This document shows, one piece after another, positions 1 to 51,234 of a stretch of 51,234 nucleotides of DNA; positions within the stretch are counted from its first letter, which is position 1, and the number at the start of each line of letters is the position of its first letter. The stretch is from Candidatus Pacearchaeota archaeon (GTDB lineage: Archaea; Nanobdellota; Nanobdellia; Pacearchaeales; GW2011-AR1). The notes under the pieces were generated by a model, which ran no database searches, was not told where the DNA came from, and saw only the letters and a program-made list of their open reading frames with translations. The stretch spans positions 1 to 51,234 of the forward strand of contig JAGLYK010000015.1 in assembly GCA_023132255.1 (NCBI GenBank). Direction: 5' to 3'. Made by a program: the position numbers and the translations under genes.

Positions 1-1
1 A

Positions 2-103
2 TACAAGGCAGCGAAAAAAATGCTTCAAATGGCTGGTGTAAAAACAAGGCAGTTTATTCCAAAACATAATCATTTAATTATTGATTTTGACAAGATTAAT
101 TAA
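2..103 (+). CDS. 3' end of an unidentified CDS entering from the window edge (partial)
   Basis: Open frame from the edge to TAA at 101-103 (...IIDFDKIN*). No recognisable motif. Confidence 0.25.
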   Translation, partial: YKAAKKMLQMAGVKTRQFIPKHNHLIIDFDKIN

Positions 104-115
104 TAACTTATTGCA

Positions 116-853
116 CTATCTTATCTTACTTTGCGGGAGATATTTCTCAACTTTTCTTTTTATTTCTTTTAATAATTCAACAGAAGTTTCAGAAAAATCC
201 TCTAATCTTTTATCAATCAACCCCTGTTGTCTTGGAACAAATTTTTGCAAATAATATTTGTGTTGATTTTTTCCAGTTATTTCAACAATTAATTTCCCAA
301 TTTCTTCAACCTCTTCCACATTCATCCATCTTATATTTTTCTCATTAATTATTGGGGAAATTGTGGTTCTAAATTCATAATCAACACCAGATTCAGAAAT
401 GATTTTTATGCTCTCTTTAATTTTATCAATATCAACTTTTACACCAGCAACTTTTGAATATAAATCAGCAGGAGATTTTACATCCATGGCAATATAATCA
501 ATCAACCCGCTGTCAATCAAACTTTTTAATTTTTCAGGAAAACTTCCATTAGTATCGAGTTTCACACTTAATTTTTTTTGTTTTATCTCTCTGATAAATT
601 TTTTTAATTGTTCTAAATCTGAAAGAAGCGGCTCCCCGCCAGTCAAGCAAACTCCTTGAATAAATTTCTTTCTTTTTTCCAACTCATCTAAAATTTCTTT
701 TTCAGTCAAAACCCCGCCCTCATTAAAAACTAAACCCGGATTATGACATGAAGGGCATTTAAAATTACATCCCCCAAAAAAAATCGTAGAGGCAATCTTA
801 TCTGGATAATCTAATAAAGTTATTTCCTGGATTGCTTTTATATTCAAAACCAT
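116..853 (-). CDS. nrdG: anaerobic ribonucleoside-triphosphate reductase activating protein (radical SAM)
   Basis: CNFKCPSCHN (CxxxCxxC radical-SAM cluster motif) near the N-terminus. The 245-aa ORF lies downstream of nrdD in the same operon. Confidence 0.9.
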   Translation of the reverse strand: MVLNIKAIQEITLLDYPDKIASTIFFGGCNFKCPSCHNPGLVFNEGGVLTEKEILDELEKRKKFIQGVCLTGGEPLLSDLEQLKKFIREIKQKKLSVKLDTNGSFPEKLKSLIDSGLIDYIAMDVKSPADLYSKVAGVKVDIDKIKESIKIISESGVDYEFRTTISPIINEKNIRWMNVEEVEEIGKLIVEITGKNQHKYYLQKFVPRQQGLIDKRLEDFSETSVELLKEIKRKVEKYLPQSKIR

Positions 854-855
854 TT

Positions 856-1092
856 TTAACTATTAACCAACTCAATAAATTTTTCATAATCAACATTGCA
901 ATAAAGTTTTCCATTGCAAACAGCAACAGGGGTGTCAAAATCTTCAATTCCCTGCTCTTTCGCCATTTCAATAAGTTCCCGTATATGCTCTTCTAAAATT
1001 TCCTCATCAAAATCTATTTTATTTTCTTTAAGTTTGTCGTAAAGTGCCTCGCATTTATCACAAGTTGGTTTTTTGAATAATTTCACTCTCAT
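856..1092 (-). CDS. glutaredoxin/NrdH-like small thioredoxin-fold protein
   Basis: 78 aa with a CDKC (CxxC) motif at residues 11-14. It sits between nrdD and nrdG and overlaps the nrdD 3' end by 35 nt. Confidence 0.55.
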   Translation of the reverse strand: MRVKLFKKPTCDKCEALYDKLKENKIDFDEEILEEHIRELIEMAKEQGIEDFDTPVAVCNGKLYCNVDYEKFIELVNS

Positions 1093-3214
1093 TTTGATTT
1101 GTTATATTCGAGGTTTTAAATTTTACCCTGTCTTTAAATTCTTCTCTTTTCCCAAGATTCCACTGGTTTATAGGTCTTATATAACCAACAATCCTTGAAT
1201 AAATTTCACAACCAGTTTCTTTCCCCTCAGTTTCACATTTTGGACAAAAAAGATGCTCTCCAAAAATATAACCATGAATCGGGCAAATTGAAAATGTGGG
1301 AGTTATAGTAAAATATGGAAGTTTAAACTTAGCTGAAATCTTCTTTACAAGCAATTTAACCATGTCTTTATCCAGCTTTTCGCCGACAAAAGTATGAAAA
1401 ACAGTCCCTCCAGTATATTTAGTTTGTAAAGAATCCTGATTTTCTAATGCTCTGAATAAATCTATATGAGCATCCACAGGAAGCTGGCTTGAATTTGTAA
1501 AATATGGTTCAGCACCTTGTTTTACTGCTTCCTCGTTGGCAACTATAATATCTTTATATTTTGCTTTGTTGTGTTTTGCAAACCTGTAAGTTGTACCTTC
1601 AGCAGGGGTTGCCTCTAAATTAAATATCTCTCCTGTTTCTTCTTGATATTCCCCCAATCTTTCTCTCATAAAATCTAAAACTCTTGCTGCAAAATCTTTT
1701 CCTCTTTCTGTTAATAAATTTTCTGTTTCAAAAATATTTTGAATTGCCTCGTTCATTCCAAGCAGGCCAATTGTTGAAAAATGATTTTTCCAATATTCAT
1801 TAAAAGCATTTTTAATCGTCCGCAGATAAAATTTTGAATAAGGATATAGCCCTTCTTCTGTAAATCTTTCTAATGCTTTTCTTTTAATTATCAAACTTTC
1901 TTTTGCTAAGTCCATCAAGTCGCCGAGGGTTTTAAAAAATTCTTCTTTATTTTGGCTTTCATATGCTATTTTAGGAAGATTAATAGTCACTACTCCAATT
2001 GAACCTGTAAGAGGATTTGCCCCAAACAAACCTCCCCCTCTTTTTCTTAATTCTGTTTGATTTAATCTCAACCTGCAGCACATGCTCCGTGCATCTTCTG
2101 GCTTCATATCAGAATTTACAAAATTTGAAAAATAAGGAATTCCATATTTTGCAGTCATCTCCCAAATACAATCATACTCAGGATTTTCCCAGTCAAAATC
2201 TTTTGTTATATTATATGTTGGAATAGGAAATGTGAACAACCTTCCTTTTGCATCTCCTTCCATCATCACCTCGGCAAATGCCTTATTAATCATATTCATT
2301 TCTTTTTGAAATTCGCCGTATGTTCTTTCCTGAAACTTTCCCCCAATTATCACTCGTTCTTCTTTCATATATTCTGGGATTTCTAAATCCATGGTTATAT
2401 TTGTGAAAGGAGTCTGGAAACCCACCCTTGTAGGAACTGCCATATTAAAACAAAATTCCTGAAGACATTGTTTAACTTGTTTGTAATCTAAATTATCATA
2501 TCTTACAAAAGGGGCGAGGAGAGTATCAAAATTTGAAAAAGCCTGGGCACCAGCAGTTTCTCCCTGTAATGTATAGAAAAAATTAACCAATTGCCCCAAA
2601 ACAGTTCTAAGATGTTTGGCGGGCTTTGTCTGGACTTTTCCAGGAACTCCTGTGAATCCCTGCACAAGCAAATCTTTTAAATCCCAGCCCACACAATAAG
2701 CTCCTAAAGTTCCCAAGTCATGTATATGAATATCTGTATTTTTATGGGCTCTTCTTATTTTTTCCGGATAAATTCTGTTTAGCCAATAATTTTTGACTAT
2801 TTTTTCTGAAATATAATTGTTTAATCCTTGCAGAGAAAAACCCATATTAGAATTTTCCTTTATTTTCCAGTCTTTTAATCCGACATAATCTTCAACAACC
2901 TGAATTGTATCAAATATTGCTTTTACATCCCTTAAATCCTGATGGCTTTTTCTGTAAAGAATATATGATTTTGCTGTTTTAGCATGTCTTTCTTCTATCA
3001 AAGTTTTTTCAACAATATCCTGAACTTTTTCAACATTGGGAATTCCTTTCCCAAATTCTTTTTCAATCTGCCTTATAACTAATTCTCCTAAATATTCTGC
3101 TCTTTTCTTATCTGTTCCTCCTACTGATTTAACTGCTTTCCAAATCGCAGTAATTATTTTTTCAGGCTCAAAGCCAACAATTTTCCCGTTTCTTTTGCGA
3201 ATTTTTGTGATCAT
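1058..3214 (-). CDS. nrdD: anaerobic ribonucleoside-triphosphate reductase (class III RNR)
   Basis: N-terminal ATP-cone (ITKIRKRNGKIVGFEPEKI). C-terminal Zn site (CPIHG...CPKC) and glycyl-radical motif SRIVGYIRP. 718 aa. Confidence 0.95.
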   Translation of the reverse strand: MITKIRKRNGKIVGFEPEKIITAIWKAVKSVGGTDKKRAEYLGELVIRQIEKEFGKGIPNVEKVQDIVEKTLIEERHAKTAKSYILYRKSHQDLRDVKAIFDTIQVVEDYVGLKDWKIKENSNMGFSLQGLNNYISEKIVKNYWLNRIYPEKIRRAHKNTDIHIHDLGTLGAYCVGWDLKDLLVQGFTGVPGKVQTKPAKHLRTVLGQLVNFFYTLQGETAGAQAFSNFDTLLAPFVRYDNLDYKQVKQCLQEFCFNMAVPTRVGFQTPFTNITMDLEIPEYMKEERVIIGGKFQERTYGEFQKEMNMINKAFAEVMMEGDAKGRLFTFPIPTYNITKDFDWENPEYDCIWEMTAKYGIPYFSNFVNSDMKPEDARSMCCRLRLNQTELRKRGGGLFGANPLTGSIGVVTINLPKIAYESQNKEEFFKTLGDLMDLAKESLIIKRKALERFTEEGLYPYSKFYLRTIKNAFNEYWKNHFSTIGLLGMNEAIQNIFETENLLTERGKDFAARVLDFMRERLGEYQEETGEIFNLEATPAEGTTYRFAKHNKAKYKDIIVANEEAVKQGAEPYFTNSSQLPVDAHIDLFRALENQDSLQTKYTGGTVFHTFVGEKLDKDMVKLLVKKISAKFKLPYFTITPTFSICPIHGYIFGEHLFCPKCETEGKETGCEIYSRIVGYIRPINQWNLGKREEFKDRVKFKTSNITNQNESEIIQKTNL

Positions 3215-3284
3215 TTTTAAAATTTGTAAATGAAAATCTTTGATTTACTTTTTCTTATTTTCTTAATTGTGCTTTCTACCATTT

Positions 3285-3722
3285 TTATAAATTTTTTATC
3301 TCCTGTTTAAAATCTTGAACATCCTGAAAATTTCTATAAACCGATGCAAATCTTATGTATGCAACATTATCTAATTTTTTTATTTTTTTTATTACTAACT
3401 CTCCAATAACTGAACTTTTAATTTCTTTTTTCCCTCTTCGCCTTAGTTGTTTTTCAATTTGGTTTATCATTTTATTAATTTTTTCTTTTGAAACAGCCCG
3501 TTTTTCAAAGGCCTTGTTAATCCCTCTTTCAAGTTTTTCTCTGCTGAATTTTTCTCTGCTTTTATCTTTTTTAATTACATGTAAATCGCTTTTTTCTATT
3601 TTTTCATAAGTTGTAAATCTTTTTTTGCACTTTAAGCACTCTCTTCTTCTCCTTATACCTTCAGGAGATTTTCTTTTATCAGTTACTTTTAATGCTGTGT
3701 TTAAGCAGTATGGGCAGTTCAT
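3285..3722 (-). CDS. nrdR: transcriptional repressor NrdR (zinc ribbon + ATP-cone)
   Basis: MNCPYC...CLKC zinc ribbon followed by an ATP-cone. 145 aa, directly upstream of nrdD. Confidence 0.88.
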   Translation of the reverse strand: MNCPYCLNTALKVTDKRKSPEGIRRRRECLKCKKRFTTYEKIEKSDLHVIKKDKSREKFSREKLERGINKAFEKRAVSKEKINKMINQIEKQLRRRGKKEIKSSVIGELVIKKIKKLDNVAYIRFASVYRNFQDVQDFKQEIKNL

Positions 3723-3761
3723 TTTAGATGGTTATCAGGCGTAATTTTTTGTGAATAAGAC

Positions 3762-3783
3762 AATATACAATATTTTGTATATT
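3762..3783. promoter_or_regulatory. NrdR-box-like palindrome upstream of nrdR
   Basis: AATATACAA-tatt-TTGTATATT is a perfect 9-bp inverted repeat. The central 16-mer ATACAATATTTTGTAT matches the known NrdR-box consensus acaCwAtATaTwGtgt at 13/16 by eye. It lies 40 nt upstream of the nrdR ATG. Confidence 0.45.
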
Positions 3784-3867
3784 AATCCCTCTTTACTACT
3801 ATAACTTGTATAAGCAAGAAAACTAAATATAATTAGTATTTAAACATTTAGAACTATTTTGAAGTAA

Positions 3868-4812
3868 CTATTTCATTAATTCACATTTTTTGCAAACATT
3901 TTTCCTTGAAGGCTCACCGCAAATTTTGCAATATTTAATTTTAATCTTATTTTCTTCGCTTTTTTTATCTTTCACAAAAATTTTCTCAAAATTATTCAAA
4001 ATATTTTTCTTGTCTTTTTCAGACAAGGTATTTACAAAATCTCTTACTTCCCCCCTGTATGATTCTTGAGAATATTTACATTTTCCTTCAATAAAAGGTA
4101 TTTTTTTTTGAATGGCGTATTTTTTAACATCTTCTTCAAAAACATAAAATAAAGGTTTTATTCTTGGAACAAATTTCTTGTCAGAAATGTTTTTTGTAAC
4201 AGGTCCAGAACTAAAACTCATCTTCGGACTTCCTTTCAAAACATTCATCAGACAAGTCTGAGCTTGGTCGTCTAAATTATGTCCTGTTGCAATTTTATCT
4301 GCTTTTAATTTTCTTGCTGTTTTATTTAAAATCCATTTTTTAAAAACCCCGCAAACCGCACAATTATTCAATCTTTTCTTTTTTATCTTTTTCCAAACAT
4401 CTTGCATTGTTTTCCCTTGCTCTTTCTTCATATCATAAACATGCAACTTTATTCCCAGCTCCTCACAAAGTTTTTTCACCGCCCCCAGGCATTTTTTACT
4501 ATACTCGCTAATCCCCAAATCAATATACAATCCTTCAATATTATACCCAAACTTCTTCAATAAAAAAGCCGTGACAGCAGAATCTTTTCCTCCAGAAAGT
4601 GCTACTAAAATTTTTTCTTTTTTGCCCTTTGTGTTTATATCCCTTCTCACAGAGGGTACCTCGTTAGAGGTTCTCGTGCCGGGAACAAAGTGAGGCGGTA
4701 CACCCTTGGGTGTGGAAAGTTTGATTTTCTTTAATGTTTGTTTAACTTGGCTTTCTACAGACGAGTTAGCTAAAATCTTTGATTTTTGTCTGACTTGTGT
4801 TTCGAGTTCCAT
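3868..4812 (-). CDS. PP-loop ATPase, tRNA 2-thiolation family (TtuA/NcsA/TtcA-like)
   Basis: SGGKDS PP-loop, GHNLDDQAQT motif, C-terminal CKICG...CKKC zinc finger. The N-terminal part carries a repeat-derived insertion. Confidence 0.8.
   Translation of the reverse strand: MELETQVRQKSKILANSSVESQVKQTLKKIKLSTPKGVPPHFVPGTRTSNEVPSVRRDINTKGKKEKILVALSGGKDSAVTAFLLKKFGYNIEGLYIDLGISEYSKKCLGAVKKLCEELGIKLHVYDMKKEQGKTMQDVWKKIKKKRLNNCAVCGVFKKWILNKTARKLKADKIATGHNLDDQAQTCLMNVLKGSPKMSFSSGPVTKNISDKKFVPRIKPLFYVFEEDVKKYAIQKKIPFIEGKCKYSQESYRGEVRDFVNTLSEKDKKNILNNFEKIFVKDKKSEENKIKIKYCKICGEPSRKNVCKKCELMK
4641..4715 (-). repeat. 75-nt GC-rich repeat module inserted in frame in the TtuA-like CDS
   Basis: Encodes TPKGVPPHFVPGTRTSNEVPSVRRD between the KKIKL helix and the KILVALSGGKDS PP-loop. 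Contains the GGTGTACC core (4697-4704) and imperfect inverted termini GAGGCGGTACACCC / GGGTACCTC. The ACCTCTAACGAGG hairpin is shared with 39682-39694. Confidence 0.75.
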
Positions 4813-4878
4813 TAACAGGATAATAAGAAAGAGTTTTAATATCTTTTTAATAAATATATCTTGCCGCCAAAATAATTA

Positions 4879-5508
4879 TTAATTTGAAATTTTCTTAGAC
4901 AACCAACTTTTTATTACCCACCAAACTGCAAAAATTATAAAAGCAATTTCAAAGAAAACAATCTGATAATAAAAAGGCACTTTCCCAAGATATGCAATCA
5001 CAAATGCAAAAGGAGTTATTCCTATAATAGTTGCTAATAAATAATTTTTTAATTTTATTTTTGTAAAAATTCCAAGTGCATAACTCAATACATCTACAGG
5101 AAGAATTATTCTAAATAATACAACACTCCAGAATAAATGTTCTTGAGGTATTTTCTTTTCAAGATTATGTATTTTTTCTAAAGAAATAAATCTTTTAATA
5201 ATTTTATACCCATATTTTCTTCCAAGAATAAATGCAATCCACGCGCCAATTGTCCATGAAAATATGTTTATGAGCCCGGTAAAAAACCATCCCCATAAAT
5301 TTGAGGCAACTGCGATTAAAGGAAGAGTTGTAACCGGAGCAATAACAATTGAAATTATTTCTATAAATATAAAAACAATTATGCCCGCAAAATCATTAAC
5401 AACCAGATTCTCAAAATAATCCAGATTCGTCTGCACGACATATGAAGCCCAGATAAATAAAACTATAACAATAATTATTTCTATTAATCCTTTTATTTTT
5501 TTATTCAT
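4879..5508 (-). CDS. TVP38/TMEM64 (DedA-related, VTT domain) membrane protein
   Basis: Multi-pass membrane protein with a motif around WGWFFTGLINIFSWTIGAWIAFILGRKYG typical of the family. Confidence 0.65.
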   Translation of the reverse strand: MNKKIKGLIEIIIVIVLFIWASYVVQTNLDYFENLVVNDFAGIIVFIFIEIISIVIAPVTTLPLIAVASNLWGWFFTGLINIFSWTIGAWIAFILGRKYGYKIIKRFISLEKIHNLEKKIPQEHLFWSVVLFRIILPVDVLSYALGIFTKIKLKNYLLATIIGITPFAFVIAYLGKVPFYYQIVFFEIAFIIFAVWWVIKSWLSKKISN

Positions 5509-5540
5509 AATTTATCAAGCAAAAAAGAGTATTTAATATA

Positions 5541-7169
5541 TTACTTAGATTTCTTTTTCTTCTTAACAACCTGAAATCCTTCCCAGCTAATTATCAAAGC
5601 AAGAACAACCAATGCTCCGGCAAATATGCTTAACACCCAATTCCCCTCAACAATAAAACCTGTCTTGCTAAACAAACTATAAAATAAAGCAGAAATCGTT
5701 GTCAGCATCATAAAGATTGTAGGAATTATCAAAAACTTAATGTTTCTTTTTTTCTGCACAAAATACGCACTGATTGTTATCAATACAATAGCAACAATTA
5801 ACTGATTAGATGTTCCAAACATTCTCCATAAATCTGCATAAGCATTTGTCACAGCAAGAATATAAGCAGGAACAATCGCAATAATTACTGCAACTATTTT
5901 ATTCTGGAAGATTTTATGTTTAATGTTTTCTGAAATCAACATCCTGCTGATTCTGCTTGAAGTGTCAAGTGAAGTAAGAATAAACTGGTTTACTAAAAAT
6001 GCTCCAATTAAGCTGGCTAAGCCAAAAGATAAAAATGGCACGCCAATTTTAGAGACAATACTTCCAAACCCGTTGCCAAATGCAATTACCCATCCCTGGT
6101 CAAGCGAACCTAAAAAATTCAGATGGCCAGTATCCCAATTTAAACTTGCAACAAACAACACAACCAAAAGTGCTAAAATACCCTCGGCAATCATCCCCCC
6201 ATAACCAATAAACTTTCCATGCTGTTCTTTTGCTAATTGCTTTGAAGTTGTGCCAGAGGCGACTAAGGAATGAAATCCTGAAGCTGCACCACAGGCTACT
6301 GTAATAAAAAGTATGGGCCACAACGGCAAATTACCTGCCACATACACTGGAGCATTAATCACAGGACGCACAATTAAAAGCGAAACAAATCCAAGCAGCA
6401 TAAACAAAATTAACTGAATTGATGAAAGGTAATCACGAGGTTGCAAAAACATCCAGACAGGAATCAGTGAAGCAAGCCCTCCGTAAGCAATAAGAATTGT
6501 TATCCAGACAAATTTAGAAACAGCTTCTGAAAAAGGAAGCGAGATTGGAAAAAGATACCCTATATACATAAAAAAGAACGCCACAGCAAGAGCAGCAAGA
6601 CTTGAAATCAAGGGGTTTGCCTTAAACTTGTAAACCGCTATCCCTAAAATAAACGCAATAACACTGATTGCCAAAACAGGAATAACCAGCATGGGCTGGG
6701 CAATAATGCTGTCTGCAGCAGAAACAGAAAACACCGCAATAATCAGTGTAAGAAGTATCCAAATCATAAGAGCGAAAATCTTCCCTGCCTTGCTGCCAAG
6801 TGACTTTTCAGTGATCTTGGAAATTCCTTTTGCCTTGTTTCTGACAGAAATCATCAAAGACAAATAATCATGAACAGCCCCGATAAAAATCGTCCCAATA
6901 ATAATCCACAAACTTGTCAAAGCCCATCCAAAATAACTCACAGCGAGGATAGGACCAATAATCGGACCTGCACCTGCAATCGACGCAAAATGATGCCCAA
7001 AAAGAAAAAACTTGTTAGAAGGATAATAATCTATTTTCCCCTTATTCAAAACCGCAGGAGTTTTTTTATTAGTCGGCTTAATCTTTTTCTCAATATATTT
7101 TCCATAAAGAAAATAATTTCCAATAAGAAATAAAATTCCCACAACTGCAATTAATGCTGCGTTTACCAT
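5541..7169 (-). CDS. cstA: carbon starvation protein CstA family transporter
   Basis: 542-aa polytopic protein with the HHFASIAGAGPIIGPILA signature of CstA. Confidence 0.85.
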   Translation of the reverse strand: MVNAALIAVVGILFLIGNYFLYGKYIEKKIKPTNKKTPAVLNKGKIDYYPSNKFFLFGHHFASIAGAGPIIGPILAVSYFGWALTSLWIIIGTIFIGAVHDYLSLMISVRNKAKGISKITEKSLGSKAGKIFALMIWILLTLIIAVFSVSAADSIIAQPMLVIPVLAISVIAFILGIAVYKFKANPLISSLAALAVAFFFMYIGYLFPISLPFSEAVSKFVWITILIAYGGLASLIPVWMFLQPRDYLSSIQLILFMLLGFVSLLIVRPVINAPVYVAGNLPLWPILFITVACGAASGFHSLVASGTTSKQLAKEQHGKFIGYGGMIAEGILALLVVLFVASLNWDTGHLNFLGSLDQGWVIAFGNGFGSIVSKIGVPFLSFGLASLIGAFLVNQFILTSLDTSSRISRMLISENIKHKIFQNKIVAVIIAIVPAYILAVTNAYADLWRMFGTSNQLIVAIVLITISAYFVQKKRNIKFLIIPTIFMMLTTISALFYSLFSKTGFIVEGNWVLSIFAGALVVLALIISWEGFQVVKKKKKSK

Positions 7170-7181
7170 CTTCTTTTATTA

Positions 7182-7252
7182 TGGGCACGAAGGGAATTGA
7201 ACCCTTTTCTCGCGGGCTGGAGCCGCGTATAATACCAGTATACTACGCACCC
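7182..7252 (-). tRNA. tRNA-Trp (CCA)
   Basis: Hand-folded cloverleaf. Acceptor GGGTGCG/CGTGCCC, anticodon arm CGCGG-CTCCAGC-CCGCG, T arm AAGGG-TTCAATT-CCCTT, discriminator A. No encoded CCA. Confidence 0.85.
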
Positions 7253-7369
7253 TTCAAATAACAAGAAATATTTACTTTTAATAGCTTTCTAATTGTGTTG
7301 ATTTTTATCCTTTTTATAATATTAACCACCAATTCAAAACCCTCAATGTAGAAATATTCACTATAACTT

Positions 7370-7783
7370 CTATCTAAACAAAACAGATACTTCCTTGTGT
7401 TCTTTGTCAAGATATTTCTCCCAAGATTTTAACTCTTGATTTTGTTCTTTTTGAGTGTAATTAATTCCATAGATGAAATTAGAATATGCATTTAATTTAT
7501 TCTGAAGAAAAAGTTCATTATTTGATGATTCTCTAAACTTATTAATTAAACTGACAACATTATTTATTATGCTTTTCCCATCTTCAGGGATATGTTTAGA
7601 ATATTCTACATTTATAGGGTTATCATAGCGATCACGTCTTCCTACAAAAGTTCCCAATTGAAACTCCATCTCTCTAATTAATTCATCAAGAGAGCTGTTT
7701 TTAAGATTATATCTTCCTTGCTCCTTTACAAAGTATCCTTTTGAACTATGTCCGATAAATATTCTTCTTTTGTTTTTTGTCAT
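7370..7783 (-). CDS. hypothetical protein
   Basis: 137-aa ORF, divergent from the TrmB-like regulator. No recognisable motif. Confidence 0.45.
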   Translation of the reverse strand: MTKNKRRIFIGHSSKGYFVKEQGRYNLKNSSLDELIREMEFQLGTFVGRRDRYDNPINVEYSKHIPEDGKSIINNVVSLINKFRESSNNELFLQNKLNAYSNFIYGINYTQKEQNQELKSWEKYLDKEHKEVSVLFR

Positions 7784-7901
7784 TTTTATTTAATTTGTTT
7801 TTATTTTATAGTAGTTATCTAAAATAGTGATATATAAATTTATGTTGTACATATTAAGTACAATTAGAAAAGAATTTAAACAGCAAAATTATATAATAAG
7901 T

Positions 7902-8633
7902 ATGATTAAAACACAATTATTAAGGAAATTAGGATTTACTAATAACGAAATTGAAATTTATTTTATCTTATTAAAACTAAAAGAAAGTTTAGCGTCAAAA
8001 ATTTCTGAAGAAACACAAATCTCCAGACCCCATGTTTATGATTCCTTGAATAAACTTATGAATAAAGGACTGGCGTCTTATATAATAAAAAATAACAAGA
8101 AACATTTTAGAGCTACCAACCCTGAAAAATTATTAGATTATATTAAAGAAAAAGAAGCTGAACTAAAACAAAATGAGAAATCTATTAGAAAAATTTTGCC
8201 TGAACTGAATTCTCTTTACAAACCTTTAAAGGAAAAACCCATCGTGGAAGTGTATGAAGGGAGCGAGGGGATAAAGACAATATTGTTTGATATAATTAAA
8301 GTTAGAAAAGAAATGATATCTTTTAATACTCTCGGTAAAGAATTTTTTGAGCATATCCCCGAACATGTTATAAAAAGATATATTAATGAAAGAAAAAATA
8401 AAAAAATAAAATCAAGACAATTTTATACAGACGGAACAAAAATCTTTAAACATTCTATGGTCAAATATAAAAAATTACCTACAGAGTCTAGTCAAGTAAC
8501 TCTTTCTGTATATGGAGATAATGTTGTTATGTTTGTTTTGAGTGAGCCAATCTTAGCAATCAAAATAAAAGATAAAAATGTAGCAAAATTATACAAAAAT
8601 CAATTTGAGATTATGTGGAAACTGATAAAATAA
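7902..8633 (+). CDS. TrmB-family winged-helix transcriptional regulator
   Basis: The N-terminal HTH (LGFTNNEIEIYFILLKLKESLASKISEETQISRPHVYDSLNKLMNKGL) is TrmB-like. The ORF is open from 7827, but the ATG at 7902 gives the typical N-terminus. Confidence 0.7.
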   Translation: MIKTQLLRKLGFTNNEIEIYFILLKLKESLASKISEETQISRPHVYDSLNKLMNKGLASYIIKNNKKHFRATNPEKLLDYIKEKEAELKQNEKSIRKILPELNSLYKPLKEKPIVEVYEGSEGIKTILFDIIKVRKEMISFNTLGKEFFEHIPEHVIKRYINERKNKKIKSRQFYTDGTKIFKHSMVKYKKLPTESSQVTLSVYGDNVVMFVLSEPILAIKIKDKNVAKLYKNQFEIMWKLIK

Positions 8634-8692
8634 TTTTCAGATTAAATTAACCAATTTCTTTAAACCAACCATAAATTCATAATGTAATTTTT

Positions 8693-9397
8693 TCATCCCA
8701 ACTTCTTAATATCCTTTATTTCTTCATTACTAATTGAACAACCTTTAAATTTAACAGCCCAAAGCAATGCATCTAATAATTTTCCGTCGCCCATTCTCAC
8801 AAGTTTTTTCTTGTATGCAATATAAACCAATTCAGCAGACCGAATTATCTTGAACTTTTTAAAAAACTCAAAATTGTTGCCCCGTTCTTTTTGCATTTGG
8901 GGTACACCTGGCGGTGATTTTTTAGAAATTATCTTGGTGTGCATTTTCTTCTCTAAAAAACTTCCTAATTTCTCAGGACTCTCAACAAGCATCCGTGTTG
9001 TCCTCTCATCAATCGCCACAACATTCAAAATATTTTTTTCAGAAAGAATTTCACTCAACGCCAAACAGGAAATTTCCCCTGCACTAACTAATTTAATATC
9101 CTTGCCTTTTCCCTCAAACATACTATTCGCAATATTTAAAATTTCTTTTGTGTTTTTTTGAATTCCTTCCACATTTGCTATCTCAAGAACCCCTTCATCT
9201 AAAAGATGCTGAATCTTCAACGCCTCCAACTTAAACCGAGTTATTGTCATTGGTATGTCAACAACCTCTCTTTTCACATCCTGCGTAATCAAAAAACTTC
9301 CATTAAAAACTTTTTTCAAATCTCGCAAAATATCCAAAATCCCATTCATAGCAAAACTAATCAAAGTGCTTGAGTCAAAGATTATTGCACGGTTCAT
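8693..9397 (-). CDS. PIN-domain-like protein
   Basis: The N-terminus (AIIFDSSTLISF...ITQDVKREV) resembles a PIN-fold nuclease. Contains the in-frame SPPGVPQMQ module. Confidence 0.5.
   Translation of the reverse strand: MNRAIIFDSSTLISFAMNGILDILRDLKKVFNGSFLITQDVKREVVDIPMTITRFKLEALKIQHLLDEGVLEIANVEGIQKNTKEILNIANSMFEGKGKDIKLVSAGEISCLALSEILSEKNILNVVAIDERTTRMLVESPEKLGSFLEKKMHTKIISKKSPPGVPQMQKERGNNFEFFKKFKIIRSAELVYIAYKKKLVRMGDGKLLDALLWAVKFKGCSISNEEIKDIKKLG
8881..8917 (-). repeat. GGTGTACC-core repeat module in frame (PPGVPQ)
   Basis: Coding strand reads CACCGCCAGGTGTACCCCAAATG. Related to the tail AACCGCCAGGTTCTTTTG of the ScpA copy and AACCGCGAGGTGTCTTTTG of the L10e copy. Confidence 0.65.
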
Positions 9398-9927
9398 CTT
9401 AACTTCTTAGGAACATGACTATTATCGTTCATGCTTCTAAGCCTCCAATTTTTAAATTTCTCTATCCAATAAATAATATTAATATTGGTTTCTCTCTGTC
9501 TAAATCCAATTGTTTTCTTAAGGTCAATTTTCATAAGAGAGGAAATTATCACTCGATTCACAAACCCGTGGCTAATTAATAAAATTGTTTTTTTCTGATT
9601 AGGATTAGAAGTTATTTTTTTTAGAAAAGAAATGAAATTTGAATATTTCTTCTTTTCATCTGCTTTCCACTTTTTTTTATCTTTCAGAAAAATTTCTGCA
9701 TTAAATTCCCTTAATGAAGTTTCTATTTTTGGTTTAATTTTAATTTTTTTAGAAACAATTTCCGCTGTTTGTTTTGCACGGAATAAATCACTACAATAAA
9801 ATTCCTCTATCACAAATTCTTTCAATCTTTTAGCAAGATGTTTTGCTTGCTTTGTTCCTTTCTTAGTTAAAGAAGGGTTTTCTCCTTCAGATTCTTTTTC
9901 AGCATGCCTAACAAATATTATCTCCAT
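9394..9927 (-). CDS. histidine phosphatase (phosphoglycerate mutase-like) family protein
   Basis: N-terminal IIFVRHAEKE (RHG-type motif) and a later SHG motif. 177 aa. Confidence 0.75.
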   Translation of the reverse strand: MEIIFVRHAEKESEGENPSLTKKGTKQAKHLAKRLKEFVIEEFYCSDLFRAKQTAEIVSKKIKIKPKIETSLREFNAEIFLKDKKKWKADEKKKYSNFISFLKKITSNPNQKKTILLISHGFVNRVIISSLMKIDLKKTIGFRQRETNINIIYWIEKFKNWRLRSMNDNSHVPKKLR

Positions 9928-9933
9928 TCAAAG

Positions 9934-10012
9934 ATCCCCTCTCGTTCGACTACACTTCTTATTCCGATGACATAGACACCATCCGGGTGTGGGCGGGCGA
10001 ATGAAAATCTTC
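9934..10012 (-). repeat. intergenic copy of the mosaic repeat (M1-type with internal insert)
   Basis: Minus strand reads GAAGATTTTCATTCGCCCGCC...GTCGAACGAGAGGGGATCTTTGA-ATG. It fills the whole gap between two CDSs and ends at the start codon of 9394..9927. Confidence 0.7.
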
Positions 10013-10547
10013 ATTGGAAGATTTCCTTCACAAGTTTAATTCTCTCTCTAACTCCTAATGTCTTAGTTTTATGAGCATCTAAAACTCCTGTCTGCCCTGC
10101 ATAATTCGCAAGTTCCCAGACTGTAATTCCCAAAAGTTTCGCAGTGTTCTGCATTGAAACACCGTGCCCGTAAATCTTCGACGCCTTGTTAATGCTCGCC
10201 TTCCTAAAAACTTCCTGAATATATTTTTTCATCCCCGGAGAAGTCTTCCCAATCTCCGCACGCAATTGTTTTAAATTTTTCTTCAGCAAGTTCTCATCTT
10301 TCTTTGCACTTCTCATAACCTCATCAATCTTTCTAGTCACAACATTTAAATTCTCAACATATCCTCTCTCCAAAATCTTGCCCAAAGAATAAACAATCAC
10401 AGCAACAGCAATGTTGTCTGCATCTTGCGTCCTCGACGCAGTATTATTTGTCTGGTCACTCAACTGCTTAAGTTTCAAAGTATCTTTATTTTTCAAGGCA
10501 ACTTTTGTCTCTTCAAGAATCCTAAGAATATTTTCAACCTCTTCCAT
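10011..10547 (-). CDS. hypothetical protein (possible C-terminal HTH)
   Basis: 178-aa ORF. The segment SMQNTAKLLGITVWELANYAG looks HTH-like. Confidence 0.45.
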   Translation of the reverse strand: MEEVENILRILEETKVALKNKDTLKLKQLSDQTNNTASRTQDADNIAVAVIVYSLGKILERGYVENLNVVTRKIDEVMRSAKKDENLLKKNLKQLRAEIGKTSPGMKKYIQEVFRKASINKASKIYGHGVSMQNTAKLLGITVWELANYAGQTGVLDAHKTKTLGVRERIKLVKEIFQ

Positions 10548-10578
10548 AATAAATTATAGAAAAGATGATTAATAAATG

Positions 10579-11293
10579 TTAACTATTAACTTCTATTATT
10601 ATTTGTTCACATCTTTCGCGAATAATTTTTTTCTTAGTATCATAATCTTTCAAAAAACTTCCAATGATTATCCCATCAGCAAAATTTAATTGCTCACAAA
10701 CATTATTTTTATTCACTCCTGCTCCTGAAAATAAATAATTATCTTCCCCAATTATTTTTCTGACAATCTTTAATTTCTCAATAGGTGTTTCAATTCCTGT
10801 TCCCTCACCAGTTGTCACAATTGCTTCACATCTTGGAATAGCCCTTTTTAATTCTCTAACTAATCCCTCACCTTTTTCCTGTGTCTTATATTTAAAATTA
10901 ATTCCTCCGAAAACAGAAACATTATTGTAATGCGCTCTTAATTTATTATATTCTCTCCATGACATATCTGCAGGATGAATACTATCAATTTGTATAAAGT
11001 CTGCCTTATAATTATTCACTAATTTAAAACTTAAATTTGAATCCCCTAAAATATTAACCCCCACCCTAAATTTGCTTTTATGGTTTTTTGCTCTTTCAAC
11101 TAGTGTTGCAATAACATCATCAGCACACCCATGATAATTCTCAATTATTGCTCCACTAAATCCTTCTTCCTCAAGAAGAAAAAGTTCCTCCAATGCCCCT
11201 TTCTACTCTCCCTTCAATATCCATTCCTGCAAGATGAATCATGCCAATTATAGCTTTAGAATCTCCAAATAAATCATAAAAAGATTTTCTCAT
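10579..11293 (-). pseudogene. BtpA/SgcQ-family TIM-barrel protein with an apparent frameshift
   Basis: The frame starting at ATG 11293 gives MRKSFYDLFGDSKAIIGMIHLAG..RVE. The main ORF (10579..11193, TTG start) continues as ALEELFLLEEEGFSGAIIENYHG. The frames switch at GAAAGGGG around 11198-11205. Confidence 0.6.
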
Positions 11294-11372
11294 ATAAAAA
11301 TATACTGTAGTGGTTTAAATTAATTATTGTGTTAGATGTTAACTTTTTATATTCCTTTTTCTTAACTTATCC

Positions 11373-12248
11373 ATGAAAACAGTAGCAGTTCATGACGGAA
11401 CTTTTCATGCAGATGAGGTTCTCGCTGTAGCAATTCTTAGATTGCTCTACCCTAAAATAAAAATAATCAGAACAAGAGATCCTGAAAAATTTAATAAGGC
11501 AGATTTTAGAGTTGATGTCGGAAGAAGATATAATCCGAAAACAGGTGATTTTGATCATCATCAAAACGAATTTAATGAAAAAAGAAAAAATAAAATCCCT
11601 TATGCTTCAGCAGGATTAGTATGGAAACACTTCGGAATGAAACTTGTTAATTCAAAAGAAGGATTTGATTATATTGAAGAGAAAATAATTCAATTACTCG
11701 ACGCAGAAGATAATGGTGTTCAAACTTATTCTAATGAGATTGTTCATCCTTATACATTGGGAAATGTTATTGTTTCATTCAATCCAAACTGGCAGAAAAG
11801 AAATTCTGATAAAGATAAGTTATTTGAAAAATCAGTTTTATTTACAAAAAATTTATTGAAGAGAGAAATAGATTTTGCTAATGGTATGATAAAAGCAAAT
11901 AAAATAATTAAAGAAGCAATTTCAAAATCAAATGGAGAATACATTGTGTTAGACCATTTGATTCCATGGAAAAAAACCGTCATAACTAAATCAAATATTA
12001 AGTTTGTTGTCCACAAACAATCTGATGGGAATTGGTTTGCTTCAGCAGTACCAGTTAAAGAGAATAGTTTTGAAAGCCGAAAGCTATTTCCAAGAAAATG
12101 GGCTGGATTAGAAGGTAAAGAATTAACACAAATAACTGGAGTAGAAGATTCTATTTTCTGCCATAAAAACCTTTTTGCTGCAGTAGCAAAATCAAAGGAA
12201 GGGGTAATTAAATTAGTTGAAATGGCTTTGAAGGAGAAAAAATCATGA
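11373..12248 (+). CDS. MYG1/UPF0160 family metal-dependent hydrolase
   Basis: HDGTFHADEVLAVAIL near the N-terminus and FDHHQ, which are hallmarks of the MYG1 family. Confidence 0.85.
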   Translation: MKTVAVHDGTFHADEVLAVAILRLLYPKIKIIRTRDPEKFNKADFRVDVGRRYNPKTGDFDHHQNEFNEKRKNKIPYASAGLVWKHFGMKLVNSKEGFDYIEEKIIQLLDAEDNGVQTYSNEIVHPYTLGNVIVSFNPNWQKRNSDKDKLFEKSVLFTKNLLKREIDFANGMIKANKIIKEAISKSNGEYIVLDHLIPWKKTVITKSNIKFVVHKQSDGNWFASAVPVKENSFESRKLFPRKWAGLEGKELTQITGVEDSIFCHKNLFAAVAKSKEGVIKLVEMALKEKKS

Positions 12249-12586
12249 AACAAATAATCTTAGATAGCAGTTTCATCCTAACATGCATAAAACAAAAAAT
12301 AGATTTTTTTGAAGAACTATTTGGAACTCAAATCTTAATCCCTGAACAAGTAATTAATGAAATTAAAAATTTAAAAAATCCAAATTCTAAACTGGCATTA
12401 AAACTTCTTGAAAAAAACAAATTCAAGAAAATTGATTTAGGGAAAGCCCATGTTGACAAATTAATCATTAGGTTTGCAAAAGAAAACCCAAAAACAATTA
12501 TCGCGACTTTAGACAGGGAAATAAAAAACAAAACTAAAAATCAGAAACTAATAATTAGAGGGAAAAAAAAGTTGGAAATCATTTAA
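12245..12586 (+). CDS. PIN-domain protein (Fcf1/VapC-like)
   Basis: 113 aa. N-terminal IILDSSFIL and C-terminal ATLDREIK acidic motifs typical of PIN nucleases. 4-nt overlap with the upstream gene. Confidence 0.6.
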   Translation: MKQIILDSSFILTCIKQKIDFFEELFGTQILIPEQVINEIKNLKNPNSKLALKLLEKNKFKKIDLGKAHVDKLIIRFAKENPKTIIATLDREIKNKTKNQKLIIRGKKKLEII

Positions 12587-12634
12587 TCTCTAAGGAAATC
12601 TTTAAAAACCAATTTCTATTCTAATTTTCAGAAA

Positions 12635-13237
12635 ATGTTCTGTTTAGTTGAAGTTGAAGATTATATAAGAGTAGAGCCGAAGTTGTTTGGTTTGCCTACT
12701 CAAGAGGCTGTTGAAAATCAGCTTCGGGAAACTTATGCAGATTATTACGACAAAGAAATGGGAAAAGCAGTGGCAGTTATTGCAGTCCTGAAAGTTGGAA
12801 AAGGCGTAATCATTCCCGGGGACGGCGCAGCATACTACAATTCAAAATTTAAACTGCTTGTCTGGAAACCAGAATTGCAGGAAATCGTCTACGGAACAAT
12901 TTCAGAGATTACAAACTTTGGCGCGTTCATGGACATGGGGGTAATGAGGGGAATGATACACATCAGCCAGACAATGGATGACTATGTAAGTTTCAGCAAG
13001 TCAAATTCACTGCTTGGAAAATCAACAAAAAGAAATCTAAAACAGGGAGACTTATGCATGGCAAGAGTTGTTGCAATCAGCCACAAAGGAGATGAACCAA
13101 AAATAGGACTGACAATGAGACAACCTGGTTTAGGGAAACTGGAATGGATTAAAGAAGACCAGATTAAAAAAGAAAAAGCTGAAAAAAAAGCACTGAAAGC
13201 AGAAGACAAAGCAGTAAAGGGGAAAAAGAAAAAATGA
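12635..13237 (+). CDS. rpoE: DNA-directed RNA polymerase subunit E' (Rpo7)
   Basis: N-terminal Rpo7 fold (MF.LVEVEDYIRVEPKLFG) plus an S1 domain (GTISEITNFGAFMDMG). Confidence 0.9.
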   Translation: MFCLVEVEDYIRVEPKLFGLPTQEAVENQLRETYADYYDKEMGKAVAVIAVLKVGKGVIIPGDGAAYYNSKFKLLVWKPELQEIVYGTISEITNFGAFMDMGVMRGMIHISQTMDDYVSFSKSNSLLGKSTKRNLKQGDLCMARVVAISHKGDEPKIGLTMRQPGLGKLEWIKEDQIKKEKAEKKALKAEDKAVKGKKKK

Positions 13238-13497
13238 ATATCGCTTATGATTGTGGAGAAAATATAAATCATTGTTTTATTAGAGTGTCGAAGGAAGACC
13301 AATTAGTTGGAACTGCTGAAATTAAAAGAGGACTTGGAATGACAATACTCATTGCAAAAGACAGAAAAGGAAATAATTTAGCAGGCTATTGCCAATATTC
13401 AAAATTATTAGAAGAAGAAAAGAAATATGCAGAAGATATTATCATAACGAACTATAATAAACATCAAGGAGGACTAAATGAAACAAAAAGCATGTAA
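13234..13497 (+). CDS. hypothetical protein wedged between rpo7 and spt4
   Basis: 87-aa ORF overlapping rpo7 by 4 nt and spt4 by 20 nt. No motif. Confidence 0.35.
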   Translation: MNIAYDCGENINHCFIRVSKEDQLVGTAEIKRGLGMTILIAKDRKGNNLAGYCQYSKLLEEEKKYAEDIIITNYNKHQGGLNETKSM

Positions 13498-13663
13498 AAT
13501 CTGCAAGAAAATCTATGAAGGAGACAAATGCCCCAGATGTGAATCCAGAGAATCAACAGAAGGATTCAAGGGAAGGATTGTTGTGAAAAATCCTGAAAAA
13601 TCAGAAATAGCACAAAAATTAAATATCAAAGAAAAAGGAAACTTTGCAATCAAAGTGAGGTAG
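13478..13663 (+). CDS. spt4: transcription elongation factor Spt4 (RpoE'')
   Basis: 61 aa with a CKIC...CPRC zinc ribbon, in the conserved position after rpo7. Confidence 0.85.
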   Translation: MKQKACKICKKIYEGDKCPRCESRESTEGFKGRIVVKNPEKSEIAQKLNIKEKGNFAIKVR

Positions 13664-13667
13664 TTTT

Positions 13668-14054
13668 ATGGAAATAATTAATGAAAAAGAAAACAAACTT
13701 TTCAACAGAAAAGAAATTCAAATAAATATTGAAGCAGAAATTACACCAAGTCATGAAGAAGCTAAAAAATTAATTTCTGAAAAATTCTCAACCCAACCAG
13801 AAAACATCAGAATAAAAAAAATCTTGGGAAAGTTCGGCTCAAAAGTTTTTGAGATTTCTGCAAATATTTATTTTTCTGAAGAAGAAAAAAATAAAACTGA
13901 AATTTTTTCAAAAAAAGAAAAAGAAAGAGAGAGAAAACCTGAACCTGCATCGCCTGGTGTACCCTCAAATACTGAATTACAGGGCAAAAAAACCGAAGCT
14001 CCTGTTGAAGAAAAACAAGAAGAAATTAAAGAAAAATCTAATGAGGTAAATTAA
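13668..14054 (+). CDS. rps24e: 30S ribosomal protein S24e with a K/E-rich C-terminal extension
   Basis: The N-terminal ~95 aa match the S24e pattern (NKLFNRKEIQ...ITPSHEE...). The tail contains the ASPGVPSNT repeat module. Confidence 0.85.
   Translation: MEIINEKENKLFNRKEIQINIEAEITPSHEEAKKLISEKFSTQPENIRIKKILGKFGSKVFEISANIYFSEEEKNKTEIFSKKEKERERKPEPASPGVPSNTELQGKKTEAPVEEKQEEIKEKSNEVN
13938..13985 (+). repeat. GGTGTACC-core repeat module in frame in the S24e tail
   Basis: CCTGAACCTGCATCGCCTGGTGTACCCTCAAATACTGAATTACAGGG. The ACTGAATT.C.GGG part resembles CTCACTGAATTCGGG in the thermosome insertion. Confidence 0.6.
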
Positions 14055-14319
14055 AATCGCAAAGAAAAAATCAAAACCAAAAAAAGGAAAAAAGCCGCAC
14101 AAGAACAAGGCAACTAGCAGGAAGTATACTAAATATAAAATAGATGGTGATAAAGTTACAAGAGAAAGATTTTGTCCAAGATGCGGGCCTGGAGTTTTTT
14201 TAATGAAATCACAGGGAAGAGTTTATTGCGGGAAATGTCATTATAGTGAGTTTGAGGGTAAAAAAGAAACAAAACCTGAATCTAAAGTTGAGGAAAAGAA
14301 AGAAGAGAAAAAAGAATGA
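14050..14319 (+). CDS. rps27ae: 30S ribosomal protein S27ae (start codon unresolved)
   Basis: Frame after TAA 14047-14049 encodes IKIAKKKSKPKKGKKPHKNK...YKIDGDKVTRERFCPRCGPGVFLMKSQGRVYCGKCHY. There is no ATG/GTG/TTG before the zinc knuckle. It is absent from the ORF track for that reason. Confidence 0.75.
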   Translation: MKIAKKKSKPKKGKKPHKNKATSRKYTKYKIDGDKVTRERFCPRCGPGVFLMKSQGRVYCGKCHYSEFEGKKETKPESKVEEKKEEKKE

Positions 14320-14330
14320 TTTTATTTCTA

Positions 14331-14627
14331 TTAATAATTCATTGGCAATACTAATTCTTTAATGTATTTTAATTTATGTGAGCTTTCCTCGTTTTTATGG
14401 GCAATCAAAAAACATGCTGTTTCTTCATGAGTACAAAGTTCTTCTCCAAAATTATAAGTGATATGAATTTCTTGCCACTTACCATATAATTCGTGTAGCA
14501 AACAACCCTTACATTCTTTTGTCTCGTTTTCTTTTTTACAAGCATCAAATATCTTAATTAATTGAGGCCATTTCATTTTAGCAGCTAAATTTGCTTGAGC
14601 ATTATTACCTTCGATATTATTTTTCAA
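14331..14627 (-). CDS. hypothetical Cys/His-containing protein
   Basis: 98-aa ORF with no recognisable family. Confidence 0.35.
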   Translation of the reverse strand: MKNNIEGNNAQANLAAKMKWPQLIKIFDACKKENETKECKGCLLHELYGKWQEIHITYNFGEELCTHEETACFLIAHKNEESSHKLKYIKELVLPMNY

Positions 14628-14753
14628 AGTTTTTATCTTTAATATTACCTCACACTAAAATTATGATTATAACCCTGGGAGTTGCATAAAATTTATTGAA
14701 AACCATAAATCCTTGAAATTTTTTTCAGGGAGGGTTTTAAGTATTTATTATAA

Positions 14754-14808
14754 CCCTGGGAGATTCTTCAAGCCAGTCAAAACAGATAGCTTGAAGCCTC
14801 TCCTGGGG
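14754..14808 (+). other. long imperfect hairpin in a 390-nt ORF-free region (candidate structured RNA)
   Basis: CCCTGGGAG-att-CTTCAAGC [15-nt loop] GCTTGAAG-cct-CTCCTGGGG gives 9 + 8 bp including G-U pairs. The strand is not determinable from sequence. Confidence 0.3.
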
Positions 14809-15027
14809 AAAAAGAGGTGATAGTATATGGAATACCCTGGACTATTTAAATCTTTCGTTTATGTTACCCTTAAAAAATGACAGGCTGAAATTAGTTTAAA
14901 GTAGTAATTAAAATTACTTCTGTAAAATACACCACTAAAATTAGGCACTACATAATATTTTTTTAGGCACTACAAATGCAAATTCTTCTCACAAAACAAT
15001 TATAAAACCAAATTAATTATTTAGCTA

Positions 15028-16029
15028 ATGGAAAAAGATGTGAGGGATATGCGATTTCCGTCGGATTGCAATAGAGAAATTGCTTCACGGAACAGGAAGC
15101 AAATCAAAGATTTTCAGTCGTCCGCCGAGGACATCGAACGAAAGGGAGATTCCAAAGAACCGCCAGGTTCTTTTGTTCAGGAGCAAATCCACGACATTTT
15201 ATTCAACAGGGAAATCGGTTGGCAAGAAATCATCTACGACCTAATCAACACAGAACAGCTTGACCCGTGGGACATAAACATAACAATTCTAACTAACAAA
15301 TACCTTGAAAAAATAGAGCAATTTGAAGAAGCAGATTTCTTCATCTCAAGCAAAGTCCTTTTGGCAGCTGCACTTCTCCTTAGAATCAAATCTGAAATCC
15401 TGTTAAACACTTACATCAAAAGCATAGACGAAATCCTCTTTGGAAAAAAAGAAAAAAAGAAACATGTCCTTGAAAGAATCGAACTTGACGAAGAAATCCC
15501 AGAACTAATTCCCCGAAGCCCAATTCCTCGTTACAAAAAAGTTACATTAAAAGAATTAATTAATTCATTAAACAAAGCAATCAAAACCGAAAACAGAAGA
15601 ATCAAAAAAGAAATAATCCACAAAAACGCATTAAGGGAAACAGGAATCTTTTTGCCAAAAAGAAAAATCAACATCCGCAACAAGATAAAACAAATCTATG
15701 AAAACCTGTTAAGTCATCTTGGCGAGGATAAAGCCAGGAAAAAAATTTCTTTTACAGAATTTGCCGGAACAAGCAGGGAAGAAAAAATAGCTTGTTTTTC
15801 TCCGCTTCTGCATCTGGAAAATCAAAAAAAAATCTGGCTTGAACAGGAAGAGCATTTTGAAGAAATTCATCTCTGGCTCAAAAAAACTTATCTAAAACAT
15901 AATCCAGACCCATTTGCAGATTTAAAATACGAAATAGAAAAAGAGATAAAAACCGAGGACATCAAACGAGACAAAGAACAAAAACAAAGATTAGACAAAA
16001 TAAATAAAGATTTTGTGGAACTTATTTAA
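15028..16029 (+). CDS. scpA: segregation and condensation protein A (kleisin) with a repeat-derived N-terminus
   Basis: The core (WQEIIYDLINTEQLDPWDINITILTNKYLEKI...) is ScpA-like. There is no in-frame ATG/GTG/TTG downstream of the repeat, so the repeat must be translated. Confidence 0.75.
   Translation: MEKDVRDMRFPSDCNREIASRNRKQIKDFQSSAEDIERKGDSKEPPGSFVQEQIHDILFNREIGWQEIIYDLINTEQLDPWDINITILTNKYLEKIEQFEEADFFISSKVLLAAALLLRIKSEILLNTYIKSIDEILFGKKEKKKHVLERIELDEEIPELIPRSPIPRYKKVTLKELINSLNKAIKTENRRIKKEIIHKNALRETGIFLPKRKINIRNKIKQIYENLLSHLGEDKARKKISFTEFAGTSREEKIACFSPLLHLENQKKIWLEQEEHFEEIHLWLKKTYLKHNPDPFADLKYEIEKEIKTEDIKRDKEQKQRLDKINKDFVELI
15051..15175 (+). repeat. composite mosaic repeat (hairpin module M0 + module M1 + tail) forming ScpA codons 9-50
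   Basis: GCGATTTCCGTCGGATTGCAATAGAGAAATTGC (M0), then AAGCAAATCAAAGATTTTCAGTCGTCCGCCGAGGACATCGAACGAAAG (M1), then GGGAGATTCCAAAGAACCGCCAGGTTCTTTTG (tail). Confidence 0.85.
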
Positions 16030-16090
16030 AAGGAGTTTAAGAATATTTCAGCACACATAATTTTAAAAAAAGGTTTATTTTATTTCTTTT

Positions 16091-16414
16091 ATGAACAGCC
16101 TTGATAAAAAATTAAAAAGAAAAGGGTGGAAAGTTGTTGATTGTATTAGGGATGAAGAACTCCCAGTAAAACTTTGTAAGATTGCCTTGGAAATTGCTAG
16201 AGGGAATTATGATACTGTAAAATTAATTCCATCAGATATTGCTAGGGAAGGAGAAGAATGGATTCCAAAATACCCTTCCCATATTTTATATGCATCTGGC
16301 AGTAAATCTTTAAAGAAAGAATTAGATGAAAGAGGTGTGTATTTTTATCTTTCTACCTTATGTGTTCATCAACAAACTGGTGAATTGAGAAAAATGCCTA
16401 TTAACCTGATATAA
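16091..16414 (+). CDS. hypothetical protein
   Basis: 107-aa ORF with no motif. Confidence 0.4.
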   Translation: MNSLDKKLKRKGWKVVDCIRDEELPVKLCKIALEIARGNYDTVKLIPSDIAREGEEWIPKYPSHILYASGSKSLKKELDERGVYFYLSTLCVHQQTGELRKMPINLI

Positions 16415-16449
16415 ACAAATCTTAAAAACTTCCTCTCTTTGTTTTTCTT

Positions 16450-17133
16450 ATGAAATCAGCAGTATTATTTTCAGGAGGAAAAGATTCCTGCTATGCAACA
16501 TATTTAGCAGGAAAACAAGGTTATGAAATTTCCTGCTTGATTTCTGTTTTTTCTGAAAATAAAGAAAGTTATATGTTCCATACCCCGTCAATTTCAAAAG
16601 TAAAAACACAGGCAAAAGTCATGGAAATTCCATTGCTCATAAAAAAGACAAAAGGAAAAAAAGAAGAAGAATTAAAAGATTTAGAAAAAATAATTTCAAA
16701 AGCAAAAGAAAAATTTAAAGTTGACACAATTGTTACAGGAGCAATAGCGTCGGTTTATCAGGCATCAAGAATTCAGAAAATCTGTGACAAATTAAATCTA
16801 AAGTGTTTTAATCCTTTGTGGAAAAAAAATGAGTTAGAATATTGGGATGAACTTTTTAAGAATAACTTTGAGATAATGATTGTGGGATTAGCATCTGAAG
16901 GGTTAGATGAAAAATGGTTGGGAAAAATAATTAATAAAGAAAGTTTTGAAGAATTAAAAGAATTAAAAAAGAAATTTAAATTTCATTTAGCATTTGAGGG
17001 AGGAGAAGCAGAAACTTTTGTAACAAACTGCCCTTTGTTTAAGAAAAAAATTAAAGTCATTAAAGGTGAAAAAATTTGGGAAGGAAATAGCGGGAGATAT
17101 GATATTCAAGAGATTGAGTTGGTTGGGAAGTGA
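16450..17133 (+). CDS. dph6: diphthine-ammonia ligase / MJ0570-type N-type ATP pyrophosphatase
   Basis: AVLFSGGKDSCYA PP-loop-like motif, 227 aa, GAIASVYQ and EGGEAETF motifs typical of the family. Confidence 0.75.
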   Translation: MKSAVLFSGGKDSCYATYLAGKQGYEISCLISVFSENKESYMFHTPSISKVKTQAKVMEIPLLIKKTKGKKEEELKDLEKIISKAKEKFKVDTIVTGAIASVYQASRIQKICDKLNLKCFNPLWKKNELEYWDELFKNNFEIMIVGLASEGLDEKWLGKIINKESFEELKELKKKFKFHLAFEGGEAETFVTNCPLFKKKIKVIKGEKIWEGNSGRYDIQEIELVGK

Positions 17134-17223
17134 TTTTGTTATTGATAGATTCTGTTAAATTGAATTACTATAACTTATTTATTTTAGCGAAGGTTTTTTA
17201 AATAACAACAGCTTAATAAAAAT

Positions 17224-17568
17224 ATGAAAGTTACAAATTCCAAAATCAGTTTATTTATTCAATTTCTATTAATTATTTTAGTTTGGAGTTCTCCTTTTTG
17301 GCTTGACTGGAAATTGATTTTTATTGGAATTTTTATTTATTATTTTCAACTAATTATTCTTAAAGAAGATTTTTTCACAAAAAGAAATTTCAATACAAAA
17401 GAGAGAGGAGAAATGACTTTTTATTCTTTCATTTTGGAAAAAATTGGGATAAATATTGATAGAAAAAGAATGCAATTAGTTTCGGATTATATCTTTCCTT
17501 GGGTAATTTTCGCTGTTGCTTATTATTGGCAAATTTTTCTTGAAAAATTAATTTGGATTAGTTTCTAA
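17224..17568 (+). CDS. hypothetical membrane protein
   Basis: 114 aa with about 3 hydrophobic segments. Confidence 0.4.
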   Translation: MKVTNSKISLFIQFLLIILVWSSPFWLDWKLIFIGIFIYYFQLIILKEDFFTKRNFNTKERGEMTFYSFILEKIGINIDRKRMQLVSDYIFPWVIFAVAYYWQIFLEKLIWISF

Positions 17569-17620
17569 TAAAATTTTTACTTTCTTTTTTTACATTGATT
17601 TTATAACATACATTTCAGAA

Positions 17621-18235
17621 TTATTTTCTATACACAATCACAATATCTTCATCTGTTCCTTCTGCTTTTCTCGCTTCATCAAAAATATTTCTTGGAACAG
17701 GCATAAATTCTTTAGGATTATTTAATCCATGATTGTGAACATACACATTTTGTTTATCAAATCCAACAATAGGAACAAAATGTCCTTGATAACCTTTTTC
17801 TTTTCTCGCTTTTACAATATTCCAATCCAAAAGAATAATTGGAACACTATCTTTTTTTACAAATCCTAAAAGTTCCTTTAGGGATAGTATTTTTTCTTGA
17901 ACATTTACTCCTGCTAATTTTGCATCTTCCACCAATTTTTTTGATTGCTTCAATAAATTTATATCACTATATTTTCTGTAAAAATCGTGTTTCATATGCT
18001 CTTCATTAAATAAAATGTGTTTTGAATAAAAATCTGTTTTAAATCTTGAAGATGCAGAAGCCGTCGCGATTTGGATTGTTGAAATTCCTTTTCCTTTTTT
18101 TATTCCTGTTTTTACTTCCAAAACATCCACTTTTTCATCTTTTCCGAAATAGGCAAGAATCATTCTTAATGCAGTTGGTCCGCAATTCAGTGGTTTTGTT
18201 TGTTTGAAAAAAGGTATTTGTAGTTTCATAATCAT
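17621..18235 (-). CDS. peptidase C39-like domain protein
   Basis: PFFKQTKPLNCGPTALRMILAYFG contains the catalytic-Cys context of C39-like papain-fold peptidases. A downstream GHFVPIVG supplies a His. Confidence 0.6.
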   Translation of the reverse strand: MIMKLQIPFFKQTKPLNCGPTALRMILAYFGKDEKVDVLEVKTGIKKGKGISTIQIATASASSRFKTDFYSKHILFNEEHMKHDFYRKYSDINLLKQSKKLVEDAKLAGVNVQEKILSLKELLGFVKKDSVPIILLDWNIVKARKEKGYQGHFVPIVGFDKQNVYVHNHGLNNPKEFMPVPRNIFDEARKAEGTDEDIVIVYRK

Positions 18236-18288
18236 AACAAGATTAAAATCATTTAAATAATTATTTACTATTTCTTATAAGTTTTTTT

Positions 18289-19437
18289 CTAAACCCTCAA
18301 CAAAACCTCTCTCCCGGTTTTCATAAACTTAATCTTAAACTTTTTTTTCTTGACTTCCTGTGCACCAACAAAAATAACTTTTTTAATTCCATAATAATTC
18401 GCATACTCCAATGCTTTTGACGGCTTTCCAAAAAAAACAGAAACATTCTTGCCTTGTTTTCTAAGTTTCTCTGCAAGCTTAATTGCCTCCTTATCCTTTC
18501 CAAGAGAAACAATCAACATTTTTTCAATGTTAATAATCATATTTGTAATTTTCATTAATCTTTCAATACACAACGAAATCCCTGTTGCCTGAGTTTCTCC
18601 GACAAGATATGAACCCCCTCCGCAAATCGTTTCCTTCATTCCTTCTCCTTTAATTTCAAAAACACTGCCATTGTAATAAGAAAGTCCTCTTGCTAAAAAA
18701 GGAGAAAAAACAATTTTCAATCCATACATCACACACGCATTCTTTAACTTTTTAATCTCTGAATAAGATTTATACTTTTCAAAAAACTTCTCAGGTTTCT
18801 TAAAAACATCCAAAACTTTCTCAGCACCAAACTTCTTCAGATTTGCCCTGACTTCTTTCTCAGGCAATTTGTCTAATTTATCCAATTCCCTGATTACTTC
18901 TTCTTTTTTCCTAATCCCCTGCTCTTCCAAAATTTCATTTAACAATTTCCGATTATTCACATAAATGACTGACTTAATTTTTAACTTGTTTAAAATCTCT
19001 TTTGCCACAGCCAAAACTTCTGCTTCATTTTTTATTGTAGAACCAATAACATCAATATCACAATGGGTAAACTGCCTAAACCTATTCCCTGTCGCAGGTT
19101 CGTCCCGAAAAACAGGCCCAATCTGAAATCTCTTGTAAGGAAGTTTTTTGTTTTTTGCAATTCTTTTCAACTGAAAAGTAAACTCATATCTCAAAGCCAG
19201 TTTCCTCCTGCCTTTATCTGTTAATTTATAAACATCAGAAACAGCCTCGTCATTTGGATTTTCCCCTCTCACAAATTCCTCTGACTCAATTATCGGCGTC
19301 AGAACCTGCTCAAAATTATACTGCTCAAAAGTTCTCCGAATAACCTCTCTAATCACTGAAAATTTCTCAGCATCTTTTCCTGTAAAATCCCGAAATCCTT
19401 TAACTATATCTATTTTCATTTCCATTCCCCTCCACAT
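18289..19437 (-). CDS. hisS: histidine--tRNA ligase (short form)
   Basis: Class II motifs: KGFRDF, RFQIGPVFRDEPATGNRFRQFTHCDIDVIG, GGGSYLV. The C-terminal anticodon-binding-like a/b domain is present. The real start is probably a few codons inside. Confidence 0.85.
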   Translation of the reverse strand: MWRGMEMKIDIVKGFRDFTGKDAEKFSVIREVIRRTFEQYNFEQVLTPIIESEEFVRGENPNDEAVSDVYKLTDKGRRKLALRYEFTFQLKRIAKNKKLPYKRFQIGPVFRDEPATGNRFRQFTHCDIDVIGSTIKNEAEVLAVAKEILNKLKIKSVIYVNNRKLLNEILEEQGIRKKEEVIRELDKLDKLPEKEVRANLKKFGAEKVLDVFKKPEKFFEKYKSYSEIKKLKNACVMYGLKIVFSPFLARGLSYYNGSVFEIKGEGMKETICGGGSYLVGETQATGISLCIERLMKITNMIINIEKMLIVSLGKDKEAIKLAEKLRKQGKNVSVFFGKPSKALEYANYYGIKKVIFVGAQEVKKKKFKIKFMKTGREVLLRV

Positions 19438-20204
19438 TCTTCTTCTATTAAATAGTACTCACTATAAATACATATTGGAATTTTTTGTTCCTTCAAAGGA
19501 TCAGTACAAAAAGGGCAATCTATTCTGAATGTTATTTCTTTAACACCAATTGTTAAATTCTCATTCATCCAATTTTTGAAAATAACAAACCGAGAAGTTT
19601 CATACTCTAAACTAGTTAAATTTTGTACAATGAAAAAGCCATGTTCATTTACATTTGGCCCCTCTTCCCCTCTTCCAACAAAAGAACTATTCGGAGAAAA
19701 AAGAACCCTAGCATAAGGAGCAACAGCTTTTCCAAGATTGGTAATACCAATAGAGATCATTCTACCCTTTTCATTAAAATCCTCTAAATTATATTTAACA
19801 TATCCTTGTGAGGAACTTAGAAATAAATCTGCCTTATTTGATTGTGAAGTTCTATCTAAAATCTCTGCTTGCTGTTTAGAAATTCCTATTTGTGTCGCAT
19901 CTAGTTTAGCTTGTTCTAATAAAATATAAGATTGCACCATAAGAACTAGAATTGTTACAACACTAAAAATAATTTTAATATACAAATTTCTATCTTCTTT
20001 GTCCCCCCTCATAATCATGTCCATACAAGCAAACATTAAAAAGAGAGCTAAAGCAGAAAACATGAATACAAAAGCCCAATCTAAACTAAGAAAGGATCTT
20101 AATAGAAAAGAGATTACTAAACTAATAGCGACTATTATTATTAGTCCTATCAGATATTTTTTTTGGAATCTATTTAGATTCTCTACTGATAAAATATTTT
20201 TCAT
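19416..20204 (-). CDS. hypothetical membrane-anchored protein
   Basis: The ORF track start (20273) overlaps tRNA-His. The ATG at 20204 (MKNILSVENL...) precedes the TM segments. Confidence 0.5.
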   Translation of the reverse strand: MKNILSVENLNRFQKKYLIGLIIIVAISLVISFLLRSFLSLDWAFVFMFSALALFLMFACMDMIMRGDKEDRNLYIKIIFSVVTILVLMVQSYILLEQAKLDATQIGISKQQAEILDRTSQSNKADLFLSSSQGYVKYNLEDFNEKGRMISIGITNLGKAVAPYARVLFSPNSSFVGRGEEGPNVNEHGFFIVQNLTSLEYETSRFVIFKNWMNENLTIGVKEITFRIDCPFCTDPLKEQKIPICIYSEYYLIEEECGGEWK

Positions 20205-20226
20205 TTCAATTCCTCCTTTGTTTGAG

Positions 20227-20298
20227 GGTGGAAGCCGGGAGTTGAACCCAGACTTTGCGGACCACAACCACACGCGCTACCATTACGCTACATCCACC
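20227..20298 (-). tRNA. tRNA-His (GTG) with genome-encoded G-1
   Basis: G-GTGGATG acceptor (one T-T mismatch), anticodon arm TGTGG-TTGTGGT-CCGCA, T arm CTGGG-TTCAACT-CCCGG. Discriminator C can pair with G-1. Confidence 0.85.
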
Positions 20299-20451
20299 AT
20301 AATTTAACAAAGAAAAATCTAATTTATAAGGTTTTTCAGAAATAAAGTCGCAACTAGAAAAAACCTTCCTTATGATGCCGATAATTCCTAGTATTTATCA
20401 TAAAACTACCACAAAAAAAGCATTTTTAAACTTAACTAATTATATATTTTT

Positions 20452-21030
20452 ATGATTAAATATTTCGTCGCAGGATTCCTCACAAAACTAATCACAGGTG
20501 TGGACGACACTCTGACCCAAATTCCTTTAATCTCAAATTTCACACAAACAAAAAAAGGAAAGATTGCATATTCAATCGGAATAATTCTTGCAATCTCCCT
20601 CGCAGTTTTACTTTCTGTGCTGTTTATTCAAATCCTGATAAAAATCCCAAATTACAGATATTTTGCAGCAGGGTTAATTTTTATTTTAGCGATTATTATT
20701 TATTTTGATATCTTTGACACTGAAGAAAAAAAGAAACTAAAAAAGAAACTAAAAAAACTAAAACCAATTTCAAGGAAGAGATTTTTGAGATTAATCTTAA
20801 TTGGTTTCCTCGCATCCTTCGCTACAATAATCGACGACACAATTGCCTTTTCTTCAATTTTATTTCAAAATCAAGTTTTTGTCATCTCAGGAATTTTCCT
20901 CGCCGCATTTACAGAAATATTTTTAATCCTGACTTTCTCAAAGCAAATAAATAAACTAAAATACAAAAAAGAAATTTCAACAATCGGATTGATAATATTA
21001 AGTTTTTTAGTTTTTTTTGGAGTGATATGA
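20452..21030 (+). CDS. hypothetical polytopic membrane protein
   Basis: 192 aa, about 5 TM segments and a central KKKLKKKLKKLK loop. Confidence 0.5.
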   Translation: MIKYFVAGFLTKLITGVDDTLTQIPLISNFTQTKKGKIAYSIGIILAISLAVLLSVLFIQILIKIPNYRYFAAGLIFILAIIIYFDIFDTEEKKKLKKKLKKLKPISRKRFLRLILIGFLASFATIIDDTIAFSSILFQNQVFVISGIFLAAFTEIFLILTFSKQINKLKYKKEISTIGLIILSFLVFFGVI

Positions 21031-22199
21031 AAAAATACGAATTGCTCGCACCAGTGGGAAATTTTCCAATGTTAGTCACAGCCATAAATGCAGGAGCAGA
21101 TGCTGTTTATTTCGCATTAAAAGAATACAACATGCGCGCAAATGCAAAAAACTTTATGATTAAAGATTTGAACGAAATAGAAAAAATCTGCAAGCCAAAA
21201 AAAATTAAAAGATATTTAACTCTAAACACAATAATCTACAACAACGAAATAGAAAAAATAGAAAAAATAATAAAAAAAGTAAAAAATAAAATTGATGCAA
21301 TTATCTGCTGGGACTTTGCAGTCATTAATCTCTGCAAAAAACACAAAGTGGCTTTTGTAATTTCAACTCAGGCTTCAATTTCAAATATAGAATCTGCAAA
21401 ATTCTACAAAAAACTTGGAGCAAAAAAAGTTGTATTAGCAAGAGAATTGAACCTAAAACAAATCAGGGAAATCTCAAAAATAATTGATGTGGAATGTTTT
21501 GCACACGGAGCAATGTGTGTCTCAATTTCAGGGAGATGTTTTACTTCACAATTTTTATTTAACAAATCTGCAAATAGGGGAGAGTGCATCCAACCTTGCA
21601 GAAGGAGCTACATCGTCAAAGACAAACAAGAAGGCTACGAACTAAAATTAAAACACAATAAAGTTCTCTCTGCAAAAGATTTGTGCACCCTGCCTTTTAT
21701 CGAAGACATGAAAAAAGCAGGTATAACAACTTTCAAAATTGAGGGCAGAAACAGGGACCCAAGATATGTGGATACTGTGGTAAAAATTTACAGAAAAGCA
21801 TTGGACAGAAAATTATCAAAAAAAGAAATTAAACAAGGATTAAAAGAACTGAAAAAAGTTTACAACAGGGAATTCTCCTCAGGATTTTTCCTCGGGCTCC
21901 CAACTTCAGACGATTTTTCCACAGTAGAGCACAGCGCAGCAACAGAAAAAAAACACTTCGTGGGAAAAGTCTCGCATTATTTTCCAAAGATAAAAGTTGC
22001 AACAATTAAATTAGTTTCAGAATTAAAAATCGGAGACGAGATTTTAATCATCGGGAAAACAACTGGCTTAAAAAAATCAAAAGTCCAAAGTATGGAAATA
22101 AAAAATAAACCAGTACAAAGAGGGAAAAAAGGAGATAAAATAGAAACAAGACTTCCTCAAGTAAGAAAAAACGACGAAGTCTATGTAATCAAAAAATAA
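21027..22199 (+). CDS. peptidase U32 family protein
   Basis: N-terminal ELLAPVGNFPMLVTAINAGADAVYF, plus FAHGAMCVSISGRC and ECIQPCRR motifs typical of U32. Confidence 0.85.
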   Translation: MKKYELLAPVGNFPMLVTAINAGADAVYFALKEYNMRANAKNFMIKDLNEIEKICKPKKIKRYLTLNTIIYNNEIEKIEKIIKKVKNKIDAIICWDFAVINLCKKHKVAFVISTQASISNIESAKFYKKLGAKKVVLARELNLKQIREISKIIDVECFAHGAMCVSISGRCFTSQFLFNKSANRGECIQPCRRSYIVKDKQEGYELKLKHNKVLSAKDLCTLPFIEDMKKAGITTFKIEGRNRDPRYVDTVVKIYRKALDRKLSKKEIKQGLKELKKVYNREFSSGFFLGLPTSDDFSTVEHSAATEKKHFVGKVSHYFPKIKVATIKLVSELKIGDEILIIGKTTGLKKSKVQSMEIKNKPVQRGKKGDKIETRLPQVRKNDEVYVIKK

Positions 22200-22217
22200 A
22201 AATTTAAATTATTGGAA

Positions 22218-22475
22218 TTATACAATACAACAATATTCTCCGCCAATTATTCTTATTTCACCACCAGTACAATTACCATCTTCAGTTGTGACAGTACCTC
22301 CTGCACCTGCACACGTGTTAAAAATATCGCTAGTAGCCTGCTCTGTTTCTAATTGTCCTTCTTCTAAAACATTTTGAACAACATACCATACTGCTCCTAT
22401 TGCAACCAAAACCAAGGCAATAATAATCAGCATTGTTATGACATTTGAAATACCTTTCTTATTTTTATATATCAT
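22218..22475 (-). CDS. archaeal class III signal peptide (pilin/archaellin-like) protein
   Basis: KKGISNVITMLIIIALVLVAIGAVWYVV shows a basic-Gly cleavage context followed by a hydrophobic helix. Small Cys-containing C-domain. Confidence 0.6.
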   Translation of the reverse strand: MIYKNKKGISNVITMLIIIALVLVAIGAVWYVVQNVLEEGQLETEQATSDIFNTCAGAGGTVTTEDGNCTGGEIRIIGGEYCCIV

Positions 22476-22531
22476 TCTTACCTCCTTTCAATAATTTATA
22501 ATTTAATAGATAATAATCTTTTTAAATATTT

Positions 22532-23791
22532 CTAATCTCTGTTAAAGCTATCTAAAAGTTTGAAATACTCGTTCTTATCAATAGTTTTATCTGATTCTGA
22601 CAACCCAATGTTTTCAGAAAATTTCCAAAATGCCAACGGCTTGTAACCCTTTTTCTTCAATGCCTGAATCGTCGGTAATCTTGAATCCCCCCACCCAGAA
22701 TATTTACCCTCTTTAATTCCTTTTGTAATTTCACTCGCAGAAAGTCTCAGTCCTTTAATATGCCATCTTCCCAAATAAGCTTCCCAAGGATATTTTTTTC
22801 CCAAAACTTTATAAATCATTTTTTGCCTTTTTGCATTATCCCTGTGCTCTTTTGCTCTGATAATATGTGTCATTTTCATTTCTATATCATCAACAGTAAC
22901 CGCCAAATTCATCAACGGCCAGACACGATATTTTTTCTTTTGCAATGGATGTGGAGTTTCATTAATTCTTGCCAACGGAAAATCTCTCATCGCAGGATTC
23001 TTGTGCTTCATTCCTTCAGAAGATTTAAATCTTAAAACAGCCTCGCCAACTTTAAATCCTTTTTTCTTGCCTTCAGTAGAAATCTTCTTTGAAGATTTAT
23101 CAGGGTACGCCCGTGGTGCTAACATTCTTTTCCACCTTTCTAAATTTTCCTTAACACTTAATTTTCTGCAAGGACAATTTTTTTCCTGTTCAACAAATTT
23201 TCTAAATTCATCTCCAGAACAAGTGCAAACATAAGCTGCTTTTTTATCAATCAACCTCCTCACATATTTGTAATAAATTTCCATTCTTTCAGACTGAATC
23301 ACAATCTTCGCTTTGTTGTCAAAAAGCCATTTTGAATCTTGCTCGATTAATTTGTAAGCTTTTGGATAAATATTTTCTGGGTTTGTATCCTCTATCCGAA
23401 CATAAAACTTCCCACCATACTTCATCACAAAATCAAAAGAAATACACGCAGTCATTGCATGTCCAATATGAAATGCCCCAGACGGCGACGGTGCAAATCG
23501 CATTACAACCCTGTGGTTTTTTGCACCAGAAAGTTCAGGCAAGCCCTCGCGAACTTTCCTCTTTGAAACTTCTTTTTCTAATTTTTCAAATTCTTTTTTC
23601 TGCTCCTCCAAACTTAAACCATTAACTTCTTTCACTATCTCAGAAATTTTCTTAATGTATTTTTTAACATCTTGCTTTTTTAATCCCTCATTAAACAGCG
23701 CAGAAATCACTGAGCCAATCTGTGCTTTTCCGTTGTATGAAAGTGCGTTTTTTAAGGCGTATGCGTGGGTTTTTTTGTTTAGATTTTTCAT
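22532..23791 (-). CDS. gltX: glutamate--tRNA ligase, archaeal type, lacking the C-terminal anticodon-binding domain
   Basis: GatB/YqeY-like N-domain (YALKNALSYNGKAQIGSVI), HIGH motif (SGAFHIGHA), THIIRAKEH, and LRLSAS in the KMSKS position. The ORF ends at 419 aa. Confidence 0.85.
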   Translation of the reverse strand: MKNLNKKTHAYALKNALSYNGKAQIGSVISALFNEGLKKQDVKKYIKKISEIVKEVNGLSLEEQKKEFEKLEKEVSKRKVREGLPELSGAKNHRVVMRFAPSPSGAFHIGHAMTACISFDFVMKYGGKFYVRIEDTNPENIYPKAYKLIEQDSKWLFDNKAKIVIQSERMEIYYKYVRRLIDKKAAYVCTCSGDEFRKFVEQEKNCPCRKLSVKENLERWKRMLAPRAYPDKSSKKISTEGKKKGFKVGEAVLRFKSSEGMKHKNPAMRDFPLARINETPHPLQKKKYRVWPLMNLAVTVDDIEMKMTHIIRAKEHRDNAKRQKMIYKVLGKKYPWEAYLGRWHIKGLRLSASEITKGIKEGKYSGWGDSRLPTIQALKKKGYKPLAFWKFSENIGLSESDKTIDKNEYFKLLDSFNRD

Positions 23792-24999
23792 TTCAAATTC
23801 TCCTTTAATTTATTTAATCCAAGTGCATCATCTAAAACTCCAAAATTTTTTATGTTAAAACCTTTCTTTTTTATATTTTTAACATGTAACTTAATAGCTT
23901 CTTTGTATGTAAGTTTCTTATTAATTAAAATTTTTGTGTATTTGACAATTTTAGGAATTTTCTTATCCAAATTTTTTGGATTCATATGAGGGATTTTTCC
24001 CCATTTTCCACTAAAATTTCCAGTATGCTTAGAATATTTTCCTTTCCCAACATAAGGATATTTTTTATCGTCAGGAAATACAGAATAAAAAGGCACATCA
24101 TTAAAAAAATATTCTGGCCAGTCTCCACCAGAAATTGCTAACCAAGGAGTATTGACACATGGAACTAAAAATGCAAAACCAGTGTGAGGGGCAATAAAAA
24201 TATTACACATTTTTAATAAAGCCAATTGATTCCATAAACCAATATCATAACAATCAATAACATTATCTAATTTCTTTAATTGTTCTATATTTTTCTTAGT
24301 GTATGCTTGAGTATTGGTTCTGCCTTTTTTTGACTCACTAACTCCAGTTAAATAAATTTTCAAATTATGAATTTCTTTATTTAGTGATTTAATAATCTTC
24401 ATCCAAGTTTTTATAGAAGGGTAATAAGCATAACCTGCAGAACCACCCAACATAATACAAATTTTAGAACCCTTGTGGCTGTATTTTTTCTTTATAAAAT
24501 TTAATGATTTCTTAGGCAAGTTTAATTCAATCTTGCTATTTGGTTTATATTTTAATTCTTTAGGATATTTTTCTTTTTCCCAAATATTACCCTGCCACCT
24601 TACATCAAAAACTTTTTGAGATAACTCATAATAATTCACATAAGCTTTTTCTATGGACCATAATTTTTTTCTTCCTGCAACTTCATCAAGAATCCTGAAG
24701 TCATGAAGAACATAATCCCATTTCTTTGGAATTGCCTCAAGGGATTTAGCTTTCTCTCCGTTCTTCAAAATATCCTTTGTATCCACAGCATAAAATTTCT
24801 TTATCCAAGGACAAGCTTTTGTTAATTCATAAGTTGTTTCTTTATTCAAAGCAACATGAATTTCAATATTTTTATTCGCATTGTAAAACCCTTTAGACAT
24901 TTTTAATGCTTCAAGAACATGTCCAACAGGAGTGTAATAAACATGGTTTATTAGTATTTTCATTTTAGTCTCTCCATAAACTCTCAAAGAAATCATCAT
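23788..24999 (-). CDS. putative glycosyltransferase (GT9/heptosyltransferase-like fold)
   Basis: MLGGSAGYAYYP and HTGFAFLVPCVNTPWLAISGG resemble GT9 donor-binding motifs. The start is probably the ATG at 24963 (MKILINHV). Confidence 0.4.
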   Translation of the reverse strand: MMISLRVYGETKMKILINHVYYTPVGHVLEALKMSKGFYNANKNIEIHVALNKETTYELTKACPWIKKFYAVDTKDILKNGEKAKSLEAIPKKWDYVLHDFRILDEVAGRKKLWSIEKAYVNYYELSQKVFDVRWQGNIWEKEKYPKELKYKPNSKIELNLPKKSLNFIKKKYSHKGSKICIMLGGSAGYAYYPSIKTWMKIIKSLNKEIHNLKIYLTGVSESKKGRTNTQAYTKKNIEQLKKLDNVIDCYDIGLWNQLALLKMCNIFIAPHTGFAFLVPCVNTPWLAISGGDWPEYFFNDVPFYSVFPDDKKYPYVGKGKYSKHTGNFSGKWGKIPHMNPKNLDKKIPKIVKYTKILINKKLTYKEAIKLHVKNIKKKGFNIKNFGVLDDALGLNKLKENLK

Positions 25000-25007
25000 T
25001 AATAAAT

Positions 25008-25403
25008 TTAATCATAATTCCTAACACCTGACTTTCTTTCCAAAACATCTATCCGTTGCTGAAGATGGTAAATCTGGTTTGACAAATCTTCTATCTTAGT
25101 TGTCATGTCTAAAAGTCTTTTTGCAAGTTTTCTTTTTTTCTCATCAACAGAAGAAACATTGCCCCCGAATATTCCATCCTGCATATCAGGGGGTACACCT
25201 TTAGGTGCTAATCCGGAATTTGCAGATGAATCATTTTTGGAGATAGTATTTGCAATTGCACCAAAAAACCCAAGACCTCCTGCATTTTCAGAAGGACCCG
25301 AGGATTCCTGTAAATCCTGCTCCATCTCTTCAGTACGCGCTTGCTGTCTTTCATATCTCTTGGTTAAATCAAGAATCCTATTTTTCCTTTTAAACCATTT
25401 CAT
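25008..25403 (-). CDS. hypothetical coiled-coil protein with a disordered centre
   Basis: 131 aa. Basic N-terminus, C-terminal heptad-like region, and a central APKGVPPDM module. Confidence 0.5.
   Translation of the reverse strand: MKWFKRKNRILDLTKRYERQQARTEEMEQDLQESSGPSENAGGLGFFGAIANTISKNDSSANSGLAPKGVPPDMQDGIFGGNVSSVDEKKRKLAKRLLDMTTKIEDLSNQIYHLQQRIDVLERKSGVRNYD
25186..25210 (-). repeat. GGTGTACC-core module in frame (APKGVPPDM)
   Basis: Coding strand reads GCACCTAAAGGTGTACCCCCTGATATG. Core at 25192-25199. Confidence 0.6.
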
Positions 25404-25487
25404 AAGAAATAAAATATTTTCATTTATTTAAATTTAACTGATGAAACATTTTTTAAATAAGTTTAATTTAATATCAAAAAGAAGAAA

Positions 25488-26459
25488 ATGAAACTAACAA
25501 AAAAAGAGGCACAGAGAATATCTGAAGAATATTTCTTAGGGGAAATAAAAAAGATGGAAAAACTAGAAGGTGGAAGAAATAATTTGAACTATCTGATTAA
25601 AACCAAAAAAGGAAAATATGTGATAAGAATAATACAAAATAAACAAAACCGAGAAAGAGAATTAATACAATTAAAAGTTTTAAAATTTCTTCAAGAAAAA
25701 AATTTTCCTTATGAAGTTCCAATACCAATCAAAAATAGAGAGAAAAAAGTATTTTCTAATTGGAAAAAATATTTGCTTTGGGTTTATTCTTTTATTGAAG
25801 GAAAGACTATTGATGAGAGAAAAATTTTATCAATAAATAAGATTAAAGAGATTGCTAAAGTTTTAGCAATTTACCATAAACAAATAAGAAAATTTCAAAT
25901 AAAAAATTTAAGAAAAAATAATCCACCAAAATTTTATCTTCAAGAATATTCAAAATTAAAGAAGAAATCAGTAAAAAACAAAATAGATAAATACTTTCTA
26001 AACAACGAAGAATTTTTTGTAAGGTTTATTAAAAGGATTAATTCGCTTAAAAAAACAGGGGAAGAATTAATTGTCCATACAGATTTATCTCAAAAAAATA
26101 TTATATTTAAAAACCAGAAGATAGTAGGTATAATTGATTTTGAAGTATGGGATGTGGCTCCAAAAATTCTTGATATTGCTTACACTTCAGAATATTGTTG
26201 TAAAACAAAGAAAGGATCTAGTAAGAAGAGATTAAATATATTTTTAGAAGAATACAAGAAACACAACAAATTAACAAAAATAGAAAAAGACAATGTTCCA
26301 TTATTTATCGCTTATGATTATAGTATAGGTTTTTGGTGGAACTATACACAATATAATACAACTATTAATAACAAGCTAGATGGAATGAAAGCAATGAGAA
26401 ATAGACTTAATGATTTTTTACAACAATTTCCAGAATTAAAAAAGATTAGAAAGGTTTAA
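25488..26459 (+). CDS. aminoglycoside phosphotransferase (APH)/homoserine kinase II-like kinase
   Basis: VHTDLSQKNIIF (catalytic loop) and IIDFE (DFG-equivalent) motifs. 323 aa. Confidence 0.75.
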   Translation: MKLTKKEAQRISEEYFLGEIKKMEKLEGGRNNLNYLIKTKKGKYVIRIIQNKQNRERELIQLKVLKFLQEKNFPYEVPIPIKNREKKVFSNWKKYLLWVYSFIEGKTIDERKILSINKIKEIAKVLAIYHKQIRKFQIKNLRKNNPPKFYLQEYSKLKKKSVKNKIDKYFLNNEEFFVRFIKRINSLKKTGEELIVHTDLSQKNIIFKNQKIVGIIDFEVWDVAPKILDIAYTSEYCCKTKKGSSKKRLNIFLEEYKKHNKLTKIEKDNVPLFIAYDYSIGFWWNYTQYNTTINNKLDGMKAMRNRLNDFLQQFPELKKIRKV

Positions 26460-26622
26460 AAATTCTGAAATAATAAATTTATTATGAATAAAGAAGCAAA
26501 ATTAGATAGAGAATTATTTCTTTTTAGACTTGTCTCTATTTTTAATCTTCTTAACCTAGACTAAATTCTCCTCATTGTAGGGGAGAACTATGTAAAATTT
26601 CTAAACTTAATAAAACTCTAAT

Positions 26623-27543
26623 ATGGCACTTCCACCTGATATCCAAAAACAGAAAATAAGAAAAAGATTGACTGGCTTAGAAGGAAAAGCCAGACTAAAT
26701 GAAATTAAAAAAATTCTTGAAGAATTGCCGGGCTATAAAACAGGAGATTATGGGCAAATAAGAAAATCTTTGATGAAGGAGATTGAAACAACAAAAACTC
26801 GTTCTAAAATAAAACATCAGGATTGGTTGGGCGTGTCAAGACAAGGACATAAACAATTTTGTTTAGTTGGAGCACCAAGTGCAGGAAAAAGTTCCTTGCT
26901 TTCAAAATTATCGGGGATGAAGATAAAAACAGCAGAATATGACTTTACAACATTAAAACCTATTCCTGCAGTTGTAAAATTAAATGGGGCTCAAATACAA
27001 ATAGTGGATTTGCCGGGATTAATTGAGGGAGCAACAGAAGATGCAGGAAGAGGAAAAAGATTAATTGGAATTGTTAAAAACACCGATGGAATTTTATTTA
27101 TGATTGATTTGGCAAAAGATTACTCTAAAGCTGAAAAAGTTTATAATGAATTGGTTAAGGCAAACATTCAAAAACCAATTATTTTTATTGGAAATAAAAT
27201 TGATTTACCTTCTGCAAATGAGAACGCGATAAAATTAAAAAATAAATTTAAAGATTTAATTCTCTTGTCCACTTTAACAGGAGAAGGCATAGGATATTTG
27301 AAAAAAGAAATTTGGGAAAAATCAAATCTTATAAGGGTTTATACTGAAAAAACAGACGAGCCAATGATTTTAAAAAAAGGTTCTTCTGTTGAAGATTTGG
27401 TAAAAAAAATTCATAAGAATTTATTGGAAAAATTCAAAACAGCTATTATAAGCGGGCCGAGTGCCAAGTTCTCAAATCAACGAGTTGGATTAAATCACAC
27501 TTTGAAAGATAACGATAAAGTTGAAATAGTTTCTGAAAGATAA
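26623..27543 (+). CDS. DRG/Obg-family GTPase with C-terminal TGS domain
   Basis: G1 GAPSAGKSS, G3 DLPGLIEGA, G4 NKID, TGS-like C-terminus (IRVYTEK...DNDKVEIV). Confidence 0.85.
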   Translation: MALPPDIQKQKIRKRLTGLEGKARLNEIKKILEELPGYKTGDYGQIRKSLMKEIETTKTRSKIKHQDWLGVSRQGHKQFCLVGAPSAGKSSLLSKLSGMKIKTAEYDFTTLKPIPAVVKLNGAQIQIVDLPGLIEGATEDAGRGKRLIGIVKNTDGILFMIDLAKDYSKAEKVYNELVKANIQKPIIFIGNKIDLPSANENAIKLKNKFKDLILLSTLTGEGIGYLKKEIWEKSNLIRVYTEKTDEPMILKKGSSVEDLVKKIHKNLLEKFKTAIISGPSAKFSNQRVGLNHTLKDNDKVEIVSER

Positions 27544-27585
27544 GTTTTCAAAAGCATTTTTAAACACAAATCTCTTAATTAAAAC

Positions 27586-29001
27586 ATGGGGGAAATTGAT
27601 GAAATAATAAATAAGGTGAGTCCTTATTACAAGGCAAAAGCTGAACCTGAGGCAGAGCACAAAATCGTTTACGATTCTTCAACAGAAACCTTGGAGCCTG
27701 TTTATTTTTGGATTTTGGATTTCATGAACAACATGATGGGACTTTCAACAGAAAAATTAGTTGACAATTTTACATCATCTCCTGGCTCAGGGCATTTTGG
27801 AGAATTAGGTCAAAGAGCAACAGTGATGCAGCAGCAAGGACAAAACATGCTCGCGCAAATAAACACCATCCTGAGAAGTGTGTTAAATATAATTTATGAT
27901 TTAAAAGAATTTAAAATAAGACTTCAAAGTTATGACGATTTAAAATCAGAAGGAAAAAAAGAAGCTGCACGACAAAGTTTAAAGCAAATCTGGTTAGACA
28001 AGGTTGACATGCAGAAAGGAAACTCAAGTATAAAAGCAATGGCTTTGGGACAGGCAGGATTCCAAACCCTGCTCGACGCATTTTTAGTAGTCAATGACAT
28101 AAAAGGAGCTGAGAAACTTGATTTAAACGACAGGGTGAAAAGAATTGTTTCTGCAAGAATACACGAATTTAATATTTGGCTTACACAATCTGAAATAGAA
28201 CTAAGAAAAAGATATGAAATGGAACGAATTTATTTAGGCAGTCAGGTTAATTCATTAAAGCTTTACTCTCGGTGGGCAAAACCTTATCTAAAAGCAGCAC
28301 AGCAACTTGAAATGAAAGAGAGCAAAAGAGAACCTGCATTAGTAAAAACATTCAATACAATTTTACTTGAATTAACTTTATTAGGAAAAGACGGGGTAGA
28401 TGTGAAAAAATCCGCAATTGCAGGGGACTTGCCAACTGACTTTCAAAAACTAAAAACAAAAAGAGATTATTACAGCTGTGTTCTGGTTGATTTCAATTTC
28501 AGAGGAATACCCCAAAGAGTGGCACAAAGAGGAGACTACGCCTTCGGAGGAAGAGCAGAAGTAACTTTCAAGGCTTATGCATTAAACAGCGAAGAGTTGG
28601 ATAAACTAAATTATGAATTAGACAAGTCAGACATAGGAGATGTTCTAAAATTAATAGAGGGTTCAACATCAGAAAGTCTGGACCAGTTGCAGAAAGAAAT
28701 TGATTTTTTCCTGAAAGAAAAAGAAAACCAGGAAGAAAAGGAAAAACCAAAAGACCAGTCAAATCCTTTTCTGGCTTTAATCGGGCATTATGATAAAAAA
28801 GATAAATCAGAAAAACAAGATAAGTCTGTACCCAAGGGTGTACCCTCTAAAGAGGACAAAGACAAAGACAAGCCAGTCAAGCCAGACAATTGGATTGAAA
28901 AAACTCACCTCAGAGCTTTCGCAGCAGCAGAAGCAGTTGACAAAGTTTTCACAATTTTTGATGTTTACAAAAAGTCACATGGAATGGAAAGCTTCACATA
29001 A
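27586..29001 (+). CDS. hypothetical protein (471 aa, no recognised family)
   Basis: Long non-repetitive ORF. The K/D-rich linker near the C-terminus carries the VPKGVPSKE module. Confidence 0.6.
   Translation: MGEIDEIINKVSPYYKAKAEPEAEHKIVYDSSTETLEPVYFWILDFMNNMMGLSTEKLVDNFTSSPGSGHFGELGQRATVMQQQGQNMLAQINTILRSVLNIIYDLKEFKIRLQSYDDLKSEGKKEAARQSLKQIWLDKVDMQKGNSSIKAMALGQAGFQTLLDAFLVVNDIKGAEKLDLNDRVKRIVSARIHEFNIWLTQSEIELRKRYEMERIYLGSQVNSLKLYSRWAKPYLKAAQQLEMKESKREPALVKTFNTILLELTLLGKDGVDVKKSAIAGDLPTDFQKLKTKRDYYSCVLVDFNFRGIPQRVAQRGDYAFGGRAEVTFKAYALNSEELDKLNYELDKSDIGDVLKLIEGSTSESLDQLQKEIDFFLKEKENQEEKEKPKDQSNPFLALIGHYDKKDKSEKQDKSVPKGVPSKEDKDKDKPVKPDNWIEKTHLRAFAAAEAVDKVFTIFDVYKKSHGMESFT
28826..28852 (+). 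repeat. GGTGTACC-core module in frame (VPKGVPSKE)
   Basis: CTGTACCCAAGGGTGTACCCTCTAAAG. The 14-mer CCCAAGGGTGTACC is identical to the TtuA-like copy. Core at 28837-28844. Confidence 0.6.
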
Positions 29002-29016
29002 ATTTTATTTAACAAA

Positions 29017-29709
29017 ATGGTAAAAACAAGAGGATTAAAAGAAGCAATAAAAAAATTAGGAAATTTGGAGAAAATAATTTCTAATATGTTAAAGAAAAAA
29101 AAGAAAATCAGAATTTTTGAATCTGGTTGTGGTTATGGACAAATTATGATTGAGTTAAAAGAAAAATTTGGTGATAAAATAGATATTGTTGGAATGAATT
29201 ACAAACCAACTAAAAACGATACAGAAGCGATAATTAATTTTACTAAAACTGAAGGAAAGAAAATAATTCGTGATTTAAAGAAATTAAAAATAAAAGTTAT
29301 TTTGGGAAATGCAGGGAAAAAGTTGCCTTTTAAAACAGGTTCAATTGATTTAGTTTATAGTCAAACTTCTTCTTATCTTTATGAGGATAAAATGCACTTT
29401 TTTGAAGAAGTTGCAAGAATATTATCAAAAGAAGGTATTGCAAGAATTACCCCTGCACACTTCAAAAAAAATCTTCCAAAAGAATTTCAAAAAATACTTA
29501 TGATTTATGATAATGGAACTGAAATTCTGTTTGGGAAATTAATAAAAAGATTTAGAAATATAAAATTGATTACCTTACCAAGCAAAAAACAAGTGATAGA
29601 AATTAAAAGTGGAAAATTAAATTTTGGTCTTAAATTAGAATCAACCATTAACACTAATCATCTCGCAAAAAAATGGTTTGGAATAGTTTCAGTTTATTCT
29701 TTTAAATGA
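29017..29709 (+). CDS. class I SAM-dependent methyltransferase
   Basis: Motif I IFESGCGYGQIMIEL, followed by an acidic residue after beta-2. Confidence 0.7.
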   Translation: MVKTRGLKEAIKKLGNLEKIISNMLKKKKKIRIFESGCGYGQIMIELKEKFGDKIDIVGMNYKPTKNDTEAIINFTKTEGKKIIRDLKKLKIKVILGNAGKKLPFKTGSIDLVYSQTSSYLYEDKMHFFEEVARILSKEGIARITPAHFKKNLPKEFQKILMIYDNGTEILFGKLIKRFRNIKLITLPSKKQVIEIKSGKLNFGLKLESTINTNHLAKKWFGIVSVYSFK

Positions 29710-29767
29710 TAAAGAGTTATACTTGAAATTTAGAAAACCTTATATATTTCTCTAACTTCTCTAAACT

Positions 29768-30358
29768 ATGCCAAAAGAAGTAAATGAATCAAAACAGGAA
29801 GACAAAGAAAAAGAGAAACAAGATGATTCTGAATTAGAAGAACTAATTGAAAAACCAGAACAAAATGAAACAGCACCTGAAGGTGTACCTTCTGATGAGG
29901 CAGACGAGGGCAAAGAATCTAATATTGACCAAAATCAGTTCAGGGAATTTTTGCAGACAGAATCAACTGCACCTGTTTTAGAAGAAATCACAGGAGAGCA
30001 GGAATTAGGCGGTCGGGTTTTTTTCACACCTGGGATGGACACAGATGTACAGGACGAGGACAATGCTTTCAGATACGACATACAAGCAAAAGAAGATGAG
30101 CCAAAATATCACGGAGATTATTCTACAGCAAGGCAAAATTTGGAAGAAATTGACACAGCAAAAATCGGGAGAGACATTGGGCAACCTCAAGTTAGGGAAG
30201 CTGGATTTGTGCATGCTGTTGAACAAACTGATTCTCCAATGCAGGAAAAATATCAAGAAGCACAAAAAATTGACATGGAAAAAGTCGGGAGAGAAAATCT
30301 TTTTGAAACAAGAGTTAAGGAAGTAGAACGAAAAAAATTAGACTATGTTATAAAATAA
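29768..30358 (+). CDS. hypothetical acidic protein
   Basis: 196 aa, D/E-rich. The N-terminal region carries the APEGVPSDE module. Confidence 0.5.
   Translation: MPKEVNESKQEDKEKEKQDDSELEELIEKPEQNETAPEGVPSDEADEGKESNIDQNQFREFLQTESTAPVLEEITGEQELGGRVFFTPGMDTDVQDEDNAFRYDIQAKEDEPKYHGDYSTARQNLEEIDTAKIGRDIGQPQVREAGFVHAVEQTDSPMQEKYQEAQKIDMEKVGRENLFETRVKEVERKKLDYVIK
29873..29900 (+). repeat. GGTGTACC-core module in frame (APEGVPSDE)
   Basis: GCACCTGAAGGTGTACCTTCTGATGAGG. Core at 29882-29889. Resembles CAAGGTGTCTTTTGAGG at the tRNA-Val cassette end. Confidence 0.6.
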
Positions 30359-30406
30359 AAACATTAATAAATACCCTTTCTTTTTATATATTGGAGGACC
30401 TATGTG

Positions 30407-30515
30407 ATTTCCCTTGGATTGCGAGCGATTTCCGAGGCTCAACAAAGTTGAGTCATCCCAGTGGGATGGTAGGGACAAAATGAAAATAATAAATAACCTG
30501 TGTGAAGTCGGGAGG
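30407..30515 (+). repeat. two-hairpin repeat element, copy 1 (candidate 5'-leader RNA)
   Basis: 55 nt (30421-30475) are identical to 39864-39918. Hairpins are CTCAAC-aaa-GTTGAG and CATCCC-agt-GGGATG. A conserved 3' box AATAACCTGTGTGAAGTCGGGAG ends 9 nt before the ATG at 30525. Confidence 0.8.
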
Positions 30516-30524
30516 AACTTTTGA

Positions 30525-32330
30525 ATGGCAAAAGCAGGTGACTACACAATCAGCAATATTTATCAGGGAAGTTATTCCAGTTTCACACCCTACAATACTG
30601 AAGCAACAGCAGGAAGCATGGGACTCACAACAGACCCCCGAAATGCAAATATACTGCAGGAAGTTTCTTCAAAATTATCAACAGGTGTAAAACACATTGA
30701 AATTGAAGCCGTTTCCCTAGATATGATTGACCAAATTCCAAAACAACAAATGGAAGAAGTCAGAAGATTAAAGGAACTAACAGGCATAGAAGTTTCAATG
30801 CATGGACCAGTTATTGATACAACAGGAATCACACAACAAGGATTCAGTGAACTGAGTAGAGAAGGCTCTGAAAGAAAAATAATCCAAACTATTAACCGAA
30901 GCCATGAGCTTGACCCAAAAGGGAATATAATTGTCAACTTTCATTCTGCAGAAGGAATCCCTGGAACAGAATGGAAAAAAATTCCAGATGCAGAAAAAAA
31001 AGGTAAAGCGAAAAAATTAATTGTAGTGAATAAAGAATCTGGAAAATTAGCCCCATTAGAATCTGAAAAAAAACATTATCCAATAATGCATGATGATAAA
31101 GGAAAATTAATCCCTCTTGAAAAAGGAGAGGTTCTTTCTCCTGAAGTAGAATTGAAATTACTTAACAATTCAGAATGGATAAATAATTTAACTAACATAG
31201 AATCTTTTAAAAAACAAGCAGATGAAATAATGTCTGAGGCAGTAACTCCTTTAGCACCTTTATTAACAGAATATAAAAAAGGAGACAAAATAGAATTTCA
31301 TACTCCAAAACAAGAAGCAGCATTTCAACAATTGCAAAGAGCGGAAATATTTTTAAGAAACGTTGAATCTAGTTTTAACGCAGTATATGATAAAGCTTAC
31401 AAATATTCAAATAAGAAAGAAAAAGAAAAATTAAAAGAAATCTCTAAAGAGTGGATTAAAGAAATGAAAGGAATTGAAGAACAAGGAAATACCTTAAATT
31501 ATCCTATGCTCAAATCACAATTATTAGATAAAGCTCTTGGGCAGATAAGACAGGTTGCACCACCTGAATTATATATTCCTATAGAAAAATTCGCAACAGA
31601 ACAAGCATCAAAAACTTTTGGCAATGCTACTTTTGAATCCTGGAAAAAATTCAAAGATAGTTCTCCAATTGTCAGTATTGAAAATCCTCCTGCAGGTTTT
31701 GCACTAAGCACAGGGGAAGATTTAAAAAATTTAGTTAAAGCTTCTAGAAGACAATTTGTAAAAAACGCAGTAGATTCTGGAAATCTTTCTAAATCCGAGG
31801 CTGAAAAACAAGCAGAAAAATTAATCGGAGCTACCTGGGATGTCGGGCATATTAACATGATAAGAAAGCAGGGGTTTGAAGATAAAGATATTATAAAAGA
31901 AACAGAAAAAATTGCACCTTATCTCAAGCATGTTCATCTTTCAGATAACTTTGGTTTTGAGCACACAGAACTTCCAATGGGAATGGGAAATGTGCCTACT
32001 AAAGAAATTATGGAAAAACTTGGCAAGAAAGGATTTGAAGCAAAAAAAATAATTGAAGCAGCACACTGGTGGCAGCATTTTAAGAGCCCTCCTGTCCAGG
32101 AAACTTTCGAAGCCATGGGTGCTCCAATTTACAGCGACGGCGTAGGTCCTTACTGGAACCAGTCATTAGGATTTCAGCAGGATTATTATTCAGGATACGG
32201 CATGATGCTTCCTTCAGTCAATTACAACATGCAGGGCTCTGGATTTTCAATGGCATCATTACCCACAGAACTCGGGGGGCAAATGCCAGGAGCACAAGGC
32301 GGAAGAATGTCTGGAAGAGGCATGGAATAA
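30525..32330 (+). CDS. xylose isomerase/endonuclease IV-like TIM-barrel protein with a large internal insertion and G/M/Q-rich tail
   Basis: Metal-site-like motifs in order: VSMHGP, VNFHSAEG, VSIENPP, WDVGHIN, HVHLSDNFGFEHTELPMGMGNV. About 230 aa of K/E-rich sequence lie between the second and third motifs. Confidence 0.55.
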   Translation: MAKAGDYTISNIYQGSYSSFTPYNTEATAGSMGLTTDPRNANILQEVSSKLSTGVKHIEIEAVSLDMIDQIPKQQMEEVRRLKELTGIEVSMHGPVIDTTGITQQGFSELSREGSERKIIQTINRSHELDPKGNIIVNFHSAEGIPGTEWKKIPDAEKKGKAKKLIVVNKESGKLAPLESEKKHYPIMHDDKGKLIPLEKGEVLSPEVELKLLNNSEWINNLTNIESFKKQADEIMSEAVTPLAPLLTEYKKGDKIEFHTPKQEAAFQQLQRAEIFLRNVESSFNAVYDKAYKYSNKKEKEKLKEISKEWIKEMKGIEEQGNTLNYPMLKSQLLDKALGQIRQVAPPELYIPIEKFATEQASKTFGNATFESWKKFKDSSPIVSIENPPAGFALSTGEDLKNLVKASRRQFVKNAVDSGNLSKSEAEKQAEKLIGATWDVGHINMIRKQGFEDKDIIKETEKIAPYLKHVHLSDNFGFEHTELPMGMGNVPTKEIMEKLGKKGFEAKKIIEAAHWWQHFKSPPVQETFEAMGAPIYSDGVGPYWNQSLGFQQDYYSGYGMMLPSVNYNMQGSGFSMASLPTELGGQMPGAQGGRMSGRGME

Positions 32331-32368
32331 TTTATAAATAAAATTTTACTACTATAACTAAAAGAAAG

Positions 32369-33358
32369 ATGGTGACAAAAAAGAAAACTTCCAAGAAAGT
32401 AAAAAAAATTTCTAAGAAGAAACTTCCAGTTTTAGTCAGCAAGAAGAATAAGTCAAAATCTATAAAACAAAAAAAAGTTGTGAAAAAAAAATCCACCCGA
32501 TTTCCCTCGGAGGCTCTTAAAGAAGTTGCCCACCGGAACAAAAAGAAAAAATCCAAAAAAATTAATCCAAAAGATATCGCTACTTTGAATTTAAGATCAG
32601 AACATGATATTGCAATGGATTTTGCAACAAAAGCATATAAAAAATTTAACAGAGTAATAAAATCAATCATCCTCTTTGGTTCATCAATAAAACAGACTTC
32701 AACTGCAGATTCTGACATTGACATAATAATTTTAATTGACGATGTTTCAATACACTGGGACCAAAAATTAATTGCATGGTACAGGCAAGAACTTGACAAA
32801 TTATTAAAGGCAAATCCTTATGAAAAAAGCCTGCATATTAATACAGTCAAGTTAAGCACTTGGTGGGAAGATTTAATGAGAGGCGACCCAATTATCCTAA
32901 ATATTTTAAGACAAGGGAAATCATTAATTGATCTTGCAGGATTTTTTGAACCATTAAAATATTTGTTAATCAAAGGAAAAATAAAATCCACTCCTGAAGC
33001 AATTTACAGTTGTCTTCAAAGAGCACCAGTACACATACAAAGAAGCAAGTCTGCTGAATTGAATTCTATTGAAGGTTTATACTGGGCAATGGTTGACTCT
33101 GCACATGCAGCACTCATTGCTGCAAACATTTCCCCACCTTCGCCAGAACATATTGCCCCAGAACTAAAAGAAACTTTTGTCCCTGGAAAACTAAAAATGA
33201 AATATGTTGTTTGGTACAGGGATTTACTAATTCTCCATAAGGACATCACTCATGGAAGAATCCACGACCTTAAAGGCGCAGATATAGATGAATGGCAGGA
33301 TAGAACAGAAGAATTCTTGGGAGTCATGGCGAGGTTGGTTAATAAACTTGTTAGTTAA
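32369..33358 (+). CDS. nucleotidyltransferase (Pol-beta superfamily) domain protein with a helical C-domain
   Basis: ILFGSSIKQTSTADSDIDIIILIDD (GS...DxD). Paralog of 35966..37516. The K-rich first ~85 aa may not be real, and an alternative start is MDFATKAYKK. Confidence 0.6.
   Translation: MVTKKKTSKKVKKISKKKLPVLVSKKNKSKSIKQKKVVKKKSTRFPSEALKEVAHRNKKKKSKKINPKDIATLNLRSEHDIAMDFATKAYKKFNRVIKSIILFGSSIKQTSTADSDIDIIILIDDVSIHWDQKLIAWYRQELDKLLKANPYEKSLHINTVKLSTWWEDLMRGDPIILNILRQGKSLIDLAGFFEPLKYLLIKGKIKSTPEAIYSCLQRAPVHIQRSKSAELNSIEGLYWAMVDSAHAALIAANISPPSPEHIAPELKETFVPGKLKMKYVVWYRDLLILHKDITHGRIHDLKGADIDEWQDRTEEFLGVMARLVNKLVS
32497..32545 (+). repeat. hairpin module (M0) of the mosaic repeat inside the NTase ORF
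   Basis: CCGATTTCCCTCGGAGGCTCTTAAAGAAGTTGCCCACCGGAACAAAAAG compares with the minus strand of 34838-34886, GCGATTTCCATCGGAGGCTCTTAAAGAAATCGCCCACCTGAACAAAAAG. It encodes RFPSEALKEVAHRNKK in the same frame as RFPSDCNREIASRNRK in ScpA. Confidence 0.75.
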
Positions 33359-34209
33359 AAAGGCATTCCTTTTTCTCTTCTTTCATTTCTTCTTTGATCT
33401 CTGGCTTCATTTTTCTGAGGTTTGTCCTCATCTTTTTTTCCTTTTTTATACATGCCTTCAAGCAATGCCATATGATAAGGTTTTACATTTCTTTCCCAAA
33501 CATCATTTTTTTCTTTTTCAGAGTAATCTTCTTTTTTAACTTCTTTTTCAGCCTCATCTAAACTATCTTTGAAAACTTTTTCTAAAAACGTATGCTTAAT
33601 TTCTTTATTCTCATCATACATTTTTGCTTTTAATTCTGCGTCAGCATTAATTAAATACGATTCAAAAAGTGTGCTCAAATCATTTTCACCATATCTTGCA
33701 AAAGAAATCTGAGCCCACATAGGAGCTTTACTAATCTTTTCCTGAACATAAGCATGCATTTTATTAGGATCTTCCCTTGCTCCAGCAAGATTTCCCAATT
33801 CATTAATAACATCAACAAATTCATCATGTTCTCCGTCCCCTGTTTTATACAATGGCACTTTTTGTATTAATTCAGAATAATCTTCAGGTCCAAGTTTTCC
33901 ATAAAAAGTTGGAGAATTATTTTCAGCATATCTTGCAAGATTATTAGATTCTTCAGATAAAGTATCTTCTAAATCAGAACGCGGGGATCTTTTTGCATTA
34001 AAATAATAACGAGGATTTTTACGAAGTAATCCCCCTGCATCTTCCCATACTCCTGTATTCTCTGAATCTTGAGTAAGAACTTGAAGCCATTTATTCATAT
34101 CCTGAAAATTTTCATAGTGTTGAATAAGGTTTTCACCATCATAATCTTGCTTTTGGTCTATTGCTTTGTAAAAATTTTCATTTGTCATTTTCTTAATCTT
34201 TCCAGACAT
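33355..34209 (-). CDS. hypothetical protein
   Basis: 284-aa ORF with an acidic, K/E-rich C-terminus and no recognised family. Confidence 0.5.
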   Translation of the reverse strand: MSGKIKKMTNENFYKAIDQKQDYDGENLIQHYENFQDMNKWLQVLTQDSENTGVWEDAGGLLRKNPRYYFNAKRSPRSDLEDTLSEESNNLARYAENNSPTFYGKLGPEDYSELIQKVPLYKTGDGEHDEFVDVINELGNLAGAREDPNKMHAYVQEKISKAPMWAQISFARYGENDLSTLFESYLINADAELKAKMYDENKEIKHTFLEKVFKDSLDEAEKEVKKEDYSEKEKNDVWERNVKPYHMALLEGMYKKGKKDEDKPQKNEARDQRRNERREKGMPF

Positions 34210-34256
34210 TTAATCTTTATAAACCTTTCTATTTGTAACTACTTTAGAATTAAACT

Positions 34257-34799
34257 TTATTTCTTAAACTTTTCATACAAAGCTTTAGTCTTGCCCGGGA
34301 GCTTGGACTTGATTTGCTTGAATATTTTTCTTGTAAATGCAATTGCTTTTTCATTTGCCACAGCAACGAAGAAAATCTTTGAACCTGGTTTTAAAATCGC
34401 TGCCTTTCCTGTCGCCTTGCCATAAGCCAACTGCATGCCTGTCTGCATTCTGTCTGCCCCTGCTCCTGTAAGCATTTTGTTCTCTCGCTGAATATGATGC
34501 GGAAACGGAATTACCTTAAACAAATACTGCCCTGAAAGTTCCTTGTCCAGTTTCTTATTAATAAACTGCCTGCACGCCTCAAACGCATTGTGCCGAATCT
34601 GAACCTTCTCTGTTGAAATCAAAGTCAGGGTATGTGGAAGTTTGCCATTGTTGTAAAGCCCTTCCTTGCCCATTGCAAACTTCACAATCTTCTGCGGCGG
34701 CACAGTCTTAATATACGACTTCTGCCTTCTCTTGCTAACCCGGGTAAACGGAAGAACTTTCTTCTTAGAATATGCTGTTGCTTTTCTTAAAGTTGCCAT
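34257..34799 (-). CDS. rpl10e: 50S ribosomal protein L10e (uL16)
   Basis: MATLRKATAYSKKKVLPFTRVSKRRQKSYI... is a typical L10e N-terminus and length. The ATG at 34799 is preferred over the track's TTG at 34802. Confidence 0.9.
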   Translation of the reverse strand: MATLRKATAYSKKKVLPFTRVSKRRQKSYIKTVPPQKIVKFAMGKEGLYNNGKLPHTLTLISTEKVQIRHNAFEACRQFINKKLDKELSGQYLFKVIPFPHHIQRENKMLTGAGADRMQTGMQLAYGKATGKAAILKPGSKIFFVAVANEKAIAFTRKIFKQIKSKLPGKTKALYEKFKK

Positions 34800-34883
34800 C
34801 AAAAGACACCTCGCGGTTTCTTTTGTAAACTTCCCTTTTTGTTCAGGTGGGCGATTTCTTTAAGAGCCTCCGATGGAAATCGC
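34800..34883 (-). repeat. 84-nt cassette (hairpin M0 + TATA-like box + AGGTG) abutting the L10e start codon
   Basis: About 72/84 identical (hand alignment) to 39466-39549. Minus strand reads GCGATTTC-N17-GAAATCGC...GGGAAGTTTACAAAAGAAACCGCGAGGTGTCTTTTG-ATG. Confidence 0.85.
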
Positions 34884-34922
34884 GAACAAACCGTGTTTAA
34901 TTTAATTAATTGAATTTTCATG

Positions 34923-35207
34923 TTAAACTGCCCCCTCCGGAATTTCTGAAAAATGAATAAGCCCAAAATTTGATTTATATTTATTTTTATTAAGCAAATT
35001 ATAAACTTCTAAAATCTCAATTGGGGAAAGCTGAGGTAAATAACTCCTTAATGTCTTTCCTTCTTTAAAAAACGCAAATCTCCAATCATAATTTTTATTT
35101 TCTAATTTTTCAATTTCTCTTATTGAACGGATATCTTTTTGAATAAAATCTCCTTCTTTAAATACATCTTTAACTTCTTCTGCAAGTTCTATTCCTCTTA
35201 ATTTCAT
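34923..35207 (-). CDS. hypothetical protein
   Basis: 94-aa ORF, 4-nt overlap with rpl35ae. Confidence 0.4.
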   Translation of the reverse strand: MKLRGIELAEEVKDVFKEGDFIQKDIRSIREIEKLENKNYDWRFAFFKEGKTLRSYLPQLSPIEILEVYNLLNKNKYKSNFGLIHFSEIPEGAV

Positions 35208-35464
35208 TTTATCTCCACTTCTGTTGTAACTGCCTGACCTGGTAAACCCTTTTCAAAAATCGCCCTTACAACACCTTTATTTCCATGAGCACCTGAAACT
35301 TTGCCTTTGATTATTTTTCCTGCAGGAGACTTCCACACAACTTCTTTGCCAACAAACTTCTCAGCATCTGCTCGGCTTTTAATTTCTTCCACTTCTATTA
35401 AAAAATGTTTTTCCTTAATTGTGTGTCTTCCCCGTCTAAATTGTACAACTTTTCCTTTAACCAT
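35204..35464 (-). CDS. rpl35ae: 50S ribosomal protein L35Ae
   Basis: GKVVQFRRGRHTIKEKHFLIEV...GKVSGAHGNKGVVRAIFEKGLPGQA is the canonical L35Ae pattern. 86 aa. Confidence 0.9.
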   Translation of the reverse strand: MVKGKVVQFRRGRHTIKEKHFLIEVEEIKSRADAEKFVGKEVVWKSPAGKIIKGKVSGAHGNKGVVRAIFEKGLPGQAVTTEVEIK

Positions 35465-35506
35465 AATTAATTTTAGAAGAAATGCGTTTTTAAAAGTTGT
35501 TGTTGA

Positions 35507-35923
35507 TTAAATAGATAAAATTTTTTCAAAACCCTTGTGCTTATAATATAATTCATTTCCTTTTCCATCAAAATTAATTAATGTATTAATGTATAAAACT
35601 AATAGAGGATTGTTGTAAAGAAGATTTTCTCTCTCCTGAAACTCTTGTTCGTTTAACATCCTTACTCCTTCCCATTGTTTACAGAAATCTATATTAAAAT
35701 TAACCCTCCACCCATAATCAAATCTTTTTGAGGGTCTCAATCTATTAAAAAAACTTTTAGTGATTAATGCCATTCCTTTATAGTTTCTTAACTTATTTAT
35801 AGAAGACGTTTCTCCATAAATTATTAGAGTGCCATTTGGATGTCCTCCCCATTTTAACATTAATCCAGGTTTTACTTCAGGACCAACTAATTCATCTAAA
35901 TGATTATCTTTTACCATATACAA
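35507..35923 (-). CDS. hypothetical protein
   Basis: 138-aa ORF with no motif. Confidence 0.45.
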   Translation of the reverse strand: MYMVKDNHLDELVGPEVKPGLMLKWGGHPNGTLIIYGETSSINKLRNYKGMALITKSFFNRLRPSKRFDYGWRVNFNIDFCKQWEGVRMLNEQEFQERENLLYNNPLLVLYINTLINFDGKGNELYYKHKGFEKILSI

Positions 35924-35965
35924 TCACTTAAATTACTCTTTATAAGAATTATTATACTCAAAAAA

Positions 35966-37516
35966 TTATTTCCCCTTCCCAGCCAACTCACACCTTTGAT
36001 TATACTCAATTAAATCATTAATCAAAATGCTTGTATTTTTTCTTGCCTCTTCAACTTTGTGAAAATTTAATTTTCCTTTTTTAAAATCTGTTCTTGCCTT
36101 TACCAAATCTTTCAAAATCCTCAGGTGCTGGGCAGTAAACTTCCCCTTTTTCACAAAATCTTCCTCAAACTCAGAAATCAAAACTGCCTGAGCTTTTTTG
36201 CCCATCCCAGCTTTCAACAAACCAAAAACATCATGGTAAATTTGCTCAATAACTTTCTCCTGCGCCCCTTTCTCAATCTGCTTTCTCAACTCCTTCAGGG
36301 TCTTCAAATAAGCATCTGTCTCTTTAACCATCTCGTCTATTTTCTTCCCGGAAATCTTAAACTTTGTGTCGTGCTCATACTCCTTAAACAACTTAACTGC
36401 CTTGACCAAAATTTCCATATCTGATTTCTTAATCATTTTCTCTTTCTTCACAAAAATATCTTCCATCATTGTAATTGTTTCTTTGTGGGTCGGAGGCGGA
36501 AGCCCATACAGCATAATCAATGCCTGCGACGGATTCAACACGCTATAATAAATATCCATCATCGCCTCTAACAATCTCCTGTTAACCATTTCTTTTGTCT
36601 TCTCTGCAGTTTTCATAAACATATCAATTGACTCTGGCGACGGTCTTAACTTGCCCATTTTCAACAACGCCTTCCACGGCATGAACGTTCCCCTGTCATA
36701 AATCGGAATCCCGTCACGGATAAAAGTAAAAATAACCGGATTAGCATCTTTGACAGCGTCCCAAAAATCTGTCAAAAGATAAGTCTGAATATGCAGTTCA
36801 TTTTTCACCCCAGCCAAAGCAGTAGCCTCGCCAACATACTGGTAAATTATTGACCTCAGTCTTTCCTTCAACTCAACCCTCGGCATACGCTTCACGTCGG
36901 TGTCATTAATAATCACATAAACATCTAAATCAGATGTTGGTGTTGCCTTGCCTCCGACAAAACTTCCCGCAATAACATAACTAACAACATATTTCTCAAA
37001 CTTCTGCAGCACTAGGGATTTGTGAATCTCCGCCATCCTCAACGCCCCTAAAAATCCCTTGTCATAAAGTGGAAACGACATTGCAATGGCCCCTGCCAAA
37101 TCAAACTTAGAATCCAGACACATATCCCAAATATCAATCGGAGTTTTAATCTGCAGCCAGATTTTATGCTCCTTATTAGAATTCAGTTTTTCTATCTGCT
37201 TGACAATTTCCTGCGTCATCTTCGGAATTTCCTTTAATTTTTCTTCAGGCACAATCATATAAAGCTGCATGTGCTTCTCGGTTTCCTTGGGCATCTCTTC
37301 CTCTTCGATAAATTTTTTAATTGCCTGCGGCGGAAGAACACTCAGCGACTGAGTAAAAGGATATTTCTTAACAATAAAAGATTTCAGTTTTTCTAATTCT
37401 TTTTTCGTCTTCTCAACATTTTTTTTTATTTTCTCCGGACTTTCAGCATTAGGAATCTTTTTTGAATATTTTCTGTCGAGATTCATTTCCGGGATATCTT
37501 GATTTTGATTTGCCAT
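35966..37516 (-). CDS. nucleotidyltransferase domain protein with N-terminal extension and helical C-domain
   Basis: VIAGSFVGGKATPTSDLDVYVIINDTD (GS...DxD). Collinear similarity with 32369..33358 through the C-terminal helical region. Confidence 0.6.
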   Translation of the reverse strand: MANQNQDIPEMNLDRKYSKKIPNAESPEKIKKNVEKTKKELEKLKSFIVKKYPFTQSLSVLPPQAIKKFIEEEEMPKETEKHMQLYMIVPEEKLKEIPKMTQEIVKQIEKLNSNKEHKIWLQIKTPIDIWDMCLDSKFDLAGAIAMSFPLYDKGFLGALRMAEIHKSLVLQKFEKYVVSYVIAGSFVGGKATPTSDLDVYVIINDTDVKRMPRVELKERLRSIIYQYVGEATALAGVKNELHIQTYLLTDFWDAVKDANPVIFTFIRDGIPIYDRGTFMPWKALLKMGKLRPSPESIDMFMKTAEKTKEMVNRRLLEAMMDIYYSVLNPSQALIMLYGLPPPTHKETITMMEDIFVKKEKMIKKSDMEILVKAVKLFKEYEHDTKFKISGKKIDEMVKETDAYLKTLKELRKQIEKGAQEKVIEQIYHDVFGLLKAGMGKKAQAVLISEFEEDFVKKGKFTAQHLRILKDLVKARTDFKKGKLNFHKVEEARKNTSILINDLIEYNQRCELAGKGK

Positions 37517-37685
37517 TTTTGTTATAACTGAAAAAGAATAAATACGCTTTTAAATGTTTTTGTTAAGAAAATTTCCGAAAGTTTAATTATTTCCAAAATT
37601 GGATAGCAGTTTTTGTTATGAATTCTGGACAATAAAAATAATTATTTTGAGATAGTTTTTTATACTTAGGTTTTTTTATTTTTTT

Positions 37686-39125
37686 ATGTTGAATGTGTTT
37701 AAGCAATTTAAAAAAGAGGACATCCCCAAGTTAAGATACGGAATTTTGCATTCTCAGGTTGGATTTTCTGACGGGGTTTCTATTGTTATGGAGCAGGTGG
37801 AGAAGGTGATGAGCAAACATCTTAAAATTCCTAAAAAAAATATTTTTTATTTAGTTGGGAAATCTAAATATAAATCTCCTCAAATTTCTGAGAACGAGAT
37901 TTTATGGCAGTGGCATCCAGTTAATAAACTGATGCTTAGGCATTATCACAAAGGTTGTGGAGGGTCTAGAAGTGAAAAAATAGAAAAAGCATTAGAGTAT
38001 GCAAAAAATGTTATTGGTGATTTTATTGAAAAGAATAAAATTGATATAATAATTGTTCATAATTCTTCACATCCAATTAATTTCATTAGCAGTATTGCTT
38101 TGTCCAGACATTATAGAGATTTTTCTAAGAGGGGTAAAAGAACCCCGAAATATATTCTCTGGTGGCATGATTCACATCTGGAGAGAAAGAGTTTTCAAAA
38201 TCCTGCAAACGATATTGAGCAATATTTATTAGAAGGGGTTCCCGGAAGATATGTTGAATATATTATTTTTATAAACAGCCTTCAAATTGGAAGGGCCAAA
38301 GAGTATTTTGCAAAACTTGATAAAATAAAACCTGATTTTTCAAAACAAATATTTTTGAACAGAAATGTTGTTTATAATACTACAGATACTTTTATTAAAT
38401 CTTTTAATGATCTAAAATCTAAGGATTTTAATGGAAAGGTTACGCAGTTTATCAGGGATTTTAAAATAAAAGAATTGTTGAAAAAGTATGGATTAAGATT
38501 TCCAGAAGTTTTATTTTGTTTACAGCATACGAGGATTTTAGACAGAAAAAGAATTGATTTTGCACTGCAATATTGTTATGAATTGCTTTGTAAACTTAAA
38601 AGGAAAAAAGATGTACGGGCAATTTATTTTTTAATATCAGGACAGCACGCGGAGGGGAATCCTAAAAAAAAGCTGATTAAATTAAATCAAAAATTGTCAA
38701 AAATATATCCAGAGTGCAAGGTGTTTTTAGTTTTTGCCGAGGATTATTATAATAAAACTAGGATTATTTTTGAGGATTATCCTAGAATTTTCGCAAAACT
38801 AAAAGGATTTTCAACATTTTTCAGCGAGGTAGAAGGTTTTGGGAATAATTTACTGGAGGTATTAGCATCTGGTTTGATTCCGGTTATTTATAAATATCCT
38901 GTTTTTAAAAAAGATATTGAAAAATACAGGCTGAACATGGTTGCTTTAAATAAGTATGAAATTGATGAGGAATCTCTCTTGAAAACAATGGAAGTAGTTA
39001 CAAACACTAAAAAAAGGAGAAAAATGATTGAGGATAATTTAAAGATATTAAAAAAGAATTTTCCCCATAGGATTATGGCTTTTAGATTGCGTCAGGCATT
39101 TACTAAAAAGAGAATGCATAGTTGA
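37686..39125 (+). CDS. GT-B fold glycosyltransferase (GT4-like)
   Basis: C-terminal EVEGFGNNLLEVLASGLIPVI (E-x7-E donor-binding motif). Confidence 0.65.
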   Translation: MLNVFKQFKKEDIPKLRYGILHSQVGFSDGVSIVMEQVEKVMSKHLKIPKKNIFYLVGKSKYKSPQISENEILWQWHPVNKLMLRHYHKGCGGSRSEKIEKALEYAKNVIGDFIEKNKIDIIIVHNSSHPINFISSIALSRHYRDFSKRGKRTPKYILWWHDSHLERKSFQNPANDIEQYLLEGVPGRYVEYIIFINSLQIGRAKEYFAKLDKIKPDFSKQIFLNRNVVYNTTDTFIKSFNDLKSKDFNGKVTQFIRDFKIKELLKKYGLRFPEVLFCLQHTRILDRKRIDFALQYCYELLCKLKRKKDVRAIYFLISGQHAEGNPKKKLIKLNQKLSKIYPECKVFLVFAEDYYNKTRIIFEDYPRIFAKLKGFSTFFSEVEGFGNNLLEVLASGLIPVIYKYPVFKKDIEKYRLNMVALNKYEIDEESLLKTMEVVTNTKKRRKMIEDNLKILKKNFPHRIMAFRLRQAFTKKRMHS

Positions 39126-39168
39126 TGTTTGAAAAAGTTCTTGATAGCACTTTTTGTGATAAACTTTG

Positions 39169-39366
39169 TTACATGCCTAAAAATTTAAGCAATTCATATA
39201 CTAAAAATGCAGGCCATACAATTGCTTTTAATACCCCTAAAACTCCCATCCAAAATCCAGTTGCAGTAGAGATATAATAAATTGCTGCTCCAATAAAACC
39301 AAAGCCATAAAATGCCCCTCCACAACCAGTATTGCATACATTTTGTTTCATATTTTTTCTTTTCAT
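39169..39366 (-). CDS. small hypothetical membrane protein
   Basis: 65 aa with two hydrophobic helices and an N-terminal CNTGC. Confidence 0.35.
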   Translation of the reverse strand: MKRKNMKQNVCNTGCGGAFYGFGFIGAAIYYISTATGFWMGVLGVLKAIVWPAFLVYELLKFLGM

Positions 39367-39392
39367 ATTTACCTCTTATTTATTTAATAACA

Positions 39393-39464
39393 TGGTCCTA
39401 AGCAGAATCGAACTGCTGTTTCTTCGGTGTAAACGAAGTGTCTTAGCCACTGGACTATAGGACC
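39393..39464 (-). tRNA. tRNA-Val (TAC)
   Basis: Acceptor GGTCCTA/TAGGACC, anticodon arm CTTCG-TTTACAC-CGAAG, T arm AGCAG-TTCGATT-CTGCT, discriminator A. Confidence 0.85.
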
Positions 39465-39465
39465 T

Positions 39466-39549
39466 CAAAAGACACCTTGCGGTTTCTTTTGTAAACTTCC
39501 CTCTCTGTTCAGATTAGCGATTTCTTTATTGCAATCCGATGGAAATCGC
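39466..39549 (-). repeat. 84-nt cassette (hairpin M0 + TATA-like box) abutting the tRNA-Val 5' end
   Basis: Second copy of the 34800-34883 cassette. It ends 1 nt before tRNA-Val position +1. The hairpin loop variant (GGATTGCAAT) matches the ScpA copy. Confidence 0.85.
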
Positions 39550-39615
39550 AGGGATATTGCAACTATTATTTTAGTCGCATAAATTTTATATAGCATGTGT
39601 GCTTTTAAGTTTTAC

Positions 39616-39661
39616 GCGTGGTTAATTTATTGATAGAATACATCGTTGCCAACGATGTGAG
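39616..39661 (+). pseudogene. tRNA-Gly(GCC)-like 5' portion (acceptor strand, D arm, complete anticodon arm) without a recognisable T arm
   Basis: GCGTGGT-TA-ATTT-ATTGATA-GAAT-A-CATCG-TTGCCAA-CGATG-TGAG compares with the intact tRNA-Gly GCGTGAG-TA-GTTT-AATGGTA-GAAC-G-TAACG-TTGCCAA-CGTTG. It is followed by repeat-related sequence (ACCTCTAACGAGG). Confidence 0.5.
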
Positions 39662-39749
39662 CCGGGTTTCCCACAGGGATGACCTCTAACGAGGCCTCAA
39701 TTCCCTCGCGACTATATTTTTTTAAACTATCTTTTCTAATTTCTTTTAA

Positions 39750-39820
39750 GCGTGAGTAGTTTAATGGTAGAACGTAACGTTGCCAACGTTGAGATCGGAG
39801 TTCGATTCTCCGTTCGCGCA
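39750..39820 (+). tRNA. tRNA-Gly (GCC)
   Basis: Acceptor GCGTGAG/TTCGCGC (two G-U pairs), anticodon arm TAACG-TTGCCAA-CGTTG, T arm CGGAG-TTCGATT-CTCCG, discriminator A. Confidence 0.9.
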
Positions 39821-39854
39821 TAATAACATAGTAAATATGGGAGTCTGAGGGTTC

Positions 39855-39955
39855 ATTTTCCCGGCGAGCGATTTCCGAGGCTCAACAAAGTTGAGTCATC
39901 CCAGTGGGATGGTAGGGAGTAAATTTAATATTAATAACCCGTGCGAAGTCGCGAG
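39855..39955 (+). repeat. two-hairpin repeat element, copy 2
   Basis: The 55-nt core 39864-39918 is identical to 30421-30475. 3' box AATAACCCGTGCGAAGTCGCGAG. Lies between tRNA-Gly and the EamA transporter gene. Confidence 0.8.
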
Positions 39956-40014
39956 TTAGCGCATTTCCTTAAATCTTTTAAACCCTTTTTCCTAATATTA
40001 AACAGAGGTGAAAC

Positions 40015-40872
40015 ATGGTTTTTTATTTTCCAATTTTAGGTGCAGTTGCATTAGCAACAGGGCTTGTAGTGCAAAAAACACTTTTACGAAAAAGAAAAAT
40101 CAACATCAAGCTTTTCCAGTCAGCAGAATTCCTCGCAATTACTTTAGCACTTCTTCCTTTTGTTTATTTTTTCTGGAAAATTGATGCCCAGGCATTTGAA
40201 CTCGGAAATACACTCATCTTCTCGTTGGTAATTATTCTTTCAATCGCCGCGAACCTTTTTACTTATTATTCAATGAAATGGGAAAAATTAAATAATCTGG
40301 AACCTGCAAAACTCCTTGAACCATTATTTATTATTTTGCTCGCAATTATTTTTAGCTACTTGGTAAGCGAAACCCTTTTTGAAAGAAATATAAAAATAAT
40401 CATCCCTGCATTAATCGCCAGTGCTGCAATAATTTTCTCGCACATAAAAAAACATCATTTGCATTTCAACAAATATTTCATCGCAGCAATCCTCGGAAGC
40501 TTTTTCTTCGCACTTGAATTAATAATCACAAGACTAATCCTTGACTTCTACTCCCCGACAACATTTTATTTCTTAAGATGCACAACAATTTTCCTAATCA
40601 GTTTCATTGCATTTAAACCAGACTTCAGCAAACTAAACAAAAAAGTAAAATTACAAATTTTCGCATTAGGATTTCTCTGGGCTTTTTACAGGGTAATAAT
40701 TTATTACGGCTTCCTAAAACTCGGCGTAATCTTCACAACACTAATGATAATGCTTAGCCCGATATTTATTTATTTGTTTGCATGGAAATTCCTAAAAGAA
40801 AAATTAAGCTGGAGAAACATCGTCGCTGCTTTAGTTATAGTTGGGTGTGTTTTGTATGCTATTTTGGGTTGA
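40015..40872 (+). CDS. EamA/DMT-family transporter
   Basis: 285 aa, about 10 TM segments in two repeated halves. Confidence 0.75.
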   Translation: MVFYFPILGAVALATGLVVQKTLLRKRKINIKLFQSAEFLAITLALLPFVYFFWKIDAQAFELGNTLIFSLVIILSIAANLFTYYSMKWEKLNNLEPAKLLEPLFIILLAIIFSYLVSETLFERNIKIIIPALIASAAIIFSHIKKHHLHFNKYFIAAILGSFFFALELIITRLILDFYSPTTFYFLRCTTIFLISFIAFKPDFSKLNKKVKLQIFALGFLWAFYRVIIYYGFLKLGVIFTTLMIMLSPIFIYLFAWKFLKEKLSWRNIVAALVIVGCVLYAILG

Positions 40873-40885
40873 TTTAATAATTTTA

Positions 40886-41119
40886 TTAAAGAGGAATCAA
40901 TCCTTGTTCATAATCCTCTTTCAATTGTCTATATTTTAAATAGATACTCATATCTCCTAATCGCATACCAAACATTGTATGATATTGGACAGCTTTTTTG
41001 AGTAATCCACGATATTTTGGTTCAATACTTTCCCAGTCGGTTATCATCTCATTAGCTATTTCAGCTATCCTCCCTTCTTTTATTGTTCTATCCCAAAATT
41101 CATTTTCATCTATTCCCAT
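40886..41119 (-). CDS. hypothetical protein immediately downstream of the thermosome gene
   Basis: 77-aa ORF, 1-nt gap from the thermosome stop. Confidence 0.4.
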   Translation of the reverse strand: MGIDENEFWDRTIKEGRIAEIANEMITDWESIEPKYRGLLKKAVQYHTMFGMRLGDMSIYLKYRQLKEDYEQGLIPL

Positions 41120-41120
41120 C

Positions 41121-42824
41121 TCAATACCCTGGCATCCCAGGCATGCCCCCTGTCATGGAATTCATGCTCCCTGTTTTATCTGTTGAAGCAATAACATCAT
41201 CAATTCTTAAAATCATAATCGCAACTTCTGACGCAGAATTAATTGCCTGACTCTTAATTTTGTACGGCTCAATAATTCTTGCTTCCAGAACATTTTCAAC
41301 TTTGTTAGTAAACAAATTAATTCCGGCATTTTTTTCCCCGGCATCATGCCTTGATTTTAATTCTGTTAAAATATCTATTGGATCAATTCCTGCATTTTCT
41401 GCCAAAGTTGTTGGTATAAATTCCAACGCAGATGCAAACTCTTCAACAGCGAGTTGTTCTCTTCCGCTTAATGACTGGCCAAAATGCCTTAGTCTGTGCG
41501 CAAGTTCAATTTCAATAGCACCTCCCCCTGGAACAACCAACCCGGTTTTCATGGAAGAGGCAACATCACCCATGCCATCTTTTAAAGCTCTTTCAGTTTC
41601 ATCAAGAACATGCTCTGTTCCGCCATGAATTAAAATTGTTAATGCTTTTGGGTTTTTGCATCCTTTAATATAAGTTAAAGTATCTTCGCCATGCTTCACT
41701 TCTTCAACAATCTGGGCATAGCCTAATTCCGGCGAAGCAAGCTCATTTAAATTACTCACGATTTTTCCCCCGGTTGCCTTGGATATTTTTTCCATATCGC
41801 TTTTTGCAACTCTTCTGCATACATAAATATTTTTTTTAGATAATAAATACTGCGCAAAATCATCAACCCCTTTCTGGCAAAAAACAACATTTGCTCCGGA
41901 CATCTCAATTTTCCCAACCATGTCTTTAATTGATTCTTCTTCCTGCTGAATAAAACTCTGCAACTGCTCAGGAGAAGAAATTGAAATTTTTGTATCTATT
42001 TCAGGATTTTTTAATTCCAAAGCAAAATCAACCAAAGCAATTTTCGCATCATAAACAACCTTCGGCATATCAGCTGAAACTTTCTCCTTGTCCAGAACAA
42101 TTCCGGAAATCAATTCTGTATCTTTAATGCTGTTCCCTTTTGATTTTTCTATTTTAATATCATTTAAATCAATTTTCCCATTATGCTGAATTTGCTTTCG
42201 TTCAATGTCCTCGGCGGACGATTGAAAATCTCCGATTTGCTTTTTCCCGAATTCAGTGAGGGAAGTTTGAAAATCTCCGATTTGCTTTACAGCCTTGACA
42301 ATAATCTCTGCGAACTTTTCTTTCAGACCCTCGGCACCTTTGCCAGTCATAGCAGTCATGGCAATTTGTTTTAAAATGTCTTCATCCTCGGGGCTAATCT
42401 TTAAAGAAATCTCCTTTAAAATTTCCTGGGTTTTTTCTGCTGCAATTCTATAGCCTTTTGTAATAATAGTTGGATGAATTTTTTTATCTAAAAGTTTTTC
42501 AGCATTTTCCAAAAGTTTTCCAGCAATCATAACTGCTGTGGTAGTTCCGTCCCCAACCTCACTTTCCTGCGTCTTTGCAATTTCTACCATCATCTTTGCG
42601 GCAGGGTGTTCAATCTGCATTTCATCTAAAATCGTCACGCCGTCGTTGGTAACAACAATATCATTTGTCGGAGAAACCAACATCTTGTCCATGCCTTTAG
42701 GACCAAGAGTAGTTTTAACAATCTCTGAAACCATCTTCGCCGCTAAAATATTATTTCTTTGGGCATCCTTGCCCATTATCCTCTGAATATCTTCTGGCAT
42801 TAGAACAACTGGTTTTTCTGTCAT
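41121..42824 (-). CDS. ths: thermosome subunit (group II chaperonin) carrying a 30-aa repeat-derived insertion
   Basis: [34 protein letters not shown] motifs and a GGMPGMPGY tail. The extra segment is [30 protein letters not shown]. Confidence 0.95.
42189..42287 (-). repeat. tandem 2 x 45-nt repeat units in frame inside the thermosome gene, bounded by AAGCAAAT(C/T)
   Basis: AAGCAAAT(C/T) occurs at 42279-42287, 42234-42242 and 42189-42197, a 45-nt period. Unit B is 44/48 identical to ScpA 15097-15144. Confidence 0.9.
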
Positions 42825-43120
42825 TTAACATCCTCTAAATTTTTTAATTTAACACCAAATTTTTTTTCAAAAAGATTTTCTCCTTTTTCTGAAAGTTTTT
42901 CATAAAATATAACATAACTATTTTTATTTTCTCTATTATAAATGACATCAAACATATCTCCATTAAAATTACAAACTTTTGTTTCTACTCCTTCTTCTCC
43001 GGGTATTTTATATCCAGGAAAACGTTCAAAAAAATTTTCTGGTAAAAGACTTCCATCAGGATTAAATAATAAATATTCTTGGTCAGAATTATTTCTTTGT
43101 TTAAAATACTCATCAGCCAT
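42821..43120 (-). CDS. hypothetical protein immediately upstream of the thermosome gene
   Basis: 99-aa ORF, 4-nt overlap with the thermosome start. Confidence 0.4.
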   Translation of the reverse strand: MADEYFKQRNNSDQEYLLFNPDGSLLPENFFERFPGYKIPGEEGVETKVCNFNGDMFDVIYNRENKNSYVIFYEKLSEKGENLFEKKFGVKLKNLEDVK

Positions 43121-43217
43121 CTCTAAAAATAAAAATCCACTTATTTAAACATTATTGTCCTCAAACAAATAGGTTTTTGTCGGGCAAAATTTATAAGCAG
43201 GCAAATCATATAAAACC

Positions 43218-43772
43218 ATGGGAAGAGTATTAGTCTCTGATATCATGACAAGGGACCCAATAACTATTAAACCAAATTCTAATTTATTGGACTGCGCCAA
43301 AAAAATGGTGCAAAAAAAAGTCGGAAGCCTTTTGCTTGTAGAAAAAAAAAGGCTCGTCGGATTCATTTCTCACATGGATATTTTGTGGGCATTAGTAAAA
43401 AAATCAAAACAAGACTTATCAGAAATTAAAGCAATTGATATTTCTTCAAAAAAAATTGCGAAAATAAGCCCCACGCGCACAATTGAAGATGCCATCAATA
43501 AAATGAAAAAATTGAAATTTGAAAGGCTTCCGGTGCTCCACAAAGGAGAGCTTGTAGGCATGGTAACTATCAGGGATATTTTAAACTTTAAGCCGGAATT
43601 TTATCCAGAACTTGAGGAGTTCGCGGAAATCAGGGAAGAATCAAACAAACTAAAAAGAATAAAAAAAAGAGACCTGATAATCGAAGGCATTTGCGAGGAA
43701 TGCGGAAACTACAACATCCTCCACACATTCAACGGAATGCTAATATGTGAAACCTGCAAAAATTCTTCTTAA
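43218..43772 (+). CDS. CBS-domain pair protein with C-terminal zinc ribbon
   Basis: VSDIMTRDPITIKPNSNL and a second CBS (PTRTIEDAINKM...LPVLHKGELVGMVTIRDIL). C-terminal CEECG...CETC. Confidence 0.8.
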   Translation: MGRVLVSDIMTRDPITIKPNSNLLDCAKKMVQKKVGSLLLVEKKRLVGFISHMDILWALVKKSKQDLSEIKAIDISSKKIAKISPTRTIEDAINKMKKLKFERLPVLHKGELVGMVTIRDILNFKPEFYPELEEFAEIREESNKLKRIKKRDLIIEGICEECGNYNILHTFNGMLICETCKNSS

Positions 43773-43785
43773 GTTGTTTTACTTG

Positions 43786-43845
43786 CCCTGTTGGGGCTGA
43801 TACCCTTAGGGTATGAAACAGTATTGTTAAAACAGCCCCGTAGCC
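43786..43845 (+). other. candidate structured RNA (nested/pseudoknot-capable helices)
   Basis: GGGGCTG (43793-99) pairs with CAGCCCC (43833-39) and encloses the hairpin ATACCC-tta-GGGTAT. CTGTT/AACAG could form an alternative pseudoknot helix. GC-richer than the flanks, with no ORF. Confidence 0.25.
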
Positions 43846-43984
43846 TACACCGCATGTTCTTACGCTATATTTCATAGACCCAATTCGGGGGTTGGAGTGG
43901 AAAATATTTGCAATTTATTTTAGCAAATGTTTGAGAGCAAACTATTTAAATAAGATTTTATTCTTTCTGTAAAGAGGAATTAAA

Positions 43985-44488
43985 GTGGCTGAAAAAGACA
44001 AAATATTTTCAAGCAGCATGAAGTACAGAGGAATCTTTTCATTTAAAGATTTTTATAAGTTTTGCTACGATTGGCTTACAGAAGAAACAGATTTAGATAT
44101 TTCTGAAGACAAATATTCAGAAAAATTAATTGGAAATTCAAAAGACATAGATGTTAAATGGACAGGCGAAAGAAAAGTTACAGATTATTTTAAGTTTGAA
44201 ATAAAGGTTGAATTTCAAATACGTAAATTAACAGAAGTGGAAATAGAGCAGGGAGGAGCAAAAGTAAAAACAAACCAGGGTGAGGTAAAGGCCAAGGTAA
44301 CAGGAACTCTTATCAGGGATTATGATGGAAAGTTTGAAAAAGATGCCTTTAGAAAATTTCTAAGAAGCATTTATGAAAAATGGGTTATAAAATCAAGAAT
44401 AGACCAATTTGAAGAAAAACTCTTTGGCGATTGCGACGAGTTCTTGGGTCAGGCAAAAGCTTATCTGGCTCTTGAAGGTAAGAGGTAA
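43985..44488 (+). CDS. hypothetical protein (GTG start)
   Basis: 167-aa ORF with no motif. Confidence 0.45.
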   Translation: MAEKDKIFSSSMKYRGIFSFKDFYKFCYDWLTEETDLDISEDKYSEKLIGNSKDIDVKWTGERKVTDYFKFEIKVEFQIRKLTEVEIEQGGAKVKTNQGEVKAKVTGTLIRDYDGKFEKDAFRKFLRSIYEKWVIKSRIDQFEEKLFGDCDEFLGQAKAYLALEGKR

Positions 44489-44517
44489 TCCATCACAGAA
44501 ATCTTTAAATAGAATTC

Positions 44518-45912
44518 ATGTCTTTCTTCATCATGAAAAAAATAGCCTTGTTATTAATACTCTTGATTTTGCCTTGTGTTTTGGCGATAAATCTAAAAGT
44601 TGAAAAGCAAAGTTCAGACGAGGTCATGGTTATTGGATTAAAAGACCCGACTGTTTTTGATTTAAGAATAACTAATTTAGGGGCAACAGACAGTTTTGAG
44701 TTCTATAATTTGTTAGGGTTTGAAATGTTTCCTGTTGGAACAACTCCAATAAGTCAGGGGCAGACAAAAAACATTGAACTAAAAATTTCCCCAATCGGAG
44801 AATTATCCTCAAGAGGGACTTATACTTTTGATTATTTTATCAAGGGACAGGACTCTTCAGAAATCACACAGGAACTTACATTCAAAATAATAGACTTGAA
44901 AGATGCTTTTGAAATCGGCGCAGGAGAAATTGATTCAGAATCAAACTCAATTGAAATTTACCTGCATAACAAAGTGAACTTTGATTTTGAAGAAATTAAC
45001 ATAAAAGTTGCTTCTGCTTTTTTCGGGTTTGAAGAAACTTTTTCCCTTGCTCCAAACAAAAGAAAAGACTTTACTGTGCAATTAAACAAAGAAGATTTCA
45101 AAAAACTAACAGCAGGATTTTACACACTGAATGCAGAAATAAATGTAGAAGATGAAAAAATAGAATTAGAAGAAACTATTAAATTTACTGAATCAAATCT
45201 TTTGACAACAACAACAAAAGACTATGGTCTTGTTGTTAATACAAAAATAATAACAAAGACCAACCAAGGAAATATCCTGGAAAAATCCCAGACAACTTTG
45301 GAAAAAAACATTATCTCGAGGCTGTTCACAAGTTTCAGTCCTGAACCAGATGTTGTTGAAAGGCGGGGCTCTACTGTATATTACACTTGGAGCAGGGAAA
45401 TAAAACCCGGAGAAAGCCTGGAAATCATAGTCAAGACAAACTGGCTGTTCCCTTTCCTGGCAATATTTTTCATTGTTGCAATAAGCATTCTGGCAAAACA
45501 ATATTCAAAAACAGATTTAACACTGAAAAAAAAAGTTTCTTTTGTGAAAACCAAAGGAGGAGAGTTCGCATTAAAGATTACTATATTTGTAAAAGCCAAA
45601 AAATACATTGAGAGAGTCAGCATCATAGACAAACTCCCTGCATTGACAAAAATCTACGAGAGGTTTGGAGGAGAACAGCCAACAAGAATAGACGAGAAAA
45701 ACAAAAGAATAGAATGGGTTTTTGAAAAATTAGAACAAGGAGAAGCACGGGTTTTGTCTTACATAATTTATTCTAAGATTGGTGTGGTTGGAAAATTCGC
45801 TTTGCCCTCGACAACTGCAATATATGAAAGACAAGGCAAAATAAAAGAAACAGAATCTAACAAGGCGTATTTTGTTGCTGAGCAGAGGGTGGAGAAAGAT
45901 GAGGGGGAATAA
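44518..45912 (+). CDS. hypothetical secreted/membrane-anchored protein
   Basis: N-terminal signal-like helix (IALLLILLILPCVLA), a beta-rich ectodomain and one internal TM (WLFPFLAIFFIVAISILA). Confidence 0.5.
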   Translation: MSFFIMKKIALLLILLILPCVLAINLKVEKQSSDEVMVIGLKDPTVFDLRITNLGATDSFEFYNLLGFEMFPVGTTPISQGQTKNIELKISPIGELSSRGTYTFDYFIKGQDSSEITQELTFKIIDLKDAFEIGAGEIDSESNSIEIYLHNKVNFDFEEINIKVASAFFGFEETFSLAPNKRKDFTVQLNKEDFKKLTAGFYTLNAEINVEDEKIELEETIKFTESNLLTTTTKDYGLVVNTKIITKTNQGNILEKSQTTLEKNIISRLFTSFSPEPDVVERRGSTVYYTWSREIKPGESLEIIVKTNWLFPFLAIFFIVAISILAKQYSKTDLTLKKKVSFVKTKGGEFALKITIFVKAKKYIERVSIIDKLPALTKIYERFGGEQPTRIDEKNKRIEWVFEKLEQGEARVLSYIIYSKIGVVGKFALPSTTAIYERQGKIKETESNKAYFVAEQRVEKDEGE

Positions 45913-45944
45913 AATCATTTGGTTATATTTTTAGAGATAAAGGA

Positions 45945-46262
45945 TTATCTATTTCTCCAATTAACATTATGCCTGGTAGTAAGCATAGAAACATTATTTC
46001 TCCACCAACAGATTAAAACAAATAACCCAATTAAAAATATCCCAATACTTAATATAATCGCCCACATAAAAACCTCTGAACTACTTAAAAAAGCATTTGT
46101 GAAAGATAATCTAAATAAAACTATTGAAGCAAATATTAAAATTATCCCTGTCGCTATTGGATGTCTTTTTGTAAACCAGTTTAATTTTTTGAGTGTAGAA
46201 GGTTTTCTATTTCTTTTTGGTTTATGATAACGGCTTCTTCGTGATTTTTTTCTATTTCTCAT
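45945..46262 (-). CDS. hypothetical small membrane protein
   Basis: Basic N-terminus followed by two TM helices. Preferred over the overlapping + strand ORF, but this is uncertain. Confidence 0.3.
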   Translation of the reverse strand: MRNRKKSRRSRYHKPKRNRKPSTLKKLNWFTKRHPIATGIILIFASIVLFRLSFTNAFLSSSEVFMWAIILSIGIFLIGLFVLICWWRNNVSMLTTRHNVNWRNR

Positions 46263-46304
46263 ATTTAGTTTAAGATTTCTTTATTTTTATAATTTTCGTA
46301 TTAA

Positions 46305-46508
46305 CTATTTTAAAAAAACATAACCTATTACAATTAAAATAATTAAAACTACTATCCCCCACTTAATTATTTTTTCTTTCTTTTTTCTTATCCCTGCTTT
46401 TTCATATGCTTGTTCAATTCCCAAACTTTCTTCTTGTGTTAATTTTGGCTGGTGCTCTTTAGAATAAACAAATTCTTTTAACCCACCTGTGTGTATTCTT
46501 GATGTCAT
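46305..46508 (-). CDS. hypothetical small membrane protein
   Basis: 67 aa with a C-terminal TM helix. Confidence 0.35.
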   Translation of the reverse strand: MTSRIHTGGLKEFVYSKEHQPKLTQEESLGIEQAYEKAGIRKKKEKIIKWGIVVLIILIVIGYVFLK

Positions 46509-46565
46509 TTAGATTGGTCTCCCAAGAATTATACAATTTTATAGTTTTCTATGAAGAAGAAAAAA

Positions 46566-47156
46566 TTAAGAATAAATTTCATCCCATAAAGTTTCAAAAT
46601 TCTTTCGAAGATCAACATTAACTGAATCTGTCAAATGAGTAATATATTTATCAAAATCTATCTTAAGTGCAGTTAAAAAAAGGTGTGGATTAATAAGAAT
46701 AGATTCTCCATCTACTCCAAGCAAGATAGCATTTGCTAAATCTGAATTAATTAATATTTTCTTTCTTACCATCCCATCATGAAAAAGGCCGTGCCTCACA
46801 TCATTAACAAGTATCTCAAGTGCTTTTTCATGTTGAGAGGGAATAGTAAATATTCTCCTTAGAGAATCTTTAATCACTTCTTTAGACTCACTAAAATTAG
46901 TCTTCTTGCCTCTTCTAAATTGTTCTATTCCTTCTAATTGGCTCATGCAAATCATTAGAATAACAAAACCACTATGGAATTCATCTTTGAGCAGTTCGGC
47001 TATATCCAAAAACCACCCATTAACTCTATCTTGATAAACTGCAATCTTTGTATTTAAATCATTATTGTACTTATTCACAACAACTTCTTCCTTCATTATA
47101 TTAGTACTTAATTCGGGGTCTAAAAAAAAGTTCGGGCTTATCGCTGTTCTAACCAT
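46566..47156 (-). CDS. hypothetical protein
   Basis: 196-aa ORF with no recognised family. Confidence 0.5.
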   Translation of the reverse strand: MVRTAISPNFFLDPELSTNIMKEEVVVNKYNNDLNTKIAVYQDRVNGWFLDIAELLKDEFHSGFVILMICMSQLEGIEQFRRGKKTNFSESKEVIKDSLRRIFTIPSQHEKALEILVNDVRHGLFHDGMVRKKILINSDLANAILLGVDGESILINPHLFLTALKIDFDKYITHLTDSVNVDLRKNFETLWDEIYS

Positions 47157-47295
47157 ACTTTTCTTAATTGATTAAATGTATTTAACTTTTATTGTGATAT
47201 TAAATATACAATAAATCCACTATTTTGCACGAAAATAAAATATCCCTCCACTACAACTCCCGACCCCACTCGTCGTCAATATTGATTTATTTTTC

Positions 47296-47376
47296 TCTCC
47301 TCGTGAAATCGCTCTCGTTTGACGACCTTGGCGGACGAATGAAAATCTTTGATTTGCTTGGACTTGAATTCTGGGG
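47296..47376 (-). repeat. intergenic copy of the mosaic repeat (M1 followed by the start of M0)
   Basis: Minus strand reads CCCCAGAATTCAAGTCC-AAGCAAATCAAAGATTTTCATTCGTCCGCCAAGGTCGTCAAACGAG-AGCGATTTCACGAGG. Confidence 0.8.
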
Positions 47377-47445
47377 ATGAAAAATCTTAGGCATTAACCT
47401 GTTTAAATCTGGAAAAATATAATGAGGTCTCGCGACCCCATATTA

Positions 47446-47578
47446 TCCCTCCGCCCAGATTTGAACTGGGGATCTCCCGGGTTCTGTTATGGCTTTTGGG
47501 GTTTCATAGTAATCATTATTGAATCTCCACCTTAGTTATTAACTACAGCCAGGCGCTCTACCACTGAGCTACGAAGGG
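47446..47578 (-). tRNA. tRNA-Tyr (GTA) with a 61-nt intron at the canonical 37/38 position
   Basis: C1-G72 acceptor CCCTTCG/CGGAGGG, D arm GCTC-AGTGGTA-GAGC, anticodon stem CCTGG/CCGGG, loop CTGTAG|intron|C, T arm CCCAG-TTCAAAT-CTGGG. Intron is about 47482-47542. Anticodon-intron helix CTGT/ACAG. Confidence 0.8.
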
Positions 47579-48016
47579 ATTATCCCTTTACTCCAATACC
47601 CTATACTTGGACAAGGGATATAATAAACAAATACAAATTATTTTTAAAACTATTGATTAAGAGAACTTTGGAAAATTTGGCTGTTCTCTCCTGAAAATAT
47701 TCTTTTGTTTTTTTCAGGATTCATCTTTGCCTTTTTTATTATTGCAAAGTTGCCTAGTAAACCTTTGTGCTGTTGTTTATCCTGAATTCTCAGGAAGTCA
47801 TCTTCGGTATTCTATTATCTGCGAAGTTGCCTAAAGCAAATTCTATAAAATATCTTTCCAATCCCAACAATCCTTTAGGCTGACCACGCTTTAATTCGAA
47901 ACTGAAATTTCGGATTCATGGGAGATTTTATCTCGCTTGGACAGTCTAATGAAAGACATTTTAAATGTCTTTTACAGCACGATAATTCTTAAATAACATA
48001 ATCTTCTTAATCAATT

Positions 48017-48517
48017 ATGGATAAAAAAGAGCAGATGATTCTTGAAGCATTCCTCGGACTAATCCTAATCATCCTCCTCGTCATAATGATTTTCCTATTT
48101 ACCTCAATAAACTCAGCAACAGGAAGCACAACAACAATCACAAATTCTTTCAACACAAATAATTATTACAACCCCTACACTTATCCAACAATAAAACATT
48201 ATCCTTTTTACACAAAAACATATTACAAAAAAAATTATCTGGATTATGATTGCCACGCCTACAAAAAAACACTAAAAGGAATTTTAGGAAACAACATAGA
48301 GCATTACATTGTTTATGTCAGGAACCAAGATTACAAACCAGGATACTTCCGTGTAAATTACTATTTCACAGATTATTACGGCGACACAAAAACCGAAACA
48401 ATGACTTATTATATCAAACCAAAACAAGCAAAAGAATTCATCTACAAAAACATCTACGAAGACAAATACAAATTTCACGATTGGAACTACGAAGTAATCT
48501 CAAGAACTTCAGTATAG
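48017..48517 (+). CDS. hypothetical Tyr/Asn-rich secreted or membrane-anchored protein
   Basis: N-terminal TM/signal helix, then a Y/N/T/K-rich domain. Confidence 0.45.
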   Translation: MDKKEQMILEAFLGLILIILLVIMIFLFTSINSATGSTTTITNSFNTNNYYNPYTYPTIKHYPFYTKTYYKKNYLDYDCHAYKKTLKGILGNNIEHYIVYVRNQDYKPGYFRVNYYFTDYYGDTKTETMTYYIKPKQAKEFIYKNIYEDKYKFHDWNYEVISRTSV

Positions 48518-48666
48518 AAATATTTAAAAATAACAATTATATTAAGAAAATATAAAATGAGGTAAAAAGAGTAATTACTCTATACAACAATGGAGGAAAA
48601 TTTAGAAAAAATCCACGACGACGAGGACGAGTTTTTAGATGACCTTGATTCATTAGATCTCGGCGA

Positions 48667-49569
48667 CTAATCCACTTCCAAACTAATTCTGTTATTATTT
48701 TTTTCTAACTCAGGAAAACTATAATCAATAAAAAAATCCAGCTTATTAACATTTATTTGTTTAATCCAAAGATTACTAAAACTTATTATTCGCCCATACC
48801 CTATTCTCAATGCATCAAGTTTAATTTCTTTCACAAGTTCGTCATCAGCATAAATCAAAATTTTAGATTCCATGGAATCCCTAAGCCCGTCGTTCCTAAT
48901 GCTCATGTTAACATCAAGATATTTTCCACGCATAACTGCAGACACGTTTTCCAAGGTAAGGTCAGGTTGACTTGGAGTTGAATATAATTTATTTATCAAA
49001 TCTATTTGATCCTGACCAATAGTTTGTTTGCATTTACTAATATAATACATAATATTGTCAGGGTTCTCTGAATGATCAAAACCCAACGCATGCAAAAGCT
49101 CGTGCAACGCAATATTCGGATTCTCACAATTAGACTCTTTAATCAGCAAAACCTTTCCCTTCAAAATAACATGAAACTTATCCACTTTTGTTATATACAC
49201 CGGTCCCCCCTCTCCTGCAACAAACAACCCATCCTCAATTTTATTCTTGCTATCACAAGTTACAGAAATCTCTTCGTTAGAATTCACTAAATAAAAATTC
49301 AAAATACTCAAATCTGAAATAATATTAAATGCTTCTTCCATGTCATTCTTTTTTTGCAACGGACAATCATAAATCTTATAAGAAATTTTGGAATCAGAAT
49401 ACCTCATGTTCTGATAAAACTGCATATTGCCTGATTGATTAACATCCAAATCAAAGTTACTTGACTTACTCCCAAACTCTATTGTCCCAAATGGAATAAA
49501 CCAATAAACAATAAGAATTCCTATGCAAAAAATAACAAATATAAAACTTAAAAATATTTTCAACCCCAT
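48667..49569 (-). CDS. metzincin-type zinc metalloprotease (matrixin/M10-like) with N-terminal anchor
   Basis: HELLHALGFDH (HExxHxxGxxH) motif and an N-terminal hydrophobic helix. Confidence 0.75.
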   Translation of the reverse strand: MGLKIFLSFIFVIFCIGILIVYWFIPFGTIEFGSKSSNFDLDVNQSGNMQFYQNMRYSDSKISYKIYDCPLQKKNDMEEAFNIISDLSILNFYLVNSNEEISVTCDSKNKIEDGLFVAGEGGPVYITKVDKFHVILKGKVLLIKESNCENPNIALHELLHALGFDHSENPDNIMYYISKCKQTIGQDQIDLINKLYSTPSQPDLTLENVSAVMRGKYLDVNMSIRNDGLRDSMESKILIYADDELVKEIKLDALRIGYGRIISFSNLWIKQINVNKLDFFIDYSFPELEKNNNRISLEVD

Positions 49570-49637
49570 ATAATGTCTATTTTAAAACACTATATAAATT
49601 TGTTGTAAAATAAAAAAATAAAAATTAATTAACCTAT

Positions 49638-49853
49638 TTATTCTGAATCTTCACTAGGTGTTTCTGCAGGTTCTTCAGCAGGCTCTTCTTTCTCATCAAC
49701 TTCAGGAATTTCTGGTTCTGGAACTTTTTTAGGTTCTTCACTCGGAGTTTCTTCCTTAGTCTCGTCTGAAGTTTCACCAGAATCTTCACTCACTTCTGGA
49801 GTATTAGTCTCTTCCTCAGAAGATTCATTTGTTTCGTTTGTTTCTTCTTCCAT
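49638..49853 (-). CDS. hypothetical highly acidic E/T/S/P-rich protein
   Basis: 71-aa low-complexity ORF. Coding status is uncertain. Confidence 0.3.
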   Translation of the reverse strand: MEEETNETNESSEEETNTPEVSEDSGETSDETKEETPSEEPKKVPEPEIPEVDEKEEPAEEPAETPSEDSE

Positions 49854-49901
49854 TTTAACCTCATATTTAATTTAGATAAAACAAAAAAGAAAACTTCTTT
49901 T

Positions 49902-50294
49902 TTAAAGCTTTTGAATTCTGAATTGTCTATACTTTATAGAAATGAAATAAATCATAGAAGCAAACAAAATCCCTGTTGTATCGAGGAGAAAATCAAGAAA
50001 AGTGCAGAACCTTCCTGCAACAAAAAGTTGATGAACCTCGTCTAAAAGTCCATAAAAAATTGCTATGATAATTGTTAAAGCAAAAATATAATTTATTTTT
50101 CTAACAGAAATAAACAAAAAAAAAGCAAAACAAAAAAAAGCAGAAACATGATAAAGCATTGATATTAAATTTGTTCCTTCTTCACCAATAGAAGGAAATT
50201 CAAAAGCAATAGAAGACAAATAAAAAATCATCACTGCCCCAAAAATTGTAATCAGCCAGGATAATTTATTATGCTCCTCAAACCATTTTATCAT
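49902..50294 (-). CDS. VanZ-like family membrane protein
   Basis: 130 aa, 4 TM segments, LLDEVHQLFVAGR...DFLLDTTG motif typical of VanZ. Confidence 0.7.
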   Translation of the reverse strand: MIKWFEEHNKLSWLITIFGAVMIFYLSSIAFEFPSIGEEGTNLISMLYHVSAFFCFAFFLFISVRKINYIFALTIIIAIFYGLLDEVHQLFVAGRFCTFLDFLLDTTGILFASMIYFISIKYRQFRIQKL

Positions 50295-50344
50295 AAAGAA
50301 GAATATTTTAATTAATTTTTAAAGATTATTATAATAGAAAGCAA

Positions 50345-51205
50345 CTAATCTCTTCCTCCTCTCAGTCTAATCAACTCCGCTTCATCCTCTGCAATTTTCT
50401 TTTTCATCTCTTTTATCTTTTCTTCATTCTTAATCTTCTTAATATCTGCCTGAGCTTCTGCAATTTTCCTCTCTGCATCTTCTATGACTTGCTTATAATC
50501 TCCAATATCCTCTTTTTTATCCTCCAAATTTTCTTTTTTTTCTTTTTGCAACTCACTTAATTTTTTAATCTTAATCTCTTTTGGGCTTGCATTCATTTTA
50601 TGCTTAATACTTGCCACAACAAATCCAACAATGACAATTAAAAATAAAAAACCTCCAACATAATAAAAGTTCTTTTTTGATAAAATCCCTTCCCCGCTAA
50701 AAACTGAAAAACCAACAGTTTTAGGAACATCCTCACCTTCTATCAAATCTACTTTCTCATCTTCGGTTTCATTAGTAGTTTCACTTACTTCTGTTACATT
50801 TGTCTCATTAACTATTGCTGTTCCATTTTCAAATCCTGGCGTAGGAATCAACTCAAAATTTTCAGGAGCAGCTTCCAGATAAACAAACCCTCCTGAAGGC
50901 TTATCTAAAAATTTTTCTCCGGAAACAAGAGTCTCACCATCTTTTTTTACAAAAACTTTCAGATGAAAAGTATCGTCAGCTATATCAAAGTTGTGAGTAA
51001 TATCCCCATAATTATTTGAATTCCCAATATACCTTTCCAACAAAGTAAAAACCTCTATACCCGCGTCATAAGCAACCATCTGAACTTCTGAAAACGGAAC
51101 TGTCTTGATTTTTACCTCAGTATTTGCAGCAATTGCCAAAGGCATTATTAATAAAAATATGAACATGACAAAACCAAAAATCAAAATCTTTTTTTCCATT
51201 TTCAA
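50345..51205 (-). CDS. hypothetical secreted protein with a TM anchor and cytoplasmic coiled coil
   Basis: Signal-like N-terminus, a TM at about residue 185, and a K/E-rich heptad C-terminus. Confidence 0.5.
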   Translation of the reverse strand: MKMEKKILIFGFVMFIFLLIMPLAIAANTEVKIKTVPFSEVQMVAYDAGIEVFTLLERYIGNSNNYGDITHNFDIADDTFHLKVFVKKDGETLVSGEKFLDKPSGGFVYLEAAPENFELIPTPGFENGTAIVNETNVTEVSETTNETEDEKVDLIEGEDVPKTVGFSVFSGEGILSKKNFYYVGGFLFLIVIVGFVVASIKHKMNASPKEIKIKKLSELQKEKKENLEDKKEDIGDYKQVIEDAERKIAEAQADIKKIKNEEKIKEMKKKIAEDEAELIRLRGGRD

Positions 51206-51234
51206 AATATAAAAGAAATAGAGATTTATAAATA

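Follow-up and report, generated by a model that had tools for sequence, protein, structure and literature searches.

A family of short GC-rich hairpin repeats between and inside the genes of a Pacearchaeota-type DPANN archaeon

The window, that is, the whole stretch of 51,234 nt that was analysed, carries genes for NrdR, NrdD, ribosomal proteins S24e and L10e, ScpA, the thermosome, several enzymes and a set of tRNAs. Our analysis confirmed that this tiny-genome, AT-rich host (31% GC), a Pacearchaeota-type DPANN archaeon, carries a family of short hairpin repeats. The modules are 24-126 nt long, G+C-rich and hairpin-forming. We counted 16 loci, 9 of them inside CDSs, plus one hairpin insert within a tRNA-like sequence (Table 1). 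A sequence-only reading had claimed at least 15 loci sharing modules, a different chaining at each locus and nine CDSs with in-frame copies. The count bears this out and all nine named CDSs carry a module. The chaining it gave was correct at ScpA, at L10e and tRNA-Val (both M0 + tail), at 47297-47371, 30402-30524 and 39864-39955, and at the thermosome gene.

Table 1 Repeat copies in the window, in order of position.
Coordinates	Strand	Module	Location and encoded peptide	Length or support
3223..3250	-	M1 5′ fragment (AAGTAAATCAAAGATTTTCA), then TTTACAAA	between NrdR and NrdD, sense to NrdD	
4624..4713	-	GVP element, 51-nt form with nested 39-nt hairpin unit	in frame in TtuA-like (TIGR00269) CDS; TPKGVPPHFVPGTRTSNEVPSVRRDINTKG	90 nt
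8879..8917	-	GVP element	in frame in DUF3368/PIN-like CDS; SPPGVPQMQKERG	39 nt
9928..10014	-	M1-like unit with expanded loop	3′ end (GAGGGGATCTTTGA) adjoins ATG (9927) of His_Phos_1 gene	nhmmer E = 3.7e-5
13947..13985	+	GVP element	in frame in C-terminal tail of ribosomal protein S24e; ASPGVPSNTELQG	
15049..15174	+	composite M0 + M1 (45 nt) + tail	in frame after ScpA codon 7	126 nt; CM matches
25161..25208	-	GVP element	in frame in 131-aa coiled-coil ORF; APKGVPPDMQDGIFGG	
28825..28848	+	short GVP element	K/E-rich linker of conserved 471-aa protein; SVPKGVPS	24 nt
29873..29911	+	GVP element	in frame in 196-aa ORF; APEGVPSDEADEG	
30402..30524	+	start of M0 + two-hairpin module + GGGAGGAACTTTTGA	ends exactly at ATG (30525) of 601-aa AP_endonuc_2 gene	
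32495..32536	+	M0 hairpin copy	in frame in K-rich N-terminal tail of nucleotidyltransferase (NTase); TRFPSEALKEVAH	~42 nt; CM match
34800..34883	-	A element (M0 + linker + tail)	directly upstream of L10e; last base precedes ATG (34799-34797)	CM match
39465..39549	-	A element	directly adjoins tRNA-Val 5′ end (39464)	CM match
39659..39694	+	hairpin modules (TCCCACAGGGA, CCTCTAACGAGG)	within tRNA-Gly-like sequence (approx. 39616-39715)	
39864..39955	+	start of M0 + two-hairpin module	between tRNA-Gly and EamA, sense to EamA	
42189..42278	-	two 45-nt units, each starting AAGCAAATCGGAGATTTTCAA; second is full M1	in frame in thermosome gene; 30 residues, letters not shown	90 nt
47297..47371	-	M1 + start of M0 (GAGCGATTTCAC)	between intron-containing tRNA and 196-aa gene, sense to both	nhmmer

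The named modules occur well above chance and are non-random. In the window, the exact M0 pattern and the tail pattern were each matched twice against 0.00 expected, the M1 20-mer five times (0.45 expected), GGTGTACC six times (0.18 expected) and ACC-N4-GGTGT eight times (0.23 expected); two imperfect M0 copies lie in ScpA and NTase. Self-BLAST returned module matches of 45-94 nt at 80-92% identity (E 1e-5 to 1e-25), and in a k-mer scan GGTGTACCC and GCGATTTCC came out near the top of the over-represented GC-rich 9-mers. The same loci are present in independent assemblies (NCBI GCA_030630265.1, ENA ERZ23498622 and Logan SRR13892599), and the elements are therefore not assembly artefacts. Family members also occur in other MAGs and metagenomes. 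Since the examined part of this genome comes to about 69 kb (the window plus about 18 kb of flanks), any genomic copy number is an extrapolation. Rfam 15 brought only tRNAs to the gathering score in the window. With permissive settings, the region 39350-40020, where one A element and one two-hairpin copy lie, yielded nothing beyond a chance-level match (E = 0.39). We found no report of such in-frame hairpin repeats for archaea.

The family consists of two sub-families, the A element and the GVP element, joined by a common ACC-N4-GGTGT hairpin. The A element (~85 nt) comprises the M0 hairpin, a conserved purine linker GGAACAGGAAGGGAA and a tail hairpin. Its loops can hold a nested M1 unit of 45 nt or additional hairpins, and a two-hairpin variant exists, whose copies at 30402-30524 and 39864-39955 are 89% identical. 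The GVP element reads CACC-N4-GGTGTACCC...RGGGC, with an optional nested 39-nt hairpin. It was found inside ORFs only and always in one frame; no intergenic GVP copy was seen. Its ACC-N4-GGTGT hairpin recurs in the non-coding tail module. What had been described as a short core, GGTGTACC, is indeed present, but is more than a core, being part of this distinct 24-51-nt element with its own 3′ end. The structure is nested and polymorphic; CCTCTAACGAGG, for example, is common to the tRNA-Gly-like insert and the nested TtuA unit. The M0 stem is 98.6% paired with 2 covarying pairs, and the two-hairpin consensus shows compensation in 5 of 15 pairs. The stems are maintained through compensatory changes, and stem changes give G.U pairs on the sense strand only; changes of the G.U type also mark the stem of the NTase copy. 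The ends of the A element (GCGATTTCC... and ...GGTTCTTTTG) and of the GVP element (CACC... and ...RGGGC) are not inverted copies of each other; both contain internal hairpins only.

Aligning the host proteins with orthologues, a check proposed by the sequence-only reading, gave precise empty sites in close relatives, some as near as 87-92% identity. Empty sites were obtained for eight insertions: thermosome, ScpA, DUF3368/PIN-like, TtuA-like, the 471-aa protein, NTase and two intergenic two-hairpin copies. The DUF3368/PIN-like insertion is missing from the orthologue in relative L130 (87% identical), the NTase copy from that in relative L133, and ScpA of both relatives has MGEKEVNNVKQEQIHDILF without the 126-nt composite. 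The GVP insert of the 471-aa protein is missing from all 119 other homologues among the matches listed, one of them at 92% identity. The thermosome copy consists of 1.5 M1 units and a reversed tail-like piece. At its site, 113 of 120 homologues have no insertion, none of the 119 others carries this insert, and DNA alignment showed the site empty in relative L125. The thermosome gene of L134 shows recurrent or patchy occupation of the same site in a divergent lineage. Likewise, the TtuA-like insertion is missing from 110 of 120 homologues and its carriers are polyphyletic in the tree, and its DNA is near-identical in L130, L131 and L132. Other sites are shared or hold another module: S24e of L130 has a GVP element with extra modules, the L133 orthologue of the 196-aa ORF has the same GVP element, and the L133 orthologue of the coiled-coil ORF has another module (TGMTSEDG) at the GVP site. 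The six ORF insertions that were measured each have a length divisible by three and no stop in the host frame, and all nine ORF copies are in sense orientation. Translation therefore continues through them, and they form additional hydrophilic loops in proteins that are conserved elsewhere. The predicted structure has pLDDT below 50 in the thermosome insert region.

Many intergenic copies are also sense-oriented, and their 3′ end (SD-like GGTG/GGAGG plus CTTTTGA) touches an ATG or a tRNA start; several supply the SD-like sequence 6-8 nt upstream of the ATG. The element end adjoins the ATG or tRNA +1 at L10e and tRNA-Val, at S27e and tRNA-His in L133, and at a wHTH gene in L124. Upstream of NrdD (ATG at 3214), about 8 nt separate the end of the M1 5′ fragment from the start codon, and about 16 nt separate the M1 core from it. 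The L10e copy places GAGGTG 7 nt upstream of the ATG and occupies the orthologous site in L133 and L134, which makes three genomes. Both hairpins show compensatory changes, and the leaders fold alike (z-scores -2.1 to -3.7). Other copies vary between relatives. About 120-130 nt are missing at the L133 site orthologous to the AP_endonuc_2 upstream copy, and about 137 nt upstream of EamA in L125. In this 21.6-kb syntenic relative, nhmmer found no module, and its orthologous tRNA intron holds a tail-like hairpin. Overall, 16 of 18 loci are in sense orientation, and one A-element copy lies antisense in a 3′ intergenic region.

As the sequence-only reading had claimed for the window, Pfam detected neither a transposase nor an integrase in the scanned ORFs, and the precomputed lists, which cover most of the other called window genes, contained none either. 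Neither an IS nor a transposase turned up in the ORFs that were scanned, which come from the window and about 18 kb of flanking sequence, and the available sequence gave no Y1_Tnp (RAYT) match. We found no constant target-site duplication (TSD); the junctions vary. Microhomology is present as a 9-nt AAGCAAATC/T repeat at the thermosome junction, AAG on both sides of M1 in ScpA, and a GTACC(C) direct repeat around the nested TtuA unit (approx. 4655-4696); the DUF3368 junction has no repeat. With no transposase, terminal inverted repeat (TIR) or constant TSD found, the term "mobile" rests on presence and absence only.

We compared the modules with known repeat systems. REP/BIME, BOX, ERIC and Correia-type repeats are mosaic hairpins co-transcribed with their neighbours, with some regulatory copies and compensated stems. 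In mitochondria, GC clusters and double-hairpin elements (yeast, Allomyces) are thought to spread by recombination or gene conversion, with no transposase. The archaeal modules resemble these, and the repetitive hairpin-forming elements (RHEs) of sponge mitochondria (PMC2800124), as GC-rich hairpins that invade a compact, very AT-rich genome, insert into one another and optionally lie in frame within protein genes. They differ in belonging to a free archaeal genome rather than an organelle, and a sequence relation is not expected. We know of no description of gene-start abutment or sense bias for the mitochondrial elements. Like the bacterial small dispersed repeats (PMC3733652, PMC12306157, PMC10969869), our modules are short imperfect palindromes chained in variable order and orientation, co-transcribed with neighbouring genes, with stems held by compensatory changes and some copies giving regulatory signals. 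REPs are extragenic by definition, whereas 9 of the 16 window loci lie inside CDSs; the GTAG/CGTC head and a RAYT are missing from the module ends and the available sequence, respectively, and the TIRs of Correia elements and MITEs are lacking. Archaeal MITEs, listed for Sulfolobus, Halobacterium and Haloquadratum (PMC10969869), are likewise short non-autonomous repeats. However, neither the TIRs nor the fixed TSDs of classical MITEs were found here, the scanned ORFs held no recognisable parent IS, and in-frame genic copies are not reported for MITEs.

The closest likeness is to the Rickettsia palindromic elements (RPEs), short palindromic repeats in frame in unrelated functional genes with no associated transposase (PMC10969869, PMC3733652). 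In both cases the host is an obligate symbiont-like organism with a reduced, AT-rich genome, and many copies lie in a consistent frame and add a hydrophilic peptide at permissive positions of functional ORFs. The archaeal units are smaller (RPEs, ~100-150 bp) and more modular or nested, many precisely adjoin gene starts with an SD-like sequence, and nearly all are sense, the intergenic ones included. Given the archaeal host, a sequence relationship is not expected; we treat the family as an analogue, not a member.

We consider it probable (roughly 0.65) that this is a lineage-specific, RPE/BIME-like mosaic repeat family that was recently copied to new sites, beside gene starts and, in frame, within essential genes, the chaperonin among them, and that was partly co-opted as 5′ leaders. 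Close relatives differ in whether a copy occupies a given, exactly defined site, which supports this reading. The elements would spread at the DNA level. Copy-in might occur through recombination, or through template switching from one copy to another, at microhomologies; alternatively, a trans-acting enzyme specific for the hairpins might be encoded in another part of the genome. Selection might then retain only harmless copies, in the one hydrophilic frame, or useful ones in the 5′ leader or translation-initiation region. The patchy distributions could alternatively stem from ancient insertions followed by repeated precise loss.

The gene-start copies raise the question of whether the A element functions first of all as a cis-acting RNA, a leader or translation-initiation cassette shared by translation-related genes (L10e, S27e, tRNAs) and bound by a common factor, with ORF and 3′ copies as by-products of duplication. 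The abutment to ATG or tRNA +1, the SD-like sequence and the three-genome conservation at L10e, the sense-strand G.U pairs and the strong sense bias all argue for it. Yet close relatives differ in which genes carry the element (tRNA-Val in the window, tRNA-His and S27e in L133), the hosts are functionally mixed (ScpA, NTase, EamA, wHTH), one copy is antisense and two lie inside ORFs. A TATA-like box is missing from the L134 tail, and no Rfam family matches. We therefore hold it unlikely as the primary function. The earlier suggestion of promoter/SD cassettes occasionally captured into ORFs was partly right, namely for the copies that end at an ATG or tRNA 5′ end and for L10e.

One may ask whether the GVP sites, instead of being repeat DNA, are a short linear motif selected in disordered regions at the peptide level (P-x-G-V-P-[PS]), such as a site of docking or modification. 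All six copies are in ORFs, sense, in one frame and in disordered or low-complexity segments; the motif recurs in other genomes, and an equally tolerable antisense frame is never used. Against this, the rare codons GGT (17%) and GTA (19%) encode every one of the six P-x-GVP sites, which shows identity at the DNA rather than the peptide level; three other GVP tripeptides in other contexts use other codons. The flanking nucleotides and the 3′ RGGGC end are also conserved, the non-coding tail module contains this hairpin too, sites come and go between 87-92% identical orthologues, and the host proteins are functionally unrelated. A selected peptide motif is thus improbable. Removal of the ORF copies from RNA, as bulge-helix-bulge (BHB) introns or similar, so that they never reach protein, was also proposed earlier. 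Archaea do splice such introns, the window has an intron-containing tRNA, and the L125 tRNA intron holds the tail-like hairpin. But the measured inserts keep the frame open, and a relaxed BHB search at their boundaries matched at 1 of 6 sites against a per-site background of 12%. We rejected BHB introns, and RNA removal in general is hardly credible.

The mosaic repeat family copied to new sites remains our preferred reading. The sequence-only reading had seen a family between and inside genes and likened it to RPEs, selfish repeats tolerated in ORFs; the empty sites support the core of that claim, and purely selfish DNA does not explain the near-total sense orientation. Random insertion with protein-level filtering does not fully explain it either, given the uniformly sense ORF copies and a GVP antisense frame (EGTPLG) that is equally open and hydrophilic yet never used. 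The lack of intergenic GVP copies is likewise odd for selfish DNA. A more speculative and rather unlikely idea is that the modules are a new kind of transcript-sense-specific mobile cassette in DPANN archaea. These hairpin RNA/DNA units would be inserted in the transcribed direction, either at a gene start or immediately behind it and, in one frame, in ORFs. If this is true, the mechanism of insertion or retention would be tied to transcription or translation (RNA-templated or open-complex-targeted), and the elements could provide genes with finished leaders and Shine-Dalgarno sites and extend core proteins by peptide loops.

Shuffling the window, we found every module far above expectation. 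M0 gave 2 matches against 0.00 expected, the M1 20-mer 5 against 0.45, the tail 2 against 0.00, GGTGTACC 6 against 0.18 and ACC-N4-GGTGT 8 against 0.23. The modules noticed in the sequence-only reading are real and non-random, and the shuffles rule out chance or composition as their source. Self-BLAST of the window returned matches of 45-94 nt with E values down to 1e-25, profile and covariance searches found the same loci again, and a k-mer scan placed GGTGTACCC and GCGATTTCC among the most over-represented GC-rich 9-mers. We counted 16 loci in the window and 2 in about 18 kb of flanking sequence of the same genome. The setting is a Pacearchaeota/"Nanoarchaeota"-type DPANN MAG with 31% G+C in the window, whose DNA is also found in NCBI GCA_030630265.1 (contig DAOVNK010000001.1) and ENA ERZ23498622 (scaffold_22). 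The nearest protein homologues carry Pacearchaeota or Nanoarchaeota annotation, and the housekeeping genes present are thermosome, ScpA, S24e, L10e, NrdD, aminoacyl-tRNA synthetases and five tRNAs.

Aligning the copies of the window and its relatives, we find M0 at one end and the tail at the other end of a single element of about 85 nt (A element). It consists of a first hairpin, GCGAYTTC-N17-GAARTCGC, a conserved purine linker, CACCGGAACAGGAAGGGAARTTCC, and a second hairpin, AAAGAACC-loop-GGTTCTTT(TG). The M0 stem is 98.6% paired across copies, with two covarying pairs; only the two ORF copies have imperfect stems, with changes that allow G.U pairing on the sense strand. The 45-nt M1, AAGCAAATC..GAACGA, is a unit in its own right, which stands alone, between linker and tail (ScpA) or reversed after the tail (related loci L075 and L124). 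Further hairpins are nested in element loops of L075, L124b and L128, and the two-hairpin module is a variant that begins with GAGCGATTTCC. The short core of the sequence-only reading, GGTGTACC, is present, but as part of a distinct 24-51-nt element, CACC-N4-GGTGTACCC...RGGGC (GVP element), which may hold a nested 39-nt hairpin unit bordered by GTACC(C). Since the tail and the GVP element have the hairpin ACC-N4-GGTGT in common, it is reasonable to regard them as one super-family.

A peptide/DNA module, TGMTSEDG, is common to two unrelated proteins of the relatives, which points to module types beyond those described here; in one case it takes the place that a GVP element has in the window. 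In another genome (L119), an ORF has a GVP element and, after it, tandem CCCCAAATAGGGG hairpins and a hairpin CCTC..GAGG; the whole chain is read in frame and encodes GVPQIGVRTPNRGENLFETSSRPS.

Inserts, gene-start abutments and neighbouring features of the window and of related loci (L numbers); positions without an L number are those of the window
Feature	Position	Length	Observation
Thermosome insert		90 nt	No insertion at the site in 113 of the 120 closest homologues; this 30-aa insert in no other homologue listed
ScpA insert		126 nt	L130/L133, MGEKEVNNVKQEQIHDILF; window, MEKDVRD-[42 aa]-VQEQIHDILF
DUF3368/PIN-like insert		39 nt	Missing in an 87%-identical orthologue
471-aa protein insert		24 nt	SVPKGVPS; missing in 119 of 119 other listed homologues, one at 92% identity
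NTase insert		about 42 nt	M0 segment missing in L133
TtuA-like insert		90 nt	Missing in 110 of the 120 homologues listed
Two-hairpin copies		about 120-137 nt	Orthologous sites empty in L133 and L125
3'-end abutments, window			L10e ATG; tRNA-Val +1; ATGs at 9927 and 30525
3'-end abutments, relatives			S27e; tRNA-His; wHTH gene
TtuA-like gene	3868-4812 (-); L130 10001-10855		Proteins 67% identical
TGMTSEDG module	L130 1743-2207; L133 9542-9925		L130 copy in S24e
In-frame module chain	L119 4495-4635 (+)		SDBV01007744.1
Zinc-ribbon gene, S27ae-type	14052-14075 (+)		3' of S24e
ATAACCCTGGGAG	about 14671 and 14751		Repeated
TAGGCACTACA	14942-14974 (+)		Two exact copies 22 nt apart
tRNA-Gly(GCC)-like	39616-39715 (+)		Rfam tRNA 19.6 bits, below threshold
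Intron-containing tRNA	47446-47578 (-)		Orthologue L125 3986-4203, intron about 56 nt longer
Winged-helix gene	L124 776-1420 (-)	119 aa	Pfam HVO_A0114 family

Inside genes, the modules are in-frame insertions, as had been proposed, and alignment with the orthologues in syntenic contigs of relatives reveals precise empty sites (Table). In the alignment with L125 DNA, the thermosome insert sits after AAGCAAATC, which recurs at the insert end. Over the 21.6 kb of L125 that are syntenic, nhmmer found no module, and covariance models gave only a weak match inside a tRNA intron. L133 carries A elements upstream of S27e and tRNA-His, and the window has neither. The empty sites opposite the window copies and the L133-only A elements together indicate repeated gain or loss since these genomes diverged; the orthologous proteins compared between them are 75-96% identical (the TtuA-like protein of the window against L130 excepted). 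At the codon of the window insert, the thermosome of a further relative, L134, bears an insert (GNFHPSN..) that is related and looks older.

We also made some observations on tRNA genes. The L125 tRNA intron holds a tail-like hairpin, GGGGAACC-TT-GGTTCCCC (covariance match E = 0.058), and the tRNA-Val of the window is inverted relative to L125. In the tRNA-Gly-like sequence, the variable/T-arm region contains a hairpin insert of about 30 nt and the 3' part is similar to another tRNA; the locus may represent either a disrupted pseudo-tRNA or a tRNA interrupted by a non-canonical intron.

We measured the boundaries of six ORF inserts (90, 39, 126, 24, 42 and 90 nt), and each has a length divisible by three and no stop codon in the host frame. 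The frame used yields hydrophilic peptides with few Cys or aromatics. In the AlphaFold2 model of the thermosome (mean pLDDT 68.8), residues 187-216 fall below 50 between better modelled flanks, and this segment spans most of the insert (residues 181-210). Removal of the modules at the RNA level as bulge-helix-bulge (BHB) introns, an alternative raised in the sequence-only reading, is rejected because a relaxed motif search at the boundaries gave nothing above background and the six inserts keep the frame open. Judged by their sequences, the ORF copies are probably translated and not spliced.

The inserts also retain identity at the DNA level. Window ORFs contain nine GVP tripeptides, six of them in a P-x-GVP-[PS] context. 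GGT GTA CCN codons encode all six, and GGT (17%), GTA (19%) and CCC (8%) are rare in the window; the three tripeptides outside this context use other codons. On this codon usage we rejected a peptide-only origin of GVP. The TtuA-like insert has near-identical nucleotides in four genomes whose host proteins are just 58-67% identical, and third-position identity between the window and L130 is 16/18 in the insert against 170/264 elsewhere in the gene. TtuA-like proteins with the insert fall into at least three separate clades of a neighbour-joining tree, beside insert-free sisters, and a nested GTRT[SC] unit was added after GGTGTACC in two of these clades. This pattern and the same-codon insert of the L134 thermosome point either to recurrent site-specific gain or to recurrent precise loss. 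The window and L130 have TtuA-like proteins from different clades, which suggests gene replacement or recombination. An N-terminal extension of 16 aa (MELETQVRQKSKILAN) sets the window ORF apart from its homologues.

Each of the 16 loci in the window has sense orientation, 9 relative to the host ORF and 7 relative to the next downstream gene. The two flanking copies are antisense, giving 16/18 overall (one-sided binomial about 7e-4, our own calculation). The antisense frame of the GVP element (EGTPLG-like) is open and hydrophilic, yet no copy uses it, and intergenic GVP copies were not seen. Copies of the A, M1-like and two-hairpin types have their 3' ends at gene starts, and the gene-abutting copies have in common an SD-like GGTG/GGAGG followed by (T)CTTTTGA. 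The copy upstream of L10e occupies the orthologous position in three genomes, whose L10e leaders have similar predicted folds. Its stems changed in a compensatory manner, one from GCGATTTC/GAAATCGC to GCGACTTC/GAAGTCGC and the other from CAAAAG/CTTTTG to CGAAGG/CCTCG. Selfish DNA alone does not account for this orientation, abutment and conservation. These three features make it very probable that some copies serve as 5' leaders or as regions of translation initiation. The idea of captured promoter/SD cassettes thus probably holds for its translation-initiation part, given the abutment, the SD-like motif and the conservation, but a general promoter is unlikely. In the L10e and tRNA-Val tails, TTTACAAAA lies about 26-30 nt before the start, but the family consensus tail (GGGAAATTCCAAAG) and the L134 L10e copy (GGTTACGCGAAGG) have no TATA-like box; we therefore rejected the tail as a general core promoter, and promoter function would be a property of one variant at best.

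Near these loci, the zinc-ribbon gene of the window apparently has no ATG, GTG or TTG start (L133, CAATGGCAAAG; window, AAATCGCAAAG; ATG to ATC). L133 has here a 185-nt spacer with an M0-like element that is missing from the window. Upstream of the ScpA promoter, the duplicated TAGGCACTACA, conserved upstream of ScpA in L130 and reversed in L075, may be a regulator binding site.

Pfam detected no transposase or integrase in the covered ORFs of the window and flanks, in agreement with the sequence-only reading, and no reverse transcriptase. We found neither TIRs nor a constant TSD in the elements. The junctions have short element-target homologies: AAGCAAATC in the thermosome, AAG for M1 in ScpA and GTACC(C) for the nested GVP unit. 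These observations lead us to favour copy-in, in which copies would recombine or undergo template switching with one another. As a second option, the genome would encode a trans-acting hairpin-specific enzyme elsewhere. The strict sense orientation and gene-start abutment could reflect a new insertion mechanism. In L124, the winged-helix gene lies between two direct-orientation A elements; the upstream one ends 1 nt before the ATG and is spanned by a called 87-aa ORF that is probably spurious. As a mobilising protein here, this HVO_A0114-family member was rejected, having no homologue in the window or related loci.

Scanning a genome collection with a 17-nt M1 pattern, we obtained at least 118 loci; the pattern is too short, and the matches listed were almost only chance matches in bacteria, with one relevant Woesearchaeota MAG (L075). 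A metagenome scan with a 27-nt pattern gave 6 loci, or 3 distinct sites. The A linker/tail and M1 were unmatched in viral contigs, which gives no hint of a viral vector. Against 1.84 billion representative proteins, the ScpA insert peptide had one true match, a 68-aa probable spurious ORF, in a search of limited sensitivity whose cluster representatives may be without inserts. With essentially no relatives there, a conserved protein domain was dismissed.

The RPE family of Rickettsia, already put forward as the nearest analogy, is the closest functional analogue, being alike in in-frame insertion, consistent frame and a reduced AT-rich genome. The mosaic architecture resembles REP/BIME and BOX elements, and the GC-rich nested hairpins resemble mitochondrial GC clusters and hairpin elements. 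The modules do not have the defining features of MITEs, REPs or BHB introns. A review of prokaryotic MITEs has archaeal cases only from Sulfolobus, Halobacterium, Haloquadratum and Desulfurococcus, with RPEs as the extreme in-frame example (PMC10969869). Our literature search found no such elements described for DPANN archaea. The repeat family is a recently dynamic, new archaeal variant of the RPE/BIME kind.

The modules inflate protein lengths, create spurious small ORFs (e.g. P0241, 87-aa ORF in L124) and can mislead annotation and phylogenomics of DPANN MAGs. To our knowledge, Rickettsia and some organelles are essentially the only known cases of palindromic repeats that have invaded essential genes in frame. 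The same pattern in an ultrasmall archaeal genome, with dated gains between close relatives, nested insertions and same-codon recurrence in divergent lineages, suggests convergence. By this reading, reduced AT-rich genomes of the symbiont type would share a convergent susceptibility to in-frame repeat invasion, and the repeats would supply them with new protein loops and 5' leaders.

Follow-up and report, generated by a model that had tools for sequence, protein, structure and literature searches.

A short GC-rich two-hairpin mini-repeat within protein-coding genes of a DPANN archaeon

A short GC-rich unit of 30-50 nt has colonised protein-coding genes of a DPANN lineage of the Nanoarchaeia/Pacearchaeota type. 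The octamer GGTGTACC, which recurs in the window (the whole 51,234-nt stretch of DNA analysed here), is with a probability of about 0.78 a nucleic-acid feature of this mini-repeat, selfish and tolerated in protein linkers, and not a peptide signal. The repeat has an architecture of two covarying helices, is homologous across genes and across reading frames, is present or absent between orthologs, nests, and shares a module across two domains of life. Its copies are probably selfish or neutral, and their bias of frame and strand probably comes about through selection on the translated peptide.

The window holds six copies of GGTGTACC against 0.18 expected, and none of 100 dinucleotide shuffles reaches six; the earlier note had put the chance figure for 51 kb below one, and its coordinates, strands and frames for the six copies are all correct. 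At 54 times its third-order Markov expectation, the octamer is more enriched than any other 8-mer of the window, and all six copies lie on the sense strand and are read as G-V-P in rare codons, with GGT, GTA and CCC making up 17% of the Gly, 19% of the Val and 8% of the Pro codons, respectively. With synonymous codons shuffled and the protein sequences left unchanged, 0.34 copies are obtained (maximum 3), so codon bias is no explanation; the three other GVP tripeptides of the window use different codons. One-mismatch variants occur at chance level. The six copies are identical in their GGTGTACC letters, wobble bases included, while the flanking residues vary and the loops and tails are unrelated; the string shared by two copies and first described as a 14-mer is indeed common to both, but is the 15-mer ACCCAAGGGTGTACC. 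Such a letter-perfect core is not expected under passive decay of old insertions, and hints at gene conversion, at the spread of a very short unit or at selection on the junction. In 228 kb of other DPANN-like low-GC contigs there are eight further exact copies, all with the CACC hairpin. The statement that the octamer always reads G-V-P, true of the window (6/6), does not extend to these, where six of the eight do so, one reading S-V-Y-P (L066) and one R-C-T (L121); of the 14 exact copies in the window and these contigs, all are in sense orientation and 12 in the G-V-P frame. The octamer is absent from 18.3 kb of further sequence of the same genome (~2 expected, P(0) ~0.12), with which some 70 kb of this genome were covered in all.

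Each GGTGTACC forms the centre of a unit with the form CACC-N4-GGTG-TA-CC..loop..GG-CA(A/C): it contains the 3' arm of the hairpin CACC-N4-GGTG, the TA, and then the 5' arm of a second helix, CC(N)k..(N')kGG-CA(A/C). A complementary 4-nt arm stands exactly 4 nt 5' of the octamer in all six copies (p ~6e-8), and five of the six have a GGCA[AC] partner on the 3' side, reinforced by additional compensating pairs (background 3.3%, p ~2e-7), a GGGCAA partner being conserved 13-45 nt downstream. The arms of P2 covary (CCCC/GGGG, CCG/CGG, CCTTC/GAGGG, CCCT/AGGG, CCCCA/TGGGG, CCCTCAG/TTGAGGG), as do those of P3 (CCUC/GAGG, CCUGU/ACAGG, CCUG/CAGG, CCCC/GGGG), and the codon before the CACC arm keeps its 'CA' across Ala, Thr and Ser. 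Both hairpins are present in the MFE folds of five of the six window sites; the window units have weak fold z-scores (-2.4 to +0.8), the composite copy in the TtuA-like gene having the sole notable value (-2.37).

Seven units were found in the window, including the degenerate one in the GluRS gene, all of them inside ORFs (Table 1). This last copy, suggested earlier as a possible seventh, is a true homolog: in the closest relative a longer copy occupies the same site and can be aligned with it. A deletion of 1 nt puts the window copy into a different frame, in which it reads A-P-R-A-Y-P-D, and the TGA of this frame is replaced by CAA. The inner core of the TtuA-like composite is identical at 21 of 22 nt to the S24e copy of L011, and the composite also occurs in Kae1/TsaD (L060) and in further genes, the match of the TtuA-like gene with L057 and L060 being confined to the element-encoded stretch. 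The resemblance once drawn between the octamer and the cassette end GAGGTGTC is superficial, the cassette being a different repeat family.

Table 1. Units in the window, with the parts of the composite copy
Host gene and feature	Position	Strand	Structure or sequence	8-mer
TtuA-like PP-loop protein, N-terminal extension; composite copy	4616..4712	-		4697-4704
TtuA-like composite, first part	4712-4701	-	hairpin P0 CACC-CAAG-GGTG, then TA, P2 (CCG..CGG)	
TtuA-like composite, inner-module core	4680-4659	-	GGCACGAGAACCTCTAACGAGG; only intact one in the window	
TtuA-like composite, second unit	from 4662	-	GTACCC..GGGCAAAAAAGAA, after the core	
PIN-like (DUF3368-like) protein; outer unit	8877..8916	-	CACC-GCCA-GGTG-TA-CCCC-15 nt-GGGG-CAA	8901-8908
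Ribosomal protein S24e, C-terminal tail; outer unit	13948..13987	+	CATC-GCCT-GGTG-TA-CCCT-15 nt-AGGG-CAAAAAAACC	13956-13963
GluRS; degenerate outer unit	23067..23120	-	CACC-ACGG-GCG-TA-CC..GG-CAAGAA, AAATCTTC/GAAGATTT stem in loop	
131-aa coiled-coil protein (ORF 25008-25403); outer unit	25159..25207	-	CACC-TAAA-GGTG-TA-CCCCC-22 nt-GGGGG-CAA	25192-25199
Conserved 471-aa (27586) protein; 30-nt insertion and adjoining sequence	28812..28858	+	AAGATAAGTCTGTACCCAAGGGTGTACCCT + adjoining CTAAAGAGGACAA	28837-28844
196-aa protein (ORF 29768-30358), near N-terminus; outer unit	29874..29913	+	CACC-TGAA-GGTG-TA-CCTTC-13 nt-GAGGG-CAAAGAATC	29882-29889

The proposal that the octamer belongs to an inserted element under frame selection is supported by the conserved-hairpin repeat, by gain and loss between close relatives and by DNA-level sharing across unrelated genes. 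In the 471-aa protein the insertion occupies a K/E-rich linker and forms TACC-CAAG-GGTG-TA-CC(CTC)T-AAA-GAGG; all 39 orthologs (60-92% identity) are without the insert and without GVP, and the L011 gene differs from that of the window by a clean 30-nt gap between near-identical flanks. Orthologs of the PIN-like protein, GluRS and S24e form a series from empty site through unit to unit with nested modules. For the PIN-like protein, L099 has no insert, the window unit adds 13 aa, and L077, where an inner module is nested in the unit, has 23 additional aa. The S24e site is empty in L099, carries a drifted copy (AGTGTGCC) in L014 and L077, and in L011 has the matching unit with two nested 33-nt modules. 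The entire GluRS insert is missing in L012, L014 and L099, and L011 has the same unit with a 33-nt and a 30-nt module nested either side of its GGCGTA core. At the site in the 25008 ORF the octamer is absent from L011, L014 and L099, L011 having a variant module, GGCATGACCTCTGAAGATGGAG; the unit of the 29768 ORF stands at the same site in L011 and is lacking in L012 and L014. The indels between window and L011 measure 33, 33, 33 and 30 nt, with near-identical flanks in the alignment, and the L011 copies in S24e, GluRS and the 25008 ortholog reach alignment scores of 58, 47 and 32 against shuffle maxima of 29, 21 and 22.

The nested module, TACCC-loop-GGGCAC[A/G]AGAACCTC-loop-GAGG, is the best-conserved member of the wider unit family and measures 29-33 nt; it comprises two hairpins, TA-CCC-loop-GGG-CAC(A/G)AGAA-CCUC-loop-GAGG. 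It nests into units at TA^C or within unit loops, and four other contigs have modules of 30 or 33 nt nested at TA^CC. Selection by a fixed pattern of 20 specified bases returned more than 120 exact matches in metagenomes, a lower bound, from genomes of 26-69% GC, where by the author's rough estimate chance would give a handful. Among the matches listed, 20 of the 33 copies in low-GC contigs lie in ORFs, and modules in these contigs occupy all three sense frames (10, 8 and 3 copies); the hosts in DPANN-like contigs are unrelated housekeeping genes and include FKBP, S3, S4, Kae1, SerRS, a radical-SAM enzyme, LigD-PE, a PPDK-like enzyme and DNA ligase. The module also occurs in contigs whose bacterial identity is supported by fmt, GGDEF-EAL and a bacterial-type ValRS. 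Of the bacterial copies among the matches listed, 63 of 84 are intergenic, and 61% are enclosed by flanking stems (control 14%); they typically sit in the loops of REP-type hairpins (GTAGG... type).

Searches for a known family or for mobility machinery gave no candidate. Rfam 15 returned no match to the element for 20 loci at gathering score, nor for 12 short loci at E up to 1, and only tRNAs when the window was scanned at gathering score; no match to the unit or module was found in plasmids, phages or the literature. There is no recurrent neighbouring gene or transposase (best 6 of 120 loci, among the matches listed), nothing transposon-like between paired module copies, and no RAYT gene seen near the module in the partial contigs of the matches listed. 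At the module ends, TACCC.. and ..GAGG(TA), inversion is weak, with no clear terminal inverted repeat, and target-site duplication is inconsistent: bacterial copies resemble TA[..]TA or TA[..]TG, and archaeal filled and empty pairs show no duplication. We therefore infer mobility from the distribution of the copies, not from a mechanism.

Under the preferred reading, copies of the unit would arise through DNA-level insertion into a gene-dense host genome of 31% GC, and the survivors would be those whose length, a multiple of 3, keeps the frame and whose site is a linker, a tail or a surface loop; they would be translated into harmless hydrophilic peptides rich in Pro, Gly, Ser and Thr. The survival of frame-keeping copies would give rise to the sense bias and make A-P-x-G-V-P-[PS] the strongly, though not absolutely, preferred frame, P-x-G-V-P then being a by-product of translating CACC-NNNN-GGTG-TACC. 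Stop codons account for neither the G-V-P frame bias (12/14) nor a 19:1 strand bias of modules in DPANN-like ORFs (19 sense, 1 antisense, among the matches listed), since the short unit is open in its other reading frames too, as is the module in its antisense frames.

As frame and strand bias do not come from stops, some likelihood, although a small one, has to be granted to a role of the unit in mRNAs, as a functional RNA element of the sense strand whose translation would be incidental. Such an element could be a protein-binding or ribosome-pausing hairpin pair at domain linkers or a structured or catalytic RNA, or it could spread via an RNA intermediate. The strand bias of archaeal modules, the sense orientation of every exact octamer, a letter-perfect core between variable loops, helices that covary with G-U wobbles possible on the sense strand only (CATC/GGTG, CCTTC/GAGGG, TCCT/AGGG), and a junction, GGGCAC(A/G)AGAACC, that is near-invariant in two domains at 26-69% GC (among the matches listed) are all consistent with this. 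Against it, the bacterial modules have no orientation bias relative to genes (among the matches listed), the sense strand leaves an A-C mismatch in the extended P2 helix (GUACCC/GGGCAC) where the antisense strand would form a G-U pair, presence or absence in near-identical relatives speaks against an essential role, and L014 and L077 show free drift of the orthologous copy in S24e. Fold z-scores are weak and no Rfam family appears even at the most permissive threshold, and since the lengths of units in ORFs are multiples of 3, these are translated and not removed.

A second alternative, very improbable in our judgement, takes P-x-G-V-P-[PS] for a real docking, processing or modification motif whose copies share codons owing to recent spread. 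At the peptide level P-x-G-V-P is enriched in the window (5 observed, 0.04 expected), the G-V-P frame dominates though no frame is closed by stops, and every copy lies in a tail, a linker or an indel-rich segment. The orthologs and the reading frames nevertheless largely refute this short linear peptide motif, raised in the earlier note: it is missing from all orthologs of the 471-aa protein as well as from those of the PIN-like protein, GluRS and the 25008 ORF, that is, it is absent there and not, as the earlier note had also considered, conserved with other codons. The same DNA is read as APRAYPD in GluRS, SVYP in L066 and RCT in L121, and the linked module in three sense frames. Identical codons in 6/6 copies amid variable neighbouring residues point to the nucleic acid, the upstream 'P-x' is accounted for by the CACC arm, and the downstream GGGCAA partner has no peptide rationale.

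Still less probable is that the 30-33 nt modules are archaeal bulge-helix-bulge (BHB) mini-introns cut from mRNA or tRNA by the splicing endonuclease. Non-canonical tRNA introns are known in DPANN archaea, the module adjoins or sits within T-arm-like sequences (GGTTCGA|TACCC..GAGG|ATCC) in L027, L038 and L089, and the sense-strand bias in ORFs would fit; yet L027 yields no tRNA call, no BHB can be drawn by eye at the junctions, each of the eight insertions that can be measured is 30 or 33 nt long and free of stops, as a spliced intron would not need to be, and the module is abundant in bacteria, which are without the endonuclease. Hardly credible at all is the idea that AGGTG is an SD-like signal for internal initiation or for pausing through anti-SD pairing: GGTG is the SD core, a few operon-internal genes of the window use GAGGT(G), and the in-frame ATG noticed earlier does follow two of the six copies, at 8 and 11 nt, but no start codon follows the other four, most genes of the window are without an SD, carry a TATA-like box ~25 nt upstream and so look leaderless, GGTG is the 3' arm of the hairpin, and TACC, the CACC arm, the GGGCAA partner and the insertion polymorphism are left unaccounted for.

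Among known repeat systems, yeast mitochondrial GC clusters are short mobile GC-rich hairpins in AT-rich genomes that also enter coding sequence (var1); this likeness is to unrelated sequences of eukaryotic organelles. MITEs are non-autonomous, multicopy small insertions of contrasting AT/GC content that can fuse in frame to host ORFs (PMC10969869). The seven window units, with empty and filled orthologous sites, resemble them as dispersed copies with insertion polymorphism, whereas typical MITEs measure 50-500 bp and have clear inverted repeats, target duplications and a recognisable parent IS; here the module ends are weakly inverted and duplication is inconsistent, and no parent was found near the loci listed. 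The RAYT-mobilised REP/REPIN sequences are, like the module, multicopy GC-rich imperfect palindromes of 20-40 nt, and REP superfamilies carrying GTAG or CGTC tags have been described (PMC3733652); neither tag was seen by eye in the unit and module sequences. Bacterial modules lie physically inside REP-type hairpins, in the loop, and are not the REP itself. REPs are extragenic and genome-specific in sequence, a location that fits the largely intergenic bacterial copies (among the matches listed) but not those of the window; the module is near-identical across phyla and domains, and intragenic in archaea.

The window units are analogous to Rickettsia palindromic elements (RPEs) in how these have been described. 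RPEs are short palindromic hairpin repeats, polymorphic between genomes, that lie in frame in unrelated housekeeping genes at fold-tolerated sites and are translated (PMC10969869). The units described here are likewise in frame in many unrelated ORFs and translated, their indels being of 30 or 33 nt. Ogata and colleagues reportedly gave the same description of RPEs in 2000. By comparison, RPEs are longer, ~100-150 bp, and confined to Rickettsia, whereas the units occur in DPANN archaea and their core module also in many bacteria; RPEs keep to one conserved frame, whereas the module is found in all three sense frames and the units are nested.

The repeated 8-mer GGTGTACC belongs, with a probability of roughly 0.78, to a family of GC-rich repeats, very small and able to form hairpins, that were inserted at the DNA level. 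Its six copies in the window, recovered at exactly the positions and on the strands first reported, compare with 0.18 expected from dinucleotide shuffles, none of 100 of which reaches six; the excess over chance claimed in the earlier note thus holds against shuffled controls. It is the window's most over-represented 8-mer, 54-fold over a third-order Markov expectation. All six copies are read on the coding strand as GGT-GTA-CCN, in the context P-x-G-V-P-[P/S/Q]. GGT accounts for 17% of Gly, GTA for 19% of Val and CCC for 8% of Pro codons in the window, and the rare CCC is present in four of the six; synonymous-codon shuffling that keeps the real proteins gives 0.34 copies (maximum 3) against the six observed, and codon bias is ruled out as the cause by this test and the codon table. 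Three other GVP tripeptides of the window, in folded regions, use the codons GGAGTTCCT, GGCGTGCCA and GGGGTTCCC. One-mismatch variants of GGTGTACC stay at chance level (3 extra versus 6.5 expected), and the six copies are letter-perfect despite unrelated loops and tails. Codon table, synonymous shuffles and mismatch counts therefore argue for nucleotide-level constraint or common descent, wobble positions included. Restriction-site effects on GTAC, which is mildly under-represented (62 observed versus 80-93 expected), leave the 8-mer unexplained. A further 18 kb of the same genome (GC 31%; ~70 kb covered in all) holds no copy of GGTGTACC. The window's second most enriched 8-mer, GCCAGTCA, has six copies (19-fold), at least one of them in a linker of the 471-aa motif-bearing protein.

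GGTGTACC is the junction between the two hairpins of a longer outer unit. A 4-nt arm complementary to GGTG lies exactly 4 nt upstream of it in all six window copies (p ~6e-8; CACC in four, CATC and TACC in one each), and GGCA(A/C) follows 13-45 nt downstream in five of the six and in the GluRS variant, the bases before it pairing with those after TACC; the background rate of this downstream partner is 3.3%, which gives p ~2e-7. The arms of this second helix (P2) pair as CCCT/AGGG, CCCC/GGGG, CCCCC/GGGGG, CCTTC/GAGGG and CCG/CGG. From these recurrent upstream and downstream arms the unit can be written as CACC-N4-GGTG-TA-CC(N)k-loop-(N')kGG-CA(A/C), and P-x-G-V-P is simply its translation in the frame xCA-CCN-NNN-GGT-GTA-CCN. 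MFE folds give both hairpins at five of the six window sites, with z-scores of -2.4 to +0.8, that is, stabilities that are not unusual; the structural claim is thus founded on how the arms recur and compensate rather than on folding energy, pairing having been assessed by explicit matched-versus-mismatched and arm-tabulation tests. The outer unit with GGTGTACC recurs in at least ten low-GC DPANN-like contigs, with compensating P2 arms of up to 9 bp, and four of these have a smaller relative of 30 or 33 nt, hereafter the module, nested precisely at TA^CC. In 228 kb of independent low-GC contigs there are eight exact copies, each with the CACC hairpin and each within an ORF in sense orientation. 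The reading had been described as always G-V-P, which is true of the window; elsewhere six of the eight read G-V-P, one S-V-Y-P and one R-C-T, so the frame is shared by 12 of 14 exact copies (p ~8e-5), and stops are absent from every frame of the short unit.

Comparison with relatives shows empty and filled orthologous sites. The window is matched by the metagenome-assembled DPANN archaeon GCA_030630265.1 and an ENA ZHAN22-2 scaffold, and relatives located via a neighbouring GTPase carry the labels Nanoarchaeia or Pacearchaeota. The 471-aa protein has graded orthologs, from 92% down to 60% identity, and gave access to syntenic DNA in the closest relative's contig L011 (92%), in L012/L013 (84%) and in L014-L016 (81%); L077 and L099 contributed orthologs of several other host genes. 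Alignment of this protein's gene (the 27586 ORF) with L011 DNA reveals a clean insertion of 30 nt (AAGATAAGTCTGTACCCAAGGGTGTACCCT) in the window, the aligned flanks being near-identical. The PIN-like protein has no insert in L099, 13 extra residues in the window and 23 in L077, while GluRS has none in L012, L014 and L099, ~20 extra residues in the window and ~40 in L011. The S24e tail shows nothing in L099, a drifted version, AGTGTGCC (read SVPQD), in L014 and L077, the exact 8-mer in the window, and in L011 the exact 8-mer together with two additional flanking blocks of 33 nt. Overall, the exact 8-mer occupies two of the four orthologous sites covered by L011 and is absent from the 81-84% relatives, ~21 kb of each having been searched.

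S24e, GluRS and the 25008 ortholog are unrelated genes, yet the extra blocks that L011 carries in them have one and the same nucleotide sequence (scores by local alignment 58, 47 and 32 versus shuffle maxima of 29, 21 and 22). One of these blocks agrees with the TtuA-like gene of the window over 21 of 22 nt. The L011 GluRS copy is in a different reading frame (GDDLQRKRPQAYTQRAQEPLRG instead of GMTSEDGGLGVPSNIPKEGTRTSHE), with CAA replacing the TGA that would close it, and the degenerate seventh copy suspected in the window's GluRS is indeed its shortened homolog. The composite of the TtuA-like gene in the window is seen again in Kae1 (contig L060) and in other proteins otherwise unlike TtuA. 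The earlier note had offered two main readings, a genuine peptide motif and an inserted element under frame selection: GVP is found in none of 39 aligned orthologs of the 27586 ORF and the unit is read in more than one frame, which speaks against the former, and the empty and filled sites support the latter. Its third suggestion, internal starts led by Shine-Dalgarno-like sequences, is unsupported, most window genes looking leaderless.

The module reaches well beyond this lineage. One fixed pattern, GGCAC[A/G]AGAACCTCT-N1-2-CGAGG (20 specified bases), gave matches at more than 120 loci of the JGI metagenomes, where a rough estimate predicts only a handful by chance; all module counts below are among the matches listed. 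Outside the pattern, 85 of 101 parsed copies share a TA start, after which come a C-run, a loop of 3-6 nt and a G-run, giving the 29-33 nt consensus TA-CCC-loop-GGG-CAC(A/G)AGAA-CCUC-loop-GAGG. In variant copies matched with P3 left unconstrained, this helix is kept through double changes (CCUC/GAGG, CCUGU/ACAGG, CCUG/CAGG, CCCC/GGGG). Host contigs range from 26% to 69% GC; domain was assigned by this GC proxy and confirmed on few contigs, the high-GC ones being taken as bacterial because they encode Met-tRNA formyltransferase, GGDEF-EAL signalling proteins and a bacterial-type ValRS, and genes were called by longest-ORF heuristics. In bacteria, 63 of 84 listed copies are intergenic, with no orientation bias relative to neighbouring genes, and 61% have flanks that pair over at least 5 bases, versus 14% for mismatched flanks; the typical setting is the loop of a REP hairpin of GTAGG type, where removal of CCC...GAGGTA restores a TAAA tetraloop. 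Such flanking stems occur at only 4% of listed copies on low-GC DPANN-like contigs, so the outer stem (P1) is not intrinsic to the element and reflects insertion into pre-existing hairpins. On low-GC contigs, 20 of 33 listed copies fall within ORFs, 19 of them in sense and 1 in antisense orientation (p = 4e-5) even though the antisense frames are open, and all three sense frames are used (GTRTSxE 10, GHENLxRG 8, RAREPLRG 3). The hosts are unrelated housekeeping genes, namely FKBP-type PPIase, ribosomal proteins S3 and S4, Kae1/TsaD, a metallo-β-lactamase-fold protein, an Elp3-like radical-SAM enzyme, SerRS, a LigD phosphoesterase domain, a PPDK-like enzyme and ATP-dependent DNA ligase; in the ligase of contig L137, three tandem 33-nt copies (CACCCACAGGGGGCACGAGAACCTCTCACGAGG) are translated as (APTGGTRTSHE)x3 at residues ~45-75 of the ORF, within the N-terminal domain.

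Other identities fare poorly. Kinship with the cassette repeats of the earlier note is dismissed, these being a different family with no shared module, and a viral origin is rejected, as IMG/VR has no match for two module patterns. A spliced intron looks unlikely, since the eight insertions that could be measured are each 30 or 33 nt long and free of stops and the module also occurs in bacteria. The element matches no Rfam 15 family at the gathering score or at E up to 1, PLSDB plasmids and GenBank phages give no BLAST match, and in the literature library searched, the core string matched unrelated PCR primers only. No recurrent neighbouring protein family or transposase was seen (best 6 of 120 loci among the matches listed), no transposase is bracketed between paired module copies, and the insertions examined show no consistent target duplication.

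Several further features were observed (see table). The shorter module variant of L011, CCC-ACA-GGG-ATGA-CCTC-TGAAGATG-GAGG, has ATGA in place of the conserved junction, together with C-box-like GATGA and D-box-like CTGA; its K-loop resemblance was judged by eye, and the 25008 ortholog's copy may be an old one, given a drifted version in L014. The inverted doublet of a bacterial contig forms a larger palindrome, REPIN-like in look, and three contigs have modules beside tRNA genes or inside T-arm-like sequence (GGTTCGA|TACCC..GAGG|ATCC), which could reflect insertion into T-loops or att-like duplication. The window also holds a second, unrelated GC-rich dispersed repeat family (28-85 nt, 86-97% identical, both orientations), probably the cassette; its members might be promoter or terminator modules used in common, or a further small mobile element. 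Several copies directly precede or follow tRNA-Val, tRNA-Gly, the L16 gene, ScpA and ORF 32369. Both tRNAs that decode motif codons are flanked by cassette repeats, and their match to the motif is probably coincidence. Most window ORFs have a TTTAAA/TTATAA-like box ~25 nt upstream of ATG and no SD, which suggests mostly leaderless transcripts; GAGGT(G) precedes only a few operon-internal genes. Some 4-bp palindromes are strongly avoided (GATC 46 versus ~265-300 expected; CTAG, GGCC, TCGA and ACGT 2-4-fold low), which suggests restriction-modification pressure.

Features located in the window and in comparison contigs
Contig	Position	Strand	Feature
Window	15050-15147		second repeat family
Window	27586-29001		471-aa motif-bearing protein
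Window	~28860-28900		linker of 471-aa protein, AAGCCAGTCAAGCCAGAC stretch
Window	30421-30481		second repeat family
Window	32498-32545		second repeat family
Window	34799-34883		second repeat family
Window	39393-39464	-	tRNA-Val(UAC), decoder of motif GTA codon
Window	39465-39550		second repeat family
Window	39750-39820	+	tRNA-Gly(GCC), decoder of motif GGT codon
Window	39864-39924		second repeat family
Window	42195-42288		second repeat family
Window	47309-47372		second repeat family
Window	47446-47578	-	tRNA, 133 nt, presumably intron-bearing; Rfam 51 bits, absent from ARAGORN calls; adjoins cassette repeats
L011	533-558		shorter module variant
L011	~8290-8320	-	shorter module variant
L011	~9708-9733	-	shorter module variant
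L021	9904-10059		two inverted modules, 100 nt apart, 96% complementary over 28 nt
L027	1-60		module at tRNA gene or T-arm-like sequence
L038	8080-8230	-	module at tRNA gene or T-arm-like sequence; tRNA 3' part TTCCTGCTCAGGGCG duplicated after it
L089	150-310		module at tRNA gene or T-arm-like sequence

Under the favoured reading of small inserted repeats, insertion would occur preferentially into hairpin loops or at TA, older copies of the repeat included, and in a gene-dense archaeon a copy would survive only where it keeps the frame and encodes an innocuous hydrophilic peptide, as in linkers, tails and loops. Module sites comprise REP loops in bacteria, the element's own relatives, T-arm-like sequences and gene linkers in DPANN archaea. 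That the module is, beyond this, an undescribed cross-domain mobile or structured nucleic-acid element is a doubtful proposition; it would then spread through a process directed at TA sites or the loops of hairpins, its conserved junction might serve as the core for recognition or catalysis, for example as an enzyme substrate or a very small ribozyme, and the letter-perfect GGTGTACC of the window would owe its persistence to that activity or to gene conversion instead of chance. A sense-RNA function, or a recognition machinery acting on the repeat, is a tentative idea kept in play by the perfect 8-mer, the G-V-P frame, the sense bias, the lack of a consistent target duplication or a partner enzyme, and GGGCAC(A/G)AGAACC, nearly invariant in two domains.

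Dozens of DPANN housekeeping proteins, among them aminoacyl-tRNA synthetases, ribosomal proteins, DNA ligase, Kae1 and the TtuA-like enzyme, contain translated repeat-derived segments that are open to misreading as motifs, linkers or lineage-specific domains, and the empty and filled sites are ready to serve as strain markers. A ~30-nt module, which sits in hairpin loops, remains almost unchanged across genomes of such different GC in two domains of life, and no known family, transposase or publication was found for it. Such conservation usually marks a sequence that is recognised by specific machinery, and finding the machinery that recognises the module is a concrete, testable problem. Among the closest known systems are the Rickettsia palindromic elements, repeats likewise inserted within genes (PMC10969869). 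The present family extends this "selfish DNA inside genes" to ultra-small archaea; by comparison with the Rickettsia elements, its units are far smaller, nested and found in another domain, and their core module is common to bacteria.

What the first reader, a model, noticed from the sequence alone, without database searches (positions are those of the whole stretch)
15028..15180. The ScpA N-terminus is built entirely from repeat modules
Residues 9-50 ([41 protein letters not shown]) are encoded by M0 + M1 + tail. The recognisable ScpA core begins right after (VQEQIHDILFNREIGWQEIIYDLINTEQLDPWDI). There is no in-frame ATG, GTG or TTG between the repeat and the first ~150 core residues. Either the only available start codons (ATG 15028 or 15049) sit at the repeat edge and the repeat is translated, or initiation is non-canonical. 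The same M0 frame (RFPS...RN[KR]K) is used in the NTase ORF at 32497-32545.
Basis: partly seen in the sequence, partly recalled or inferred. Interest (0 to 1): 0.7.

Follow-up and report, generated by a model that had tools for sequence, protein, structure and literature searches.

The report
Hairpin repeat inserted in-frame in ScpA
A 126-base piece of a short, hairpin-forming repeat family has landed in frame just after the seventh codon of the chromosome-segregation gene scpA of an uncultured DPANN archaeon and must be translated, an archaeal counterpart of the "selfish DNA inside protein genes" known from Rickettsia.

Summary
Window 15049-15174 (42 codons, 46% GC against 33% for the rest of the gene) is a composite of interspersed repeat modules: M0 (hairpin HP1), M1, and a tail (hairpin HP2). 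Other copies lie at 32496, 34800, 39465, 42195, 42243 and 47312.

The start-codon puzzle is solved by comparison. ATG 15028 and the promoter-like block upstream align with those of orthologues. These begin MEKEV..VKQEQIHD and lack the insert, including the 92%-identical sister gene. So residues 1-7 are native and residues 8-49 are an in-frame insertion. It must be translated, because the conserved N-terminal domain has no other start.

A second ScpA lineage carries a different copy (84 nt, no M1) at the same position. The same modules also sit in frame in:
- the thermosome (window);
- the Lys-rich tail of the nucleotidyltransferase (window);
- ribosomal protein S6e (a relative).

Their usual place is directly in front of start codons or tRNA 5' ends. 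A filled-versus-empty tRNA-His site between close relatives shows they insert. The two hairpins covary.

Best reading: a Rickettsia-palindromic-element-like insertion. The means of spread is unknown. No description was found in the literature.

The parts
14995..15027 (+). Conserved promoter-like block with a TATA-like TTATAAAA (15000-15007), 28 to 21 nt before ATG 15028. It implies a leaderless or nearly leaderless scpA mRNA.
   Evidence: The block is conserved in the window, L205 and L206/L208. The geometry is read from the sequence. Promoter function is inferred.
15028..16029 (+). scpA (kleisin of the SMC complex), 333 aa including the insertion.
   Evidence: Pfam PF02616. Homologues. PDB ScpA N-domains align from query residue 62-66. 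The same 333-aa protein is called in two public assemblies.
15028..15048 (+). Native first seven codons (MEKDVRD), homologous to the orthologues' MEKEV.. N-terminus. ATG 15028 is the ancestral start.
15049..15174 (+). Composite repeat insertion: 126 nt, 42 codons, GC 46%, open in the gene's frame ([42 protein letters not shown]).
   Evidence: Absent from the 92%-identical orthologue L205. Composition and frames. Covariance-model hit 15050-15176.
15050..15096 (+). Module M0 with hairpin HP1 (arms GCGATTTC 15051-15058 and GAAATTGC 15076-15083, one G.U pair).
15097..15144 (+). Module M1 (AAGCAAATCAAAGATTTTCAGTCGTCCGCCGAGGACATCGAACGAAAG), read as [16 protein letters not shown].
   Evidence: nhmmer 60 bits, E 9.5e-18..
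15145..15175 (+). Tail module with hairpin HP2 (AAAGAACC 15154-15161 / GGTTCTTT 15166-15173). The terminal TGA of canonical copies is missing here (TTTTGTT), and the loop is 1 nt shorter, so the frame stays open.
32496..32560 (+). M0 copy (3'-truncated element) in frame in the Lys-rich N-terminal tail of the nucleotidyltransferase ORF 32369-33358.
   Evidence: Relatives have the Lys-rich tail, but none of the 12 relatives whose sequences were read has RFPS.
34799..34921 (-). Canonical long copy of the M0+tail element directly in front of the ribosomal protein L10e gene. It forms a 40-codon upstream ORF whose TGA overlaps the L10e ATG (34799-34797).
   Evidence: 87 bits.
39465..39550 (-). Canonical M0+tail copy ending at the first base of tRNA-Val (39464).
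   Evidence: 83 bits.
42195..42287 (-). Two tandem 45-nt M1 units in frame inside the thermosome gene (residues 184-211 have no counterpart in solved thermosomes).
47312..47359 (-). Intergenic M1 copy, followed by a GCGATTTC..GGGGTCGG hairpin module, in the leader of ORF 46566-47156.
9928..10010 (-). M1 variant with an enlarged loop. It fills the space between the TGA of ORF 10011-10547 and the ATG (9927) of the histidine-phosphatase gene.

Best explanation
Window 15049-15174 is a composite copy (M0/HP1 + M1 + tail/HP2) of a family of short, modular, hairpin-bearing interspersed repeats. The family is found in this group of AT-rich DPANN archaea (records named Nanoarchaeota, Pacearchaeota or Woesearchaeota).

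The usual position of the modules is the first few dozen bases of a transcription unit, ending 0-4 nt before a start codon or a tRNA 5' end. In scpA the mRNA appears to start at or next to ATG 15028. The element therefore landed 21 nt inside the ORF.

This copy survived for three reasons: its length is a multiple of three, the gene's frame runs through it without a stop, and the cassette's usual terminal TGA is out of frame or mutated. Translation starts at the ancestral ATG 15028 and reads through. That adds 42 highly charged residues to the variable N-terminal tail, ahead of the first helix of the kleisin.

Shown:
- it is an insertion relative to orthologues;
- the ancestral start is retained;
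- the frame is open and the core is under purifying selection;
- hairpins are conserved across the family;
- presence/absence polymorphism exists at orthologous sites;
- in-frame copies occur in other housekeeping genes.

Inferred:
- the transcription start;
- that the extension is tolerated rather than useful;
- the way the element spreads. No transposase, terminal inverted repeats or consistent target duplication were found. Microhomology (A/G)AGCAAAT at the 3' junctions hints at template switching or recombination.
For: Insertion and start:
- Among the top 120 orthologues, typical N-termini read MEKEVNNVKQEQIHDILF. Only P0005 carries an RFPS insert.
- The DNA alignment shows ATG 15028 and the upstream block conserved. 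L205 is empty, the window is filled with 126 nt, and L206/L208 are filled with 84 nt at the same site.
- In the NJ tree the window is sister to insert-free P0001, and P0005 is sister to insert-free P0002. This implies two gains.
- Starts and stops, GC content, and synonymous versus non-synonymous counts.
- PDB ScpA domains begin at query residue 62-66.

Not an artefact:
- The same gene occurs in two other assemblies that differ from the window by 4-5 bases over 13-20 kb.
- P0005 occurs on 13 contigs.

Family:
- Census of the window.
- The covariance model finds 25 copies in the loci held.
- 93.8% of cells are paired. Five pairs have compensatory changes, above the shuffles and the slid controls. 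Folds.
- Copies lie directly 5' of L10e, L11 (x2), S4e, RpoP, Spt4, tRNA-Val and tRNA-His.
- The tRNA-His site is filled in L205 and empty in the window and L206.
- A composite M0+M1-like+tail exists in the sister genome, 94% identical over 67 nt.

Other in-frame hosts:
- thermosome;
- S6e of CSMAG_2067;
- nucleotidyltransferase tail;
- a 78-aa ORF in metagenomes.
Against: - No expression data exist. The transcription start and the translated N-terminus are inferred.
- No autonomous partner or transposase was found among about 35 window ORFs scanned.
- There are no terminal inverted repeats and no consistent target-site duplication, so 'mobile element' rests on presence/absence patterns only.
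- Two independent insertions at the same codon, and consistent placement at 5' ends, could mean function rather than selfish spread.
- The structure model of the protein is too poor to say the insert is disordered (mean pLDDT 54).
- The covariation counts come from an alignment fitted to the model.
Confidence: 0.75

Rival explanations
1. The modules are functional 5'-proximal RNA elements: a structured leader signal shared by genes of the translation and transcription apparatus and by tRNAs. scpA acquired the signal inside its ORF because a leaderless mRNA cannot take a 5' UTR. On this reading the insert is retained for its RNA structure (stability, translation control or protein binding). The peptide is a by-product.
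For: - All canonical copies are co-oriented with, and directly 5' of, the gene they precede.
- TATA-like boxes lie 25-51 nt upstream of HP1 (read).
- Hairpins covary.
- 3'-arm variants GAAATCG, GAAGTCG, GAGGTCG and GGGGTCG keep pairing only as G.U on the sense strand.
- HP2 is a perfect 8-bp stem in the scpA copy, and the region folds somewhat better than shuffles (z -2.07).
- Two scpA lineages carry HP1 at the same distance from the ATG.
Against: - M1 units sit in mid-gene in the thermosome (codon ~180) and after the S6e domain, where a leader function is impossible.
- Close relatives do without the element at the same genes (scpA and tRNA-His).
- The M1 arms in scpA carry two mismatches.
- RNAalifold finds no consensus structure for the M1 leader type.
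- There is no Rfam match.
Confidence: 0.15
2. The repeats are a protein-level module. The peptides (RFPS..., [16 protein letters not shown]) would be a short functional motif spread between proteins and kept by selection on the amino-acid sequence.
For: M1 is open in all three frames. Yet it is read in the same frame (..SSAED[IV]ER..) in ScpA, the thermosome, S6e and a 78-aa ORF.
Against: - Copies also lie in front of tRNAs and between genes.
- The P0005 insert reads the 3' half of the element in another frame (RFPSSDVKKSLTRKEREAYKKNRKVSF).
- Indels in the tail shift the frame between copies while the nucleotides stay conserved.
- M1-like N-terminal inserts of other ScpA orthologues use a different frame.
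- The 42-aa peptide has no relatives in 5.8 billion proteins.
Confidence: 0.05
3. The repeat is an untranslated leader, and ScpA starts downstream by non-canonical initiation.
For: - Canonical copies of the family are leaders.
- The neighbouring S27ae gene seems to lack a canonical start, so unusual initiation may exist in this genome.
Against: - The ancestral ATG and promoter block are conserved upstream of the repeat.
- The insert length is a multiple of three and the frame is open.
- The first canonical start after the repeat (TTG 15361) would remove the most conserved 60 residues.
Confidence: 0.03
4. Assembly artefact or decaying pseudogene.
For: Repeats can cause chimeric joins in metagenome assemblies.
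Against: - Three near-identical but not identical assemblies carry it.
- The reading frame is intact over 333 codons with purifying selection.
- An independent lineage with the same kind of insert is seen on 13 contigs from several sources.
Confidence: 0.02

Closest known systems
Rickettsia palindromic elements (RPE)
   Same: Both are short (<200 nt) palindromic or hairpin-forming repeats present in many copies. Both are inserted in frame into unrelated conserved genes, adding a peptide that the protein tolerates. Orthologues without the insert exist (RPE features as summarised in PMC10969869).
   Different: - The host is archaeal.
- No sequence relationship was tested or is expected.
- The elements here are modular (M0, M1, tail and large-loop variants in several orders).
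- Their main home is the 5' leader directly before start codons and tRNAs, all co-oriented with the gene.
- Different copies are read in different frames.
BOX elements of Streptococcus pneumoniae, and BIME/REP mosaics
   Same: Both show modular build-up from a few short units in variable order and number, with stem-loop potential, located between genes (own knowledge; BOX with ORFs is mentioned in PMC10969869).
   Different: Those are bacterial and mostly lie 3' of genes or between them, without a fixed distance to the start codon. In-frame copies in essential genes are not their hallmark.
MITEs of archaea (Sulfolobus, Haloquadratum and others)
   Same: Both are non-coding, short, multi-copy elements with presence/absence polymorphism.
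   Different: No terminal inverted repeats, no consistent target-site duplication and no related transposase were found here.
IS200/IS605-derived palindrome-associated elements and REP/RAYT systems
   Same: Both have two different sub-terminal hairpins, no inverted terminal repeats, no target duplication and strict orientation (own knowledge).
   Different: No TnpA, TnpB or RAYT gene is present in the window. No conserved tetra- or pentanucleotide target was seen at the left ends. The link is only a lead.
Upstream-ORF / termination-reinitiation coupling at overlapping stop-start junctions (ATGA, TGATG) in archaeal operons (PMC10666635)
   Same: Canonical copies begin with ATG(A) and end with a TGA that overlaps or abuts the downstream ATG. 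In 11 of 31 M1 leader copies a long upstream gene ends in the element's first ATGA.
   Different: Here the junction is filled by a conserved 50-125 nt cassette repeated at many genes. The scpA copy is inside the ORF.

Membership tests
ScpA / kleisin (PF02616) | Match to the family profile above the curated threshold | tested here: met
   54.3 bits against a cut-off of 24.6, residues 72-281. Homologues are named segregation and condensation protein A.
ScpA / kleisin (PF02616) | N-terminal helical domain that binds the SMC neck | tested here: met
   Residues 62-189 align to the solved ScpA N-domains 6ivh, 3w6j and 3zgx. The insert lies N-terminal to it.
RPE-like in-frame palindromic repeat | Short repeat present in several copies in the genome | tested here: met
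   Four M0/tail copies and six to seven M1 copies in 51 kb.
RPE-like in-frame palindromic repeat | Palindromic or hairpin potential conserved between copies | tested here: met
   HP1 and HP2 are predicted in most copies. Compensatory changes occur in 5 of 16 pairs, with 93.8% of cells paired (the alignment was fitted to the model).
RPE-like in-frame palindromic repeat | In-frame insertion in conserved genes whose orthologues lack it | tested here: met
   ScpA. Thermosome. Nucleotidyltransferase tail. S6e in a relative (the insert follows the S6e domain, and orthologues without it were not compared).
RPE-like in-frame palindromic repeat | Sequence homology to the Rickettsia RPE families | not tested
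   No RPE sequences were at hand. Given the different domain of life and the AT-rich host, this is treated as an analogue, not a member.
MITE | Terminal inverted repeats | tested here: not met
   The two ends differ (GCGATTTC.. versus ..GGTTCTTTTG). The palindromes are internal.
MITE | Target-site duplication of fixed length | tested here: inconclusive
   - TATG flanks the tRNA-His copy.
- ATGA flanks many M1 leader copies.
- A 29-nt duplication flanks the L066 copy.
- Nothing is recognisable at scpA.
MITE | Related autonomous element with a transposase | tested here: not met
   No transposase domain in about 35 window ORFs. The rest of the genome was not examined.
Known RNA families (Rfam 15) | Covariance-model match | tested here: not met
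   Only five tRNAs in the window, even at E up to 1.

The most novel reading that the evidence does not exclude
The GCGAUUUC...GAAAUCGC hairpin modules are not junk. They would be a lineage-specific 5'-proximal RNA signal that ties tRNAs, ribosomal-protein genes, RNA-polymerase and Spt4 genes and, through in-ORF copies gained twice, the chromosome-segregation kleisin into one post-transcriptional regulon. The cassette would spread by copying itself to transcription start regions.
Probability: 0.15. Interest if true: 0.8.

Novelty: new variant of a known kind. Interest (0 to 1): 0.6.

Why it matters
- It settles the annotation question. The 333-aa ScpA with start 15028 is right, and the odd N-terminus is an insertion, not a mis-called start.
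- It shows that the Rickettsia-style phenomenon of repeats living inside essential protein genes also occurs in genome-reduced DPANN archaea. Here it touches the kleisin, the thermosome, a ribosomal protein and a nucleotidyltransferase.
- It points to an undescribed family of modular hairpin cassettes that sit exactly at gene and tRNA starts.
- That family matters for gene calling in these MAGs (spurious small ORFs, wrong starts).
- It matters for understanding leaderless versus leadered expression in DPANN archaea.
- It offers a natural experiment on how much extra sequence conserved proteins tolerate.

Tried and rejected
- The tail as a promoter. TTTACAAA lies 31-24 nt before the L10e ATG and tRNA-Val. 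I rejected this because most copies have ATTCCAAA there, HP2 shows compensatory changes, and better TATA boxes lie upstream.
- A conserved small protein encoded by the M0+tail cassette (MK.Q.IKL..RFPSEALKEIA..). I rejected it because indels shift the frame between copies, copies precede tRNAs, and only two small ORFs in 5.8 billion proteins resemble it.
- The P0002 N-terminus as a remnant of a deleted insert. I rejected it because KPSV[KN]QEQ is a common native motif.
- A genome scan with the 14-base M0 head. It was non-specific and wasted.
- A search with the 42-aa insert peptide found nothing.
- RNAalifold on 28 M1 leader copies gave no consensus structure and no covariation.
- The AlphaFold model of the window ScpA has mean pLDDT 54 and pTM 0.20. 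It cannot be used to call the insert ordered or disordered.
- The bacterial promoter/terminator scan was not used, because the organism is archaeal.

Full report
**What is there.**
The window is 32% GC and archaeal in gene content. It carries Spt4, S24e, S27ae, L10e, a thermosome and an intron-containing tRNA.

ORF 15028-16029 (+) is ScpA, the kleisin of the SMC complex (PF02616, E 2.5e-14). The same 333-aa product is called in two public assemblies: ENA ERZ23498622 scaffold_22 and NCBI GCA_030630265.1. They differ from the window at only 4-5 positions over 13-20 kb.

**The repeat is real.** The matches within the window are:
- 15097-15144 matches 42195-42242 on the other strand (92% of 48 nt; blastn E 4.7e-13).
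- 15097-15147 matches 47309-47359 (86% of 51 nt).
- 15050-15095 matches 39505-39550 (85% of 46 nt).
- 32498-32545 matches 34835-34882 (92% of 48 nt).
- 34799-34883 and 39465-39549 are 86% identical over 85 nt.

Profile searches give four M0/tail copies and six to seven M1 copies in the 51 kb. A covariance model of the 85-nt M0+tail element recovers 15050-15176 as a single full-length hit with M1 as an internal insertion (52 bits, E 2.5e-10). The insert is 46% GC against 33.5% for the rest of the gene.

**Where ScpA starts.**
Of 3797 homologues, the best 120 nearly all begin with about 7-20 variable residues followed by VKQEQIHD[IL]LFNREIGWQEIIYDLINTEQLDPWDIN. Examples are MEKEVSNVKQEQIHDILF and MEKDVSIKQQQIHDILF.

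The closest orthologue is P0001, 92% identical in the core. It comes from MAG CSMAG_2067 (GCA_030640395.1) and lies in the same gene order (Rpo7, Spt4, S24e, S27ae, ScpA, diphthamide synthase, HisRS).

The DNA alignment shows three things:
- The upstream block CACAAAACAATTATAAAACCAAATTAATTAT and the ATG are conserved.
- The relative reads ATG GGA GAA AAA GAA GTG AAT AAT GTA AAG CAG GAG CAA ATC.
- The window reads ATG GAA AAA GAT GTG AGG GAT, then [126 nt], then GTT CAG GAG CAA ATC.

So codons 1-7 are native. Codons 8-49 (15049-15174) are an in-frame insertion, and ATG 15028 is the ancestral start.

An in-frame TAG sits at 15022-15024. In-frame starts are ATG 15028, GTG 15040 and ATG 15049, then nothing until TTG 15361 (codon 112), which lies inside the conserved domain.

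Between the window and the relative the core has 231 identical, 25 synonymous and 24 non-synonymous codons. The gene is therefore under purifying selection, and its conserved N-terminal domain can only be made by reading through the repeat.

Solved ScpA N-domains align from residue 62-66. The insert lengthens the tail that precedes the first helix, a tail that already varies from about 7 to 30 residues among orthologues.

The TATA-like TTATAAAA lies 28-21 nt before the ATG. This suggests a leaderless mRNA, which is an inference.

**A second, independent insertion.**
P0005 (317 aa, on 13 contigs from JGI, ENA and Logan) has an 84-nt M0+tail element without M1 at the same position. It reads MKKEIEDA-RFPSSDVKKSLTRKEREAYKKNRKVSF-EQQQIQDILF.

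In a neighbour-joining tree of the core, the window pairs with insert-free P0001 and P0005 pairs with insert-free P0002. They sit inside a clade whose other members (P0003, P0004, P0006, P0007) lack the insert. Two gains are more parsimonious than one gain and four or more exact losses. The two inserts also differ in make-up and in the frame used for their 3' halves.

**What the repeat family is.**
The 85-nt element has three parts:
- hairpin HP1 (GCGATTTC, 17 nt, GAAATCGC);
- a spacer (..CCTGAACAGGAAGGGAA..);
- hairpin HP2 (AAAGAACC, GCTTA, GGTTCTTT), followed by TTG(A).

Across 24 distinct copies found with the model, 93.8% of pair cells are standard pairs. Five of 16 pairs show changes on both sides. 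Examples are GCGACTTC/GAAGTCGC and AAAAAACC/GGTTTTTT. This is above all 500 shuffles for cells and score, and above the slid controls. The caveat is that the alignment was fitted to the model.

Variants with large loops share the GCGATTTC arm. Their 3' arms GAAGTCG, GAGGTCG and GGGGTCG pair only through G.U on the sense strand.

Canonical copies are all co-oriented with the next gene and end 0-4 nt before its start. Cases seen are L10e and tRNA-Val in the window, and L11 (two genomes), S4e, RpoP, Spt4 and tRNA-His in relatives.

Before protein genes, a 5' extension beginning with ATG makes a ~35-40-codon upstream ORF whose TGA overlaps the gene's ATG. In the window this is 34921-34799. However, indels shift the frame between copies and copies precede tRNAs. 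Conservation is therefore at nucleotide level.

M1 belongs to a wider family. It reads ATGAAAGCAAATCAAAGATTTTCATTCATTCG, then 8-25 nt usually containing GGAGG, then ..AAATGA. It lies directly before start codons in dozens of Pacearchaeota, Woesearchaeota and Nanoarchaeota MAGs. In 11 of 31 cases a long upstream gene ends in the first ATGA. Window examples in that position are 10010-9928 and 3251-3215. No Rfam family matches any of this.

**The elements insert.**
At the tRNA-His locus the sister genome has an ~80-nt element between the TATA-like box and the tRNA. The window and a third genome have the empty site, with otherwise alignable flanks. At scpA the polarity is reversed: the window is filled and the sister is empty.

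The leader of rpoP is a simple element in one genome and a composite (M0 + M1-like + tail-like segment + large-loop module) in another. That composite is 94% identical over 67 nt to the scpA insert, so the composite existed before it entered scpA.

I found no terminal inverted repeats, no consistent target duplication and no transposase in the window.

The 3' junctions of the coding insertions are followed by (A/G)AGCAAA(T). This resembles the M1 5' end AAGCAAATC. It occurs in the thermosome (AAGCAAATT), ScpA (GAGCAAATC) and S6e (GAGCAAAAT). It hints at microhomology-guided copying, but this is speculation.

**Other proteins carrying the modules in frame.**
- The window's thermosome has two 45-nt M1 units (..[40 protein letters not shown]..). 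phmmer against solved thermosomes breaks exactly there: residues 184-211 have no counterpart.
- A 76%-identical thermosome in another MAG has one unit at the same site.
- In CSMAG_2067, M1 follows the S6e domain in frame (..KQIKDFHSSAEDVERE..).
- In metagenomes the core lies in a 78-aa ORF with a weak histone-fold match.
- The window's nucleotidyltransferase has M0 in its Lys-rich N-terminal tail. Relatives share the tail (MVKKK...), but none of the 12 relatives whose sequences were read has RFPSEALKEVAHRN.

M1 is open in all frames, yet these hosts share one frame. Other ScpA orthologues, however, carry M1-like N-terminal inserts in another frame (weak similarity).

**Verdict.**

The best-supported account is an in-frame insertion of a modular hairpin repeat whose normal niche is the very 5' end of transcription units. 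ScpA tolerates it because it extends an already variable tail.

This works like the Rickettsia palindromic elements (PMC10969869), but it is not a member of that family and fails the defining tests for a MITE.

The main rival is that the hairpins are a functional 5'-proximal RNA signal and that scpA keeps the insert for that reason. It cannot be excluded without transcript data.

Three full-text searches found no description of such elements in DPANN archaea.

Noticed in passing
window 14047-14322 (+): The ribosomal protein S27ae gene (PF01599, E 8.7e-15) has no ATG/GTG/TTG before its first CxxC. Where the sister genome has ATG GCA AAG, the window has ATC GCA AAG (14056-14058), just after the S24e stop (..GTA AAT TAA AAT CGC..). 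Gene callers give only a 38-aa fragment from ATG 14203. Possible explanations are near-cognate (AUU/AUC) reinitiation, a +1 frameshift fusion with S24e, or an error. The sister genome has a ~215-nt spacer with hairpin modules here, which the window lacks.
   Followed up: partly
window 30421-30481 and 39864-39924 (+): A 61-nt repeat (97% identical) lies in the 5' regions of ORF 30525-32330 and of the EamA transporter gene at 40015. It starts with the same GCGATTTC arm as HP1. It holds two small inner hairpins (CTCAAC/GTTGAG and CATCCCA/TGGGATG) and closes with GAAGTCG further downstream. It is a large-loop member of the same family. There is no Rfam match.
   Followed up: partly
loci L002, L010, L017, L043, L050, L051, L065, L067, L084 and others: A nearly invariant 32-nt sequence, ATGAAAGCAAATCAAAGATTTTCATTCATTCG, is followed by a variable stretch with GGAGG and then ..AATGA. 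It fills stop-to-start junctions in ribosomal-protein operons (before uL14, L23, S4e) and precedes apgM in many Pacearchaeota and Woesearchaeota MAGs. Its first TGA is often the stop of the upstream gene, and the downstream AUG can pair with UUUCAUU.
   Followed up: partly
window 34799-34921 (-): A 40-codon upstream ORF (MKIQLIKLNTVCSRFPSEALKEIAHLNKKGSLQKKPRGVF) is formed by the repeat cassette between a 94-aa ORF and L10e. Its TGA overlaps the L10e ATG. Two similar small ORFs exist in the protein collection (P0121, P0122), one with an enlarged HP1 loop.
   Followed up: partly
L205 10215-10299 versus window 20298-20330: There is a filled/empty polymorphism of the 85-nt element directly upstream of tRNA-His. 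It is present in the sister genome and absent in the window and in L206. TATG lies on both sides of the filled copy.
   Followed up: yes
L066 1460-1610: One element copy lies in inverted orientation inside the 5' end of a gene. It is flanked by a 29-nt direct duplication of that gene's start (ATGATAACTTACAATGATATTTACGAAGC), with a new GGAGG and ATG downstream.
   Followed up: no
L224 2716-2820 and L225 10001-10105: Other ScpA orthologues (P0027, P0011, and by peptide similarity P0102 and P0018) have ~20-residue N-terminal inserts (..KQDKNQEILAYSSEKS..). Their DNA weakly resembles M1 (AATCAAAGATTTTA..; E 2e-4 to one M1 leader) but is read in another frame. The ScpA tail upstream of GAGCAAATC may be a recurrent landing site.
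   Followed up: partly
window 39551-39749: A relatively GC-rich, unannotated stretch lies between tRNA-Val and tRNA-Gly, with terminal complementarity (GTCGCATAA ... CGCGACTAT). There is no Rfam match and no ORF.
   Followed up: no
window 47446-47578 (-): A tRNA gene of 133 nt carries an intron. Rfam finds it (51 bits) but ARAGORN does not.
   Followed up: no

Follow-up and report, generated by a model that had tools for sequence, protein, structure and literature searches.

A repeated two-hairpin cassette flush with protein and tRNA gene starts in Pacearchaeota looks more like a transcribed leader than a simple portable promoter

An 84-nt sequence lies immediately upstream of both a ribosomal protein gene (L10e) and a tRNA gene (tRNA-Val) in a Candidatus Pacearchaeota archaeon, which raises the question of what kind of element could occupy the very start of two such different genes. 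The original prediction was a portable promoter with an upstream hairpin, either a dispersed expression cassette or the target of a common regulator. Both copies are found in a 51,234 nt stretch of contig JAGLYK010000015.1 (assembly GCA_023132255.1), here called the window. Copy A (34883..34800) and copy B (39549..39466), both on the minus strand, were confirmed by alignment to be identical at 72 of 84 positions, and a repeat search adds 1 nt to the match, giving 85 nt with 86% identity. The repeat is not a chance occurrence: when the window is shuffled, the expected count of a 23-mer common to both copies, allowing 3 mismatches, is 0.00. The junctions are as originally described: copy A directly adjoins the ATG (34799-34797) of L10e (uL16; 34257..34799, minus strand; orthologues 70–90% identical), and copy B is followed by a single A (39465) and then by tRNA-Val(TAC) (39464..39393, minus strand), as identified by ARAGORN and Rfam.

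The core cassette consists of a first hairpin, a 15-nt linker, the hexamer GGGAAG and a second hairpin. In copy A, hairpin 1 (34851..34883) has the arms GCGATTTC (34883-34876) and GAAATCGC (34858-34851) around the 17-nt loop CATCGGAGGCTCTTAAA. GGGAAG (34835-34830), a purine-rich, BRE-like hexamer when judged by eye, directly precedes TTTACAAA (34829-34822), and together they form a BRE/TATA-like box (within 34820..34835) at -36..-23 from the L10e ATG. Hairpin 2 (34800..34825; CAAAAGA.A.ACC-GCGA-GGT.G.TCTTTTG, predicted at -10.7 kcal/mol as RNA) ends at position -1 of L10e and contains a Shine-Dalgarno-like hexamer, GAGGTG (34807..34812), at -12..-7. Copy B has the same parts, namely hairpin 1 arms at 39549-39542 and 39524-39517, GGGAAGTTTACAAAAG at 39501-39486, and hairpin 2 at 39491-39466 with a GCAA loop. 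Most of the differences between the copies had been assigned to the loop of hairpin 1, yet only half are found there (6 of 12, contiguous at 34868-34863); the accompanying statement that both 8-nt stem arms are identical is correct. The remaining differences are just 3' of hairpin 1 (34850, 34849, 34847), in the linker (34839, 34837), and at a position termed the G/A site, with G in copy A (34812) and A in copy B (39478).

A repeat family of about 115–125 nt has the 84 nt as its conserved core; it was collected by exact and model-based searches in which copies A and B score 106.6 and 103.5 bits. The view of a dispersed cassette was borne out, as the window and many related genomes contain more copies, at unrelated genes. 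Full copies are present in several MAGs, and Pacearchaeota/Woesearchaeota-type MAGs carry dozens of copies; the genes behind them include RFC, Mre11, SRP54, S3Ae, S12, RPA and L10e as well as tRNA-Val, tRNA-Ala and tRNA-His. A degenerate third copy in the window (32495..32588, plus strand, 33.6 bits) has kept hairpin 1, with G.U pairs, and the linker but has lost its 3' part, and lies where a nucleotidyltransferase ORF (32369-33358) is extended at its N-terminus. The degenerate fourth copy (15049..15175, plus strand) has hairpin 1 at 15051-15083, an extra insert of about 20 nt, and a variant of hairpin 2 (AAAGAACC-GCCA-GGTTCTTT, 15137-15175); read in frame, it forms an N-terminal extension of ScpA (ORF 15028-16029, Pfam domain from residue 72). 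A probable fifth copy, recognised by eye only, is broken (30403..30524, plus strand; ATGTGATTTCCCTTGGATTGC ... GAACTTTTGA, followed by the ATG of the gene at 30525) and has a copy of another repeat family nested in it. In a hot-spring group (L024, L043 and others), a similar hairpin precedes a tRNA 3' half, possibly in an integrase-like ORF; this group was left out of the counts.

Several familiar identities were considered and rejected. A known RNA family was dismissed, as Rfam produced nothing at the gathering threshold and, with an E-value threshold, only chance-level matches far below the cut-offs. The CTGA of the linker is not conserved across copies, which speaks against a C/D-box sRNA. 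A viral or plasmid origin was likewise discarded: the six matches on viral contigs are all one unrelated sequence, without the remaining parts of the cassette. Most of the 70 matches in a metagenome scan are high in GC and also lack the rest of the cassette, and by a rough estimate about 70 chance matches are expected for 17 fixed bases.

Covariation across copies, which had been proposed as a check on the hairpin, was found in both hairpins, with compensatory changes in 15 of 18 pairs across 29 copies (8 of 8 in hairpin 1, 7 of 10 in hairpin 2). In this alignment (A3), which was fitted to the model's own structure, 97% of cells pair, compared to 42–54% in slid controls, and the observed values were reached in none of 500 shuffles. 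The second hairpin had escaped the original prediction although it spans the proposed TATA box: TTTACAAA represents its 5' strand, and the Shine-Dalgarno sequence occupies its GNRA loop and 3' strand. Hairpin 2 survives with other stems (GCGAAGGA/TCCTCGC, GGAAACC/GGTTTCC, AAAAGAAACC/GGTTTCTTTT) in copies that have lost the TATA-like sequence. Among the copies of a single genome the stems of hairpin 1 vary, which speaks against a palindrome bound by a sequence-specific regulator. A palindromic transcription-factor site was rejected on the same grounds, stems differing between copies in one MAG and the loop length ranging from 14 to 71 nt.

At L10e, the full-length cassette corresponds to an upstream open reading frame (uORF) of 40 codons (34799..34921, minus strand; translation MKIQLIKLNTVCSRFPSEALKEIAHLNKKGSLQKKPRGVF), which starts with an ATG at 34921-34919 and ends with a TGA (34801-34799) that overlaps the L10e start codon (TGATG). 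The BRE/TATA-like box doubles as its codons K-G-S-L-Q-K, and its N-terminus is homologous to uORFs at other cassette loci (L001, L167, L096, L161). Directly upstream (34923..35464, minus strand) are the L35Ae gene (35464-35204) and a 94-codon ORF (35207-34923), and all these reading frames abut or overlap. L35Ae adjoins L10e directly in most relatives. The ORF between L35Ae and the cassette was rejected as part of a mobile unit, as the ORFs in this place in three species (94, 92 and 71 codons) have no detectable similarity.

Comparison of the copies indicates that the frame is kept open but that the peptide sequence is not constrained. The frame is open for at least 113 nt through the cassette in all 10 protein-gene copies vs 2 of 7 non-protein copies (Fisher p = 0.003), and the G/A site has G in 8 of 8 full copies with an ATG next to them, resulting in GAGGTG, vs A in 8 of 8 others (p = 1.6e-4), although the copies are mutually related and the Fisher tests overstate their independence. 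A ninth copy with G is L167. Indels in the uORFs of protein genes are -3, +54, or compensated -1/+1. A stop-start overlap (TGATG or TAATG) occurs in all standard protein copies, and in diverged copies the stop is at most 13 nt from the ATG. GAGGTG is found 7 nt upstream of the gene ATG in protein copies; other Shine-Dalgarno-like motifs in the window peak at -13..-9. Computationally, the layout predicted for termination-reinitiation is present, with an open upstream ORF, a stop at the start codon, and a Shine-Dalgarno sequence within local structure. Where a uORF is first in its transcription unit, a TATA lies at -29/-28 (L167, L002, L009, L011, L015, L007), and uORFs internal to operons have a Shine-Dalgarno in its place, the same two modes as seen for ordinary genes of the window. 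Among the 59 genes of the window, L10e alone combines a TATA-like box at -30 with a Shine-Dalgarno at -12. The uORF is open through the cassette and has its own TATA or Shine-Dalgarno, and transcription at L10e therefore very probably starts upstream of hairpin 1, the outcome named beforehand as refuting a leaderless promoter at this gene. Copy B retains a degenerate 5' part (39550..39609, minus strand), recognised by eye and by homology to the 5' parts of the L167 and L001 uORFs, with an ATG at 39580-39578 and a broken frame; TATA-like CTTAAAAG (39609-39602), at -29..-22 from this ATG, is a candidate resident promoter.

Judged from these sequence patterns, the cassette resembles a leader that is transcribed, partly translated and contains a promoter-like box, more than it does a simple portable promoter. 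We favour, at about even odds, a copied leader cassette that couples translation at protein genes and acts as an internal promoter at tRNA genes. The cassette would be placed between a resident promoter and the first nucleotide of the gene, its copies having arisen through copying or insertion at gene starts. At protein genes, the resident promoter, with its TATA about 29 nt upstream of the cassette ATG, would transcribe the cassette, which would be translated as a short uORF whose stop overlaps the AUG of the gene (UGAUG). The 3' hairpin (CAAAAGA-A-ACC-GNRA-GGU-G-UCUUUUG), ending at -1, would sequester the Shine-Dalgarno GAGGUG (-12..-7), and ribosomes ending the uORF would open it and re-initiate on the gene, i.e. 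translational coupling. At tRNA genes, GGGAAG and the 5' strand of hairpin 2 would act as BRE/TATA at the distance that this genome uses for leaderless starts and would probably yield a leaderless tRNA; the uORF decays there, with A in place of G in the Shine-Dalgarno. This explanation gives hairpin 1 no role, and it does not account for a 37-nt block from GGGAAG to TTTTG that is invariant also in tRNA copies, where uORF and Shine-Dalgarno should not matter. Two well-preserved copies that face no gene start also speak against it: L061 adjoins the stop codon of a convergent ORF, which we take to be ftsZ-like from its N-terminal motif as seen by eye, and L058 is antisense within the 5' end of a gene. 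The same holds for the variable distance between GGGAAG and the start in protein copies (28 nt in L076, 32 nt in L059) and for the tRNA-His of L010, which begins 3–4 nt past the cassette.

According to the explanation closest to the original prediction, the cassette is a self-contained portable promoter: GGGAAG and TTTACAAA would be a working BRE/TATA for both genes, setting the transcription start on the ATG or on tRNA +1; the Shine-Dalgarno and the open frame would be by-products, and hairpin 1 an upstream regulatory or insulating element. The geometry invites this view. The predicted positions of TTTACAAA (-30..-23 from the L10e ATG, -31..-24 from tRNA-Val +1) are correct, and such a distance is canonical in this genome: among the 58 other genes of the window, the start positions of TATA-like octamers form a sharp peak at -29 from the ATG, and an octamer at -31..-24 is found, as for tRNA-Val, at tRNA-Trp, tRNA-Gly and tRNA-His (counted from the encoded G-1 at 20298), so that 4 of the 5 window tRNAs fit and only the intron-bearing tRNA-Tyr is off the rule. 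The cassette box resembles the tRNA-Trp promoter (AGAAAG-CTATTAAAAG), and AAAAG or AACAA precedes many gene boxes. A 1-nt insertion in the box at L008 is offset by loss of the junction A, keeping 31 nt to tRNA-Ala +1, and a TATA-like box is retained in all copies without a following ATG, being kept or even improved in L061 (TTTATAAAAG) and L058 (TTTCTAAAAG). On the other hand, a mere promoter would not call for a frame maintained by 3n or compensated indels in all protein copies, for a G retained only where it forms a Shine-Dalgarno, or for the uORFs' own TATA at -29. Ordinary window promoters have no conserved sequence between TATA and start, and the TATA-like box is lost in L091 (GTTACGCG), L040 (GAGTGTGAGAGG) and L059 (TTGACCCAC), which have kept hairpin 2 and the AGGT motif. 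The proposed TATA box for a leaderless transcript fits the genome in its distance, but it is not conserved among homologous copies. The promoter reading is plausible for the tRNA copy; as an explanation for both genes we consider it rather unlikely.

It is less probable still that the cassette is a structured RNA leader read by a single trans-acting factor, either a common RNA-binding regulator or a hairpin-specific endonuclease which, by cutting at the 3' base of hairpin 2, would generate leaderless mRNAs and mature tRNA 5' ends. The 37-nt block is equally conserved in both gene classes and across species, and its conservation goes beyond that of the tRNA-Val gene itself (window vs L004). Junctions flush with the ATG or tRNA +1, the GNRA loops (GCGA/GCAA), the conserved A.G mismatch, five G.U pairs on the sense strand and the resident promoters upstream also fit a factor acting on RNA. 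Comparison of folding energies did not distinguish the sense from the antisense strand. Against this view, there is no candidate enzyme, the loop and spacing change in diverged copies, three of the other four window tRNAs obey the leaderless distance rule and need no processing, and most features are accounted for by coupling and an internal promoter alone.

A bolder variant, to which we assign a similarly low probability, is a start-seeking mobile leader, a DNA counterpart of the spliced leader, which would insert precisely at the first transcribed nucleotide of leaderless genes and tRNAs, and whose invariant 3' hairpin would be bound by a factor that frees leaderless mRNAs and mature tRNA 5' ends, replaces RNase P and co-controls housekeeping genes. 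RNA ends (mRNA +1, tRNA 3' end) delimit the flanking duplications, a hint that an RNA-mediated step may be involved. Rfam yielded no match to RNase P RNA in the 51-kb window and in fragments of related MAGs.

Mobility is also central to the proposal of a selfish miniature element, whose hairpins would serve its own transposition, for example as IS200/IS605-derived ssDNA hairpins, and whose expression signals would merely limit the harm to the interrupted gene. Its distribution is suggestive, and also supports copying in the favoured explanation: the cassette is patchy, being present at 3 of 80 related L10e loci, and there are tandem (L002, L096, L161), nested (L001, compared to its orthologue L167), degenerate and orphan copies. 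Gene starts and tRNA 3' ends are duplicated at the flanks, and the stem changes are nearly all Watson-Crick. However, the duplications of gene starts range from the ATG only through 4 nt and 12 nt (L002) to about 15–18 nt (L10e lineage), those of tRNA 3' ends from 10 to 22 nt, and neither a fixed length, the overall range being 3–22 nt, nor a fixed target motif was encountered among the flanking duplications examined. By eye, no terminal inverted repeats link the cassette ends, and the two hairpins, both internal, do not resemble one another. At the loci examined the cassette has no transposase associated with it, the tRNA-Val copy is syntenic in two species, and viral contigs lack it. We regard this proposal as improbable when taken alone, but it is compatible with, and not exclusive of, a copied leader cassette.

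A small conserved protein gene repeated before other genes, encoding an AbrB/MazE-like N-terminal peptide, is extremely unlikely and was rejected: the N-terminus MKIK.IKLN.V of the 40-codon ORF recurs in several copies and ..V.RFPSEALKEIA..G resembles AbrB-type motifs by eye, but Pfam has no match even at E = 0.1, the only 2 database relatives are both cassettes, the peptide is wholly altered across compensated frameshifts (L009, L015, L076), the 3' 37 nt do not vary at synonymous sites, and the frame is broken in tRNA copies.

The features of the copied leader cassette have partial parallels in known systems. Holding a ribosome-binding site in a hairpin that is opened by upstream translation is the basis of translational coupling in bacterial operons and the RNA phage MS2. 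As in these, the cassette stop overlaps the downstream AUG, a stable hairpin reaching to the start codon encloses the Shine-Dalgarno, and the ORF is kept open with its peptide free to vary; unlike them, one module has been copied before many unrelated genes and RNA genes, and we infer the coupling from sequence. In Nanoarchaeum equitans, a member of a related DPANN lineage, promoters are placed at a fixed distance from leaderless tRNAs (PMC10100707). The 31 nt preserved at L008 and the octamers of four of the five window tRNAs, with a TATA-like box at one distance from tRNA +1, match this fixed placement. The window differs in that a conserved hairpin, present also at protein genes and part of a longer two-hairpin repeat, takes up all of the region from the box to the start, in having a second promoter-like box upstream of the cassette, and in its exceptional tRNA-Tyr.

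The cassette can also be compared with putative mobile promoters and with repeats that carry promoters, among them Correia elements, ERIC and REPIN (PMC3575422). Putative mobile promoters (Matus-Garcia/Nijveen) are defined as sharing 80% or more identity over 50 nt or more upstream of genes that are not paralogues, and the 85 nt shared by L10e and tRNA-Val exceed both values, although that definition samples -150..-50 and overlaps the cassette only in part (PMC3575422). Like these, the cassette is a similar sequence found before unrelated genes within and across species, carrying expression signals and sometimes reaching into ORFs. It differs in being archaeal, in including tRNA genes, in junctions flush with the first nucleotide of the gene, in its maintained uORF with stop-start overlap and its TATA-like/Shine-Dalgarno hairpin, and in its lack of terminal inverted repeats. 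We rate it as belonging with the known "mobile promoter" repeats, as a differing form.

To our knowledge, almost nothing is known about gene expression in the small-genome DPANN archaea. The results suggest that a single module of about 120 nt has been copied before replication, ribosomal, secretion and tRNA genes, and this module appears to turn leaderless genes into uORF-coupled, Shine-Dalgarno-dependent ones. In hairpin 2, a promoter box, a ribosome-binding site and a stop-start overlap seem to be superimposed. The leaderless-tRNA geometry of the window may extend the Nanoarchaeum situation to a second, mesophilic lineage. If our interpretation is true, the cassette would be an archaeal case of the propagation of a promoter together with a leader, and it would define a candidate regulon of core genes and provide a compact natural part for expression engineering.

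Two stretches of the minus strand, 34883..34800 (copy A) and 39549..39466 (copy B), are identical at 72 of 84 positions in an ungapped alignment, and a repeat search adds one further base (85 nt, 86% identity). The L10e ATG (34799) directly adjoins copy A, and a single A separates copy B from tRNA-Val(TAC) at 39464..39393. The original prediction, a near-identical 84-nt repeat flush with both genes and with both arms of its hairpin invariant, is thus confirmed, allowing for the one nucleotide before the tRNA: the arms (GCGATTTC and GAAATCGC) do not differ, and the 12 differences comprise a block of six adjacent bases in the loop, three positions immediately 3' of this hairpin (hairpin 1), two in the linker and one G/A site (G at 34812 in copy A, A at 39478 in copy B). 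The two copies share a 23-mer, which is not expected by chance.

The cassette is real, and its family extends well past the window. Full copies in related MAGs came to light when species-representative genomes and metagenomes were scanned for exact words, and a covariance model built from 14 copies found others beyond these. Among the matched loci (numbered with an L), full copies lie directly before genes for the RFC small subunit (L007), a Mre11-type phosphoesterase (L002), a DRG/TGS GTPase (L009), an FtsX-type permease (L076), SRP54 and S3Ae (both L059), S12 (L042), an RPA-like protein (L061), a winged-helix protein (L001, L167) and L10e (L091, L096, L161), but also before tRNA-Val (L004), tRNA-Ala (L008), tRNA-His (L010) and a tRNA-like 5' piece (L003). 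The further copies whose existence the prediction had raised were thus found, in full in related MAGs and in degenerate form in the window, on the plus strand at 32495-32588 (inside the N-terminal extension of a nucleotidyltransferase ORF) and 15049-15175 (an in-frame N-terminal extension of ScpA); 30403-30524 probably represents a fifth, broken copy. Bacterial and high-GC matches were discarded as chance, the rest of the cassette being absent. We found no description of the cassette in literature searches on related topics or in Rfam.

Besides hairpin 1, all copies fold a second hairpin, CAAAAGA-A-ACC-GNRA-GGT-G-TCTTTTG, which begins within the proposed TATA-like octamer TTTACAAA and finishes at -1 of the gene. 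The covariation of hairpin 1 is borne out: in the 14 full copies, 6 of its 8 pairs have changed in both arms, and no pair has changed in one arm alone. When 29 copies are aligned by the model, 97% of cells pair and double changes occur at 15 of 18 pairs (8/8 in hairpin 1, 7/10 in hairpin 2), values from an alignment fitted to the structure and so biased towards it; no shuffle attains them, and slid controls pair at 42-54%. Judged by these changes, both hairpins are under structural selection. Diverged copies keep the architecture of hairpin 2 with new stems, for example GCGAAGGA/TCCTCGC (L091), GGAAACC/GGTTTCC (L040), AAAAGAAACC/GGTTTCTTTT (L096) and AAAGAACC/GGTTCTTT (window copy at 15137), and any TATA resemblance is gone from their 5' strands. 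A dimeric factor reading two half-sites is disfavoured relative to a folded strand, as hairpin-1 stems differ within one MAG (GCAACTTC/GAAGTTGC and GCGATTTC/GAAATCGC in CSMAG_2067; GCGATAT/ATATCGC, ACGACAT/ATGTCGT and GCGATTTC in C24_maxbin.320) and the loop ranges from 14 to 71 nt. There are five G.U pairs on the sense strand; apart from this, the two strands have similar folding energies.

The L10e of the window (G+C ~32%) is 70-90% identical to that of Woesearchaeota, Pacearchaeota and 'Nanoarchaeota' MAGs, which places the host among DPANN archaea. Its ordinary start signals were surveyed at 58 other gene starts in the window. TATA-like octamers start in a sharp peak at -29 from the ATG (15 exactly there; 16 genes at -33..-28), with a BRE/TATA at that distance in ~30 genes when judged by eye, and SD-like pentamers peak at -13..-9 (10 genes). 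None of the 58 carries both a TATA-like box and a Shine-Dalgarno (SD) sequence, from which genes here would start either leaderless or, inside operons, with an SD. L10e alone combines a -30 box with a -12 SD.

In four of the five window tRNAs a TATA-like octamer lies exactly at -31..-24, preceded by a purine-rich run: Trp (upstream region 7253-7284), His (20298-20330, counted from the encoded G-1), Gly (39719-39749) and Val (39465-39496). The same geometry has been reported for the leaderless tRNAs of Nanoarchaeum equitans (PMC10100707), and by analogy the fixed box suggests leaderless tRNA transcription. The intron-bearing tRNA-Tyr (47446-47640, minus strand; anticodon GTA by eye, C1) departs from this rule. 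The TATA-like run closest to it, at about -48..-39, implies a leader of ~19 nt (..AAGGGATAAT) able to pair with the tRNA's own 5' strand; GGGATAAT is found again just past its 3' end.

Copy A is read in frame as MKIQLIKLNTVCSRFPSEALKEIAHLNKKGSLQKKPRGVF*, with an ATG at 34921 and a TGA overlapping the L10e ATG (TGATG). Before every protein gene the frame ending at the overlapping stop is open for 113-320 nt upstream. Length changes respect it (-3 in L002, +54 in L001, and -1 in hairpin 1 compensated by +1 in the linker in L009 and L015), so that the peptide is wholly altered and the frame preserved. This uORF peptide has no Pfam match, and its only two database relatives are both cassettes. Stops or frameshifts occur in 5 of the 7 full copies without a following ATG; open and closed frames number 10/0 in protein copies vs 2/5 in these (p = 0.003, optimistic as copies are related). 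Likewise, the loop base at the G/A site is G in 8/8 full copies before an ATG, creating GAGGTG at -12..-7, and A in 8/8 others (p = 1.6e-4, optimistic for the same reason); L167 is a ninth G copy. In L040 (RFC-large-like) and the window ScpA the cassette frame continues straight into the gene.

The uORFs have the start signals of ordinary genes. Those with a divergent or distant upstream neighbour show a canonical TATA at -29/-28 of their ATG (TTTATATA in L002, TTTATAAA in L011, CTTATAAA in L015; also L009, L167 and L007), and operon-internal uORFs (copy A, L076, L091, L161) are preceded by an SD-like run. Regions upstream of the uORFs show no homology between copies, and the promoters would thus be resident, outside the repeat. 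These signals make it very probable that the cassette is transcribed and translated in protein copies. In copy B the degenerate 5' part shows homology to the 5' ends of the L167 and L001 uORFs, and CTTAAAAG occupies -29..-22 relative to its ATG (39580).

The cassette is most economically read as a copied leader module. Before protein genes, transcription would start at the resident promoter, the uORF would be translated (leaderless or coupled), and the ribosome on it would melt hairpin 2, uncovering SD and AUG at the UGAUG overlap for re-initiation on the downstream gene; in the window the frames of L35Ae, a 94-codon ORF, the uORF and L10e abut one another without a break. At tRNA copies a promoter within the cassette likely yields a leaderless tRNA: the GGGAAG-TTTACAAA box has the spacing that this genome uses for tRNAs, L008 makes up for one extra nucleotide in the box by lacking the junction A, and copies without a following ATG keep or sharpen the TATA even where stop codons result. 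The predicted portable expression cassette was therefore right in outline, as the family precedes unrelated genes. Its specific mechanism, in which a TATA box would produce a leaderless L10e mRNA and the hairpin upstream would serve a regulator, probably does not hold at the protein copy (given uORF, SD and separate start signals) and is plausible at the tRNA copy. A rival with a single factor that binds the hairpin in RNA form is kept alive by features the leader module does not explain: the 37 nt from GGGAAG to TTTTG are equally invariant before tRNA and protein genes, and better conserved than the tRNA-Val gene (window vs L004); hairpin 1 is left without a role; and two intact copies face no gene start.

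Other repeats and inserts were noted as well. A second family (61 nt, 97% identical; window 30421-30481 and 39864-39924, plus strand) reads GAGCGATTTCC..CATCCCAGTGGGATG.., with an apparent closing end ..GAAGTCGGGAG; its relatives form the 54-nt insertion in the L001 hairpin-1 loop and, in L003 (about 7497-7557), adjoin the 3' fragment of a tRNA. Between tRNA-Val and tRNA-Gly, a tRNA-like piece at 39623-39713 (+; Rfam tRNA 19.6 bits, below threshold) contains a sequence resembling a GCC anticodon arm (CATCGTTGCCAACGATG) and TCCCACAGGGATGACCTCTAACGAGGCCTCA, a module of ~30 nt that also splits the D-loop of the tRNA 5' part right after the L003 cassette (6999-7029) and may be an intron-like insert or mark a split tRNA. 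A different insert of ~50-55 nt occurs at the L10e start, about 70 nt before the ATG, in other species (L087, L113, L124, L128, L134 and L159), flanked on each side by a copy of the first 13-18 nt of the gene (e.g. [ATGGCATCATTAA]..TTTGAATGCTTCCATTCAAA..GGAGGCAGA[ATGGCATCATTAAGA]); it has a hairpin and GGAGG and makes a short uORF beginning like L10e. Ten hot-spring metagenome loci (L024, L043, L045, L050, L052, L069, L072, L074, L079, L085) carry GATAAGAAACCGCAAGGTGTCTTATC, with the same hairpin core and a different outer stem. The T-arm and acceptor 3' half of a tRNA come directly after it, and it is enclosed in an ORF that begins MSEQNPELREDDKKPQGVLS; an integrase N-terminus plus attachment site is one possible reading, a chance match another. 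GAACGAAGTGA stands right after the cassette in L005 (3830-3895, minus strand), with a C/D-box-like TGATGA..CTGA about 30 nt downstream, and again just before the L084 tRNA-Arg (about 9110-9135, minus strand).

The cassette is present in only 3 of 80 related L10e loci; in most, L35Ae ends in ...TAAA directly on the L10e ATG. In carriers a small ORF lies between L35Ae and the cassette, as seen in three species (window 34923-35207, minus strand, 94 codons, no Pfam match; L091 1092-1370, 92 codons; L161 1052-1267, 71 codons). The ORFs are unrelated to one another, all frames abut or overlap, and the first bases of two of them partly repeat the L10e start (ATG..TTAAGA); the slot may be a small-gene hotspot, or the ORFs may serve as translated spacers whose frames stay open for coupling. 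Duplicated ATGGTTAGATTT enclose two tandem cassettes in L002, tandem copies occur in L096 and L161, and the insertion in the L001 loop is absent from its orthologue L167. In a subgroup (L017, L019, L040, L060, L075, L084, and L003 at 7618-7682) the cassette 3' half leads straight into 10-22 nt that repeat the 3' end of a tRNA 70-115 nt upstream, the order tRNA gene, 3' half, end copy being seen at L084 8966-9055, L075 56-211 and 336-381, L017 4020-4162 and L003 7400-7702. Three fragments that end in GGTCGGGGCG and two 5' pieces that start with GCCCCGATAGTT are also present in L003. Such duplications and fragments may be scars left by insertion; alternatively, they may be parts of split or shared tRNAs. 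We do not class the cassette as a MITE, as it has no terminal inverted repeats, fixed duplication length or linked transposase. Patchy presence at L10e, tandem and nested copies and duplications point to spread by copying or insertion, and the cassette falls within the definition of putative mobile promoters (PMC3575422).
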